Assembly (NCBI GenBank): GCA_030704615.1
Contig: CM060733.1
Coordinates: forward strand, 4,774,001-4,838,000
Length of the DNA: 64,000 bases
DNA from: Takakia lepidozioides
Lineage: Eukaryota > Plantae > Bryophyta
Direction of reading: 5' to 3'
Part shown: positions 1 through 64,000 of the stretch, in pieces
Layout: every line of letters starts with the position of its first letter
Numbering within the stretch: position 1 is the first letter of the stretch
Made by a program: the position numbers and the translations under genes
The notes under the pieces: model-generated
Told to the model about the DNA's origin: nothing
The model's input: only the letters and a program-made list of their open reading frames with translations
Database searches by the model: none

Positions 1-837
1 ATTTGGCGAGGTTAATATGAAAGAGGTTAATTTTCTCCTCTCACTAATTAAGGCACCTGATTTGTGAGCGGTTGCTGCCGGGTATTTTCCTTTAAAATTT
101 AATAAAAAGTAAAAAATAGTATACTGAGTGTCGCCGAGATGGGTCCGGGTTCAAATTTTTCTACCTTGTGAGATGTGGTATATTCATCTTCTCCCCACTT
201 CTCCCCATGAGGCTTGTGCTCACCTTGTGATGGCCCAATCTCTCCTCATCCTTAATTTGCCTATTTCATCCATGCGACGATACTCATTCATCCGTATAAA
301 TTTTTGGCTTAAGTACCGTTAAACAATTACACTCATGGTTAGTCTAGGGGATAGTTAGCTAGATGGCAGCATCCATGCCCTCCATTTAATCTATGGCTGC
401 AAATAGGTGCCGCGGGTTCAGCCTGTTGCGCCTCGCCACACGGCATGCAAGCAAGCAGCTAGGGTTTGTATAAAGACGGCGGCCTAACACAGCTCAAGGC
501 AGCATGTGTACTCTGGTGTTACTGTACATGTGAAGCTTTTGAACAGGCAGTGGATGAGAACTTTGGGTCACTGGGAATTTGCGGAAAATAGCAAAGTGGC
601 TTTCTTGGACAATGATTCGAGCCTCGACAAGAGATATCTAGGAAAAGGTCTCTGGTTCAAATCTGGTCGTAGGTTTGTGGAAAGAAAATGATTAATAAGC
701 TTAGATGACTCAGATGACAGTGGACACTTGCCAAGCCATCGGCATAGGCTTTCTTGGAACCTCGACGGGAGATATATCAATATGATTGGATATATTACTA
801 TTCAATAAATTGATGGAAAGAAATAAGTGGGACCTTG

Positions 838-1075
838 ATATGGGAGACGCACTTGGATACATATAAGGAGATTGCACACTACGCTTAGATGGGCTCGATA
901 TGTGAGAGGCATATTGGAGACGCCCTTGGATACATAGGAAATTGCACTTGGGCTTAGATGACATTGGATACTTGGGCCTCTACATGGGAGATACACTTGG
1001 ATACATAGAAGATTACACGTGGGCTTAGATGGGTCTTGACAACATGGGAGATGCACTTGCAACATTCCAGCCGCA
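838..1075. repeat. Imperfect ~60-70 bp tandem repeat (about 4 units) at the 3' end of the MULE ORF
   Basis: Recurring atgggagaygcacttggatacatar..gattgcac..gcttagatg units. Confidence 0.75.
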
Positions 1076-2139
1076 CTTTTCGCCAGGATATCAACGAGCT
1101 GCCCTTTGCACATATGAAGAGCAGATCGGGCATGTGCCTCCAGGTATTTGTCATAACCTACAATGCAAAGTATGTCCGCGAATTCTTGTTCCAATGAGGC
1201 TGAGACCTCCAGAGGTGCCTCGTCGTAGGGGAAGTCGTCCGGAGGATGTCTTTCCATGAACTGATTGGATTCGTCGTTGCCGCCGGCACCATTGCCCAAG
1301 AGCAAGTTAGGTAATCCTCCATGAATGGTTCCCAGCGTCGTGCCACAAGCGTGCACAAAGAGGCCATCCTGCAGGTCAGGGTGAAGCATCTTCAGGACAC
1401 GGACCTGATGCTTGCATAAGTTTCTCTTCATTGCCCATGGGCACGTGCAACAACCCCAATCGCAATCAGGATTGTAAACAATGTATGTTGTGCCGGGGTG
1501 GTTGCTGCTGAGAACGTAGGCTGGTTCATCAGGACCCAAGGGAAGAGTAACATTCTCAGCAGGAATGTCTCGTGCCGCAAGTATAGAACTGGATATGTAC
1601 TTTTCGTGTTTGTCATTTCTTATGAACCCGTGGGTCTTCAAATGGATTGTGTACCATTAGTGTGTTAGCACACGGCCAGTGAGTTCCCATATAAGCCAGT
1701 CCACTCTACGACCACTCATCTTGCCTTTCCCCATGACAAGTCTTGCCTTCAGATTTCCATGGTATGCCTCAATGCTTGCGTTTGTGTCTTGGCTCGCATG
1801 AGGGACATGGCGGGCTGCTGTACACCACATTGCTATTTTGGGCTTCCAGTACTGTTTGATATAGTCAAGAAATTCATGTCCTTTCGGGTATTTTGACCTT
1901 ATACGACGGATTCTCCTTGCAACCCACCGAAGCGTTCTTTTCTCGTTGCGTGGTCCTCCTCTACAGTACATGAGGTCTCCCATATCCTTCAACAAGTTTA
2001 CAGCGGTCACCGGATCCTTCGTTTTCTTGCATGATTGCTTCACCCATGCCTTGCGGACATGCCAAAGGCAAAGGAAAATGAGTACTCATTCAAAAACAAT
2101 TCTGCACAACACACATGGTACACATTAGAGTCTTGGGAT

Positions 2140-2620
2140 CCGACTGCAATGGTGGACTGCCGGAGTGGACTGTAACAGCGACCTGTATCAGCGGGCAGAG
2201 CCACTGGACTCGCCTAGTGGACAGTACAATGCCATGACGTTGATGTGCTGGAATAACCCCATTGGACTACCCAGTGGACTTCCCCATTGGACTTCCCCTA
2301 GCTAGGACTGGGGCAGCAGACTGCCCCATTGGACTGCCACAGCGGACTGCCGAGTGGACTTACTGCCGAGTGGACTTGGCGGCGGACGGCCGACCCCAGG
2401 GACTGCTGAGTGGACTTGGCAGCGGACTGCCGAGCGGACTTGCCGGGGACTGCCAGCGGACTTGCCAGGGGACTGATGACCGGACTTGACAGCGGACTAC
2501 CAGTGGATTTGCCCAACGAACTGCCATCGGGTTTCGCCACAGGAGTCTGTTAGTGGACTGTAGCAATGGACTGCTGCAGTGGACCTCGACAATGGACCGG
2601 TGCTGTGGACCAACAGACTT
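2140..2620. repeat. GGACT-core ~12 bp minisatellite filling a MULE intron
   Basis: Dozens of (a/g)(g/c/t)ggact(g/t)cc-like units. A related ggactgg array recurs at ~4370-4455, upstream of the transposase. Confidence 0.8.
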
Positions 2621-4904
2621 ACCGAATAGCGTTGATTTCTGCTTCGGCATCGTCCACAATGAAGGCATTGGGTCGCCAGCTCGGCAAATCTGCGAGGAGT
2701 GAATCGCGCAAGGCTCTCATCCACGAAACCAACAATGAGAACTGTTGGAATGCACAATGTAAGATGGTCAGAGCATGCAAATTCCGCTTAGTTCTGCATG
2801 AGAAAACTTCATAAGAGTGATGAGGTCTGTAGCGGTTCACAATGGGTCTGCCTCTCGGTCTTCCGCAACGTACACAACCCTAAACATACAGAAAGGGTCA
2901 GCACACCAAATATTATGTGAATGTTGCATGGTACTATGCTATCATGCTCGTACAAGTCCATGGAATCGTTCGAATAGTACTTTGTCATGATTTGTCCCAA
3001 AGGTTACATCACATGCAACGATACGGTCATGTCCTAGTTCCAGCATTCGTCGTTTCTGCCACGGAGTCTGTATGCCAATAGTGAATGTCAAATCTCCATC
3101 AAAATGCTCGAATGTTGGCTCTAATTTCTCCTCTTGATAGAAAAAAACGGACGCAGGATTCTGGTCTCTCCACATGCGCACACTCTCTACATCATCGGCG
3201 TGCTTTTTGAAGGTTTGCCACGCACGTTTCTCGGCAAGGTTGCAAACATCTTGCTCCAACAAGAAATCATCGCGGGTCCATGCATCGCCCAAGCCGGTGT
3301 TGTTCATCACGTGCTCTTTATGCTCCATCATGATTTGGGCGACCGACAGGCCTCAGCACAAACACTCGACGACCCAGGCTTTCAATTCCTCGCTAATGTG
3401 TGGTGCATAGGCGTGGTGGGTGTTCCTGAACTCTGCGGACTTCCCATGCGAGGGTTTCCCTTGCGCATCTGTATGCTCCATGTTGTTGTAGTACGTGAGG
3501 ACAAAGATGTCAGGGGCGAGATAGCATTGCTGGACTTTGAAACAGCATTGACAACCACGTTTGTAAGACTCTCCATACTCCGACTTCTTTCTCCTTGGGC
3601 CTTTATGAGGGCAAGATGTTCCAGCACCCACAAGAGGTCCTCCACGCTACTGTTTTGGATCCTCCACTATTGCCTTGTTGGTGCGTTTGTCATTAGGACC
3701 ATAGCAGCATTGATACCTGGACAGAAAATTCTAAAATCGATATCCAATGACTTGAGAAGCATAAAATCAGAGAACTCGTGAAACAAGAAATGACAACAGA
3801 CATGCAATGAAACGTCAAAAAGACTGAGGATAGTGCACACATAATACTGGACAGAAATGTGTTGGCTCTGGGTGCTTTTCGCGAGCCGGGTTCCACTTTA
3901 GAATGGACATTCACCCAAAACTGAGTGGGGTAGTCCTCCAAACTCTCCTCTCCTAGGACGAAGTCACCAACTCTATCCCAAGGTATGCAGGCCTTTTCAA
4001 CATTCACTCGCACACCCATAAACCCATATTGCGTCTCACTCTTCCAATGGAGATCCTTCATGTTGAAGGGTCCTGGTTTTGCTGTTTGCAAACATTGTCG
4101 AAGAGGCCGTATAAGCGGGCTTTCCGTGATCAGTATATCATCCGGTTTTGCTTCCACGTCCATGCCCTATACAGTACAAAGGACACGCTTCTGAACATGC
4201 AAGAAATGCGCCGCAGTACAAGACACGATCGACAACGTGCCAGGAGAACAGTGCGCACGTTCGCGGCTGCTGGCAAGTGGCAGACGGTAGGGATGTAGGT
4301 TTGAATTGCAGCCCTAAAAATGGAGGGCTCGGATGGGTTATGGGAATGGATGGTGGCGATCCTGCGCCGTCAGCGGACTGGATGGCAGGGGACTGGCCAG
4401 CGGACTGACGGGCAGACTGGCGGACTGGCAGACTGCTGGGCGGGGGACTGGCCGCGCGGCGGACGGGGGCACGGGCGCGGTTGCTGCAGCCGCGCCCGCG
4501 GCTGGGCGACCGCACGCAGCGGCGGGGTGCTGGGGAGCCGGGCGTCCGTGCGCGGGCCCACCGGCCACATCGCACATGCCCATTGAAGACCCTATTATCT
4601 TAAAATGAGAGGCCACTTTTATGGGGTGATCAAGTGAATTGCGATGCATTTCACATCAAGGCCTTTTTGGAATTCCCTAATTGGACACTTGGGCCAACGG
4701 CACATACTACCCTAGTTTGCACTAATGAAAGGAGTGTGAGGATAACGGCTCTTATGGATCCACCCTTCCCCTAAAGCAAAGTTCATCACCAGACTTGTGA
4801 TATTGGATGAACCAAAATATTGATAACCAATTCTGGGCATTTTCATCAATCACTAATTAAAGATGCCCATGCTGCCCAAATCGAGAAATAACGTGTTGTA
4901 AAAA

Positions 4905-5165
4905 GAATGGTGCCCCAATCCAGAAATGATGAATTTAGGGGCAGTAGAGAACGGTATTCCCTGCCCTACTCCAGAAACGATGAATTTTGAGGCACTAGAA
5001 GAGTGTACAGTGCGGTGTAGCCTGCATGGCCTGTCGTGAGAGGTTATTTTTTCCTCTTCATCAATATATTGGTCTCCCTGGGGCCTTCTGCCAAAAAATA
5101 AAAAAAAAGTGTATTCCGTGCAGTAATCCCGAAATGATGAATTTTGAGGGCACTAGAAGGAGTGG
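4905..5165. repeat. Short ~50 bp repeat, 3 copies
   Basis: ccagaaatgatgaattt(t)(a/g)gggca(g/c)taga at ~4920, ~4971 and ~5128. Confidence 0.65.
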
Positions 5166-6636
5166 TATAATAAAAAGAGCGGCAAATGAGTCCTCGCTGC
5201 TGTGTGGATTTGAGCCCCGGACCAGCTGGTCCTGCATAGGATAAGGTGCTACGTCATCAGGACGCAAAATATAGTCACATGCATCTTTATGCCCCTCGCC
5301 GTCTCTCAACACGCCACCTTGCCTTGCTGCCTTTGGGCTCACGCCTGTCGTTGTTCGCCACCTGTCTTGTGATTCGCTCAAAAGCAAGGGTTGGTTATGT
5401 CCCTGAGATTCGACATGTGGACTATCGACGTGGCAGTCTAGAGAGCTGAGAGGCACTGCCGATTCAGCTTGCGAGGGAACCCGAAGGAACTCCGGAGGAT
5501 CCTCAGCCGGGCCGCTTTGTCCGTGCTGGCAGAGCGATGTCACGTCCCACAAGGTTCCTCCTAACGGGTCATTTTTCGTTTGTTACCTACCAATGAAACT
5601 TGCAGTGTTTTTCTTTCTGTCGAAAAATCGCGAGTTTTCGACCTGGAAACTCGGTCAGCTACTTGTACAAAGGAATTATGGGGGGTAAAATCTGAGATTT
5701 TCGCTAAAAAGTACCAGGAGATAAATTCCAGGAGCCTAATCTTAGCGACGTGGACCAATGAGAACGTGACACCTGGAATATATCCACTTTTCTAACTTTG
5801 TCACCTCGATATTCTCTCCACATGGGCACTGGGTGGAATTCACAGGTGGCCCCGCCAGCGATTTTGGAAATATGAAAAACAATTACTACCTACCATGGAA
5901 ATTGAAATTTAATTGATGTTCTCTTTCAAATACCATTATTACCATGTTTTCTTTTTGAGGAAAGGGCCTGGCTGGTGTCATATTGTGTGACCTATTTTTA
6001 AATTACGAATTTAGCCATCGAAAGGACGAAATACACCTACACACTTAGTTTGAGAATGAGACCAAGTCAAAAGTGACAATGCATAATAGACTGTAAAGCT
6101 AGAGGTAGGTCGGTCCAAGGGAGAAGACTCGAGCAGGAAGCCCGGCTATTGCCCCTTTTGTATTGTCCTGGTGCGCATTTGCGTGCTACCTAGGAGCCTG
6201 GACCTAAGGTTAAGAGCAGGGTAGCTGCCGGCCATTTGACCTTGTTTGACCACCGATTCTGCATGTAGAATTGGCCTGTATGGATGTTTCCGAATGTCGA
6301 AGGGGCAGTCATACCTTCTCTTAACGGATGTTGGTAAGCTGATCTCAAAAGTATCATAACTCCCTTTCATACACAAGACATGCTAACAACAAAAACATCG
6401 GCTCCAATACTTATTATCGGCAACATCTATCAATTAAGCAAGGTAGTTTGTTTTGTTTTATTTTGCTTGTTTATTGTTTCGTGTTGAGATCTCCCAAACG
6501 GCAAGGCCTCCACCCAAGGTTTTAATATTGCTGAAATGCCCTCGATGAGTAGGGGTGCAGGTAGTTTCATAATTCTTGGACCTACAGTGTAGGAGACATT
6601 GAATTTCAAGTATTTTTGTCCGAAGACAATAGGAAC

Positions 6637-7421
6637 AATAGGAATAATGTAAGAACTTAATGCACACGTGCAACCTCTGACAGAAGCTACGCCAGTTTCC
6701 GACATGTCAAATCTTCCCCACCCTCTCTTGAGAGTTACATTGAAGTGTCGACTCGAGTCGGGGTTACACGACGAGGTATGTAACTTCACTAACAACTAAC
6801 ATGTAGCCCAGTGGTAAGGGCATATGCCCTGTTACGAGCGGTTGTGGGTTCAAACCACCCTGTAATCCACACTTGGTCTCGAAATTTGCAAATGTGGCTA
6901 AAGTATTAAATGGACTAACTAGAGTTACATGAGAAACCGGGGTTACACCACTTGGAGGGTTACATCAACCAGGGTTAGAGAGAGAGTAGAGAGTATGACG
7001 CAAAGGGAGCGTAACTTATGGTGTCACTTCACACCAAGGGCTACTTGCATTCACGCTGAAAGGTGGACACCTTGACGACACATCAGACCGTGGTTTGAAC
7101 CCACAACCACATGCAACGTGGTATGTGCCCATTACCACTGGGCTACATGCTGGTTGTCAACCAGACGAGGGTTATACACTACAAGAGCCTCCCATCAAGA
7201 ATCAAACCCTGCACCCAACCGTCTGCAATGCTATCACTTTACCGTCAGGCAACCCACCACAGCTTGCAACCCACCCGGCTCCTTAAGTATTTAATAGTGA
7301 AACTGAGATAAGAGGGGGTGGGGAGGATTTGACAGGCCCCCCCATGAGCCCAGGTTGCCAGAATCCTGCGAAAGTACTGTCAGATCACACGCTCCCATTA
7401 AGTTCTTACATTATTCCTATT
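6637..7421. repeat. Foldback (long inverted repeat) element with tRNA-like A/B boxes in both arms
   Basis: 6637-6662 is the exact reverse complement of 7396-7421. 6704-6729 pairs with 7310-7334. 6800-6858 pairs with 7090-7149 and contains TAGCCCAGTGG (A box-like) and GGTTCAAACC (B box-like). Confidence 0.8.
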
Positions 7422-7632
7422 ATCTTCCAGTTTTGTCATTGGAAGTTCATGAAAATAAAAAATTAGATTTCTCTGGAATATTTTCCCTTCATTTGTCTCA
7501 ACGGCGGAGGCCACACTCATGTCTACATTGTGACAAATCAGTGCCACATCATTGTGATCACAAGATCTACGCGCAGTTGCAGATTTGAACCAGCATCACT
7601 ACCGACTCGCTTGAAACTAGGCCACCGCGACT

Positions 7633-7919
7633 CGGCGTTTTTTTTGCTGGCGAATTTTCGCCAAATTTCGACCTCAGAAAAATAAGAGGAATATTCTGTC
7701 GCAAACTCCCTGTTTTTTCATGGATGAAATCGCCAAATTTCTCCAAATGAAAAAAAACTTATGGATGAATTCGCCAAATATGGATGATATAAATGGATTT
7801 GTGTACGAAAATGGATGATTTTTTCCTAATTTCAATGGATGAACAGAATGTAAGGCTATTTTTTGCCAAACTTTGTAGCCACTCGCGCTTTTTTTCAAAT
7901 TCCAGATAAAAAAACACTG
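7633..7919. mobile_element. hAT-type MITE (287 bp) with 8-bp target-site duplication
   Basis: TSD CCGCGACT at 7625-7632 and 7920-7927. Termini CGGCGTTTTTTT ... AAAAAAACACTG (CAGTGTTTTTTT-type TIR, 2 mismatches). Internal TCGCCAAA motifs. Confidence 0.85.
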
Positions 7920-8896
7920 CCGCGACTAGCCCACCGCGGCTGCGCACGCTCTGCCGCTTTTACTGCGCAGTGCCCAGCATGTGAGCTGTGGTAACGTCTG
8001 CGGACGACATTCATCCACACGCTGCACTAGCCAATAATCATTCATCCACAATCTGCCCAAACTAGGTTTAGTTTGGACCAGATAAACATTCACAGTTCTA
8101 CACAACCGACGCTCGTTACCCACCGCCAGCGTTGAGCGTTTTCCAGCCAGGTGGCAGACGGTCACAAGTCGTCAACTTTGATATCCGGACACCAAGCTGT
8201 TTCCATGAATCAGAAAGCGACAAGTCAACCAGTGTCACTCCTCCGCGCTATTACAAAGCTTAGTAGGTACTAATTCAGTTGTTAACCAACCTACGAATTG
8301 CGCTACTAACATAATTTCACACTAGTGGCGGGAGACGATGGCGTGGCGGTATCCACAATGCCACGTGTGAGTTATAGCCTCACATGATCCGCCTTCACTA
8401 ATCACCGCTTTAGTACCTTTCATTACTGAGTAAGTATCTCTTGTAGGTAATAGTAAAACCCTGGACTGATGGCTCTTACTTGACCTTGATAGTTTTTATT
8501 GGCACCTTTAGTGCTGAATTGTAGGGCAAGTTCCCTTGTGGGGACTAATTAATTTCCTGATCAAGCAAATGAGGGTTTTTGGAAGGGGGAGTAAGAGGAG
8601 TAAAAGTAAATAGTTGTAAGTAGCGGATCCGTTACTGTGGACCCCAAGGCAAGACACGCAGCACGCGACCGAAGCATAGAAAGAAAAACCTTGCTTCTTT
8701 CCTTCTCCTCGCAGGGCGGGGAGGGCCTGGCATGGCTTGAAGCGAGCGGCTATGGCGAGCAGTGTGGAGCGCACGGGCACGTAGAGGACAGCGGATAGGC
8801 AGGGAGGGGGGAAGAAGATCGAAGCTTAGAAGGCATGGGGTCAAGGGAAGGGTAGAGGGAGCGAGAGGGACAGGGAGAGGAAGGAGGTGGAAGATT

Positions 8897-11800
8897 ATGG
8901 TGGGGGGCGAGTACCGGCCCGTGGGAGGTGCTGCGTCTCATCCGGTGTGGATAGTGGTGTGGGCATGGATGTCGACGGTGATGCTGGTTATGGTGCTAGG
9001 GGGATGCTCGTGGCATCGCCGTCGCATGCAGCGCCGCCGCGAAGGTGATATCTCTCGCCGTCCCTTTCTCATTTTCCCTAACCTTCTCCGCTGTCTCTTT
9101 CTAGAGTCTCGGTGAATTATCGTGTGGGAGGTTCTGAGCTGCGTCTCCCCCTCTGCCGGGTCTTTTTCTGTTTTGTTCTTGAGCTAGTTCAGTGTGGTGG
9201 CCTGTTTTCAGTTGATCCTTGATTAAGCAACATAGCCTTGGGCACTTTTCCTTCTTTATTCCTGTCGTGTGATTACTCGACTGTGAGTCCGGTGCTTCTC
9301 TCACGGCAAAGAAAGAGAGACACGACTCGAGTGGGGATGACTCCATGTATTATCGTACCTCTTTTGTTTGTGGACCTTATCTACTAAGCATTCGGTATGA
9401 ATTCCGCTTACACTCGCTCAATCCATGCGTATGCAGCAGCACATGTTTTTGTGTATTCCGAACTACGTATTACGGGTTGTCCTTTAGCGTTACCGATTGT
9501 TTCTTGTTTACTCTTCGGTGCAAGCTTGTGTATCTGGACTCTTCATGAAACCTCCATTTGCAAGGATCTCACACAACGCGGCCCTTGTGTCTTGGAGCGA
9601 GGGTGTCCACCGTGGCCTTTCCCATCATGCCAGTTTTCGTCTGCCTGTCCAACTAGTTAGTCATTTGTTAGCTCTATCACTAAGGCCTTCTCTGGGGACA
9701 TTCTGGCAGGTTGTTTCAGCTTCAGAAATCATAGAATTTGAAGAAGACAGAGATAGCTTATTGATACATTGAGATACATTGAGATAGCTCAATGTACTTA
9801 GTGTTTGTCAATTACTTTGGTGAAGAAGAAGATTATGGTCCTCGGGTGAATTAATAATATAGTGTCTCTGGGTGTCATCTGTGATGGGCTCGCAGCTGCA
9901 GACCTAGCGGCAGCCATCCAACTGTCTATCAACGACCACATTGTATCAATTCCACCAGGAATTTTGGCTGCTCCACCAGTGAGGCATGACAGCTCACATG
10001 GCAGGGATGGCAGGGTTTCACCTGCGGCAGCAGCTGATTATCCCAATATCAAGTCCATTCACGATCTCAAAGACCATCTAAGTATCAGCTCTATTTTTAA
10101 AATGAAACGGGACTGGCTATCAAGGTACGGTTGATGCAATCTGCTGCATGTTACTTGGTTTGTGTGCCCAGCAGATCAGCAACATAATTGTCTTTTCTCT
10201 TCCCTTTGTTTCATGGTATGTCTCATAATCAGAGAGGTGATAAATAGTAAGAGCCTTCACTTCGTAGCCTCGCATCCAAAACCACCCCCTCCAATGCCCC
10301 ATTGTGAACATGTCACTGCAAGAAGGCACCAGGTGTGTGAAAGGATGTTAGAACAGGACCACTCTAGTTTACGAAAGGTTTACTCCAAAAGTGGGATGTA
10401 CATTTGTACACACAGCTGATCCTGGCCTTCCAAGAAAGCTCTCTCCCTGGGATGTGCCAAGAGACAGCCAGACTCAGAGAGGAAGGAGAAAGGGCGTACT
10501 GTAGAATGTTGAAGCCAGTGTTGAGGAATTGGTTATAAATATGGAGAGAAAGACATGTAATGTGTCCTCTTGGGCAGAAGAAGACACTTTCATTCGAAGG
10601 GAGGTGAGCTCCTTTTGTTGACATTCTCTGCTGTGTCGTGTGCAGAGAACTCTCAAAAGGAAGGGATGGTGGAAAATCTGAACCCTCACTTCCCCGTAGT
10701 GAACGGAGGCTCTTGCAAATTGTTTTGCGGCGGGACCATGTGTTCCAAGATTCGTATCTGCAGGTATTTTGCTCTTCTGCCTTCATTACAGTTGTGTTGG
10801 ATGCTCTTTGGAGCTATTTGTAGCCTTTTCGTAAGGTCTTAGAAAATTGTGATACTCAGGTGTGGCAATATGGTAAATGGCTACTTTCTCATGACGGTTG
10901 GTGCTCAATTTTGCTACAAAAGTTCTACAACGCTTTTCGTCTGATCTTAACAAGTTATGACACTGTTTGGAACTGAGAAGCAGCAATATGGAATTGAATG
11001 GGGTATGCTGGGTGTGTGCAGTTTGCGTCAATCAGTGATGATGATCTGCGGAATCCATTGTCTATTCATTTTGTCGGTGAGGTAGGGAGGGACGATGGAG
11101 GCGTCACTCGGGACTGGTACTGTGTGCTTAGTAAAGAAATTTTCAACCCCTCATACGCACTTTTTACCCATAGTGCAGCTGATGACTACACATTCCAAAT
11201 CAATCCAAATTCAGGTGTTAATCCGGACCACCTGGACTTTTTCCGATTCATTGGCACCATCGTGGGAAAAGCACTGTTGGATGGATGCCTTCTTGATGCA
11301 CATTTCACCAGGCTTGTCTATAAGCGCATTTTGGACAAACCAGTTTCTTATCATGACATGGCCACCGTTGACGTGCAGTTCTACAAGAGCCTTTGCTGGG
11401 TACACACTTTTCCTTTATTACTTGTGCATAATTCCTACTTCCAAATTAATTGTTGCACAGTGGTTGGCATTGTGGCCTTTTAGCTACTCTGTATTTTTGT
11501 GAGGCTACCAATATTTAGTGAGCTACCCAGTGAAAGGGAATCCAGCATTAGTTCTCAAACGGAAGTTACGCGGCCACCCATCAGCTTGACATAGTTCAAA
11601 GTTTGGTTTGCATAACCGGTTTTTATATGCTCAACCATGTGTAATTGAAGCATGTGCTAAAGGGATTCCAGGAATGAAATTGAAGCTGGAACTTGATGTG
11701 GACCTGCAGTTGTTGGAGAATAAACTGGAAGGGACAGATCTTGGTTTGACCTTTTCTGTTGACAAGGAAAACTTTGGTGCCTACGAGGAGATCGAGGTGT

Positions 11801-14800
11801 GTGCATGTTAGTTAGTATCTTACTTTCTGGGTTAAAGTCAAAGTAGACTTGTCAGGAGATATGGGATGGGCTCTTTCAGATGTCAGATTAAATTCCTACA
11901 GGTTTGTCTTTAGTTTACCTGGCAGCAGAATGAAGTGGTACACAAGAGGCAGAATCAGGAGGTGGGGAACGGTAAGGAAAAGGTGTCTAGCAATGGCGGA
12001 GACCTACTTAGGTCATAACTTTGATAGGGACGTAAGGATAAGAAAGAGGAGGGGGTGTATATTGATAGAGCATTGCAATTGTCATGTGGTGGAGCAGCTA
12101 AAAAGCAAAGGGAAGGAAACAACTGTGACAGAACAAAATAAGCGTGAATATGTGGATCTTCTGGCAAGTTGGCGCCTCAAAGGTGTGATGTCCCTTTTTG
12201 GCTCTGATGCATCAACATTGAATAATCTCCCAACCCAGTGATGTAGAAGTTCTCTGCAGGTCTGGTTGCATTCTGCATTATCTTCAAAGATTTCAATCAT
12301 ACTGTCTGTGTTGATGAAGTCTAAGCTTTAAACCCAGATCTTTCTAAGAAGCCTACAATGTAATATACATGACTGAAGTGCCTGAGAGTGGCCTTGTTTT
12401 ATGTGTGGCAGAGAGTGTGGAGCCCCAATTTCTGGCACTACGGACAGGACTATCACGGGTTGTCGACCCTGGTCTTTTACAGGTTGGAGCTCCTGTCTCT
12501 CCTGCTTCACAAATTTTTTGTGTTAACAATGTCTAGTTCTTTTGTTGAGTGTCAACGTAAATGAGATGTGCTTTGGTATGTGCTTGGCGATGCACAATTT
12601 CTGTGAGCATATATGCATGCAGACATGTAGATGTTAGTGGAATGCCTGTGGACATTAACTTGTTGGTCCCTTGACGTTGATGGGCTTTTTACTAAAAAAT
12701 GTGAGGCTCAGTTTGTGTATTTTCTCACTGTTACTTTGCAGAACTTCGATGAAAACGAGCTTGAGTTTCTGATTGGTGGTCTCCCAGTTATCGATGCTGG
12801 TGACTGGTGAGTGCTCCTGGCCCTTGGATCCTAAATTCTGTGGATCAGAAATGAATGCCATGCAACTTAAGTATTATTTGAGTAGTTCTGTCTAGAGTGA
12901 GCAATATTTTCTTTTAGTATCATGTATGACCAAATTGGGCCAGTACACTTATTCTGTGAATAGGAGTTAGTGAAAACATATCCTGGATGGGATGCAGTTC
13001 TTGTATTTACTCAACTCAATATTTTCAGGCTTGGTGGATCCAATGCAGGCCAGTGCTGTTATGTGGTTAGCAGACAAGACCTTTACTCTTAATGAGTTAG
13101 AATAGCGCTGAGTGGGGTTGGATGTGTAGCCCTGCAGTGCTACTAATCCCCTCAGCCTGACAAGTGAAAATACTGAGTCAGGGGTTGCCAGCTCTTTCTT
13201 AAAGGATAAATTTATACTGGGGATGGGTGTTGGTGTGGGCTTTCAGGAGGAAAAACACTGTGTACAAGGCAGGCTACAGTGACTCAGCTGACTGCCATGT
13301 CATCAGATGGTTTTGGCAGGTATCAATTGAAGTCATCAGTGTTCATTACTAGTTAATATTGGGAAGCTTTTGATAACTAGTTCTGTGCCGAGTCACCGCA
13401 CATTTTCTACGCCACAAACGCCAGATTTGTATGTGCACACTTACATGTCCTTCTATTCATCTGCACTTCCTCTTTGAGGTTTTCTCTTTTGGATGATCAT
13501 TGTGGTTGAACCCCATATGTTACTGAACTGTAGTTGAAGAGCAGCGGATGTTTGTGATGGGGATGGATAAACGTTAAGCTTTCAGTCCTACCGCTTGAGT
13601 GTTTTCTGATGGGTAATGTGGCTGGTTTCATCTAGTTGGTGGAGGCATGGGACCAGGAAATGCGCGCCCGTCTTCTGCAGTTTGTAACTGGCACTTCCAA
13701 GGTATTTCAAGAGGCTACAATGTAGAGCATAGATGTCATGAACTTTGTTGGATGGGTGACTATGTGTGCATGGAACTCTTTGAGACCAACATCCACTTTC
13801 AGAGTAGATGTACATTTGTTCATTTCACTCTGCTTTGTGCTGATTCTCGTATTTCTTTTTAATAAATAATAGGATTGCAAGTTGCAGATGGTTTTTTTTA
13901 TGTTTGCTGTCTGTCAGAAGATACTTGCCAGATGCTTCTGAAGTTTCTAACCACATACTGTTGTTTGTTGTCTGTGCATCTATATGAGCAGGTCCCTTAC
14001 CCAGAGGGCTTTAAGGTACAAGCACTTCTGAATGAGTTCACCTTCTCTAGAGTTACCTCTGTTAAATCTACCTAGTTGTGAAGTTCTCAAGCATAGTTCT
14101 GCCTTAGGTCATTCTGCCATTGGGTGAGCAGCCAGCATTACTGCTGGCATGGCTTTGGGTCTTTATCAAGACCTGCAATATATAAGGATTATTGACTGTA
14201 GGCGCAATGTCAATTGTCTTGCATCCTCACTCACATTGTCTAATCACACAAAGTGATGATGGCAATGCCAGTTCTTTGAGTGGACTCTACAAACAACAAC
14301 CTTCATGGGTTTTCTGTCCAGTGGAGTGTAGTCTAACTTTGCATGCTGACAAGAGGCAGAGGGCTTGTCACCTGGAGGAAAGCGGCATGTAGCAATTAAA
14401 TGAGCTTCATGTATCCAAGTCTTGACATCTAACAAAGCTTGATGAACATTGTTATAACAGGGCTTGCGTGGGAGCGAAGGTTTTAGGTTGTTCCATATTG
14501 TGCGTGTTTCGGACTCTACCAGGCTGCCGCAGGTGTTGGTCATACCCTCTGTCTCTGTTTTTTAAGTTCCTGGGGAGGGCTACGTGGTGGTATCTTCTTT
14601 CAGAATGTGGTGGGTTCATAGATAAGTAGTTAGCAGTCAGGTTGGTAGTTTTATTTTCCCATGTGGAACTTGCCCTGTCCCCATATGACTACAGCAGATT
14701 TGATTCCAAGTAGCAGAGTCACATGGAGTGGGTGTCAACTTTATTAGGATGTCAGTAACTCTTTGTTTGCTGTATGTGCAGGCGCACACGTGTTTCAATG

Positions 14801-14895
14801 AGCTCATCCTTCCCGACTATGACAGCCTTGAAGAACTCAATAACAATCTTACTACTGCCATCTTTGAAACAGGCAACCAGTTTCAGCTTCGATAG
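8897..14895 (+). CDS. HECT-domain E3 ubiquitin ligase, 13 exons, ~509 aa, with N-terminal hydrophobic helix and UIM-like motif
   Basis: Phase-consistent GT-AG exons 8897-9044, 9896-10124, 10646-10763, 11022-11399, 11710-11796, 12098-12182, 12412-12482, 12742-12806, 13247-13319, 13636-13701, 13992-14015, 14461-14532, 14782-14895 (total 1530 nt). HECT motifs RRDHVFQDS, FVGEVGRDDGGVTRDWY, RWFWQ, RLLQFVTGTSKVP and catalytic AHTCFN. The first two exons are less certain than the HECT exons. Confidence 0.92.
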
Positions 14896-15570
14896 TGGCA
14901 TGAATGGTTGCGACAATCAAGGCACTGCAGCCTTTACCTTTTTAAAGCCAATATTACCCCCGCCTTTGCTTATCAAGGTGAATAAGAGCAAAAAGCGCTG
15001 TGTTCACCAAGAGCTGGGGTCTACTTGTGCAATTACTTCATCAAACTCTCTCCATTAGTTTTAACCACACAATAAGTCCTATTGGTGCCTAGACTGTCTA
15101 TTGCGTGCCCCTTCCTCCACCCTTTGAAACAGCTGCTCTCTCCCTTGCCCTTTCTGGCTCGCTGTAGACCTAGCAGACACACAGCTCTCAGCAAGTTGTG
15201 GTATGTTTGAATGAGTTTCTAAAACTTAGGCAAAGAAGATTGTTCCTTCCTTTGTATTTTGAAACCCCCTGGTGCAGCCGATGCTAACATGATTCAATGA
15301 ATTATGGCAAGTATTCGGCCTTGTCTGCAGGCCACTCGGCATCCATTGCTGATTGGGCACTTCTCTCATGCTTCAGAGAGTAGGCCCGGACTGACCACCC
15401 AGTTAGACATACATGAGTAGGAGTCACGTCCCGAACACAATGGTGTCATTTCCCTTTCCCCTGTAAATGCCTCCCAGAATTGTTGGACCATTTCTGGTCT
15501 TTCTATAGAAGTGCTCTATTCACATCCATTGTGTGAGCTTTGTGGGACTTCAGTCAATTAAGTTTCATTA

Positions 15571-16052
15571 CTTGTTAGTGCAACATTGAGGGGGCAAGTG
15601 GACTGTGAATGCCACATATGAAATAGGAATGTGGCAGTATTTTCCTGGTTTGGCAAATCAGACTTTTCCTTGTTAGTGCAACATTGAGGGGGCAGGCAGA
15701 CTGTGAATGCCACATTAGAAATAGGAATGTGGCACTATTATCCTGGTTTGGCAATTCCGACTTAGTGTGGTTGGGAGTACTGGGGATTTTGAGATTTCCT
15801 AAGGCAATTGCTTTACAAAACCTCTATGGATGAGGATTGTATATCTGTATTTTTGGGATCTGTGACAATACTAAGCAACACATGCCAGGAAAACTACATG
15901 TAGGTTTTGCTTGCTAGTTGGCAATCTGTTTATTGTTTCCTAACATGGTTGCTTCATTGAATGGTATGTAGTTACTTGGAACCCAAGCTGTTAGCAAGCT
16001 GTTTATTGTTTCCTAACATGGTTGCTTCATTGAATGGTATGTAGTTACTTGG
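15571..16052. repeat. Two local tandem duplications downstream of the HECT gene
   Basis: ~95 bp unit at ~15571-15665 and ~15669-15762; ~55 bp unit at ~15925-15979 and ~15999-16052. Confidence 0.8.
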
Positions 16053-19000
16053 CTTGAACATGATATGCTTTTCTTGAGCGTACACCTGACTTGTGTACCA
16101 TTCCCATACCAGGATTTGAAATCAGAGTGCATGGATCTCTACCTTTACCATTCCTCCCAATCTGACAGACCTCCCATTCCTGTCAGAGCTTGGTTTTCCA
16201 GCTTGTCTATGGAACAGTAGAGCCACCATTTGGACATCTATCAGCCCCCTCTCTCTATGAAACTGACCACAACACACCCCAGCTGGCCATTCAGTATACA
16301 GGCCCCAGGAAATTCGGATATCTGCCGATGCATGGACTCGTCAAGTCGGGGACTAACTATGAAGCACCTAAGCGGAAACTTACGTTCCAATTCTTTCATT
16401 CATATGTTTACTTACACCCAAAAGCTGCCTGCCTACATGGCTTCTGCGCTCTAACACTTCCATCAGAGCTCGTCAGAGGCTGACAATCGTGATTTTCCTT
16501 CCTTGAAAGCTCTCATCTCCTTGGACTCTCCTTTAATCCTCGTCTGTTTCATCTCCCTGTATTGTAATACTAGCAGAAAACACGACGATGCCAGGGCAAC
16601 AGGAACGAGCAGCACTTGCTGAAATTCGCTGATTTTTAATCTCTTCAAGAGTGATCCCATGTTTTTGGTGATGTGCGAGAAGAAGGGTGGTGGGCGCTGG
16701 TCCTCGCTGCTACAGCCTCAATTTGTAAGAGAGAGCACTGCTCTACTGACACTAGTGTAGTCTTTCTTGTTCTCAAAAGGACTAGCCTACTCTGCTTATT
16801 CTGAGCCTCCTCCTCCTTGTCAATACACGTCTTACTAATGTGACTCCAATTGTTTGTACCATTTCAAACCCCAGTTAAAAATATTTTATTCATTATCTTT
16901 TCCACAGTGAATGTATAAAATATAGCCCATCAGTGAGGTGGAGTCTCAGTGGTATTTCTTCTGGAAGATTTGAATTGACAATTGACCCACAACAAAGATC
17001 TGGATGGAGTCAAAGTAGGAGATATCTGAGTTGGTGAAGTGGACAATTTGGAATGAAAAAGTGCGCTACCTTGGATCGAACCGAATTCTCAACTCAAATT
17101 GCACCGGCCCTGCGATATGAGACTGGAACTAGGTTTGGAGGCACCCGACAACAAAGGACCAGGTTTGAAATAGCCTCGGCATATCTCGAGCCTGTTACGT
17201 CTGCTATTTGTATCTGTGTCGAGCCTGGTGATTACGCTCGGTGCTTTCTCGGACCTGGCCATCACAGGCTTTTGTTGCATCGCCAAAATCCCTAATTACT
17301 GTGGCGATGGCCACGTTCGACGCGGCGACACCTCCTTCTGTGTTTCGCCACAAATTAACGGCGTGACCGCCTCTGGCCACCGTCGCCAGCCGGTCACGTG
17401 GCTACCAGCGAACATTAGGTATAGCTATGCTATTTGTACAGATACGTCCATACTTGTGCATGTATAATATATACATGCACAATGTTTTTTAATAAATTAG
17501 TTATATGTATAATGTACAATATAGTCTATTAATTGGATATTAAGAAGGCCAAAGAGCCAGAAGCCACTGAGCCTTCCGTCTACTGTCGCCCTGCATTTTG
17601 CAGGGCCACCTGTCGTAACCCAGTGACTAAATCCTGGGGTAAGGGAATAAATAATAAATAAGTTTGTCCTTCTGGAATGTTCGCTGACTGAAATGGGGTG
17701 TTGGCCGGAAATAGTTACTAATAATATCAAAACCGGGTGCCTGTTTTGCGGTGAAACGAATTAGGGCACAGACTGGGGGAGGGAGGACGAGGTTCGGGGG
17801 AGGTTCGGGCGAAGGGCGAGGGAGCAGCTGGCAGGCATGGGAGAGGTGCGTCCACGGTTGGGAGGGCGAGCAGTTCGCGCCGTGTGTGCGAGCGCCCTGT
17901 CTTGGCGCCTTGAAGTCTCCCGCTGTCTCCCTCCGCTTTTTTTCCCCCCCTTCTCTTCTCTCGCGGCTGCAATCGGTGGTGCTCGGGGTTGTAGGCTGAT
18001 CGTCATATGCGCGATCATCCCAAGGCTCTGATTCCACAGGAGGCTGTAAAAAAAGTTTTTCTGAGTTAATTTTGATCATCGGTGCTGCTACCTTGGCCTG
18101 CGGGGCGGGTTGGAGACGGAAGGAGTTTTGTGAGGGGTGTACAGAGGTTGTTGGATCATCCGTGTTGTCGTGATTGGTTATACGAGGTTTTTCTCCAACT
18201 TTTCTCACAGATTGAATCGAGAAGGACGACATCTCCTCCATCTCCACCCCTGCAGTGAGCCCCGGGAGAGTCTTGTCTTAGATCGTGTATTGGTCATAGA
18301 GCTCCATCTCCTTCTTAGGTGATCTGCCGAAAGGTTGCATCCATTTCTTTCGCATGTTGTCTGCTGAAAGGCTGCATCTGCTCCCCGGTTCTTTCCCCTG
18401 TGTCTTGCCCTTCTATCCCCTGGCGCGCTCGGCATCACCTACATGTGTTACTATTCTTCGAAGGGATCTACGCTTTTCTGTTTCTGTGAGTTCAATACCG
18501 CAGCACACTTCAAAAGAAGTTTCTGGCATCTGGTTTTGACGAGTCACTAGTCTTCCTGACGAATCTATTTGATTTTATAGTTATAGAGGCCATTAATCTC
18601 AGCTTCCGTGGAATTCTCTCACCTCATTTCCGCTTCATAACCGTACGCAAGCAACCCGTCCAACCATTTTTTGACCAGTTGCAAAACTCTTGCTTTTGTG
18701 CTATATAAAACAGCCCCAGATGATGCTCCAAATCCGCTGTGAGGAACTGTCAGTGTCTCAGAGGATGTAGCAGTGACAGAGGGATCCCAATCTTAGCGCA
18801 ATTTTCATGTTTAAAGGAGAAGTATCGCAGGCTTTCCTGAAGGTGGCTCATGCAGTGTATCAACAGTCAGAGCCAGAAGAGGATAGATCGCAGTTATTTT
18901 GAAGCTTTTAATTTTGTTGGCTCTATGACCAGGATATGGAAATGAGGTCACCATCTACGACCTCATTTGCTTGGCAACATATTCATCGTAGTTTTTGAAG

Positions 19001-19348
19001 GAGTTTTAAATCCTTGAAGAAGTCTGGGAGTTGGAGACTGTCCAAGACATATTTGGAAGAACCGCGGTAGTGGTCTCCGATAGCGCTTCGTCTTGGCTTT
19101 ATGCTGGAGGGAGTTGTGCGCTGCCTTCGCCTGTTCCTGAGCGGAAAGGTCCATTCTTTGGCCTGATAGTACTCCAACTAAGTGCGGAGGAGTCTAATGC
19201 ATAGTTTTCAGGGTACGAAATCACGATGTACTAAATGATCTTGATTAATGACCATTCATGTAACCTGCAAGCAGTCCAAATAGATTCCAAAGCATATACT
19301 CCAATTGCAAGTAGCCGGTTTCTTGAAGAAAACCTAAACTAAGTCCTA

Positions 19349-19726
19349 TTGCTTCTGTAAGTATTTGAGGGAAAGAAAACCTAAAGTTGTAGACCATTTT
19401 TTCTACTAAAATGACTGATAGATTTCAGGACTCTTGGTAACAATTGTGGACAGGTTCCCAAATTTCCTTGTCACATAAAGTTTTGCTTCTTAATAGACAT
19501 CAAAACATCACCTTTGAAAGAGCATCTATTTGTGTTGCAAGAAGCTGTTTTCTCGAAGAGGCTCTTGCTTCTGTAAGGGGGAAGTAAATCTAAAGTTGTA
19601 GACTATTTTTTCTACTAACATGACTGATAGACCTTGGTAATATTTGTGGACAGGTTCCCTTTTCCCTTGTCACATAAAGCTTTTCTTCTTTATAGACATC
19701 AAAACATCACCTTTGAGGTAGCATCT
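19349..19726. repeat. Diverged ~170 bp tandem duplication in a probable 5'-UTR intron
   Basis: ttgcttctgtaag...ctaaagttgtagac...gtggacaggttccc...tagacatcaaaacatcacctttga occurs at ~19349-19527 and ~19565-19726. Confidence 0.8.
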
Positions 19727-21077
19727 GTTGATGCTTACAGTCATCTCAATTATTGCCACCTCTGTTGCAGGTTTGGACGGAGGCATCTGGTACCTCTGCA
19801 TGTGTAGCTGGAGACATCTGTCTAGGCATCTGTCAGGCAAAGGCATTTGGTAAGAAATTGCAAGGTTAAGTCTCTTGTCAATGTCAGATATTCTTTTAAC
19901 CTAGGAACTTCCCACCTTCTTTCTATGAACCCAATGCTGCGTCATGGATCTCTGTGATTTGGTATCTCTTGCCTTCAACCCGATACTTTGCATTCCCGCA
20001 TTAATAATCTGGGGTTAGTGGTGTCAGGAATGTATAAACTGTTGCACATGTTCCGTCGACCTTAGGAGGGTCTTAACCAGTTTCGTATTAAGTGTGTTAG
20101 TTGAAGTCGCCTAGTTCCCGTTCCCATTGGTCAAAGATGCTTTCCTTCCACTGTGTTCTTGTTGACTGCATTTTGGCCATCACTGGCTCCAGCCTACCCT
20201 TAAATGTCTGAAGGCCGACATGAGATTACTATTCAAAGAATCATCAGATACTTAGACCTCCTTGAGTACCCTGCCATCTTTTCCACATGATTGCACACTC
20301 CTCGTCCCTTGGGATGGAACATTTTATTGTTCCTCCATCTGCCTAAATTCATTATAGCCCATGTATTGTAGACCTTCATGTGACACATCTCACTGAGCTT
20401 TAAAATTGGATTTGCCTGATTTTCGGAAGTTCTCTTTTGTGATTGAAGACCATCAGAAGCTTTAGTTGTTTTCCACACTTTTTGTGCAGTATATGAAGTC
20501 TGTGATCCTTTAGTTTGTATGACTTCATCCTGTTCAGAGATCTTGACTGAAGTTTTGATTATGTCATGAGATGACGTGGTCTGTGTCTATGCTTCCATGA
20601 TTAACTTGTTATTGTGGAGGGACCTTGCTAATGTGTCTTTGAACCATAAAAGTAAGGGACCAAGTTTGCCATGTTGTTACAACCAGTTAGCAAGAAGGAG
20701 CATGCCTAGAGATGGGGACAGTCCTGTATGACTCCAGAATTGCAGGCTTTTACGTATGATAATGAGCTTACAGGTGTTGTGGATGCTTGCTCCCAGACTG
20801 TCCTCATGTTCTGCCATTTACATTTGCTCCTCTGTGGTGGGCTGGCAGCAGGTATGTGCTCTGAGCTTTCTAGTGTTGACACAGGCTATGCCCTCAGCTT
20901 ATAATTTGGAAGTCAAACAAGGCCAGGTTTTGGAGTATTTTTGTCAGGACTGCGGATTCTCTAACAGAACTCTAGTGCCCCTTCAATATTCCAGCTCCGG
21001 AAGGCTACTAGGTTATTTTCTGAGGTGCAGCTTCTTAGGGAAGAGGCCTTTCAGGTACAGACCATTCTAGATTGGGC

Positions 21078-24000
21078 ATGACAAACAACCGGGTGCAGCA
21101 TGTGGAGCTGAACTACTGCAACTCAAACATTCTTGTTAGTACTGAGTGTCTGCAAGAAGTTACAGTGGAGAAAAGGAGTTCACTATTTGTCAACTTGGCA
21201 AATGACTGTAGCAATGCCCAACATAATGATGCCGTGGTTGATCTACCAGTGAGTCTGTCAGAGCATGTATCTCGGGCCAAAAGCCTTACCAAATGGGAGC
21301 CAGATTGTGATGGGGTGTCAGATGAGGGGACCTATCCCTCTGCATCTGTTGCATCATCATCAAGTACTGATATTGATTCAGGTGAATGGGTTTATGCTGA
21401 GGAGAAGCACATTCTTGATGTAGATCATTGCGGCGGAAGCGATAGGCTTGGAATGGGAAGCTTTGAGAGTTGCGGTGCTGCAGAGGATCTTAGTCGTTTA
21501 GCTGGGCCACAGGTTATTAGGCTTACTGGTTCTTCTATTAGAGAGGATATTCTGAAAGGAGGAGTAGATACACAGGATAGTGGCGGCGGTGAATTTTTTG
21601 ACACAGATGAAAGTCCTGCATGGGTTAGGCAGGCAGTGAGCCAGTCCACCTCCATTTCAACATCTGTGGACATTATTGAAGACTCACAGAACAGTTCTGA
21701 CGTTATCCAGATTCGGGGCTCAGTGGTTCAACATAAGGATGACCCTCACCCTATTTTGTTAAATGGTGATGAGTTGAAATTACTCTACACCAAGGATGTG
21801 GTTCATTCAGTTCGAAACCTAGATCCTTTAGGAAGTGGAGCTATCAACATTGAACGAGGCAACCTTATTCCGACCCTCCGTTTCGACTCAGGGACTGGGA
21901 TTGTTATGGTTGTAGGGAATGGTACGAGCAGGTCAGTACTTTCTGACTATGGCAGACTTATGTTTGTTGTCTTTTCCCTTGGGTTGTCGTCTTCGAAATT
22001 CTTTAGCAAGCCTCATGTAGATTCTGTTTCTTTGCAGTAGAGCAGCCCATGTTGGTGGAAGACAAAAGTGCGTTGAGGAGTCTCTTTTCTGAAGTGTTGA
22101 AGCTGGAATGTCTCTTTACAGAATAACTTCTTTACCATACCACTGCATAGGTTAATTCTGGGTTGTTTTGCAGTTCCCATGCTAGTACTACGTTGACTGA
22201 TGATGAAAGGGCTCGAGAATGTCTGGAAGACTTACGAGGAGCAGCCTTCAGGGATCTTGAAGCAGCATGGCCAGCTTGTTTGGAAGGTGAAGGAGGGGAT
22301 ACCAAGGCAAAGGAGGTGGCAGGGAAAGTCTCTTTTGTAGTAGAAGTTGCAAAGGATGCAGTGACTGGTGATGAGTCCATGAATAAGCAGGCAGTTCCTG
22401 GTGGTGTCAGAGATTACTCTTTGGTTGATGCGGAGCTGGGAAAGCCATTAACAACAGAGGATCACGCGATAAAGTCTCTTCAGGAGACGGGAAATGTACC
22501 AGGTGAGGAAGGCAAAATCACTAGCAATGTGACGGAGAAGGAAGTTGTAGAAGCCGCTGGCCTGCGGAGGCGGAGAGGTGGCAAAATGGATACGCTGAAG
22601 GCATGTTATTTAGATGGAGGAACAAAATCACCAGAGGATGAGAAGAATGTTGGGATCTTAGGCAGTCGTGGTAGGGATACTCTAGTTCATAGTGGCTTGG
22701 AAACAAAGCAGAAGCCGGCAGACAAGAAAGGTTGTAAGCAGACAAAAGGAAAAGGCCCTCAAGTAGAGAAAGAGTCCAGCATGCAGACAGCTGGGAAATT
22801 GACAGGCAAGAAAGGTGGAGAGACTCCCTCTATAGAGGAGTTGAGAGCAAAGGATATAGCAGAGACTGACAGGAAGGTTCATGAGTCACTTGATAACTTT
22901 ATTCGGCAGACAATAGGTCGGGAACCCTACATGTCCTTCAGTAGCAGACCTGGGGACAAGCCTGTACAACGGATGAATAGGCCTGATCCATTTGACCACC
23001 ATGTTGCCAATAAGCTGTCGAAAGGTCTGAAGGTTGAGGTGGGCATGGAGATGAGAGATGGTGAATCTACTGGTGTGGATCCTCATTCAGCAGAGTCAGA
23101 GAGAGAATCCACAACTAGCAGTATGAAGGGTGGTGGAAGCTTGGGGAGGGGTTTACAGACTCCTGGCGAGCGAAATTTACCAGGCCTGAAAACCACTGTT
23201 CCGCAAGCAATGGTTGCATTTGCTCAGGCCGCAGCAGCAGCAAAAGCCACTGGTGAGACTTCAACCCTCAAAAGCTGCTGGATGCTTTTTAAGTGCAGGC
23301 CCCGCTTTCTTTGAATCATATGAATTGATTCAATAGAGGCACCTTACATGTCTTGGTTGGAGATTGGCTTTCCACTGAAAACAGCCTCTCCTTCATGTAT
23401 TGTTCAGGCCTAATTAGTTGGGTTTTCTGTCATCGTTTTTGCCCAGCTCTACGGAAGTTTGTCTAGTTTTCTAGTGCCCACTTTTTGTAATTTCATTGTG
23501 GGGACTCCAGGGTTTGAGCTGGCTTATATGTTGAGACATTGGTCATGCTCCCAGCTACAGGTTCATTTGCTTAGGAGTGCCGTCAGTGATGTGACCTTGG
23601 ACATGCAGTGGTATGCACGTTTTGTGATCAGAAGTAGAGTGACTGATTGTATCAAAATGTATTTTTCCTGTCATGCATCTGGCAAAATGTAGCAGGAAAA
23701 CAAGTTTCTGGTCTGGACCATCTTACAGATTTGCCAGGGTGGCCGTTGCTATCACCCTCAAAAGTGCAACTGCAGAAATGCGACAAATGCTCTCGTGAGT
23801 TCTGCTCTCCACTAAACCATCGCAGGCATAGCCGCATGCACCGTCGAAGTCTGCATGCAGACAAGGTAAGATCTAATTCCTGCAGCTTGTAGTGCTCAAT
23901 GGCATGCATATAGCTGATACTTGTCTCATGTTTCTATGCTTGTACCTTATAATTGAGTGCCTTTGAGTGGGAGAGCTGCAGGCCTGTCTATGTACGTGTA

Positions 24001-27000
24001 ATTTAAAAAGAGCAAATACTTTGGATCAGTGTGTGGACATTGATCTGGTGGTGGTCATTTCGTGATGCACTTTCTGGAATCTTATGTTGATCATATGTCC
24101 GCTTCACAGGAGGATTTGAGCAAAGAGCGGTTGAAAGTAGCTGCATTCTGGGATAAGGTACATTTCCAACTATGTAAATCCCTGCACTGTTTGGTAAGGA
24201 GGGCTTTCATCCCCAGCATACTAGACATAGATCTGTGCCTTCCTAGATACCAAAAAACCATCCATTGTTGCTAGTGATTTTCACAGCCTTTGTGCACCTC
24301 TGTACTCTCCCTCTCTTGCATACTCTCTATTTCATCCCCAGCTTGCTAGACATAGATTGGTGACGTCTTCCTACCTGAAAGACACCCATTGTTTCAAGTG
24401 CTTTCCTTTCCTCTCTCTTTCATGCCTTTGGCTATTTTCTTTTCATTTAGACTAGAATATAGTCGCAGCCATTTTGTAAGCTGAAGAAGATGTTGTGAAC
24501 AGTTTTTTCCTTGATGTGTTGCAGTTGACTCCAGAAGAAGCCAAACATATTGTGTCTTCGAAGAACTTTGAATTAGAGGTATGCTAGCCTGCAATTATCA
24601 TTTCTGATTTGGTTTAGTTGTTTGGATGTCTGACAAATGCGCAACTTTCTTTGTCAAGGCCCTCCCTAATAATTTGTTGTTGAACCCAGAAAGATGTAAA
24701 CACCAAGGTGAGTGAAAGCTAAAACTGTCATTGACTACATTCACTTGAACTTGATTTCAAGACTGGCAAAGGCATCAAGAGAAATGTGAGAATTTAAGGT
24801 TGCTATCCATGAAGCTCTTTCAGAGCCAATTTGTTCGTGGCATTTTAGGTCTGACAAAGGAACTGATACTGATATGAGAAGTGGTTCTTTCACTTTATGT
24901 AGCTGAACAAGTTAACTGGTGCATAGCTGTTCTTCAGAGATTGTGCCAGTTTATCAACTACAGAGGATATTCAGAAAGTACTGCAGCAGGTGACATTTTG
25001 ATCACTACCTTTGCAGGAGCTCTCTGGAGAATCAGCTGTGAGAACCTTGTCTGCTTTCATGGGCCAGGCCAGCTCAAATTCTCTGCCAACTGCATATATC
25101 AAAGCCGGGCAAGATCTGCTTGTAAGTGAACTAAAACCCTGTGGGGTGTAGTTTAGAGCATTTAACCCTTTATTGGATGGTTTGATTAGAAAGTCTTGAA
25201 GGAGTTTGTGCAGGGTTTAGACTTCTTAGGTATGCAAAAACCCTCTGTCGATTCTTCTTTGTGGCTCAGCGTGAGAGGGTTTACATCACATTTACATCAT
25301 TTGATGTGGGAAGTCTTTTCTTTTTCTTGCAGAAGTACCAAGAGAGAATAGGAGACCGTAGGACATGAGATAGAGAATGGGAAGGAAAAAAGGTAGGGTG
25401 GATTTTGTGAGTCTTCTTGGTTGAGCAGCCATTAAAGTACCCCACAATTGTGCGACGCAAATGTTTGTTTATGGGATTTTGCAGGACATTGTTGACAATA
25501 GAGGAGGGATGGTCTCTCTGCCTTCCGACCAATTGCTCAGTGTGCTGGATGAGGCGAGTGAGAAAACCTTTCTGTGTGGAGGAACATCTCTTGCAGTACA
25601 AAAGTATGTGTATCAAGGAGATGCAGGCAAAACTGGTCTTGAAGAGAAGAACTTGGTCGCCTCTCTGGGTTTTCTCGTTGAGCAAACTCTGGTAAGCTTT
25701 TCCAAATCTGAGTATGCTAGTAGGATGCACTCTGCTGAAGTTAATGGAAAGAGCAAACAAGTACTTGATGAGGTTTGGATGCTTGATATAGAAGATGTAA
25801 ATGTTCAATCAGCTCGGTGCCTGGCTTGCTGATTGTGTAGTATGGGGTTGGTTTGATAGGTGAAGGCTTGGATGGCTGATAAGGACGCCGAAGCTTTGCG
25901 GTGTCATCAAGCACTCGTGAAAGAAGAAGAGGCTGCACAAATAAAGTAAGGGACACACCAGGATTTGACCAAGTGTTTTGCACTGTGAAGCTGCTCTATT
26001 CTTGTGAAGTGCCATTTAATTTGGGATTGGCTCACTTCTTTTATGTTGTTTACACGCAGACGAGAGAAGCAGTTGTTTAAGAAGAAAAAGAAGAAATCAA
26101 GGCAAAAGGGATTAAAGGAGCGCAAGGGGAGTTCTTCCCAATTGGCTCTGCAAGAGCTGGAAAATGAGTCTGTAGACGAGGAAGGTCCTTCTCCAGAAAT
26201 TGTTGATGAAGATAATTCTCCTACTGCTAGTTCTGCATCTCTTGGTTCGTCCGCGCATGATCCTCATCTGCCAGAACCCCTGGAAATAGAGATAGGTGAA
26301 CAGGTTGGGCAGGTGGAGGGGATAGATGAGGTGATTGCAGAGGAGGGAGATCATGTGCTCTTATCTTCCACATCAAAGGCCAAAGAAGAAGCCGAGTCTC
26401 CAGATTCTGAGAAAGTGCTACATTCAGGTGATCAACAGGCACATAGTCACCAGAATGATGCTGAGACAGGTTTGCGAACACTTTGTATAGAAAGCTTGCC
26501 TCCCAAGCCAGAGAATGAGGAGGAAGAGAGAGTGGAACAGAGTGCACATGAATTTGTCTCAAATGATGAAGAGGAGGCTGAAGTCTCTCAGGCCTCAGAC
26601 CAAGACCAGACTGGTAATGATACTGGTTCCAGTGGTCACAAGGGTGAGCAGGAAATTTCAAGTTTAGAGTCTAGGAGACGGGAAACTGAGCGCAAGAGTG
26701 GAAAAGGAATGAAGGAGAGAACAAGGGTCGACTACGTGGAGTCCTCCATTTTTCAAAGGCCTGGAAGGGATTCCAGAGGCATTGAGTCTAGGTTTTCGGA
26801 AGCCTCTCAGCAATTTGGCTTTAAGCCATCACGAAAGTCCACAAGCATCCCATCATATGCACCAAAAGTTGATACTGGGATGAACCTTGTGTCTGGCTTT
26901 TCCACATCACAGCATTATCGAAGTAAGCCTGTAGGGATGAGTAGACCTGCTCCTTTGGCAGGCGGTACACATGTTGTTTGGACCAGAAAACAGCCAGCTG

Positions 27001-29386
27001 CTGCAGCAGACCCTGCCAAGGATAGAAAGGATGATGAGAGTCTCAAGACAGACCTTGCTGCAATCAAGAGTAGTGTTTGGGAGGCCAAAGAGCCTCCAGC
27101 TGCAGCCTCACTTGTAACCCAAGATGCAGATGTAGACTCAGTACCTAGCATCGGTAAGGCAGACAAAGAGGAGAAGAGAGATGCTGTTGTTGTTCCAGTA
27201 TCTCCTGGAGTAGTACTTGGAGGTGTTTGCAACTTGGCCACCTTACCTTCAAGCTCATTTAGATTGGATGTTAATCCAGATGACTGGCCCCGTCTCCCAC
27301 AGAGGTCTGGCATGAATTCCCTCTATGGTCCTAAGTCTATGATTTCATCAGTTTTGGTTGCTACCACAGCTGACCGAGATGCCTCAAACCAAATGGCTCT
27401 TGTTGGACCTTCACCAGGTGTCCCAGGCAAAGCAAATGATGCAACCTCCGTTGCTGGCCCTGGGGAGGATATGAGGTTGGAAGGAGGAAGCCTAGGCATA
27501 TGTCCACCCTCTGCAGTGGAAATATTAGAGCAAGAGCAGGCTGAAGGGGTTTGTTCGAGTCGGGAAGTTCTGGTTGGGTCTTTAAGTGTGCCTCTTGGTA
27601 GATTTGCTATGCAACCTAGGATTGGATTGCCAACTAGTATGGCAAGGTCTCCCCTTCCATTTGTGCAACTTGGCAATCCTTCCTACACAGCTGTACTTGC
27701 AGCGCCTGTTACTGAGAAGCATGGCATGTTGGCAAATGCATCAGATGGTGTGGAACAGCAAGTACATGAGAGCACTGGTGGTTTGGAAGCTGCAGAGATA
27801 TGGGACAAGCAGCCAAAAGAAGCATTTACAGGCCAGCCTAGAGGATCTGCACCTAGACCTCACCCTCTTTTGAGTCTTGGCTCCAAGCATCTCAAATCTG
27901 GCATGGCTGGGGAACGAGGACTGCTAAAACAGGGATCCTGGCCAAGTAGTGCTAGATACTCACCTGCGAAAGTGTGGCGACCTGTTCGCTCCACCGGAGA
28001 GCCTTCAGACCTGTTCTTAGTAGGGGTACCTAGCAATGAAAGTGGTCTTACTGGGGGTGAGGGCAGAGGGGCAGAGGAGGCTGCCAGTACAGGGCTGGCA
28101 GTTGTTAGTGTTAGGAGTCTAAGATTAGTTGCTGAGAGAGGTGATATTGTGCAGCTTGGAGAGTCAGAGAGTAGTTGTCCACGAGCTTGTACCAGTGGGG
28201 ACACAGGGGGTGTTGGGCTTAACCAAGATTGGCGTTCTAGCTCTGTGGAGCAGGAGGCGGCTCATAATGGTCAGGATGCCTTTTATACGGAAGGTAATGT
28301 AGTGGCCTCTAGTGGTGCAGCTTCTGACTGTAAAGACACGGATGGGCATGTGCCAAATGCTTCAGATGAGGACGACATGAAAATCACTGACACAAGTCAG
28401 GGGTACGTGGGAAACGAATTTGGAAAGGCAGTGGTGGAGTTAGCCTCAGGCCTTGCAGTTTGGGCTGCAGATGCACGTGAGTGGCATCGCAAAAGTAAGT
28501 GGTCAATCTTCACCTACAATGATGAGCCCTATAAAGTTTGCAAACTGATTGTAGTCAAGAACAGGTCAATGTTCTGCTAACGCCAACAGTATGACTGATG
28601 CATTGCTGATGTGTAGGATTGGTCACAGGTTAGTGGCAGTAGTTTGGAATACTTGCAATTCACCCGTGGGAGCAAATTCTATTGCACATGGGTGAAAACC
28701 AGACTCCAGCAATGATGTCAGCTTGTATGCCGCCAGGATGAGCATGGTGCACCCGTTACAAATGACCATTCTGCTTATGAAGTTCTGTTTTATAATTGCG
28801 TGCAGGATGGGAGGAAGCGATGGCAGACCAGGACATAGTGTATTATGCAGGAAATGAGGAGGGTCCCGAAGTGGAGTCTGCAAGATGGAACGAGTTTTTG
28901 GCAAGTCAAGCATCTGTAGGTTCAGTGCCGACCCATGAGGCCACTAGTCAAGCCCAGCATGGGACTGCAATGTTAAGTAGGATTTTCAGTGATTCAGAGC
29001 AAACTGAGGTTGGGGTTGGAAGACCTCAGGGTGGCTCCATGGATGAATTAAGGCTAGATGCTCCTGACAGTGGGCATGAGAGTAGTGGGGGCATGCAAGC
29101 ACTGTCCAGTGAGGAGGACACTTTTCGGGACACGTCACCCTCACCTCTTAGTGAGAGCGAGCACTACCTCAGTGGGGGCGAGACAGGACGGAGCTACACA
29201 CCAGCTGCCGGGTCTGTAAGCAGGACGCATGGGTGGGAGAGGCGTGGGGACAATAGCATGCGTGTTGGGCCCAGGGCTGGCAGCAGCAATAGTCGGCAGG
29301 AACGTTGGCAACATAACTCCAGGGAAAGGCTTCCTGAGCAACGTTATATGCCCAGGCAGCGGGGTCCTGCAGAGAAAAACTGCTGA
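21078..29386 (+). CDS. Large plant C2H2 zinc-finger protein (LPGWPLLSP / CDKCSREFCSPxNHRRH family) with long disordered acidic regions
   Basis: Exons ~21078-21921, ~22038-2209x (junction unresolved), ~22174-23252, 23729-23865 (CDKC..H..H), 24110-24157, 24525-24578, 25017-25121, 25485-25691, 25860-25945, 26060-28494, 28806-29386. Conserved-looking blocks MVAFAQAAA, LDEASEKTFLCG and KAWMADKDAEALRC. Probable non-coding leader exons at ~17760-18xxx, 19771-19865 and 20773-20851. Confidence 0.8.
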
Positions 29387-30281
29387 TCCAGCAATTTTTG
29401 CTAAGTTAGGTTTCGGGGGTTTTTTGTTGGCACCCGGTGAGGCTGTGATTTAGGGTCGGAAAATGGTGGGCAGGTGAGAGAATGAAAGTGAGAGTAAGCC
29501 CTGATTCTTTGTATGGGCATTGCCATTGCAATGGCCCATCTGATCTTCAACAACTTTACAAATTACAGTATATTGGTTCGAGTTTGTACTCCAGGTGGGT
29601 CAACCTCAAATTCATGCAATCATACCCTTTAAGGTTGACCTACTAAGAGGACCACTAGTTTGTAGCTCTTGGCTAACTCAAGCACCTTAGTGATGGGAGT
29701 GCCTTGGCAGGCTGCCTTCTGTCTCAGATGTTGATGAGTTCGGGGCTCCAAACGGTAGCCAAACAGTGGGCCAAAGATGTAGTGATGTTAGATTTTGCTT
29801 ATACTTTAGGCAGTGGCGGCTTGTACAAATATGAGAGCGGCAATAGTAGGTTCATTTTGTCATGTATTATGTATGAGGGCTTGTGCTCGTTGGTAACAGC
29901 AACAAGTTGGGTTTCATTGCTGTGGTGCAGTAACTTACATTTTCATCTTGATTATAAGAGGGATATGTTATAGAGGTGTACGGTCTTGAAAGAGTGAAAG
30001 CAAAAGTACCTGGTCTACTGTAAAGTGTGGTCTAGTGTAAAGTGTCGGCCATACCCCTTGTCACTGGACATGACATGTATCGAATGGCGTGAGCACAGCT
30101 CGAGCAGGGAAAAAAAAACCGTGTGAGCAGGATCCACTGTTAGGGGGGTGATAGGGTAATATGTATGCCAACTGAAATATGTATAATAGATGGATATAGG
30201 GTATTTTTGGGTTAATAGGGTCTACATTGTGTATAAATATAGCTTTAACCATACAGAAGGAGCTTGAAAGCGAGAAACCTA

Positions 30282-30311
30282 AATAATGATAATAATAATA
30301 ATAATAATAAT
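30282..30311. repeat. (AAT)n microsatellite
   Basis: Directly visible. Confidence 0.9.
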
Positions 30312-31599
30312 CCAATTTCACTGACGAAACCAAAGTTTTGCTGGCGAAACCCATTTGTTTGGGTGGTTCTTGGGGATGTTTTTCATACCATGTTTACCAA
30401 ATACCACACTGTTTACGTTCACTGACCTTTGAGTTCTGGTAGATATATTTGTGGATGTTGTGCTAACGTGAGTTAAGCTTTGGACGATTAGTTTTGTAAG
30501 TTTTGTCACGTAAGCATAGTTTCCAGATAGTTTCGTATTTATTTTTCGCGTGAGCACATTTTAGTTTTGTTATCGCATATTCTCCGGATTCTTGGGGAAT
30601 ATGCGGAATACGCCTCTCTACTCACGCTAGCATGAGTGTGCTCACACGTTACCCAACCTCCACATATCTACAATTTGATTGGTGCCCTAATAATGTTGAA
30701 CTGGCCTCCTTTTGAAAGCCTTGAGAAGAATTTTGGATGTTCCCAAAGGCAGTAGTACAACACGCTCACGTCGAGCGTTTTGTTTCTTTTGAAAGAAATG
30801 TGTGTAGGATAAGTTGGCCTATGGCTGAACAGTCTATGACCAAACATCCATAAATTCCGTCAGTGCCTATGACCATGCGGTGGCTCCGAGACTGTCCATT
30901 ATTGCCACTTGGCAAACAATTATTTGATAGAACCCCAAAAAGTGTGATTAGTCAGGTGCACACAAGCATTTTGATTCGTTCGACTTTGAAACCCTATAAC
31001 TTTGTGAATAAATCGTGAAATCAAATAGTTCCAAGTGTGTGGGTTGTCCCATACGAGGGACACTTACAAATTTTATCGGGGGTAGAAACGACAATAATTC
31101 ACAGTTGGATTTTTCACCATCCTTATTTGAACGGGCATAGGCCAACATACCCTAGTGTGAGTGGCTTTTGGATACATGGTGGCAGATTTTATTGGCCCTA
31201 TGCAAAGGGTCCATGAGTATCACTAGGAAATTTTCACGGAATCATTCAGTGTTTGACAATGTAAATAAATTAAATATTTAGAATGAATGGATAAAATATG
31301 AATTAATAGAAGAATTTGGTACATGTTTGACACGTAGATAATTTATTGAGACACTTTGCTTTTTAGTGGCGATATCGAAGTAATGCACCTTGTCGCTTAG
31401 TGACCTAACATTGACAAATTTGGCACTCCTAATATTGACATATTTGCTTATCAAAACGTGTGTGCTACGAGCGGGAGCCGAAGGTAGGCTTTGTATGTAC
31501 TTCCATGCATTTGTTGGAACAATTAGGAAATGAGCAGTAGCTGAGCTCCTGTCATAGGTTCTGCAAACAACTTGTTGGCTTGGAGGATGACATGGCCGC

Positions 31600-32140
31600 A
31601 CTCTCTTACTTCAAGTTGAATAGCTCCTTGTTAAAAGTCCCCTCCTGCTAATCTGCTTGGTGATCATCTGCTGTCGTGGATGTTACTTCCCCCACTCTTT
31701 GTTTCTTTCAAAAACTACAAGTCTGTAGGAAGCTTAGCCAAACCCTCTCCAGAGATCTGGCCTTTCAGCGAAAACAGAATGAAGCTCGTCTTACTAAGTG
31801 TATTTTGGTATGCCAGAAGAGGCTAGAAGCTGGTTTCCTAGATCCTTTTACGGAACATTCCTTGCATCAAGCGAAATGTAATCTTAGATCTCTTCTCAAG
31901 TTCAAATCTGAATCCATGCGCATCCATGCAGGGATTAGCTGGTCTCTTCACGGGAAAAAGATGGACAAATATTTTTTTGTCAAGGCAAAGCATAGAAGGG
32001 GTGGTCAAGCCATCCCCTCAATCCTATGCCAAGACGAATCTACGACTTCCTCCCCTAGGCTGATTGCCAAGGAAGCCTCTCGTTATTTCTCCTCTGTTTT
32101 TTTTGCTCTTCTCCTTAGGAGCTCCTGGATAGAGAATTAA
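31600..32140 (+). mobile_element. Degenerate LINE (L1/Tx1-like) ORF2 fragment, linker between endonuclease and RT
   Basis: W..GKKMDKYFF.KAK.R....I..I......T..P..IA.EA..YF..VF pattern typical of the pre-RT region of L1-clade ORF2. Confidence 0.5.
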
Positions 32141-32229
32141 TCATAAATTGTGTCCCTTCTAAAGTTTCCAGAGCTGACGCTATCAGGCTTGATGCTAGGC
32201 TTACACACACAGAGCTCACCCGAGCAATG

Positions 32230-34151
32230 GAACTTGCCGAACACCTGGCCGATATCCCCTCCACATATAGTGGCATACCTCAATGTGTCTCGGTGTTGGG
32301 CAATAGCAAAATTCTCAAAAGCCATAGCATGACTCTCTTGAACAACTCTACCCGTTGGGCACATGCTTGTGTCCACACATCCGGATCATCGAGGTTGAGG
32401 AATACTGCAGCCTCCCTGCGAATAAATGCAGGCAAATCCGGTTCTCGGCCAAAGAGAAGGAAATATGGTGAGAATGAGGCAAGTGATGCTTGCTTGCTAA
32501 ACCTGTAGCCCATGGCTAACCAAGGTACCTGAAGATGTCCCTTTTGCAAACCATACTTGCGCAAACCTCTTTTCACTGTCTGAACCACTCTCTCTATCAA
32601 GCCATCGGCCTCAGGATGGTCCCGAGAAGTGGTACGGTGGTCTATCAAGGCTTTATCACACAAAGCCTGAAACTCCCCCAAGAACTTTCTCCCTTGGTCC
32701 GTGAGTACCTCAGCTGGAGCACCGAATCGGCTAAGACACGATCCAGGAATGCATACGCAAGCCCCATCAGTAGCCTTGTCAGGCAATGGAACCAACTCAA
32801 TCCACTTGGAGAAGTGCTCCACCATCACTAACTCATATCTGTGGTGGCACATCGTCAGTGGCAACGGCCCTGCGAAGTCAAGACTTCACCTGTAGCCCAA
32901 TCCCATGATAGGTAAAGGATGCAACTGTGGTGTAGGGGCGTTGAATGAAGCACGTACCCTATCACACACCATGCACCTAGCCACAAACTGTTGCACCTCT
33001 GTGTGCATACCACGCCACCAATACTGCCCCTGTAGTAAACTATGAGTGCGTCGCATTCCAAAATGCCCCAACTCCTCATGGGCATGCCGCACTAACCGTG
33101 CACGTTGTGTTGGGTGAGGCACGATCCTCACCCGACCATCCTCCCACACTCGAAGCAGGTATATCCCCTCCCACTTGAAGCTTTTGGCTCGTTGCAGGAT
33201 CCGATCCATCTCCTTGACAATCACACTAGCTGTCATGTCTCCAGTGCGGAGGTAGTCCAACACAACCGGATCCTCATCTATATCTCTGGCACTACCTGGC
33301 TCATCACTAGCCTCGGGGTCCTCAGACACTCCGTCTACAGTCATCCCTGTTGTAGGTCCAACATGACCTCCCGATGTCAAGATACACAAAAAGACATATG
33401 TATGTCATCCCGACACCATCTCTTCGTCCGTCTCACCATGCCACCGAGCTCTAGTATCATCCTGCTGGCTCGTGCATGGATTGCGACTCAATCCATCCGC
33501 ATCCCTATTGACCAAACCCGGTCGATGCACAATTTGAACATGTCTCTCATGCTCCTCCACCGTAGCACGAGAGGCAAAACAATTCATGTAAGCCCTCAGG
33601 AACCGCCGTATACGTCGTCTCTCTCCTCCAGTGACAATGGGTCCAATGTCAGGCTCCCAATTGTCCTCCGTAACGCAACCTTAAGTCCAGCAAACTTAGA
33701 AGTAGGAGACGCGTCCCGTGGTTGTTATGCCGCAATCTCATGAGCAGTACTCCCTGCCTGCTTAGTCAATGACAATGCCCCATCATCTCATCATTGAGGA
33801 CCTCCTCGACCCGAGAAGAATCCCCAACCTCATCCATCACAGCCGCCTTGGCTGCCAACTCCCTCTAAACCTCGAGCATCTCCCACGTGTGCAATGGATG
33901 TTTACACCCCATAGTCCTCACCGGCTCGTCCCCACTCATTGACTGTACCGTCCCGGTAGGCAGAGAGACTGTAAAGGGAAGTGCACTCCGCATTCTACGT
34001 TGCTCAGCCTTAGCCAAGCTGATAATCCAGGTCAAGCAATTGAGATCCATCGCTTGCCCCAACACCTGACGACGTGATGCCTCAGAAAGAGGAGGCACAG
34101 CCGTGGTCCCAGTGGAAAAACCTATAGCCCGCTCTCGCTCGTCGGCATTAG
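32230..34151 (-). mobile_element. Inverted, internally deleted copy of the DNMT-bearing Gypsy element (DNMT C-terminus, linker, integrase)
   Basis: Nucleotide-level match to ~46523-49720 on the opposite strand (ERAIGFSTGTT..RRQVLGQAMDL; HEELGHFG..CMVC; EHFSKW; LTDQG; ERVVQTVK). RT and RNase H are removed by two deletions near 33530-33575. Confidence 0.92.
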
Positions 34152-35361
34152 AGGGGGCGTACAAGGCGAAGGTGCTGAAGTTTCGTTTCGAAGGTGGATC
34201 CACAGTGGTATCCAAAATCTGTGTTCAACATGCTTACATACAACGGCAACTCGATTTGCCTCCAGATGCAGCTTTCAGCAGAGGCACTTGCAATTGTAAG
34301 TTGTCTAAGATCCTCATAAGTTCACTATCAAGTTCACATTGTATTGTGCACAGTGGAACAGCTATATGATGAGGGTGGGGTTTTATTGCAGACCTATACA
34401 TTTCCACCTTTGAAGATTGGATTGATCCGAAGAGTATAATGGACGTTCTGTATGTGGTACATGCCGAAGTAGGTGAGGCATGCCATGGAAATTGAACGCA
34501 CAAGGAGCTTCTGCGTGATCATGTGTACTTCTACAATGCATTTTACACCCCACGCAATGGTAGATCCGAGTTTGGAACAGTGCAGCCGATCCCTCTTCCT
34601 GGTTTTAGTGACCCAGCTTGGCCATTACCAGATATGGCGACCAGTGAGTCTTTCATACTTAAGTTGCGGTCTGATTTCTTATCCTCTGTGAAACCCAGAA
34701 CAGGAAGCAAATCAACCCACTTACAATGGTTTATGCCAATTGGAATAATGGTAGATCTATTTTCCGTGGCCAGCAGTATCTCTAAGAGCAATACCATGTT
34801 CACTTTCAAAGAACCATGTGAGAAGCTGTTGGAATCACTGATGGATAGTGGATGGGATACAAAAATCACCATTGGAGCAGATGTCATTAGATGTGTTGTT
34901 GATCGTTCAACACTGAAATTCAGATATCACATTGGCCCTTTATACGCCACATTTCAATTCAATCGGCAACGCATGATATCCAAAAACAAATGGGAGACGA
35001 TGGATCAGGTTCAGTCTGTGGAGATGGTCAGCTTATGTTGTGAATATGAAGCAAGACAACAAGAAATTGAGGTTGGGCGACAGTGGTCAATGTCAAGCAT
35101 TCGACATGAGATTGCGATTGCTTTTGGATCAGACATTCCTGAGGACTTCACGATCTTGGTGGATGAGGATGGGATCAAGTCCAAAAAGGTATGTGGAATT
35201 TGGTATGTGAAATCATGGTTATCCATTCACAGCTTCAAATGTTATGACAGCTTCTAACAAAATTACTTGTTTCTTGTTGACAGGTAAACATTAGAAATGA
35301 GAAGAAGTACACAGCTGCCGATGTGCTGCCTCCGAAATGACTACGACTTGTGGCAAATTAA
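34152..35361 (+). pseudogene. 5'-truncated spliced gene with a BAH-like domain and a C-terminal ubiquitin-like region
   Basis: Exons 34152-34295, 34392-35188, 35284-35361 (GT-AG, in phase) and two in-frame TGA codons. YKAKVL..VQHAY..L..YLYISTFEDWIDPKSIMDVLYVV..YFYNAFY resembles the BAH pattern; the C-terminus EIEVGRQWSMSSIRHEIAIAFG..F.ILV resembles a beta-grasp fold. Confidence 0.5.
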
Positions 35362-35942
35362 TCCTGATGTGTAGCCTTAGAGTTAGGGTTAGTCCGTGGG
35401 CCACAAGATAATGGTGACATCTATAACATTTGGTGACATTTAGTCTTGGAGTTAGGGCTGTGGAGCATTAGGATAACATTAGGTGACATTTTAGATGATA
35501 TTTTAACCTTTGTTATGTGAATAGTACGATGTTTGTTGGTTGAGAGTTAGGGCTATGGAGCATTAGGATAACATTATGTGACATTTTAACCTTTGTTATG
35601 TAAATAGTATGATGTTTTGAACCCTAGACCTTGTGGCTCAGTGGGACAACCATAGAGAAGGGGGTATGACCAAAAATATTACCTTTGTTGAGAGAATTAA
35701 TATTTAGAATTCGAACGCAGGACCTTGTGTTTGGTATAGCGTTGAGGGACGCCATGGTAACCAAGAATGTTGTGCCGATCCATTAACAACGTTAAGACTT
35801 TATCTGTACTTAACCAAATAAAATAAAATAAAAAGAGAAAAAAAAAATATTGATCTGGGAAAAGATTGATCTGTGCGGACTTTTAGAGAGGGAGAATGCG
35901 ATGACTCCCCCCCCCCCCCCCCCCCCTGAGCAGCAAGTCCAG

Positions 35943-36325
35943 TAGTATGTCTATGGGGCAGAGGAAGTGGCGCATGCGGCAACGGCTGCAGCTTCAGGTT
36001 CATACTAGTTAGGCTCAGTTCTACGCATCAGGAGATGAAAGGTTCTTTCAGAGCGGAGGTTCTTTCGAGCGGTATTGTCCTCATCATGCTTGGCAGGGAT
36101 CCTGGAGCATGCCGGGCCAAGTTGGGTTCCTTGTAATCACCTTAGTATGTCTGTGGGGCAGAGGAAGTGGCGCATGCGGCAACGGCTGCAGCTTCAGGTT
36201 CATACTACTTAGGCTCAGTTCTGCGCATCAGGAGATGAAAGGTTCTTTCAGAGCGAAGGTTCTTTCGAGCGGTGTTGTCCTCATCATGCTTGGCAGGGAT
36301 CCTGGAGCATGTCGGGCCAAGTTGG
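35943..36325. repeat. Near-identical ~185 bp tandem duplication after a poly-C tract (35907-35926)
   Basis: tagtatgtct(a/g)tggggcagagg...gggccaagttgg at 35943-36125 and ~36142-36325. Confidence 0.9.
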
Positions 36326-36925
36326 ATTTGAATGCGCCAATGACATGAAAGGCTGGAGTTGAGTAGTTGCATGGTTGAACATTAAAAATGTGGGTAAGGG
36401 TCACATCAAAGAAAATTGTCTCTCTAGAACCAGGGTAACAACCCTATTTTAAGTAATTCCGGACTTTTGGCTTAAATCTGGACCAAACTTAATATATAAC
36501 ATAATTAAAATTAATTCAGGTATTAATAAAAAATATCGTGGAATATTGAGTCATTTAACTTGTGATAATCCCATTCATGTAACATCAAATGGTAAGTCGA
36601 ATGACGTACTGTACATCAGAAAATTATAAAGATAAGATCGATTTGAATGAAGTTATTAATAAATTGATAGATGTATGACATAAACAGATGATTCAAGAAG
36701 ATAATATACAAATGAAAAGTAAACATCCATACCATGCTTAGATTATAGTAGTACCATGAACCAATGTATTGCAAGTTTTCAATTGATGGATTAAAACGTT
36801 GAATGGAATAAGGTTGGATTTCAATGAAACATGTGAATTATGTTTCAAAATATTTAGGGATGATTCCGATGTTCATATGACAACCAAATATTGTGGAAGA
36901 GTGTCATGTAGATTTAGCTATAAAG

Positions 36926-37690
36926 TCATTGAACCAAGCTGGAATTAGGTTTTAGGTTATAGAGTTTGCTAAGGTATATTGAAACATAGTACTTGGTATG
37001 AATGGAAAAGAAAATATGGGAAAGTGTACAGATGACTTGGCACCTATGAAAATTTGTTACTGAAATATCCCAACCACAGATTGTATCCAAATTTCTATGA
37101 GGAATGTGAATCAAACAGTGGAGTTTGGTTTAGGGTTTAGGGTTTTAGAAAACTGTAAATGGACAAACATTATGGAGTTTGAGTCTTTACCCATACGTAG
37201 AACAATTCATGAAATATTATCCCCACCACTTCGACCATACCCAAAATTGGAAGTAATAAATAAATAAGCATCAAACATTGAAATTAGGTTTTAGGGTATA
37301 GAGTTTGCGAGGGTACTAACCATAATACTTGATATGAATGGAAAAGAAAATATTGGGAAGGGTACAGATGACTTGTCACCTATGATTTAGGGTTTAGGGA
37401 ATAAAATTTCCCAACCATAGATTGTATCTAATCTATGAAGAATGCGCATCAAACAATGGAGTTACGTTTAAGGGCTTAGGGTTTAGGGTTTAGAGAACTA
37501 TAAATGGACAAACAATTATGGAATGTGAGTAAAAAAATGACAGAAATCTGGGAAAGTGTACAAGTGATTTGTCACCTAAGAAATTAGACTTGAATGAAAT
37601 AGCCCAAGGGCCATTCTATTATGCCCAACCTTGTAACCCTTGAAGAATGCGCATCAAACATTCGAATTATGTTTAGGGTATATGGTTTAA
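36926..37690. repeat. ~340 bp AT-rich tandem repeat (2-3 units) containing telomere-like TTTAGGG motifs
   Basis: aattaggttttagg..tatgaatggaaaagaaaatat..gtacagatgacttg..cacctatga..aatggacaaaca repeated; TTTAGGGTTTAGGG at ~37129, ~37386 and ~37477. Confidence 0.75.
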
Positions 37691-38219
37691 GATGAGGACA
37701 ATGTAAGGACTGAAGGCCCCAGAAGTATTGTCTTTAGAATGTCCTAATAAGATTAACAGACCCAAGATAAATTGACCTGAGATGACACGGAATAACGGGT
37801 GGCAAAACGAGGTTCAGGACTGATTAGTGACGAAGAAAATTGAGAAGAATCTTTAAGATAGTCCGAAAAGGCAGTAAATGAAATGTAACTCTGTACTTGA
37901 AGCCAGACTTACAGAAAACTACTAACGAGTAATGGGAGAAGATGCACAAGATTCAGAAGCAGTAAACCGCGAGAAAGCTTGTCCATTGAAGCAACAACTT
38001 TCACAAATTGCCAGTTTATACTCAGGACATTTTTTAGACCAATCATATTGAGCCCAACAATACGTCCATGTGGACCGAGAATGAAGGAGATGGGCGAATC
38101 TGTTGAGGAGAAGACACAGAGATGAGGTCCGGAAAAAAGCTGGTGGCTGGCAAAGAAGGCAGATTAATATTTGAAGACGTGAAGAGAAACAAATGGAGAG
38201 TGGAGGTAAAACATTAGTT

Positions 38220-41200
38220 TTATTCTTGAAAACATGCCGAGGAGTGAACCTCCACAATATGTTCTCCGCCCAAGGTTGCATTGTCTTCATTGTCTGACTG
38301 TTGATTGGCCTCATCCAAATTTGCTCGTGCTTTCTCCGCCTCCACCGCGGTAATTTTCTTAGAGCTATTACGTGTCGTGTTTTTTCTGGCGGACATTGTC
38401 CAAACAACAGAGTTAATGTGAATCCACTGAAGGGGATCATCTGGATTGAACTCCCAAACTTTGGACCAACAAGTTTAGTACCTGTCCAAATCAGAAGGGC
38501 TACCTCCTTTCTTGGGTCTCCACCATTCGACGTGAACCTTCTTAAAATTCCTGGATCCTCTTTCGCGGACCACATCCGATATTGCCATCCCCATCCAAAC
38601 TGAAAACGTCACAGTATCTGCTGGTCGAACCAAGACGAAGAATCCGTTCTCAATGTCCTTGAACGGATTTAGAGGTTGCTTCGGTCTATCACACCGGGGG
38701 CCAAAATACGGCTCCATGACTTCATCTTCTTCCGACAGATCATCCTCTGCAGGTGTATGGATTCCGGCTCTGTGGTGGTTGATAGCCCACTTGGTTGAGG
38801 GCCAAAAACCCTCTTTAAGCGCGATTGAATGTCGTGATTAGAATGGGAAGATCAAGTTCTGCAAGGATTGCTTCCCAGTATTGATCATACTGTATCATGA
38901 TGTCACGATAATGATCGTCAAGCAACATCCCCTTCTTCCATAACTCCCTGTATTTTTTAATTCCAGTTTTGATAAAAGACTGTTTATCAAATGAGTCATC
39001 TCCCACATCCCAAATTGGTGTTTTTTTTACAGCCCTGGGTTAAACTGCAACAGGCAACTTTGGAGATCCATCGGGATTCGACTTCCACATCTTCACCGCA
39101 CTTTTTTTGGGGAGCCACTCAGAATCAGTAACAAACTTCTTAAACTTCATGACAGGCCAACCATCTTCATCTACATAGAATCGAAATACATGCATTTTTG
39201 TTTGTCCAACTAAAGCCTCTTTTCCATCGAGAATGCAACCGTCCACATACGCCTTGAAATCTGGCACCTCTTGAATGATTTGAGGAATAAATTGTAGATC
39301 TTGAGAGATCATAAAAAACCGCATAAGATCGGAGAGAACGTAGGTGTTGTTTTGCTTTAGCTTCTTCGATAAATAACTGAAGAATCCGTCGATGTCCTCA
39401 TGGGTATGGCCAACCATTGAAATCCCATCTGAATCTCCTCAAACACTCCTCTCGCAGTTAGGAGCGATAGAAAAGCCAGCATCCACCTGTTTTTGTTTTC
39501 CTTTACGCAGTTGTCCAACTGCAGGTAAAGTCTTCGCGGAAGTGGGACATTTCTTTTTTTCTTCTCCTTATCGCCGAAAGGTTTCAGGACGTCGAGACAC
39601 TTCGATTTACCCTTCATGAGAGATTCGAAAAAAGAATTCTGAGGTGGGTGGTCAAAGATGTTACGACTTTCGCGGCAAGAGGGCTTCTCTAGTTGGTGGA
39701 GGCATCTTGCTAGAGAGCCAATCATGAAGTTCGGGTCTCCCGGCCAGAAGTCCAGAGAGTACTGTCCGTAGGCTCCGTCCCCGTGGCCGTGGGTGACCAT
39801 GCCGGTTAGCGATATTGGAAGCTAACCTAAGCCGGAGACCATCTTGTTCGTCGTCTACAACCTTGGAATAGCTGTATCCGATGATCCATCTTGTCATGAA
39901 TGATGCAGAGGAACTCGGACGGCATCATAGCTTACTCATTCCTCCAGCTGTGATAGAGTCTCCTGCAAGACTCCTGAAGCCTGAGGTGCTTATCAAGTGC
40001 TTTCTTGTGTGAGGCCTGCTCATCGTTACGTTTGACCGACTTCTTGATTAGGTCTTTGAGCATCTCATAGTCTGTGCATTTGCAAACGCTACCATCTTTT
40101 CAACCTCGACATTGGGAAAAATCCGTTGTCTGATCTGCTAACGGCTGCCTGGGAGATAGGCTTCAACCCACATATTTTTATTCGCCTGCAAGACAGGCAG
40201 GGGGAAAACCTCGCGCGATCACCTGAGCTTTATAGAGAGAGGTCTGATACATTGCGTGGAAGCAAAACAGGGAGTCCCAAAAATATAGAATCGGAAAGTG
40301 GTAAAAAGAAGAACTGACCTCATTACACTCCTCACGAATTTTTTTCCAGTTCAGTTCAGGTCGCAGAACTCGAAGAGTATCTCTCCTTCCGTCTCCAATA
40401 CACCGGGTCTTATGAGCCGAAAAGAGCGGGAATTTCCGTTTAAATAAAATCGCATTACGTTTCCTTCAGCTTGACGAGTTTGGTGGACGGGCCGTTTTAA
40501 CTCCGGATTCCCGTTCCAACGATGTAACCACACCCTCTTCTGCTCTTTTGTGTAGTTTTTTGTATTCCATGTAGGTTGAACGACCGATTCCGTGAATTGT
40601 CCACCAAGCTATCTATCTCAACACATCAACACCCTCAAGGTTATGTAGGCCTTTGTCGAAACACCCCGTCGATTTCGATGAAGTCTTTTGGGAACATCAA
40701 AACCGAGCTCTCTCCGTTCGTCGTAAGAGGATCCCCAATAAGCGGTCGGGTAGCGAGTGTTTTTTCTCCAGTCGAATATTTGGCAACACTGTAAATTGCA
40801 ACATTGTTTGCTGCTGATTTCTCGAACAACCTGCAGAGAGAGGCGAGTATTTGTCTTTTTGGAATCGTCTTTTTCGGATCTTTTTTTGGTCTGTTGAAAT
40901 GCCGGTATGTTGCTTTTTTCGCACCTTTCTCGTTGTGACCAATATCTGTTTGTTCCCGGCTATTGATGAAACTATGAAGCTCATGTGACAATGTCCGACC
41001 ACTATCAATCAACCGAGTCTACGTCAATGGCCAGTTCACGAGACACATGAGATTGGCCGAACCGCCATTCAAAAATTGTACGGGAGATGCCTCCATCTCG
41101 GGAAAACTCTCTGAAGAAGCACTTGCTCCAAGCAGTGGCCTTCCACTGCCTCAAGTAATCCTTCTAGAGTGTCCTTGGGCATGGTCATGGTAATTTTGTA

Positions 41201-41600
41201 ATGATGAAGTTGTTTCTCCAGCACCTTGTTTGCACGAGCTTCAATCTGCAGGGGTATATAAGCATGGGTTAGAGTCCATGCGTGGGAAGATATTCTCAAA
41301 ATTTCAAGCAAAGAAAGTCCTAAAAACTACCTGGCTCCAGTAGGTGGCTTTGTGCAACCATGTATCGAGAACTTGGTCGTTGCAGGGTTTGATGTGCCCA
41401 GTGTTCTCATCTCTTTTACCCCTAGAGAAGCAGTAGGTATCCTTGACGGTTGGGTCGGAATTCCCAATCTCCAACCATTTCACTTTCTGGTCTGCTTCTT
41501 CCGCTGCAGTTGACAACTGGTGAAGCTTTTCTTGTGTCATCTCCGGTTTGGTGTTATTGTTCCAGTGGATCCTCACCTGGTTAAGGAACTCGAGACCAAA
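38220..41600 (-). pseudogene. DDD transposase of the Sola1-like (DNCxxENKN / GHTHEDID) type, spliced and frameshifted
   Basis: LCIIHDKMDH (~39890), LYLQLDNCVKENKNRWMLAFL (~39500), VGHTHEDIDGFFSYLSKKL (~39400). N-terminal Cys-rich CCxxxCC and CxIAWWTIHGIGRSTY blocks. Introns 40186-40318 and ~41250-41330. Confidence 0.8.
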
Positions 41601-42829
41601 ATCAGGGTCAGTTATTGAGGAGCAGAATGACAGAAGAGAAACCCAGATGAAGTGGAGAGGCTCTCAATATTGAAAGGAGTACAAAGGGAAGAATGAACGT
41701 AAAACAGACAGTCCTGAAGATCAGCGAGCCAGAGCAACTGAGAGGGAAAAAATGGCATGCGTGCACAGGGCAGGCTCGTATACGGATTGTCAAACAGTAC
41801 AAGGTCAACGTGTTCACATTACAATTGTTCGTTTGGAGTGTCATGGATCGACAAATTGTCGCACTGGATATGCTCTTTCGTGTAATCTTGTGGCTATTAT
41901 GTGTCCTCCAGAGCATAAATTCAAGTAGGAGTCTGAAATCCTCCGAACATTAATGGGTCCATAAGTTATTGCGGCCAATGCGAATAACTAACTGATTCGA
42001 GATCTGGAATTTGACATCCAAAGCACCAGAGAAGCAGCAAATCCAATGTTGAATTAATGATACAAGATAAGGAATAGTCGGCGACGAAAGTGGCCGCCTC
42101 TTAAGGCCATTGTGATGAGCCAGTGGCCATCTATGGCAAGGTGACATTAAGTAGCGGCAATGAACGTGGGGCCGTAGATGAGGTGTAGGTAGAGAAAACA
42201 TGAGACCGATCAAATCCTAGATGCGCGTCCCGACACCTCATTATTGAACCTATGAATAATATTTTATCATTGGAAGAAATAAGAGCCTTCGCGGATGAAA
42301 CAGACGTATACTGGATGAGATGACTGCCCTAGTCGATGATTCAACTCCCCTCATGGATGAGCGCCATCACAGGAACCCGCAATAATTCCAGGGTGTTCAC
42401 TTTATGAAGGCGTCAGATTGCCGTGCCGTAACGCTCTGGACAAACTAGTGGAGTCCATTCATTACTGACAATCATGTCACATCATTGATTGTACCTGCAT
42501 AAATTTAGGGGTCGTCAGCGAATCGTTGGGAAACATCCCGCCTTTCATTCATCCATGCATTGAGGCCACAAACCGTAGGATGCGACATAACGCCGACGGT
42601 TGAGATCACAGGTGGTAAGGCATATAAGGAGGAGTGACCGAAAGGAGTCTCCTTTTGCATTCATTTGATACACGCGGAAGCCCTGTTCAATTTTGGACTC
42701 AAGGAAGAGGTGCGAGAGAGAGCGGCTGAGCGAGAGAGGCAGAGATGTGCAGATAGGACATGTTCATGACCGGTTGAGTGTCAGTTTGTCAGCACGGAGG
42801 TGCCACTAGTTGCTGGGGAAAGTGCCGGT

Positions 42830-44310
42830 ATGAGCACTAGCGATACTAGCGGGTATACGAGACGAGGTGTGCGGTTTAGGCCACCTTCACCTCCTGTGTC
42901 TTCTACGGAAGGTTCTAATTCGGATTGTGAATCAGGAGGACTCGCACCGGCGGTGCAAGTTGTTTCCTTGCCATTGTTGTGGGACACAATGGAGGAGATG
43001 TATGGAGCCACCAAGGGGCCACGAAGGTACTCTGGGGCGGTGGGCACCATCGAGTTGGATGACTTTATCCAAGAGTTTGATAGTTGGTGTGACTTGCAGC
43101 AAATGCGCAATCCACAATTGTTTACGCCTTTTTATGGCATGGAAGGGGCTGTTTCAGCACCTTGAGGGACCGCCCATGGATGATTACCATGAGTTTAGGC
43201 GGGGGCACGATGCTGAGATCAAGGAGTGGAGGATGTACTGGTCACCCGACTATGTCTCCATCATTAGAGGCACTAGAGGCACAAGAGCAGCAGCTACACC
43301 GGCAGCTGCACCAGTAGCAGCAGCTTCCACGAGCAGTAGTGGGACTAGTGGTACAGCAACTACGACGTCCACCCAAGCTACTGTTGCACCAGCACCATGT
43401 GGCCATGCCTGCCTTCAACCCTGTTGTGGAGTTCTTCGAAGAGTTGAGAAGGAACTACCAAGGGGTGAGGACAGAGAAGTTGAGGAGCTTGCAAGAGTTC
43501 CAACGGAAGCCTACTGAGAGTTTGAGGGAGGCTTTCACTCGCATAAGGCGCTTGATAAATGTAACCCAAGGGGTTACGGAGGCTCAGGCAGTCCAATTCT
43601 GGTACGGGATATTGGACAAGGAGCTGAGGAGAAGGGTGCGGGATGCAACTCTCTTACAAGCGGTCCAACCCACCTTAGCAAATGTGTTTTTGCTGGCAGA
43701 GTGGATAGAGCTCAACATGGTGGAGGAACGAGTGGACATGGTGGGATTTGCTAAGGAGGCACCACGGGGTAGTGGTGCTCCTAGCCAGCCACGACCTCAA
43801 CGTGCTCAAGGCAACAAAGGGGCTCAGGTGAAGCCCAGGGAAGGGCAGAGAGGACCTCAGATATAGGGGTCTCTCCCTTCATTTGCTAGCCAACAACGGG
43901 CGGATGTGGTGTGCTGGACATGTGGAGGACCCCATGTCAAGAAGGATTGCCCAGAGGGAGGCAATGGTGTGGCACCGGCACAGCCTGCACAGTTGGAGTG
44001 TGGGCATTGTGGCAAGTACGGGCATGGAGAGGCCCAGTGCTATGGTTTGCATCCTGAGTTGTGCCCAGGCCAGTTCCAAGGGAACAATGGTGGCCGGGGG
44101 CGAGGTGGAGCAGCCCAGAGAGGACGAGGTGGCCAGGCACGAGGTGCATGCCAAAGGCAAGCTCAACATGGCCACAGCTCAGGTGGTACCGGCTCCAAGG
44201 CCGGATGGTCCACCCCTGCTCCTGAGGGAGTAGACATAGGAGGCATGGGATTCATGTGCGGGGCAGCACTACCACTACCACTATGGGTGGGGCACCACTA
44301 CCACTGGTGA
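42830..44310 (+). pseudogene. Gag with two zinc knuckles
   Basis: LDDFIQEFDSWCD; FQRKPTESLREAFTRI; CWTCGGPHVKKDC and CGHCGKYGHGEAQC. Several frameshifts. Confidence 0.85.
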
Positions 44311-44986
44311 GGGGTGCCACAACCACTACCACTGTGGGTGGGGCAGCACTACCACTGTGCAAGTGGAGTCAGCAGCGGCAGTGACTCGAGGAGCGGCACG
44401 AATTCTTGAGCCACGGGGTGTAGAGGTGGAGGTGGATCCACAACGTGGGGAGGCAAGCCGTCAGGCCAGGCTTCCTCAGTCATTCACATTGGCGGAGACA
44501 GTGTCGACGCCATCCATGGCACCTAGTTCTCGCCCGATTGTTACCGAGGCGGAGATTACTATGCCATTGGGGAGAGCTACACGGGCAGCACCACTACCTA
44601 GTGTTGCTAAGGCTACGACAGCTAGTGTGCTGCTGGGGGCGGCCACATCTGTGTGTCAGGCTCCATTGTTCTCGGCTACCATGATTGCGACGCCGGGGGC
44701 AAGACTAGCTAAGGTGTTCAGGCTGGCAACGACGCTCTGTGAGAGTGGGGTGGTTACTTCATCTTTTGCGGAGATAGTGGGAGGTGTAGTGCCGGAGGGA
44801 TTCTCGGATGTGAGGGTCAAGACTGCCACGGCGGCGCCATGGCAAGCTGCAGCTGCCAGGTTGATGGAGCTGCCAGCTAGGCCAGCCATTGAGCGCGCCA
44901 TGGTGACACCTGGAGTTGTCATGTTAGACAACCAGGATGACATTTTCTGTTTGAGTGGACCGGCAGGCAAGAGGTACCGGCCACTG

Positions 44987-45300
44987 CGGGTCTTGTTGGA
45001 CTCGGGAGTTCAGCCATGATGCTGGGCAGAGCTGTTATTGCGGGCTTGGGCCTCACGGAGGCGGATATGGAGCCGTGCCCTTTCCAGATACAGACATCTC
45101 TGGGAGGATCAGAGCAGGCTCGGGGCATGACACTGCGTGAGCTGGCTATCAGACTACAGCCGGATCATCCTACAGATGGCTCAGTGATGAGAGCCAAGGC
45201 CATTGTGACAGACGCGGTCTCGTACGATGTCCTTGTTGGTGGGGGCAGTGTTGTACCCCATGGGCTTCACCCTGGATTTTTGGGAGAAGTCAGCTTCCTA
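44987..45300 (+). pseudogene. Aspartic protease domain
   Basis: VLLDSG active site, followed after frameshifts by YDVLVG. Confidence 0.8.
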
Positions 45301-45712
45301 TAGGCCTGGATGGCAGTCAGGGGAGGGCCGGCGTTTGCAGCTCCCTGTGACGTTCATAGGAGGAGTTGCGGTTGCCCAACGAAGCAAGATGCCGACACTG
45401 GCAGCATTCACAGCTGCAGTGAGTTGGCCTGGAGAGTTGCTTGAGGGCAACGCTCATTCAGAGGATGTGTCACCTCCGGGAGAGCAGGATGACATGTATG
45501 GTATGGCGGAGTTGCCTGCCATGGTTGCTCACACTCCATTGTGGGGCTCGAGCAAGGATTTGCAGCGGGTTGCAGATCGACATGTGCAACAAGCCTGGGA
45601 AGAGGCTTTTATACCGTCAGGAAAGGATGACAGTGCGGGGATTGCACCAGGACCACCTCAGTTGTCACCATTGGACACCACACCGATCGTGTGGCAGTGT
45701 CCAAATGAAGGC

Positions 45713-46660
45713 ATTTGCCTTCTGGACTTGTTTGGCGGGATCAGCACCGGATTGGCTGTTGTTCTACATGTAGGTATACGAGTTCGGCATTACTTGTATG
45801 TGGAGAGGGATGAGACTGCACGACGCATCGCACTCCGTCATGTTGCTCAGTTGGTGGAGCACTACCCTGAGTTGTTGCCGGTGTCTGCGGTTCGTGGATA
45901 TCAGCAGGCCTTGCCAGCAGACATTTCTTTGCTGGGGGCGCAAGATTTAGAGCGGGTTGGCTCCATTGATTTGGTAGTGGCAGGTTGGCCCTGCCAAGGG
46001 CATTCATCAGCCGGGCATGGCAATGGATTGCGAGACTCGAGGTCGGGTCTGTTTTGGGAGATGGTGCGGGTTTTGCGCCACTTACAGCTTCATTAAGGTG
46101 TATCTCCAGCATACATCTTGGAGAATGTGCCACTGATGGGCGATTCTCAGGCCAGGATGATGGCCAGTGTGCATCAAGTCTGGTCATGGCTTGGGTCAGC
46201 AGTGTTGCTGGATGCAGCTGCAGTGGGGTCACGGGCTCATCGTCCACGGTTATGGTGGACTAACTTGATGCCACCCGCACTGCTCAAGCGTGCATTTGAT
46301 GGGGTGCAACGGCCAATACACCTCACAGTGGATAGCATTTTGGACACAGGCAGGCAGTATCAACGTGTGAGACACGATGACCGTTCGCCTTTGGCAGTGG
46401 TCAACAAGGTGGGTCAACCACGAGCAGAACTACCTACACTGCTCAGCTCCCCAGGATTGCATGTTTTCCGGGATAGTGGACCTGGCCTCCTGTGGATGCT
46501 CAGTTGCAGCAGTTAGTGGAGCCTAATGTTGACGAGCGAGAGCGGGCTATGGGTTTTTCCACTGGGACCACGGCGGTGCCTTCTCTTTCTGAGGCATCAC
46601 GTCGTCAGGTATTGGGGCAAGCAATGGATCTAAATTGCTTGACCTGGATTATCAGCTTGG
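45713..46660 (+). pseudogene. DNMT3-like C5-cytosine DNA methyltransferase domain inside pol
   Basis: Motif I LDLFGG, II YVERD, III ADIS, IV LVVAGWPCQG, VI YILENV, VIII AHRPRLWWTN, IX/X ERAMGF..T..RRQVLGQAMD. One in-frame TAA (46094) and one frameshift (~46495). Confidence 0.93.
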
Positions 46661-47164
46661 CTATGGCTGAGCAACGTAGAGTGCGGAGTGCACTTCCCTT
46701 GACGGTCTCTCTGCCTACCGAGACGGTACAGGCAGTGAGTGGGGGCGAGCCGGTAAGGACCACGGGGTGTAGACATCCATGGCACATGTGGGAGGTGCTC
46801 GAGGTTCAGAGGGAGTTGGCAGCCAAGGCGGCTGTGATGGCTGAGGTTAGGGATTCTTCTCGGGTTGAGGAGGTCCTCAAGGATGAGATGATGGGGCAGG
46901 ATGAGGCCTTGTCATTGACTGAGCAGGCAGGGAGTACTGCTCAAGAGGTTGCGGCATAGCAACCACGAGACGCGTCTCCTACCTCTAAGTCTGCTGGACT
47001 TAAGGTTGCAGTTACGGAGGATAATTGGGAGCCTGACATTGGACCCATTGTCGCTGGAGGAGAGAGATGACGTATACGGCGGTTCTTGAGGGCTTACAGA
47101 GAATTGCTTTGCCTTCAGTTTGAAGGATTTGGGAGCACTGAAGGGTTAGGAGATTTGTATTGAG

Positions 47165-48400
47165 TTGGCTACGGACACGCCAATCTTTCGGAGACCCTAT
47201 AGATACAGTGACATGGAGAGGTCTTTGATTCAGATGAGGACTCAAGATCTCTGGGAGGCTGGTTTGGTGGAGCTCTCTGATGGAGAGTATGCTTCAACCA
47301 CGGTGATGCCAGCCAAGAAGGATGTCTATGGCAATTGGACGGAGAGACGTATGTGCGGTGACTACCGGCCTGTAAATCGTCAGACCAAGTCCGATAAGTA
47401 TGCCATGCCCACACCTGAGGAGATCTTTGATGCCATTGGGTATGCCAAGGTCTTTAGCACTTTGGACTTGCGGTCCGGATATCACCAGTTGCCGATCAAG
47501 GAGGCGGACAAGCAGAAGACGGCATTCTGGGGGATCAATGAGCACGGGAAGGATTGCATATATCAGTGGCGATTCTTACCATTCGGGCTTAAGAACGCTC
47601 ATGCAGAGTTCCAAAGAGTTATGGATAAGATTCTAGCAGGGGTAGACTTTTCTCGGTGCTACATAGATGACATCATTATCTTTAGTGCTACGGTGGAGGA
47701 GCACGAGAGACATCTTCAGGTAGTGTTTGAGCGTTTGAGAGCGCACAGATTGAAATTACATCCAGGGAAGTGCAAGTTCTTCCACAACCAGATTGAGTAT
47801 CTAGGCCACATGATATATCCTGGAGGATTGGGGGTGCAGCAGACTAAGGTAGAGGCCATCGCACAGATTCCACGTCCCACGGATGTAAGCCGAGTTCGAG
47901 CTTTCATGGGGTTGGCAAACTACTATAGATGGTTTGTCAAGGGATTTAATGCTATTGCAAAAGCTCTAACCAAGCTGACCAAGGTAGACCAGGAGTGGTA
48001 GCGGGAAGATGAGCAAGAGCGAGCTTTTCAGGAGCTCAAGGCGAGGTTGACCTCGGCGCCGATCTTGAGACGACCTATCAGGGGGCGTCTCTTTCAGGTG
48101 CATACAGATTGGAGCATGTTGGGACTTGGAGTGGTGCTCACATAGGTGGATGATGAGGGAAGAGAGTTCGTAATGGCTTATGCTAGCCACTCAAACAATG
48201 CTGCAGAGTCTAAGTATAGCTCATATGAGGGGGAGTGCTTAGCTGCAGTGTGGGCCGTGGCACACTTTAGGTGCTATCTATACGGCAATCTCTTCACCCT
48301 TGTCACGAATCACCAGCCACTCAAGTGGTTGATGGAGTCAGACAAGCTTACGGGGAAGCTTGCATGGTGGGCTCTGATACTCCAGGAGTATGACTTTTAG
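47165..48400 (+). pseudogene. Reverse transcriptase and RNase H
   Basis: RMCGDYRPVN, FSTLDLRSGYHQ, LPFGLKNA, CYIDDIII, YLGH; RNase H HTDWS..GLGVVL, YSSYEGECLAAVWAV, TNHQPL. In-frame TAG codons. Confidence 0.95.
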
Positions 48401-48829
48401 GTTGTGCATCGACCGGGTTTGGTCAATAGGGATGAGGATGGATTGAGTCGCAATCCATGCACGAGCCAGCAGGATGACACTGGAGCTCGGTGGCATGGTG
48501 AGACGGACGAGGAGATGGTGTCGGGATGGCATGCATCTGCCTTTTTGTGTATCTTGGCATCGGGAGGTCAGGTTGGATCTACAACAGGGATGACTGTAGA
48601 TGGAGTGTCTGAGGACCCTGAGGCTAGTGATGAGTCAGGTGGTGCCAGAGATATACATGAGGATTCGGTTGTGTTGGACTACCTCCGCACTGGAGACACG
48701 GCAGCTAGTGTGACTGCCAAGGAGAGGGATTGGATCCTACAACGAGCCAAGAGGTTCAAGTGGGAGGAGACACACTTGCTTCGAGTGTGGGAGGATGGTC
48801 GGGTGAGGATTGTGCCTCACCCAACACAG

Positions 48830-50080
48830 CGTGCATGGTTAGTGCGGCATGCCCATGAGGAGTTGGGGCATTTTGGAGTGCGACGCACTCATAGTTTACT
48901 GCAGGGGCAGTATTGGTGGCGTGGTATGCACACAGAGGTGCAACAGTTCGTGGCTAGGTGCATGGTGTATGACAGGGTGCATGCTTCATTCAACGCCCCT
49001 ACACCACAGTTGCATCCATTACCCATCATGGGATTGGGCAACAGGTGGAGTCTTGACTTCGCAGGGCCGTTGCCAGTGCCGATGCGCCACCACAAATATG
49101 TGTTGGTGATGGTGGAGCACTTCTCCAAGTGGATTGAGTTGGTTCCATTGTCTGACAAGGCTACTGAGAGGGCTTGCGTATACATTCCTGGATCGTGTGC
49201 TTAGCCGATTCGGTGCTCCAGTTGAGGTACTCACGGACCAAATGAGAGAGTTCTTGGGGGAGTTTCAGGCTTTGTGTGATAAAGCCTTGATAGACCACCG
49301 TACCACTTTTTGGGATCATCCTGAGGCCGATGGCTTGGCAGAGAGAGTGGTTCAGACAGTGAAGAGGGGTTTGCGCAAGTATGGCTTGCAAAAGGGACAC
49401 CTAGGAGATTGGGATCTTCAGGTACTTTGGTTAGCCATGGGCTACAGGTTTAGCAAGCAGACATCACTTGCCTCCTTCTCACCATATTTCCTTCTCTTTG
49501 GTCGAGAGCCGGATTTGCCTGCATCTATTTGCAGGGAGGCTGCAGTAGTCCTCAACCTTGATGATCCGGATGTGTGGACACAAGCATGTGCCCAACGGGC
49601 AGAGTTGTTCAAGAGAATCATGCCTATGGCTTTCGAGAATCTTGCTATTGCCCAACATCGAGACACATTGAGGTATGCCACTATACGTGGAGGGGGATAT
49701 CGGCCAGGTGTTCGGCGTTTCCACCCTGGGGACTATGTGTATCTGCAGCAGACAGCGCCTACGACCTTGGATGTCACAGCAGGACGTGTGATTCTAAGGG
49801 TCAAGGAGGTGTTGCCTTCAGGAGTGTTGATTCAAGAGGGTCGAGATGGCATGGTATGGAAGGACCATGTGCGTAATTGTGCGCCATGTCACCTCCCACA
49901 TGTGGATGGGAGGATAGATCCCAACCTTGCAGTGGTACCTGCAAGATTGCGTTGCATGCTATATGGGCATGGTCGTGGTGCCGCCACTATGTTGGTGTGT
50001 GATCGATGCTCAAGAGGTTGGCACATTGGATGCTTGACACCACCTCTTGAGAGGGTTCCTGATGGAGATTGGTCAAGATC
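48830..50080 (+). pseudogene. Integrase (HHCC + DDE) followed by a PHD finger
   Basis: HEELGHFG..CMV(Y/C); SLDFAG, LTDQ, ERVVQTVK; PHD CML(Y)..MLVCDRCSRGWHIGCLTPPLERVPDGDW. Confidence 0.92.
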
Positions 50081-50267
50081 TCATACTCAAGTTCACAGGT
50101 TGCAAGATGACGACTAACGATGGGGCAACTCTTGTACCCGGCCTCTTGATCTATTGAGTTTGAGTGTAATAGGGACAGAGGTGGAGGACGTAGTGAGGCT
50201 ATGGCCACTATCACATCTTGTGGCTACCTGGACCTAGAGGGACCTAAGCGCCAGCTAGGGGGGCGAT

Positions 50268-50480
50268 TGTGATGGACTAGTGGCTGCACTAGTGGTGACT
50301 AGTGGCAGCCTAGTGGTGGACTAGTGGCTGCACTAACGGTAGCTGGTGGCAGCCTAGTAGTTGGACTAGTGGCTGCACTAGTGGTGGACTAGTGGTTGCA
50401 CTAGTGGCAGGACTAGCGGTGCACTAGTGGTGGATTAGTGATAGACTAGTGTTTGGTGTACACATGTGTTGTGTGGTTTT
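50268..50480 (+). repeat. Start of putative 3' LTR, made of CTAGTGG short repeats
   Basis: Begins TGTGAT immediately after the purine tract; about 15 ctagtgg(c/t) units. Confidence 0.65.
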
Positions 50481-50689
50481 GGACAGCGATGTAGTTGTGT
50501 AGCGATAAGTATGTGCACGACACCATGATCTGCATTACGTGCCTTTCGAAGTAGGGATTCCTAGTGATTTCGTAAGCCGTAGAGAAACTTCGCGCGATCG
50601 CTCGTGTTTATTTCAGTGATAGTATTGCGGAACATGGTTTAGTTAGGACTTGGAGCAAGGTCAGTAAGCACTTTCATCAAGGGAATGAT

Positions 50690-52215
50690 CTGAACGAAGC
50701 ACGAGCGATCGCGCGTGCTTCATTCAGTAAAAGTCGTCACCTACAGGAGCACTAACCAACAGTAGGTAATACCCAACTGGGTCGAAGAAATCATTCATCT
50801 GTAGGACAATAAACTCATTGTTTTCAATTTTAAGTATTATGCAATTATTGAACCTTGCACAATCGCGCTAATTTGACTTCATAGTTTACTGCATTAGATG
50901 AGAAATTGAAGATGTGATGCGAAAGAATGCCCTGAAGAAGCACGCGCGATCACGCGTGCTTCATTTGGTTGGTACTTGTATTCTATCGACCAACAACAAC
51001 ACCATTGATACCCAGATGATTAGATGATACATATGAGGATATGTCTGAGTGCATACTCAAAACTGTAAAGTGTTTCGGAAGACATTAGTTCACATTATAC
51101 AATGTCAACTAAAATCTTCCGTCGCACTTTATCTGTCTTGCCATGTACACAGAATATGATAATTCATGTATGTCGTGAAATGGTCACTCTTATGTATGAC
51201 GGGTGGAGGAGTTCAGTGTGGACACAATAGTACACAATAGTATCCAAATATCAATCCAAAAGTCCAGGGCAGTTTGAAATATTACTTGTCGTCAACATCG
51301 CTTGGGTTGTTCATCGATTATGTCGACCACTGTTTCTGATTAGACGGTGAAGATGTGATGTCCATGAATGGTAAAAAGAGCGCGCGCGATCGCGCGTGTT
51401 TCATTTAGTGCAAGTCGTCACGTACAGAAGCCCTATCGAACAGTGGCTAATACCAAACTGTACGTGGTCGAAGAAATCATTCATTAGTAGGACAATAAAC
51501 TCAGTGTTTTCAATTGAAAGGACTCCGTAGCAAACTGCATTTGTTGAGAAAATTGAAGATCTGATGCCCAAGAATGCCCTGAAGAAGCACGCGCGATCGC
51601 GCGTGCTTCATTTGGTTGGTACTTGTATTCTATCGACCACAACAACACCATTGATACCCAGATGATTAGATGACACATATGAGGATATGTCTGAGTGCAT
51701 ACTCAAAACTGTAAAGTGTTTCTGAAGACATTAGTTCCCATTTTACAATGTCAACTAAAATCTTCCGTCGCACTTTATCTGTCTTGCCATGCACACAGAG
51801 TATGATAATTCCTATATGTGGTGGCTTTGTCATTCTTATATATGATGGGCGGAGGTGTTCTGTATAGACACAATAGTATACTATAGTATCCAAATATCAA
51901 TCCAAAAGTCCAGGGCAGTTTGACATAATACTTGTCGTCAACATCGTTTAGGTTGTTCATCGATTAGTCGAGCACTCTTTCAAATTGGACAGTGAAGATG
52001 TGATGTCCAAGAATGGTATAAAGGTGCACGCGGAATCGCGCGTGCTTCATTCAGTGCAAGTCGTCACCTCCAGGAAAACTAACGAACAGTAGTTAATATC
52101 AAACTGTAAGTGGTCGAAGAAATCATTCATTAGTACGACAGTAAACTCATAGTTTGCAATTTTAAGGATTATGCAATTATTGAACCTTGCGCAATAGCGC
52201 GAATTTGACTTCTTC
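50690..52215. repeat. ~650 bp tandem repeat (~2.3 units), each unit with two CGCGCGATCGCGCG palindromes
   Basis: 50900-51545 aligns with 51546-52190; palindromes at 50700, 50941, 51381, 51588, 52027. Confidence 0.88.
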
Positions 52216-52978
52216 GTTTCAGTCTTATTCTAAATATAAATAAAAACGACTTCCAGTTAGATAATCCTCAATGTTCTCAATGTACTTTAATAGTCCTTCC
52301 GCTAGACTTCTCGCAGTGGGATGAAATTAGTTCATTTGTGTGGTGTCCTCAACTCAATAACGCGCGATCGCGCGTGGTTCTGATGTTGCTACCGCTCAGA
52401 AGAATTTTCTTGGGATAATAGATGTCAGGATACTCTTATATGACTGAAAGAACAAAGTCATGAATATATGGATTCTGTTTGCCACGCTTAGCAACATCGT
52501 TGTTGCTTATAATCGGATTTTATGTTATTGGAGGGAAAATTGTGGACCAAATACGCGTGATCGCGCGTTCTTCGAGTGTATCTTTTTGTACATTCTGTAT
52601 CTGAGCACGAGTTCTTGATGATTCTTCCAGTGTGGTGGATTCGTGTTCGATGAAGGAGGAGAAGGAGATGGAACATACCAGACACAAGACAACGCTTTCA
52701 CCCTCCTCACAAGGTGAATGCGGAGCTGCGGTTATTATGACGGGACCTTCCGAAGGAGTTCATGTTATATCATCTCCAGTATCTACAATTACATCCACAG
52801 AGGAGTCTGACACCTACTCCCTGAATCAAACGATCAGGACAGTTATTCACCAATAGGATATTTTTGCGACGTTCCTCCCGGGTCAGCAGCTTTAAGTTTT
52901 TTTCTAGAACAATACTGTGGAGGGTCTTCCGAAGATCCTGTAGCTGAAGTATCGGTGGAATCAAATGATTTCTGCGCT

Positions 52979-53263
52979 ATGTACCCTGCGTATATGCCAG
53001 ATACCCAAGCTTATACACCCGGATCCCCGGAGTATACTCCCATATCACCAGAGTACACTCCCTCAACCCCAGAGTACACTCCGGCATCCCCAAAGTATAC
53101 ACCCTCATCGCCAGGGTATACTCCGGGATCCCCAGAACACTCACCAATAGAATACTTTAGCCACCTAAGACCCGGGTCGGCTGCATTGGCCTCATTTTTG
53201 GCACAGTACACACCTACGTCAACTGTATGTTCCGACCATTCGGAATCATCAGAAATAGATTGA
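52979..53263 (+). CDS. Small protein with RNA Pol II CTD-like heptad repeats (YTPxSPE)
   Basis: YMPDTQA-YTPGSPE-YTPISPE-YTPSTPE-YTPASPK-YTPSSPG-YTPGSPE-HSP; codons vary synonymously between repeats. Confidence 0.65.
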   Translation: MYPAYMPDTQAYTPGSPEYTPISPEYTPSTPEYTPASPKYTPSSPGYTPGSPEHSPIEYFSHLRPGSAALASFLAQYTPTSTVCSDHSESSEID

Positions 53264-53775
53264 TTCTTCACGGGCTCTCAGGAGTGTACTTAAACCAGTT
53301 CAGAATTTCAACGTGGTTCCATCGAATACCCACAATAATCAGTAGGATCACCTTCTGGGGGTGTCCTGAATCACCATGATATAGTCCTTCATCTCAATTT
53401 TAGGCAGACATTTATGATTGTACATTAAACGTCAACGATGTCTCCGTTTTCATTCTTCACTGTTGAATAATAAATTATTCTTCACGATTTTTGAAACCAA
53501 TTTATGAACTTCAGCTTTTGAGATTTCCAGTTTAATTGTGACATTGATTTAGTCCATTCCATTTATTCCATATTGCAGTCACAGTTGAATGTCCCCCTAT
53601 TCCAGCTTAATTGTATGTTAATTTCTTTCAATTCCATATCTTCCCAGTGGGATTCCCATATGTATATTGGCCTGACATCCGTAACATTATGATTTGTCTC
53701 AATCTTCGGCCTTTACTCTCAATCCTGAAATAATGCCATGAGATATCTAATCCAGATAACATAATGTTGTGATCC

Positions 53776-56700
53776 ATGTTCAGTCGTCAATCAAACATAC
53801 CGGCGGATTGCCTGGTTGGTGTATGCAAGGAGATATGTAGGGAGTTCATCTCACCAAAATCGCCAAACTTCAGCATAGACCACGTAGCTTTGTATACTCT
53901 TAACCAGGCGATATCCGAGTGGGGAATAAATCCTGTGGGTGTACCTCCTGACCACCAACTGAAGTTTTCCTGCAAGATTGGAGCGGAGGTGAAGGAGCTT
54001 AATTATGGCTACGTTAAAGATGTTGAGATGGAGTCCGACGTGGAGAATCCAATGATGGTGGTTTTCATATTGGAGGATGGTAGAGCGAAGAAGACGTTTG
54101 GTTTTTCTCTGGAATCTCGTCGCGTTCGCAAGGCAATAATGAAACCAGCTATAAAGATGGGATTCACTTTCCCTGAAAGTGGTGCAGCCCTGACTGCTCA
54201 GGGATTTGTACGAGCTTGGAGCGTTTTCCAAGATGTACTCCATGCGCAGGGAAACATCAACAGAAAACAACGAGACGATGAGGCAGCGAAGGGGGCAAAG
54301 GGTAAAAGGAAACGGAAGTCCACGGCGGGATCCTCTCAGACTGACAATGAAGAGGAGCAGCCAGCCGGCAAAAAGAAAAAGAAAGAAGAGCTCGATATTG
54401 TATTTATGAATGACAACAAGAAGCCAAAGCCTGGCGAAATTTTTGACAAGAAGAAATGCAAGGCGATGAATCAAAGTCTGCAGAATGACTACAAAGACAT
54501 GTTCTCTTTTGGGTTCAACCACATAATATCAATTGACATCTCAAGGATGGAACTTGTTCCAAGAAGCATGGTGTATCGTCCGCTGAATATTAATCACAAA
54601 GATGAAGTCAAAGCCTGTCTGTACCAGTTGCGGGTTCTAGATACGAAACATCTCGTCTATCTGGCGCCGAGGAACAAACAGGTGCCAACCCAGGTGTCTG
54701 CGATGAAACCAAGGCATCAGAAGGATATTAACAATTCAAAATTCTTCGTCATTGGAGGCCAGCACACAATTATGGCTGCAAAGGTATAGTACATCAACGT
54801 TTACCTCGCGCGATCGTGCGTTCTTATATATTCTTCTCTGCTTCTATGATAATCATCTTTCGGATATTTCTTTGCGTTTCCTCATTATCCTTCTCGCGCG
54901 ATCGCGCGTGCTTCTACTAGATGATTATATCAGATGCATCGACGACTTGTTTCATAGAAATGCATAGCATGATAAGCAAGCACGCGTGATCGCGCGTGCT
55001 CCTTTATAGTTCAATTCCATGCCGATGTAACATTTTCCAAATCAGGAACTCGTGGAGGAGATTACTGACCGGGAGCAAAGGGACCACTACGCCGAATGGC
55101 CATCAATTATCCTCTTGTCAGATAGGAATAATCAATTGCTAAAGATTTCCAAGCTCCTGAACGACCCAAATAAAGCCCAAAAATTTGACACAACATTCCC
55201 GGAGAAAGTTGCTCACGCCAGGATGTACTATGAGTTGAGGGGGAAGCCCAGGAAATTCAACGATAACGTTTCCAAATCTGAAACCGTTCAGTGGAAGGTA
55301 ATTATTCGGACTTCCTTTATTGTTTAATGTTTTGTTGTTCATTCACTAGAACTGTGTGTCCCTGTTGTGTGTTGGCCTGACATGTTGTTCCTGTTGACCA
55401 GGAATTTTTGCAAGCCTAACAACTTATATTGGAGATGCTTAGCGTTAAGGAGGCCATGACCTTGGTCATTTGCGATGACGATGTTTGGGAGAAGTGGCAA
55501 AAGGTTTTCAGAGAGTGGGAGAAGGGGAACCTCTTGGACATTAACGGAAAGAAGCATAAGGGTGTACAATCGCAGCTAACAAAACCTGCAGTCTGCAAAC
55601 TCCAGGGATTGAACTGCCTTCAAATGAAGAAGGTTGCGGAAAAGATTTGGACTTGAAGATCTGCGTTCGTGGTCCTTACAAAGGAAAAGACCCCAAGATT
55701 CTATGCCTGTCCGATTACATCGATCGAATAAAGGACGGGCGGTTTATTATCGATGATGTTATGGTGGTATTGGGATATGATGCCAGGAGCAAGCAGCATC
55801 CAGAGCCGTACACAAAAGCAGAATGGCTCGAAGTGAAGAAAAGGTACAAGTTCAACAAGTCGGAGTTCAAGACATTCCGATTGAAACTGGGGGCCAAATA
55901 CATGAAAAGCAAAGTGAACATGAACATGAAGACCGAGAAAGTGAGTGACACTTTCATCAAATACTTGCTTTCATGCAAGAAAAGGGTTGAAGACATGGAG
56001 AAGGAAATGGGCAACCTCAAGGATACATTCAAGTCACATTACCAGTGCATTGGAGGGAAGCAAAGGTTCACGGATGCCAAAACACAGTTGAAAATTGTGA
56101 GAAAGAGGGATTTCGATAACATCGCAATGGTGTTCGTCAACACAGTCTGTGACGATGACTCGACTGTTTTCATGCAAAGAAATTACAAGAATATTTCGAT
56201 AACAGCAGCTGAGCCCCAATGTATTTGTTTTCTTCTCGACGCAGAGGTCCTTTTCCAATCTCGTCTCGTACATAAGGTTTGGCGAGGGGCGGGACAGGTA
56301 TATTCTGCTTCAGGGGTTGTATCTTCCTGGAGAGTTCGACAATCCTTACATGAGCCGGCCAAAGTCATTTTCAATGCCTCTCATGTGCCTTGATTACGTA
56401 TTTCCTGCTATAGCTGCCCAGATTGAGAACCACGAGGAGCACCTGCAGGGAGTGCTGATGTTCAGCCCCATTAAACCAGTGATTAAGGCTCCGGACACTG
56501 AGCTCACGGAACACGAGAAAGACTGTGCCGCTTATGAACACGAATTGCGGGCAGAGTCGAGCGACTACATTGCGTCCTTGTTCTGTGGTGAAGGGATGGC
56601 GGCTGTGAACGTTTTTGGAGGCGTAATGTTAACATCGGCTCTCCACGTAAGCATTTGATTTCCATTTCCATTCTATTTCTATTTCCATTTCCATTTCCGA

Positions 56701-57494
56701 AATAAATCTTTGGAACCTCGCGCGATCACGCGTTCATCCTGTTTACTCCATGGTTGGCATCTTTTGCAGGCTAGGAACGTCCATGTCCTCGATATAAATC
56801 ACAACCTGAAAAAAAAATTATGCGCGAATGAGGTTGCACTAACTACACACTCCTCCACACAGATAAAGAGGACGAAACCGAGGTTGGTGATGACACATTG
56901 GGAGGGCAGGAGACCCACAGGCACAATGGCGAAGGAAATGACGACGACGATGACGATGACGATGACGATGATGATGACAATGAAGACAACGGACAAAGAG
57001 TTCTGGAGATAGAGCAAAACCAGGAAGAAGGTGACGGAAACGAAACATTGGAGAAAAATGATGGACATGAGGGAGGTGAGGATGGCAAGGGCGACTATCA
57101 ACACGATGATGCTATCAACAATTTCTTGGAAGAGGAGACAGAAAAAATTGAGCAAGGCATAAATCCACCAGCTGAACAAGCAGGGAGGGTAGTACCAAAA
57201 GAAAGCCACCATCCACAGGCCCAGACAAATACCCGTGAAGGAGACAAACCCGAGACAATTGTGCTGTCTTCCTCCACTGAAGAAGTGGGGGGAGACAATG
57301 TAAAGGATAACGCTGATTCTAGAGACTTCTTCAATAAGAAGATTTCAGAATTAGACTCAGGGGTGGGATTCAGTCCTGTGGAGGGGGATATGCCATTACG
57401 GATGTCACCATATCAAAGATTAAGCCAACGAGTTACGTCGTTGATGGTCAGGCTTCTAGGGCATTGGTCGGCGATCAAAACTCTGTTGAAGTGA
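53776..57494 (+). pseudogene. Multi-exon gene: basic NLS-like region, ParB/Srx-like domain, degenerate amino-methyltransferase-like region, acidic tail
   Basis: Exons ~53776-54783, 55046-55297, 55402-56646, 56770-~57447. IDISRMEL..YRPLN..H..V.....FFVIGGQHTIMAAK (ParB/Srx-like); LFCGEGMAAVNVFGG..LHARNVHVLDI (SAM-binding-like); poly-D tract at ~56938-56985. Stops and frameshifts present. Confidence 0.55.
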
Positions 57495-57990
57495 GTATTG
57501 CATATTATGAGCTGTACTGACACTTGTAAAGCCCAATTTATAACAAACTTGATATAACATCAGAATCTTTTACCAATGGAACTATTAATCTATTGCACAT
57601 GAATCGAAATTTATACGGCAGTCCAATCATCCGCATTTTCTGTAGATCCGTGAGTCCAATACGAAGAAAGTGACACATACCAGAACAAACGACACACAAC
57701 AACATACAATGAAGAAACAATACGACTTCAGAGTGAGGATATCGTCGCCCAAGGTGGCAGCTTCAGAAACCGCGGGCGATCGCGCGAGGTTACTTATCGG
57801 AGGGGTCGACAAAAACATGCCGGATGGCAAAAAACCCATTGACGGTGGAATTGGCGGCGAAACCTCATCCGACTTGGAGCAAGTGCCGCCAATGCTCGTA
57901 TTTCATTCTCCGCCTTCTGTTTTCCTTTCTGCATTCCATTGCGAAACAATTCCAATGAATTAATAATTATTTCCTAATGGGCAGGATGAT

Positions 57991-58812
57991 ATGATCTATC
58001 CACCACACGACTATTCCCAAGCTGTCCAACCCGCGGATTTCTTTGCTCTTCCAATGGGTCCAAATGGATGTCAGCCCGGATATTATGTCCTGGTTCTGGA
58101 TGTCGGGTTCCTATATGAGGTCTACCTCCAGAATGGGCCAAAAACCCCTCCCGCAACTCAGCCTTGTATCTCTGCTGGAAGATTTAAGTTAGCAATGCGA
58201 CATGAGGTGGGAGACTTCCTCAAATGGGTCGTCAAGAAGTTTTGGGTCATCTTATGGAACACTGGCAAAGAAAAGACTGTCGTGGATTTCAAATCAGCCT
58301 TGTTCGGGAGGAACGCCCACAAGGTCATGCATTACAGTTCCGACCAATGTGTGGAACATAGACTTACTTTCAACACATATTGGCCTACGCTACCTAAGGC
58401 CCCAATCTACTTCAAACGACTTTACGATTTGTTCGTAGACCCCGACTCTAAAGCCTACAGGTCTAACACCCTGCTTATCGACGTCGTTGGGAACATGTAC
58501 AAGTCTTTCATCAATCCTCTGAGCCTGGTCATCTTCCTACCTAAATACGAAGCACTTGTAGATCCATACAAAGATGATTTTTTGATGGGTCATCTGAAGC
58601 CCCACCTGGAGAAGTTGAAGCATTCAAAAATGGACACTTGGGCCTTCAATGAGCAGAACCCTTTTGGAATACCTAAGGATATCTACTTTCAGGATGCTAG
58701 AGTGAAATTCATTAATCGCTAGGACTTTCCATGGCCTAAGAACAAGGAGGAATGGGATGCACATCAAAAGTACCTAGAGGCCCTGGAAGTGGAACATGGA
58801 ATATTAAAGTGA
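57991..58812 (+). CDS. FCP1/SCP (NIF)-like HAD phosphatase domain 1
   Basis: VLVLDVGFL, MRHEVGDFLKW..F.VILWNT, YFKRL, NTLLID..KSFINP. In-frame TAG at 58720, after which the frame stays open to 58812. Confidence 0.75.
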
Positions 58813-58918
58813 CTAGTTTTGAGAATGTATTGGGATTCTGAGGTCATTGAGGTCCTTATCTGTTCATGAGATTCTTCTTTTGTTGATTTACTTAATTGTC
58901 TTTATCACTCATTCACAG

Positions 58919-59637
58919 ATCCGACAGCCTAGATCTCCACCTTTGAGGGGACCTCGCTTGATAATTTTTGACGTTAATGGAGTGCTATGCAAAATAACGA
59001 AGCGCCAGAGCCCAGGACCTGCTCCATGTTTTTCGGAATCTGATTACAGCATTCCTGCTATTGTTGGGTATCGGCAAATCTTTAGACGGAAGATGTACCG
59101 GGAAGTTTGGCAAGAGTTACACAAGCACTTCGTTTTAGGTATCTGGAGCTGCATGGTGATTAAAAACAAACTGTCGTTCTGGATTTGCTCCTACGTGGTC
59201 TTCCACGACCAGCGTTCATCATGTCGCAGGAGGATTGTATCATTTGCCCAAGCAATCTGCACCCAAATTACCGAACGAGACAAGATCAACCTCCTGTGTT
59301 CTTGAAACCACTCCTTAAAGTATGGCAGAGTTCTGAAGGTTTTTACAATCAGAGTAACACTCTGTTGATTGATGATACGGCTTTGAAGTGTTTGCTGAAC
59401 CCTCCTGAATCTTGTCTTCTTCTCAAGTCTTTTGAGAACATCGATGTCGACGATTTCTTCTTTCTCAAACTTAGAGATTTCTTGCTTAGCTTCTTGAAAT
59501 TTGAGAACGTCTCAAGCTTCTTGAAAGCAACGAGAATAGGATTTCCACCTTTGAAAGTTAACGATCCACAGTTCAAGCCTCTTCTTGACTATATTGACAA
59601 TTCACAATATTGTGATTTCCGAGTAAATGATAAGTAA
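58919..59637 (+). pseudogene. FCP1/SCP (NIF)-like HAD phosphatase domain 2
   Basis: LIIFDVNGVL, FVLGIWSC, FIMSQEDC, FLKPLLKVW, NTLLIDDTALKCLLNP. One frameshift near 59165. Confidence 0.85.
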
Positions 59638-61056
59638 ATATTCGCGTCCTACTGTGGATACAGTTTACTATTTAAAATTGATCGTGAAGACCATGGAATT
59701 TCAGTATTTTTCTGATATTCTTTCGCTTTGCATAGAAATTGTTATATGGCCAAACCATATGTAATGGTCAATGGATTCGTTGCTGCTTTATGTCCGTCGA
59801 TTTCTTTTCGGAACCACGCGTGGTCACGCGTGGTTCCAACTCAACTTTGTTGACATATATTTCATTTGCAGGTATGCCCATATCAATATATTCTCCATGC
59901 CACAAATGCATCTCAAATTGGCGAAACAATATCGTCTGGTATTGTTGACGATGTAGAAATGATCAGGCCAGAAGCTTTCCAAGGACCTGACAACTTGTTG
60001 TCTACTCAGGCATCCATTGCTGTTATGGAGAGTGTTTTGAGGCTCAAAATGTCAAAAGGTGAATCCACAGTTAGCAGGGTCGATGATTTAACTGGGGTTG
60101 GCTGCGTAGTGGAGAACGACTCTTAATATCTTGGGGAATCCTCCTCGGAGCCGTCCTTCTCCCAACACTTTCCACCAGACGCCGTCACGGGGGATCTACA
60201 TGAGTCTACCGAACAATTGGTTGCAACTATCGCTCAACTGCCTCCTCATCATGTCGTAATTCCAAGCGGGTCACCGGATCACGAGGGCTGGACACCTCAG
60301 CTGCTGAGAAGTCACGTGATTTATTTCTATTTCATCCATGCGTTGTATTGTTACCGTGTTTATGTTCATCCTCTGATTTTCTCTCTTTACTCCAGGCCAG
60401 AAAAGCTGCAACGTATAACCTTCCTGTGAAGCGGCAACTTCTGTGGGGTTATATTCTAAGGTAATCCATTTTTTTCTGTTTGAATTCGGTTTAGGATGTG
60501 CAGAAAGAAAGAAACCGAATTCCATTGCCAACCGTCAGCGAGAAGGTTATTGAACTCACTCATTCGCCGACTGAGGTCAGCACACCGACAAGACCGGCAA
60601 ATATTTCTGCACATCCCCAACCCCCCAAAATTCCGGATGGTCCTGTGTCAAGGAAACGTCGTAGATCACAGCAGTCAGCGGCGGTCGTGTCCGACGATGA
60701 AAAAACAGCATCTGACGTTCTGTTATCCCTTCAACATTCACCTGCCTCCAGTGGTAACCCGCCTCAGAATCGGAGGGTAAATCTAGCAAAGGTAATAAGT
60801 ATCTCCTTCACTTGGTTCTCTGTCTTATTGGTTATGGGTTTTTAGTAATCATTACATATATTATTTACATTGTCGACACAACTTTCACAAAGTAACCTCG
60901 CGCGATCGCGTGTGGTTGAAGGAAACACAGAGACTCCCGATTGTGATTTTTTGTTTAAGTCTCAATTGGATGTCGTAATGCTGAAAATATTACCTTAGCA
61001 AAATATTCCATTTGAAAATCAGGGTATAGAAACAAGGTAAACCACAAAACGCAAGT

Positions 61057-61779
61057 ATGTCGTGGCAACACAAACACATGTTGCTGGTACTGAGTGTCAA
61101 TGGACTTCTTTGCTACAGGCCACCTCCTACCGGAGGTGAGTTGTTTAAACAGAGGTTTCACTTAAGGAAAGTAACAATTTGGGTGCTCACAAGACCATTT
61201 GTAGTTCCAAGACGTGGAGTGCTGGAGTTTCTTCGACTTGCATTGACTCATTTTCATGTAGTGATTTGGTCTTGCTCTGAGAGGGATACTGTATTCAAGA
61301 TGTTGGAGTGTTTCGTTCCTCCGAAAATTATGAAACAATTTCGTTTCATATGGTCTGCCGAGCATTGCACAGATACAGCTGGGCATATTAAGCCTGGGAT
61401 GAAATATCTTATTAAAGATATTAAGAGTATTCTCGTAAAATTTAGTGGGAAATAATTTGCTAGGCAGGGGCAAATTCTACTGGTCGACGATGACCCTTCC
61501 AAGGCACTCCGAAACCCAGTGAATATTGGAGTCTTCCCCATCACACTCAAGGAATCAAGCAATTTGGAGGATTTTGTTGACCTCACCAAAGCTTTGTGGC
61601 CTTTTCTCTCTGGCTTGATTGGAGCCCAGTCTGTTGTTGATTACGTCGGCAAGAACTCATGCAAATCTTCCTGCCCTCTGATAGGTCGAAATCACGTCTA
61701 CTGGTCCTGGTTTGGAAGGTTTATTGATGCTTCTGTTTGGCACCCCCCTAAAAAAGATCCCAATTATCTGGGTACGTAG
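61057..61779 (+). pseudogene. FCP1/SCP (NIF)-like HAD phosphatase domain 3 (lacks the nucleophile Asp)
   Basis: LLVLSVNGLL, RRGVLEFL..FHVVIWSCS, FIWSAEHC, IKDI, ILLVDDDPSKALRNP. In-frame TAA at 61453. Confidence 0.85.
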
Positions 61780-63450
61780 TTTATCATTGCTCTATTTTGT
61801 GTGTAGTCCATCAGTTTTACTTCAACTTGCATTTGTATTTTTTCGTTTGTTGACTTCACATGACTTTTGTGAGATCAATGATATTTCAATGATCTTTGTC
61901 TTTTCTTTAACAATTCCCTTCTGTGTTGCCTCCACACAGTTATATTCCAGTGTCCACAATCAAATTCGACAGGAGAAGAAAGAGGAACGGCAGCGTAAGG
62001 CTGAGCGGCGGGACCGCGAGGTTTTACATTTGTCAAGGTCATCAAGTACAGCTACCGGTGAGGTGTCTGGTCATATCTTACATCAATCTCCCATTGTATC
62101 CATCTCCTCGGGTGCACAGAATTCCGCCATCAGTGGTAACCGACGGCGATCTCGAACATATGCGTTGAGTGTGAGCCGTTTGGGAAGCAACTCTGTGTTA
62201 ATGATGAATTAAACTATGGCCGGCCTGTTCATTACACACATACGTTATTTACCTCCGTCAACGTTATGCCAGATCCTTTCGGCTGTAATGTTAGTCATCG
62301 AAGTTTGAGAGAAATCACGCGTGATCGCGCGTGGTTCCTTCATATATCCTCTTGTGGAGCTATCATGGATCAGTAGTGCCATCAGATGTATCAAAACAAG
62401 TTGACTTCATTGTCAGTTTAAGCAATAACAGATCGGGCTGGAGGCTGGAGGTTGGAGGAGAAGAAATTTTCCGATGTTTTTCATATTACGATGGGGAACA
62501 ACTGACACGATCATCGTCTATGACTGAATTCGAGTTCCTATCTCGTAATTCAAGCTCCCACGATGGTCGTCTCATTTGTTCCTGAGCGGATTGTGAAGCT
62601 CTGCTAAAATCTCTCTTCAAATGGATTGAAGTAATTTTGGCGGCTTCGAAATTCCTTCCCTGACCAACTGATGGCCACCTTGTGGTTGATTGAAATCTGG
62701 ATGCACTCGGCTCGTTGTGGTTCTCACTGGTGGTAGAGGCAGAGATCTGTCGCGTGATCACTCGTGGTTCGAAAAGCGGACTTCAGCATCGTCCTGGTTC
62801 TCTAGCTGACTGCCAAAGTGTTATATTACCTCAACAGTGCAACATGTGATTGGTCAGAGTGATGTTTTTCTATGCTCACGAATTCTACAACGAAAATGTT
62901 GTCATTTGAAGATGTGATGATACTGCAGGCATAGGGAGTTACTTCATGTCAGTTACAGCGAGGGAACTCAAGGTATTCAGATAATCCGTCCCGGAATATT
63001 CCACAGCATCATCCTGGATGATTCATTGATGTGTTTTAGAACACGCACTCAAATCATCGAGGCTGATGGTGTCACTTGTTCCCTGGCGGATTGTTCAAGT
63101 ATCTTATAATCCTAGTCTTTAAGTTGTTTGAAGTCATTCTCCCTGCTTGCATAATCCGATCTCCAACAATTGACAACATCCTCGTGGTGTTTTATTTGGT
63201 TCCTATATCCTTCGTTTGGAGATCCATTATTCTTTTGAGGAACACCAACGATTAACATCGCGCGATCACGCGTGCTTTTCTAAGAGCTGACTTGTTCTGA
63301 TGTCCATCATTGCACACCAAAATGGTGTTACGAGGAGGCAAAATGTCAGCAATTGAACGTCAATCTCCAGTGACATCCTCGTCGTTTTCATGTGGACTGG
63401 ACGCCAAAGGAGGAACACCGTCGCTAACAATCTGTGCAAACAATCTCAAC

Positions 63451-63911
63451 AATCATATGTACTCCAAGGTGCTTGATACTGCGTATGTTCATGTAGCTGA
63501 TTTCTATAGGAGTTTTTTTGCTATTCCCATTCCAACAACATCAGGTCCACTGAGACTGCCATATTCCGAAATCGGAATCAGACACCACTTACATGAAACC
63601 ATCAGCTAAGAATGAAATCTCCAGTTCATTCAATCACAGCCCGGAGAAATATCTCAAGCTGCTGGGCAACTACTTGTGGGCCAGGGTGTTTCTCTGGAGT
63701 CGCATACAATGAATCGAAGATCTAGTTGTGAGCTGACATGCAGGTGATGGTTTTATATTGGTCAATGATGGTGGGCCGTGGCTGATACGGGAGTATGAAT
63801 ATGACAGTCTCTGGGGACCTGATACTGTTCGCATGGGAATAGCAAAACGACTACTATACAATTCAGCTACAGGAACAGCAATAGCATCAAACACCTAGCA
63901 GTAAATATGAT
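63451..63911. repeat. Ungapped imperfect inverted repeat (~135 bp arms, ~190 bp spacer)
   Basis: 63468-63567 aligns without gaps to the reverse complement of 63797-63894 at roughly 80% identity; the similarity extends on both sides. Confidence 0.8.
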
Positions 63912-64000
63912 TTTTGACATTGCTTGTGACAGCTCCAATCAGTTAGTTGGTGGTTAGTCAGTTGGAGATTATTTAGTTGGTGATCACTTTACGAGTGCTT

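Follow-up and report, generated by a model that had tools for sequence, protein, structure and literature searches.

A palindrome-marked gene island, possibly left over from a large transposon, beside a DUF7869-type transposase relic

Three features occupy the second half of the 64-kb window from Takakia lepidozioides (the whole stretch of DNA analyzed here): a transposase relic on the minus strand, a Gypsy-type retroelement, and a block of at least 13 kb in which mostly orphan genes cluster compactly on one strand. The relic (38223..40959, minus strand) carries a DUF7869 domain (Pfam PF25273, E 5.8e-20 and 5.6e-16) whose catalytic region lies at 39043-39821, and a three-frame view places a frame change at about 39425, within the conserved ...EEIQMGF / MVGHTHEDID stretch of the catalytic domain. 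The minus-strand transposase of a first-pass annotation is thus borne out as a DUF7869-type domain. Its catalytic domain (…LDNC..NKN… / …GHTHEDID…) matches the eukaryotic Pfam family DUF7869, a transposase-type likeness to Sola1 and other DDE/DDD cut-and-paste transposons in which the Sola1 label itself is tentative. The known Sola elements have a single gene and are a few kb long.

The Gypsy-type retroelement (42770..50114, plus strand) encodes gag zinc knuckles, a C5-DNA-methyltransferase (C5-DNMT) domain at 45209-46093, RT, RNase H, integrase, and a C-terminal PHD finger, a domain content that bears out the intervening Gypsy element described earlier. It has several frame breaks, and a search for an LTR pair or other terminal repeats found none. 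KnitGypsy-Dnmt3 of Klebsormidium nitens (PMC5890265) resembles this interrupting retroelement, and this part of the locus only, in having a Gypsy-type pol with an embedded C5-DNMT and in lacking a conventional LTR pair, while the element described here differs in its additional C-terminal PHD finger and its broken frames.

The block holds Ser-rich ORFs (52605..53260, plus strand) that end in six YTPxSP(E/K/G) heptads at 53012-53136, encoded by six units of a 21-bp tandem repeat and flanked by a duplicated motif of about 23 aa (…PGSAAL.FL.QY). The CTD-like heptad peptide reported previously is therefore present. All six heptads keep Y1, P3, S5, and P6 of the Pol II CTD (YSPTSPS), but they number only six, position 2 is Thr, position 7 varies among Glu, Lys, and Gly, and the score with Pfam RNA_pol_Rpb1_R is below threshold (E 0.012, 16.3 versus a cut-off of 20.3 bits). 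Coding sequence for an SCP/FCP-fold domain lies no more than about 5 kb from the heptads, a pairing reminiscent of the CTD and the SCP/FCP1 CTD phosphatases, although the DxDxT catalytic motif of these enzymes occurs in none of the three NIF domains found here, and any link to Pol II would be conjectural.

Downstream lies a 338-aa orphan ORF (53773..54786, plus strand) with Lys-rich, NLS-like stretches. Its last ~90 aa (~54520-54783) contain the motif that had been taken for ParB/Srx, an assignment that found no support: the ORF gave no family, PDB, or homologue match in Pfam, NCBIfam, or PDB, lenient thresholds included, the GxxR motif is absent from it, and its AF2 single-sequence model has a pLDDT of 37. 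The resemblance is at the level of motif (…FFVIGGQHTIMAAK). There is a formal likeness to bacterial ParB-parS, in that a palindromic site array lies near an ORF with an …I.I..…R…V..L…GG.H…AAK pattern, but a ParB/Srx fold lacks profile, GxxR, or structural support and the site sequence is unrelated to parS. A three-frame view and splice scan point to a putative phase-0 GT-AG intron at 54784..55045 (plus strand). The orphan ORFs that follow on the same strand (55046..56655, comprising 55031-55324, 55560-56390, and 56203-56655) have no homologue or family match and are probably exons of one gene with the 338-aa ORF. Also on the plus strand are a palindrome with an acidic low-complexity ORF that lacks an early Met (56713..57491, ORF 56832-57491) and, further on, a variant palindrome with S/P-rich ORFs (59811..60842) that include a KRRR stretch and an in-frame stop at 60124-60126. 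Word-seeded and family-library searches returned no homologues of the non-NIF block ORFs searched, and none of the block ORFs yielded a DNA-binding domain.

The remaining genes of the block, all on the plus strand, encode the NIF domains. NIF1 (57767..58719 including its upstream palindrome; ATG frame 57991-58719) is intact, with LDVGF as motif I and LIDV as motif IV. NIF2 (58823..59634; motif I FDVNG) lacks a start Met and changes frame in an A-run near 59160, and NIF3 (60893..61776 including its upstream palindrome; ATG 61057; motif I LSVNG) has an in-frame stop at 61453-61455. Pfam NIF matches the three domains with E-values of 2.8e-7 (NIF3), 4.7e-4, and 5.8e-3. An exhaustive phmmer search with NIF1, the only one of the three so queried, gave 37 matches, of which the top ten scanned were all NIF proteins, and the closest relative was about 30% identical. 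A family profile matches UBLCP1, SCP1, and CTDNEP1 in PDB, and the AF2 model of NIF1 (pLDDT 87) matches CTDNEP1, SCP1-3, TIM50, and FCP1 in structure. Together these results support the earlier identification of three FCP1/SCP-like domains.

All three NIF domains are divergent representatives of a plant host family that is otherwise ordinary; its native motif is DVNG rather than DxDxT, and the second catalytic Asp is natively missing from it. They share with the plant DVNG-subfamily FCP1 homology proteins the fold, the motifs (LLVLDVNGLL, VGIWSS, LLIDDSPYKA..NP), and Asn in place of the second catalytic Asp. They differ in that identity is only ~25-30%, NIF1 has Gly at +2 and DV instead of DD, NIF3 lacks the nucleophile Asp, and 2 of the 3 copies are broken. 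Since the host family lacks the second catalytic Asp and two NIF domains are broken, a phosphatase role is doubtful, and the NIF genes would at best encode phospho-peptide binders rather than phosphatases. The sources label this subfamily as S. pombe C1271.03c-like or "TIM50", and it includes a two-domain Sphagnum protein, KAH8970694.1, with the same tandem layout as NIF1-NIF2.

This ancestry speaks for the main competing explanation, which we consider possible but somewhat less likely than a mobile unit: a cluster of host genes specific to the lineage (alternatively, a long multi-exon gene or two), with the DUF7869 relic and Gypsy element as unrelated neighbors. Divergent FCP1-homology paralogues and disordered nuclear proteins would then be co-regulated through a palindromic cis-element bound by a host factor. 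The best match of NIF1 is a two-NIF-domain Sphagnum protein that mirrors the NIF1-NIF2 arrangement, NIF relatives in Sphagnum and Brassica sit among ordinary gene neighbors, and the 251-aa open frame and confident fold of NIF1 despite ~30% identity imply past purifying selection. The Sphagnum and Brassica loci have neither palindromes nor neighbors such as those here, where the NIF genes lie in a palindrome-marked island, and the ordinary setting of the family there counts against a mobile unit. The lack of homologues for the non-NIF ORFs searched and the stops or frame breaks in several genes argue against a host cluster, as do the undepleted CpG content and the distribution of the palindrome itself.

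The palindrome is GC-rich, 18-26 bp long, and has the core CGCGCGATCGCGCG, with 17 strong copies at 50585-63278. Allowing up to 2 mismatches, the 14-mer CGCGCGATCGCGCG has 16 matches in the 64-kb window, all at 50591-63272, where 0.01 would be expected. A 26-nt weight matrix finds the 17 sites at 27-44 bits and one further copy between pieces of the transposase ORF, in a putative intron (40206..40231). This lone copy, a half-site, reaches 25.8 bits, where shuffled sequence gives at most 15.7, and has a 16-nt exact string in common with the site at 56713; a palindrome 9-mer occurs once outside the block versus 0.05 expected (whole window, both strands). The other ~50 kb of the window, rich in non-coding DNA and including the Gypsy element, contains none, the next best outside site reaching 4.4 bits. 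The first-pass annotation had reported a rare palindrome in the transposase intron and throughout the block, and the 17 block sites and the half-site make this case stronger than was claimed. A genuine motif copy inside the transposase relic and the motif's absence from every other gene in the window speak against a host cluster.

Eight sites fall within 2 kb upstream of the genes (50585..52573), mostly inside tandem units of ~646 bp (50698-52168) that are 83-92% alike. Three more lie 88 bp apart in the putative intron (54801, 54889, and 54977), and single sites precede the acidic low-complexity ORF (56713-56738), NIF1 by ~200 bp (57767-57792), the S/P-rich ORFs (the variant, 59811-59836), and NIF3 by ~150 bp (60893-60918), the two NIF-associated copies being 150-220 bp upstream of the start codons. 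The last two in the window are at 62312-62337 and 63253-63278, and the array may continue past 64000. By our own count, none of the 10 sites beyond 52.5 kb falls in a plus-strand ORF of at least 150 aa (NIF3 counted as one ORF across its stop); ORFs of this size cover ~56% of that span.

This confinement to non-coding gaps could also be expected if the palindromes were miniature foldback/MITE-like sequences that propagate themselves or duplicate locally, or transcribed RNA or DNA hairpins, and had built up in the non-coding DNA of this neighborhood because they are tolerated there. When folded, the perfect copies give 11-bp hairpins (-14.1 kcal/mol, z -4.7), many copies arose through tandem duplication of the 646-bp units, and mismatches are mostly CpG-to-TpG/CpA changes, as expected of decaying copies. 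We nevertheless regard this explanation as improbable, because the 26-nt core is accompanied by neither a conserved flank nor a TSD nor any terminal structure, copies are absent from the ~50 kb of DNA rich in non-coding sequence, and arm pairing is no better than in shuffles (78% versus 75.7%, with 38 of 500 shuffles equally high). The arms vary independently, which fits DNA half-sites and not a selected hairpin. Each palindrome contains two ACGCGC/GCGCGT boxes, so a host factor binding it could be of the CGCG-box/CAMTA type.

Compact, intron-poor, same-strand orphan genes with a common upstream motif would also suit a fragment of some other large element, mobile or viral (for example a Maverick-like element or an endogenous large DNA virus), with the palindrome as a gene-proximal promoter element, hallmark genes beyond the window end, and the DUF7869 relic incidental. 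Nucleocytoplasmic large DNA viruses commonly carry NIF/CTD-phosphatase-like genes, and marine metagenomes include contigs dense in orphan genes that have NIF-type genes as well. However, a search of both strands found no viral hallmark domain, scans of a viral collection with the motif and the 338-aa ORF gave nothing related, the plant host subfamily is the closest to the NIF domains, and at least one putative intron seems present. We give this origin very little credence.

The island may instead be what survives of a large transposon, as had been proposed. CpG is undepleted in both the relic (o/e 0.86) and the block (0.70-0.88), unlike in the host gene bodies of the window (0.25-0.41), and the Gypsy element has 0.5-0.6, although high CpG o/e may simply reflect an absence of gene-body methylation. 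By a narrow margin, the tetranucleotide signature of the relic is nearest to block segments, and the two would be ~3 kb apart if the retroelement were removed, a contiguity before insertion that is assumed because the retroelement borders could not be defined. The proposed link between transposase and block comes down to one half-site, composition, and adjacency. Against the giant-transposon proposal, no TIRs or TSDs were found within the window, a lack of termini that also speaks for a host cluster; the ParB assignment is unsupported and two of three NIF domains are broken. The putative element would extend beyond the window end, and no other copies of the block were retrieved from the sequence collections searched. 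The "transcription-hijacking kit" also proposed is inference only; the anti-silencing idea fares better, since a VANC-like anatomy fits well, with motifs in non-coding DNA that includes a putative intron and upstream tandem repeats.

Our preferred reading, a tentative one drawn by analogy, is that the region is a decayed large mobile unit whose non-coding motif array is a candidate high-density binding-site array of the VANDAL/VANC kind. We infer that ~38.2 kb to at least 63.3 kb formed one unit, later split by insertion of the Gypsy-DNMT retroelement. It would have comprised a minus-strand gene for a DUF7869-type transposase and, facing away from it, at least four fast-evolving, nuclear-type genes, compact and on the same strand: a heptad-bearing protein joined or adjacent to the 338-aa orphan, a NIF1-NIF2 tandem FCP1-homology protein, an S/P-rich protein, and NIF3, the NIF genes being derived from the ordinary plant host family. 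The palindromes would be paired half-sites in double-stranded DNA, recognized by a dimeric sequence-specific protein that is encoded by the element or is a host CGCG-box factor. Placed in upstream tandem repeats, the putative intron, and 5' regions, they would form a high-density array marking the whole unit and controlling its transcription or chromatin state, as VANC-binding motifs mark VANDAL transposons. The copy in the window would be decaying, and stops or frame breaks are seen in NIF2 and NIF3, in the transposase, and in another of the ORFs.

VANDAL elements are Mutator-like transposons, and VANC is their anti-silencing protein. The comparison with them has limits, since VANDAL has a 9-mer in one orientation where this locus has a long GC-rich palindrome, the transposase here is of DUF7869 type and not MULE, a VANC homologue is absent, and the putative unit is far larger than a VANDAL element. 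In VANDAL21 of Arabidopsis, the motifs are restricted to non-coding DNA, introns and tandem repeats upstream included, and reach a density that no sequence outside the transposon shares (PMC5735166). The Takakia locus likewise has a short motif at a density unique to one locus and only in non-coding DNA (a putative intron, upstream), spread partly through tandem-repeat formation beside a transposase and accessory genes, in a region that is not CpG-depleted.

In the 64-kb window, the GC-rich palindrome (18 to 26 bp) is concentrated in a single island, the block of same-strand genes between about 50.5 and 64 kb. With at most 2 mismatches allowed, the core CGCGCGATCGCGCG is present 16 times, always within 50591-63272, against an expectation of 0.01, and a 26-nt weight matrix with a consensus close to GAAGCACGCGCGATCGCGCGTGCTTC finds 17 sites scoring 27-44 bits within 50585-63278. 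The only copy in the window that lies outside the block is found at 40206, inside the relic of a minus-strand transposase (38223-40959), where it scores 25.8 bits; shuffled sequence reaches at most 15.7, and the second-best outside site scores 4.4. This copy is a half-site, and because it has 16 identical bases in common with the site at 56713, it is a true relative of the palindrome and not a chance match. The first-pass annotation had linked the transposase region to the block through a shared palindrome. What it observed is largely real, and the array itself is remarkable.

The placement of the sites is strictly non-coding with respect to the long reading frames. All long ORFs of 52.6-62.2 kb are on the plus strand, and those of at least 150 aa take up approximately 56% of 52.6-63.3 kb without containing a single palindrome. 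Eight sites lie within 2 kb of upstream DNA built largely from tandem units of ~646 bp, while the remaining ones occupy gaps between ORFs. Three of them, with a spacing of 88 bp, fall within 54784-55045, a putative phase-0 GT-AG intron, and one site each precedes the start codons of NIF3 (by ~150 bp) and NIF1 (by ~220 bp), two of the three FCP1/SCP-homology domains of the block. Most departures from the palindrome consensus are CpG-to-TpG/CpA changes.

Perfect copies of the palindrome could fold as hairpins, and one alternative is that they are self-propagating mini-palindromes or hairpins. The arms, however, vary independently, with 78% of positions pairing versus 75.7% in shuffles and 38 of 500 shuffles reaching a value as high. 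Because this covariation is no better than that of the shuffles, DNA half-sites are preferred, and the pattern appears to fit better with paired half-sites for a dimeric protein than with a selected hairpin. Rfam has no match anywhere in the window. We consider the self-propagating explanation unlikely. Helitron 3' hairpins and CACTA subterminal motifs were also considered for the palindromes, and both were dropped because no conserved sequence follows them. A literature search on the motif, and on the transposase domain DUF7869, found nothing.

Another lesser rival is that the block is a fragment of some other large mobile or viral element. Scanning a viral collection with an 18-mer of the palindrome returned 3 single chance sites, and the same collection had no match to the 338-aa orphan ORF at 53773-54786 (+). 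A metagenome scan with a 20-mer returned 43 loci, nearly all GC-rich and none block-like; these carry one site each, with the exception of one locus (L019) with two core matches. Such an origin seems very unlikely to us.

When 67 plus-strand and 53 minus-strand ORFs of the block, together with 15 further minus-strand ORFs of the transposase region, were compared with Pfam, NIF alone was recognized, three times. The E-values against PF03031 are 2.8e-7 for NIF3 (from an ATG at 61057), which is above the cut-off, 4.7e-4 for NIF2 (58823-59634), and 5.8e-3 for NIF1 (57991-58719). NIF1 is intact in a 251-aa ORF. An exhaustive phmmer search with it found 37 relatives at ~30% identity, and all 10 of the top matches scanned carry NIF; the named proteins among 20 matches looked up are plant "FCP1 homology domain-containing" proteins, and every relative with a source name is from a land plant. 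This search gave no self match and none above 30% identity. The NIF family profile matched UBLCP1, SCP1, and CTDNEP1 in the PDB at 1e-10 to 1e-6. An AF2 model of NIF1 (pLDDT 87.1, pTM 0.84) had CTDNEP1, SCP1-3, TIM50, UBLCP1, and FCP1 as its top 32 Foldseek matches in the PDB, with E-values down to 2e-8, so NIF1 is predicted from this model to have the FCP/SCP fold.

The three domains had been described as FCP1/SCP-like, with a phosphatase role among those proposed; the homology stands, but the "phosphatase" label needs qualifying. Catalytic DxDxT, with its nucleophile Asp and general acid/base Asp, is absent from all three. Motif I reads LDVGF in NIF1, FDVNG in NIF2, and LSVNG in NIF3, and therefore none has the canonical catalytic pair, with the nucleophile missing in NIF3. 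At the canonical DxDxT position, the plant subfamily natively has LLVLDVNGLL. Several frames are also broken: NIF2 lacks a start Met, and its frame shifts at an A-run near 59160; a stop codon at 61453-61455 interrupts the frame of NIF3, and another in-frame stop is found in the block at 60124-60126. Two of the stops and frame changes fall within homopolymer runs, and some may be assembly errors. The best NIF1 relative is a Sphagnum protein whose intronless gene encodes two NIF domains, and NIF1-NIF2 may be a two-domain protein of the same type. No palindrome is present at the Sphagnum locus, and a Brassica NIF relative has ordinary neighbor genes. Together with the native LDVNG subfamily, this marks the NIF domains as host-derived and divergent, and they are probably not phosphatases.

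In this plant FCP1-homology subfamily (alignments A3 and A6; P0005, P0009, P0013, and P0039), Asn natively replaces the second catalytic Asp to give LDVNG, and some members also lack the nucleophile, for example, Brassica P0005 (LSPNG). Its proteins are often named "TIM50" by their sources. The family has received little study, apparently none of it on activity. A distant NIF relative (P0091) is encoded on marine metagenome contigs (L050-L053, PRJEB4352) with dense, mostly orphan genes on both strands. These contigs recur across many samples; a large virus or a picoeukaryote is a possible source.

Upstream of the NIF domains, a 21-bp tandem repeat of 6 units (53012-53136) encodes heptads of the form YTPxSP(E/K/G), the CTD-like peptide of the first-pass annotation. 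These heptads retain Y1, P3, S5, and P6 of the Pol II CTD consensus Y-S-P-T-S-P-S and score 16.3 bits against Pfam PF05001, below the cut-off of 20.3. The likeness is real but modest, and the proximity to FCP-fold genes is no more than suggestive. Both flanks of the heptads carry a motif of ~23 aa (52811-53260, plus strand), SPIGYF…PGSAALSFFLEQY on one side and SPIEYF…PGSAALASFLAQY on the other, an internal duplication.

A ParB/Srx gene had also been proposed in the block, evidently on the basis of the end of the 338-aa ORF, …IISIDISRMELVP… to …FFVIGGQHTIMAAK. A splice junction would interrupt the putative domain, and its exons were therefore used as separate queries. Searched in this way, they match neither ParB N-terminal nor sulfiredoxin profiles in Pfam (E up to 10) or NCBIfam (E up to 1), nor any PDB sequence (E up to 10). 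A regular-expression search found neither the ParB GxxR nor the Srx GGCHR motif, the corresponding sequence being GGQHT, with no Arg or Cys. A single-sequence AF2 model of the ORF has a pLDDT of 37, and ~30 over the ParB-like stretch, and is unusable. The profile, sequence, and motif searches therefore do not support a ParB/Srx gene.

The minus-strand transposase of the first-pass annotation is present, though frame-broken; its Sola1-like label there is a candidate assignment, for which the literature yielded no usable motif. ORFs at 39043-39821 match Pfam DUF7869 with E-values of 5.8e-20 and 5.6e-16, and the motifs of this domain, in our reading rather than in a curated assignment, suggest a DDE/DDD-type transposase. 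The frame changes at ~39425, within the catalytic domain, where there is no room for an intron, and no intact transposase reading frame is present. Neither the surroundings of the transposase nor a comparison of 34-38.4 kb with 62-64 kb yielded an inverted repeat better than chance, and no TIR or TSD was found; the right end of the element may be outside the window. AT-rich tandem units of ~200 and ~340 bp with short runs of TTTAGGG, the plant telomere repeat, occupy 36800-37700, immediately past the 3' end of the relic.

Between the relic and the block lies, as had been reported, a Gypsy-type retroelement (42770-50114, plus strand), with RT, RNase H, and integrase in Gypsy order. A C5-DNMT domain (45209-46093) lies upstream of RT, and a PHD finger is found at the C-terminal end of integrase. 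The element has several frame breaks and no palindromes. No direct repeat flanks 42.7-50.2 kb, and a border search found no terminal repeats. KnitGypsy-Dnmt3 of the charophyte Klebsormidium has been reported to carry DIRS-like rather than LTR repeats (PMC5890265), and the element in the window is similar to it in having a DNMT domain and missing ordinary LTRs. It extends the rare class of retroelements described from Klebsormidium. A second Gypsy-DNMT fragment, 91-92% identical, is found at 32236-34151 on the minus strand.

The relic and the block may belong to one unit or be mere neighbors. The observed/expected CpG ratio is 0.70-0.88 in the relic (38-42 kb) and the block (50-64 kb), compared with 0.25-0.41 in host gene bodies (10-16 kb and 20-30 kb) and ~0.5-0.6 in the Gypsy element. 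This composition suggests that CG methylation is heavy in the gene bodies of this organism but slight in the island. The tetranucleotide signature of the relic is nearest to segments of the block, by a margin that is narrow once CpG words are removed. Minus the retroelement, only ~3 kb separates relic and block, which are oriented divergently around a motif-dense region. The lone palindrome in the relic, the shared CpG ratio, the tetranucleotide signature, and this adjacency count toward one unit, while the lack of TIRs and TSDs, the undefined Gypsy borders, and the failure to retrieve another copy count against it. No other copy of the block was found in protein, viral, or metagenome collections. 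Word-seeded protein searches, with limits on candidate length, gave no match for the ORFs at 57967-58719, 53773-54786, and 55560-56390, and exact-sequence look-ups found neither of two ATG-started ORFs on record.

In the main rival, a lineage-specific cluster of host genes with a common cis-element sits beside unrelated transposon debris. We regard this as somewhat unlikely, and our tentative preference, which we would put a little short of even, is for a decayed large mobile unit. The region would then be a decayed copy of such a unit, its non-coding DNA bearing a high-density array of predicted binding sites; a dimeric sequence-specific factor would bind the array, and the array would set the transcription or chromatin state of the unit. 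The analysis shows the array, the position of its sites, the identity of the domains, and the broken frames, whereas binding, the nature of the binder, unity with the transposase, and any tie to Pol II are inferred. The giant transposon originally proposed is plausible but unproven, and its ParB part fails. In its fullest form, it would be a DNA transposon that exceeds 16 kb even when the retroelement is discounted and that brings a DUF7869/Sola-like transposase and its own chromatin and transcription toolkit. Here, an element-encoded dimer (candidate: the orphan with the ParB-like motif) would bind the 26-bp sites, CTD-like heptads would engage the Pol II CTD code together with captured FCP1-homology domains that are catalytically dead, and the element would be kept transcribed or unmethylated. 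This elaborate version strikes us as improbable.

To our knowledge, VANDAL/VANC in Arabidopsis is so far essentially the only known case in which a transposon encodes sequence-specific control of its own chromatin. If true, the mobile-unit reading would add an independent case, with a different transposase, palindromic sites, and Pol II CTD-related genes, indicating that the strategy is general, and would make a compact pair of motif and protein available for testing. If the block is instead a host cluster, its value lies in the barely studied, non-canonical DVNG FCP1-homology family and in the palindromes themselves: with 17 copies of a 26-bp palindrome in 13 kb and none elsewhere nearby, the cis-regulatory array would be unusually clean. 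VANDAL/VANC is the closest precedent for the preferred reading of a decayed mobile unit: the binding motifs are restricted to introns and upstream regions, originate from tandem repeats, and have a density unique to the transposon (PMC5735166), and the palindromes in the window are likewise unique to the locus in density, non-coding only, and partly in tandem repeats. Neither a VANC homolog nor a recognizable DNA-binding domain was found by Pfam among the ORFs of the block. The CpG ratio of the island would agree with VANC-like demethylation by an element protein, with which it is compatible but for which it is not specific.

Several further features were observed in the window. HECT exons are found at 10998-12238. 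Together with the land-plant NIF relatives, the Gypsy-DNMT element, and the TTTAGGG repeats, they place the window in a eukaryote of the plant lineage and not in human DNA. ORFs at 805-3352 on the minus strand have a SWIM-like CxC…CxH pattern, with no Pfam match at E up to 0.001, and by eye suggest a MULE/FAR1-type transposase. Tandem 22/44-bp units containing ACTAGTGG occupy 50269-50456, where the end of the Gypsy integrase adjoins the palindrome-dense region. Just past the last palindrome, at 63437-63926, is an imperfect inverted repeat with arms of 149 nt that are 77% complementary and 192 nt apart, possibly a foldback or MITE-like insertion.

Follow-up and report, generated by a model that had tools for sequence, protein, structure and literature searches.

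A tandem heptad array resembling the RNA polymerase II CTD in an accessory gene of a likely giant transposon of Takakia lepidozioides

We describe six consecutive heptads resembling the C-terminal repeats (CTD) found in RNA polymerase II (Pol II), encoded by an accessory gene of a repeated element in the moss Takakia lepidozioides. The window, that is, the whole stretch of DNA analysed, is 64,000 nucleotides long. The array is selected at the protein level, and its gene is dead in the window copy. Sister copies keep the reading frame, which makes docking of host CTD-reading enzymes likely. We give a probability of about 0.5 to the full proposal of a transposon-borne, CTD-like docking array that would recruit host CTD kinases and readers and keep the element transcribed.

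The heptad array

The array lies at 53012-53137 on the forward strand. It was delimited by a heptad scan, by Tandem Repeats Finder (a 21-bp array with 74% matches) and by a Pfam match below the cut-off (PF05001, 16.3 bits vs 20.3; E 0.012). Its units, consecutive and in frame, read in order YTPGSPE, YTPISPE, YTPSTPE, YTPASPK, YTPSSPG and YTPGSPE. Y1, T2, P3 and P6 are each present in 6/6 units. Position 5 is S in 5/6 and T in the remaining one, position 7 is E in 4/6, and position 4 varies freely. The CTD consensus residues S2, T4 and S7 are each found in 0/6 units. The fission-yeast CTD requires Y1, P3, S5 and P6 but can do without S2, T4 and S7, and S7E serves there as a mimic of Ser7-phosphate (PMC4574753); the array has this essential set at 6/6, 6/6, 5/6 (plus one T) and 6/6. 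The earlier note on this DNA, made from the letters alone, had described the same six heptads with Y1, P3 and P6 kept, S5 in five, S2 replaced by T and position 7 often E, and this description is confirmed. A six-frame scan of the 64-kb window revealed no second tandem heptad array, and 30 simulated 64-kb sequences of matched dinucleotide make-up contained no tandem heptad pair.

Differences between units fall mainly at third codon positions (pairwise counts of 21, 16 and 43 at positions 1, 2 and 3), and synonymous codon differences (39) outnumber non-synonymous ones (27). Codons for Y1, T2, P3 and P6 have invariant first two bases and variable third bases, every change being silent. We re-placed the 19 observed substitutions at random among the array units, and 0 of 200,000 such neutral simulations kept Y1, T2, P3, [ST]5 and P6 (product estimate 1e-6); T2 entered this test after the data had been seen, and the other positions come from the CTD consensus. 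The silent pattern at kept codons and the simulations together show that the array is selected as protein, as the earlier note had suggested from synonymous variation. They also make it barely credible that a non-coding 21-bp minisatellite translates as heptads by chance. That explanation would account for the regular 21-bp repeat and for the third base of codon 4, which is invariant across units and so indicates common DNA ancestry, but not for the concentration of differences at third positions or for the preserved motif.

No RPB1 body domain was found among 36 reading frames of the window scanned against Pfam (a part of its frames), in agreement with the claim that no such body is attached.

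The accessory gene and its sister copies

The array belongs to a Ser/Pro/Tyr/Glu-rich accessory gene at 52650-53293 (+), defined by frame mapping and sister-copy comparison and broken in the window. The stop-to-stop frame of the array spans 52811-53263 (150 codons), and it is approached in a different phase by a Ser-rich frame that opens with the ATG at 52650. Two lesions separate the window copy from an open gene, namely a frameshift of one base near 52818 and a stop codon at 53261. Once joined, the frame counts 204 codons up to 53260, and 214 if read on to the following stop at 53291. The feature had previously been placed from 52979 onwards and taken for a short free peptide; the longer, twice-broken frame from 52650 replaces both the start and the interpretation, and what remains is a transposon accessory gene that is dead in this copy.

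A decayed seventh unit precedes the array at 52991-53011 (+), as seen in the sister-copy difference tables. A 26-codon motif, SPIxYF...PGSAAL..FL.QY, brackets the array at 52844-52921 and 53138-53215 (both +); base comparison gives 48 of 78 identical bases between its two copies, and the second begins with Tyr in the sister copies compared. Heptad-like remnants follow at 53273-53356 (+), where Ser-Pro is partly restored in the sister-copy tables. These remnants (GSQEC, GSIEY, VGSPS) continue beyond two stops and had been traced from about 53275 to 53400; they exist, but reach only to about 53356.

Sister copies are public DNA contigs compared with the window over 52560-53360 as difference tables, from runs X1, X2 and X5, of which X1 and X2 are one sample. 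The best runs share 0.35-0.38 of the words of 52.4-62.2 kb, a level of the same-organism family and not necessarily of the same individual. Run X1 has 123 records over the heptad gene. The comparison used 40 of the 140 sister-copy rows; 37 of them were annotated, the exceptions being a duplicate position and two rows that lie upstream of the ATG.

One extra base at 52818 joins the frame from ATG 52650 in 613 of 683 units of depth in X1 and in 77 of 77 in X2; the X1 contig that makes up the rest carries different indels, net +11, and does not join the frame. The stop at 53261 is absent from 1371/1989 of the depth in X1 (69%), 232/258 in X2 (90%) and 2.47/2.47 in X5. Frame and heptad register in other copies had been named in advance as the test of the idea, and both are kept. 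Heptad-like units flank the array in sister copies: the unit at 52991-53011 shows Thr2 together with an acidic position 7, and is a complete unit at one contig end, and the residue directly after the array is Tyr. Three of the 40 of 140 rows fall in the array, namely one I>V change at position 4, one silent change and a minor E>K, and none among these rows alters Y1, T2, P3, position 5 or P6. Where annotated differences hold more than 65% of X1 depth, 19/23 are non-synonymous, which is what decay of the window copy after insertion would produce. Damage is seen in other copies too: frameshifts occur at 53004, 53025 and 53030, and a stop at 52856 arises in a minor variant. Two probable RNA runs, X6 and X7, have no cover over the heptad gene and bear on its expression in neither direction.

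The element

A CpG palindrome, CGCGYGATCRCGCG, occurs in 18 copies with at most two mismatches between 50591 and 63272, as found by pattern search; 200 shuffles gave a mean of 0.035 and a maximum of 1. Seventeen of the 18 lie outside mapped coding frames, which take up 46% of this accessory arm. The eight upstream of the heptad gene all fall in one repeat block and are not independent. That block (50583-52570) consists of imperfect tandem repeats of 440-650 bp, and the acceptor-like site found at 52630 hints at an intron in the 5' UTR of the heptad gene. CpG observed/expected is 0.82 in the arm vs 0.41 in the host gene region, a difference that may only reflect a younger element. The arm at 50-64 kb has no Rfam match.

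Head-to-head with the accessory genes lies a broken, multi-exon DUF7869 transposase-like gene (38228-41663, -; PF25273, E 6e-20 and 6e-16), which includes one degenerate copy of the palindrome at 40212. From the shared palindrome and the layout we infer that transposase and accessory arm form one element, likely a giant cut-and-paste DNA transposon. Its right end is probably beyond the window; no terminal inverted repeats were matched between 35.2-38.0 kb and 50.5-64 kb. The accessory arm, the side covered by this comparison, is repeated: runs X1 and X4 contribute numerous divergent contigs across 50.7-64 kb. Summed X1 depth over 50.7-63.3 kb is about 1,700-5,700, vs 58-80 for single contigs, which suggests tens of element copies, depth being no copy number.

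Between transposase and arm sits a Gypsy retrotransposon (42770-50522, +; Pfam, with loose contig ends at 50522) that is separate from our finding. No 5' LTR matching its 3' end was found. It encodes a C5 DNA methyltransferase domain (PF00145, E 4e-10) located between gag and RT, and its integrase is followed by a PHD finger. It is very high-copy, and its depth in X1 is about 300x that of the accessory arm. A second copy of the family, internally deleted, inverted and 92-95% alike, lies at 32256-34151 (-). AT-rich repeats with telomere-like GGGTTTAGGG words at 36980-37700, past the 3' end of the DUF7869 gene, are possibly the element's subterminal region. At the other side, 63437-63926 contains a 149-bp inverted repeat pair, 77% complementary, with a rise in X1 depth, perhaps a separate miniature element.

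The ParB-like gene

Downstream of the heptad gene, ORF and splice mapping outlined a broken multi-exon gene of about 1,000 codons at 53776-57494 (+). It contains a GGQH motif resembling that of ParB (54751-54765, +) and has an acidic tail. It has no Pfam match. Its nearest look-alikes are DUF3723 and ParB_N clusters (scores 0.81-0.85, lead level), and a search that covered longer proteins only returned no homologue of the ParB-like exon. All mapped junctions are phase 0; for the intron at 56647-56769, a contig from a run that is probably RNA connects 56646 with 56770 at GT-AG. A possible methyltransferase motif seen by eye near 56560-56790 is not claimed, as it has no support from profile searches: no N4C/N6A methyltransferase domain matched in Pfam or NCBIfam, and the look-alikes of the frameshifted piece are unrelated families.

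The heptad frame might be an exon of this gene. A candidate phase-0 splice donor at 53225-53230 (+) reads GTATGT in the window and mostly GTAAGT in sister copies (751/980 of the depth in X1, 259/259 in X2 and 6/6 in X5; about 0.04 expected by chance in phase). A phase-0 acceptor ending at 53907 would join it to the ParB-like frame, and 53401-53700 is T-rich like the other introns of the gene. Two observations argue against the splice: an ATG of its own is available to the ParB-like frame at 53776, with 44 codons open (about 0.08 by chance), and heptad-like residues run on in frame past the donor. An X6 contig covers 53378-53883 and exits the window at a GT; its loose end is absent from the window, and the contig speaks neither for nor against the splice. 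On balance we lean against the exon.

NIF-fold domains

Three NIF-fold (PF03031) domains follow on the forward strand, starting 4.8, 5.8 and 7.9 kb from the array. The first (57967-58722, E 0.006) reads L-D-V-G at motif I (58090-58107). The second (58919-59637, E 5e-4) is frameshifted, reads F-D-V-N-G (58961-58981) and has further matches to TIGR02245 (E 1e-5) and, weakly, to UBLCP1 (E 0.02). The third (61057-61779, E 4e-10 with its one internal stop read as X) has L-S-V-N-G (61084-61104). Only this third domain passes the cut-off of 21.8 bits, with 39.9; the other two score 16.8 and 20.3. A single-sequence fold of the first domain had a mean pLDDT of 32.6. Searches returned no homologues of the first domain, and no matches of the third among PDB sequences or viral contigs. 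By eye, the three domains (57967-62212, +) have splice-like boundaries and missing start codons, and they may be exons of one gene.

The earlier note had reported three CTD-phosphatase-like domains about 5 kb away. The fold matches are there, at the distances given, but the catalytic signature is not. In the DxDxT family, which includes Scp1 and Fcp1, the first Asp is the nucleophile and the second the general acid-base (PMC9062747). The window copies have D-V-G, D-V-N and S-V-N in place of DxDxT, so that all three lack the second Asp and one also lacks the nucleophile; motif I was placed by eye and by the Pfam start in a decayed copy. As they stand the domains are unlikely to be working CTD phosphatases, and the lack of DxDxT in this copy makes an active enzyme-substrate pair with the array doubtful. 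Binding without catalysis seems more likely, with the caveat that the window copy is decayed.

Searches for relatives

The heptad frame had no homologues in a search among proteins of length 77-245. HMMER with the heptad protein against 1.84 billion representatives gave 463 matches at E<=0.001. Among the 150 matches listed, the similarity is the array itself, and with the array masked the best E was 0.26. Many of the 84 domain-scanned matches are RPB1 or RPB2, and others have TPR, MATH, BTB, chromo, zinc-finger or MFS domains, or none. A YxPx[S/T]P motif alone therefore does not prove CTD function, since proteins of many unrelated kinds bear such arrays. Of the 150 matches listed, 90 have S2 together with a non-acidic position 7. 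Four among those listed are dominated by T2 with an acidic position 7; all four are grass hypothetical proteins, and they have no homology to the heptad protein beyond the array.

Five grass hypothetical proteins in our set (P0019, P0027, P0032, P0088 and P0141) consist largely of YTPxSP[DE] repeats and may be a stand-alone CTD-like family. Near the end, 3/5 have a basic motif of RRRHHPY or RHHPY type, which we take to resemble a PY-type nuclear localisation signal.

No relative of the heptad protein was confirmed in metagenome or viral contigs, and a DNA pattern of two and a half heptads had 0 viral matches. The palindrome CGCGYGATCRCGCG matched three GC-rich viral contigs and a transposase piece one weak viral locus, none with related genes, and an endogenous-virus origin consequently has no support. 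Transposase relatives were found at eight metagenome loci (594 pattern matches in 15 of 64 parts searched). These eight loci, 5/8 of them under 9 kb, showed no tandem heptads, NIF matches or palindrome. A DUF7869 relative that includes the C-terminal part is present at L005 and L006 (9884-11075), on a 37% GC contig with plant-like genes nearby; no accessory arm lies within 10 kb on either side.

Function of the array

A docking array is the simplest mechanism because the array keeps exactly the Y1, P3, S5 and P6 set. The product of intact copies would be a likely floppy protein, about 214 residues long or more and containing at least seven units. A CDKD/CDK7-type kinase would mark Ser5 in Ser5-Pro6, and Glu7 would supply a fixed negative charge like that of Ser7-phosphate. 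The marked array could then bind readers of Tyr1 and phospho-Ser5 such as capping enzyme. By sitting on the palindromes, the ParB-like protein would hold the array on the element, either as a partner or with the array as its spliced N-terminal exon. The NIF domains, without DxDxT, would bind or shield phospho-heptads rather than dephosphorylate them; their presence within the same element as the array counts in favour of docking. Plant CDKD kinases do phosphorylate Ser5 (PMC8774115), and capping enzyme contacts mainly Ser5-phosphate and Tyr1, with Pro6 directing Ser5 phosphorylation (PMC4066402).

Several points count against docking. T2 is fixed at a position that yeast can do without (PMC4574753). 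In the fission-yeast capping complex the Ser7 hydroxyl hydrogen-bonds an Asp (PMC4066402), which a Glu presumably could not do. The units are few (6-7), some sister copies are damaged, and our searches returned no array-independent relative among the matches listed.

A more elaborate version strikes us as unlikely. The heptad exon would be spliced (53225 to 53907) onto the palindrome-binding ParB-like protein and form a miniature CTD signalling module, a portable Pol II tail placed on the element's own promoters and introns. CTD kinases, together with capping or processing factors, would be drawn to it, and the dead NIF domains would shield phospho-heptads from host phosphatases. If this were true, the transposon would escape silencing by counterfeiting the CTD code.

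A serious rival, which we consider possible but favour less than docking, is that the array is a generic region of proline-directed phosphorylation. It would regulate the accessory protein itself (under CDK, MAPK, GSK3 or CK1, through turnover or condensates), with a convergent likeness to the CTD and no reader engaged. The fixed T2 and the complete lack of S7 and T4 fit this well, and the rival stays serious because such arrays arise repeatedly: they are found on many unrelated proteins, and the four grass proteins share the T2 and acidic-7 spelling with no homology outside it. VANC proteins of Arabidopsis transposons also have tandem peptide motifs, in their variable regions (PMC5735166). 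Against it, a cluster of S/T-P sites needs neither a Tyr at each seventh residue nor an exact period of seven, and the element has three domains of a fold that handles CTD phosphoserine. If the generic explanation holds, the array amounts to another low-complexity repeat in a transposon protein, of modest interest.

We hold it decidedly unlikely that the array acts in trans, either as a decoy that soaks up host CTD kinases and phosphatases or as the substrate of active NIF phosphatases of the element, shifting host Pol II phosphorylation broadly. The close company of array and NIF domains, within 8 kb, and the first Asp of motif I kept by the second domain would suit such a role. It is opposed by the missing DxDxT residues, known from the window copy with 40 of about 3,000 arm difference rows seen, and seven repeats on a low-copy gene would make a weak sink relative to the Pol II pool. 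Transposons capture host fragments, and a 3' fragment of host RPB1 decaying neutrally in the element would explain both the weak PF05001 match and the neutral decay of the window copy, with its mostly non-synonymous majority differences. This is very improbable, given that Thr2 (ACN codons) is present in all six units with no Thr4 or Ser7, that S2 predominates in RPB1-type matches among those listed, that a duplicated non-RPB1 motif brackets the array, and that the frame is joined in most of the sister-copy depth. An ancient RPB1 capture later reshaped by selection is possible.

Comparison with known systems

Like the RPB1 CTD (YSPTSPS, PF05001), the array has a period of seven and keeps Y1, P3, S5 and P6. 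It differs in T2, the variable position 4, the mostly Glu position 7, the lack of a polymerase body, the sub-cut-off PF05001 score, the duplicated non-RPB1 motif in its flanks and its location on a repeated element. It has 6-7 units, and real CTDs have 26-52 (PMC8774115). The NIF domains share the PF03031 fold with the FCP/SCP phosphatases Scp1, Fcp1 and UBLCP1, whose DxDxT they lack (PMC9062747).

Giant transposons that combine a ParB-like gene with palindromes are already published from algae. Sola1-1_Ec32 of Ectocarpus, a 21.5-kb giant DNA transposon in which nested insertions are common, has an accessory gene that runs opposite to the transposase, encodes about 1,100 residues and bears a ParB-like domain (PMC12477816). 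The layout here matches, with the ParB call at lead level. Profile searches detected no counterpart here of its methyltransferase domain, and its main text and five supplement files mention no CTD-like or phosphatase cargo (PMC12477816). In Plavaka elements of Bostrychia, the ParB-like accessory gene PAG3 lies beside inverted-repeat arrays and is proposed to bind and modify its own element (bioRxiv 10.1101/2025.02.11.637652). Those elements differ in their EnSpm/Plavaka transposase and in their effectors, a 2OG oxygenase, SET and an adenine methylase; the main text mentions no CTD, heptad or phosphatase, and its supplements may list further accessory genes (bioRxiv 10.1101/2025.02.11.637652).

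VANDAL elements of Arabidopsis resemble the Takakia element in amassing a short motif in introns, intergenic DNA and terminal non-coding DNA, partly via tandem repeats (PMC5735166). They differ in a Mutator-type transposase and non-palindromic motifs of 8-9 bases, vs DUF7869 and a palindrome here. Binding and demethylation by VANC have been demonstrated (PMC5735166), whereas the corresponding functions here are putative.

No report of a transposon-borne CTD mimic or of CTD-like cargo was found in the literature searched, which included few subscription journals, and DUF7869 is not named in it; the nearest papers listed deal mostly with influenza polymerase, which binds the real CTD. A 2026 CTD review (PMC13451535) has no mention of a mimic, a transposon or CTD-like sequences. 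The known effectors of algal ParB-like giant transposons act on DNA or histones. If our proposal is right, the CTD-like array and its NIF partners would be a transposon's reach into the Pol II phosphorylation code, a different way out of silencing. The element, having kept Y1, P3, S5 and P6, would also be a natural experiment on which letters of the CTD are needed for mimicry.

Elsewhere in the window

At 802-4166 (-) lies a Mutator-like transposase that is broken and includes a SWIM finger (E 0.005); GC-rich tandem repeats occupy 2257-2584. An exon of a host HECT E3 ligase gene is found at 10998-11483 (+; E 4e-22), and CpG is strongly depleted around it (o/e 0.25-0.41 over 10-14 kb). CpG depletion, spliced genes and TTTAGGG-like repeats mark the host as probably a non-seed land plant. 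At 34496-35257 (+) there is an open frame of 253 codons with no match in Pfam or NCBIfam.
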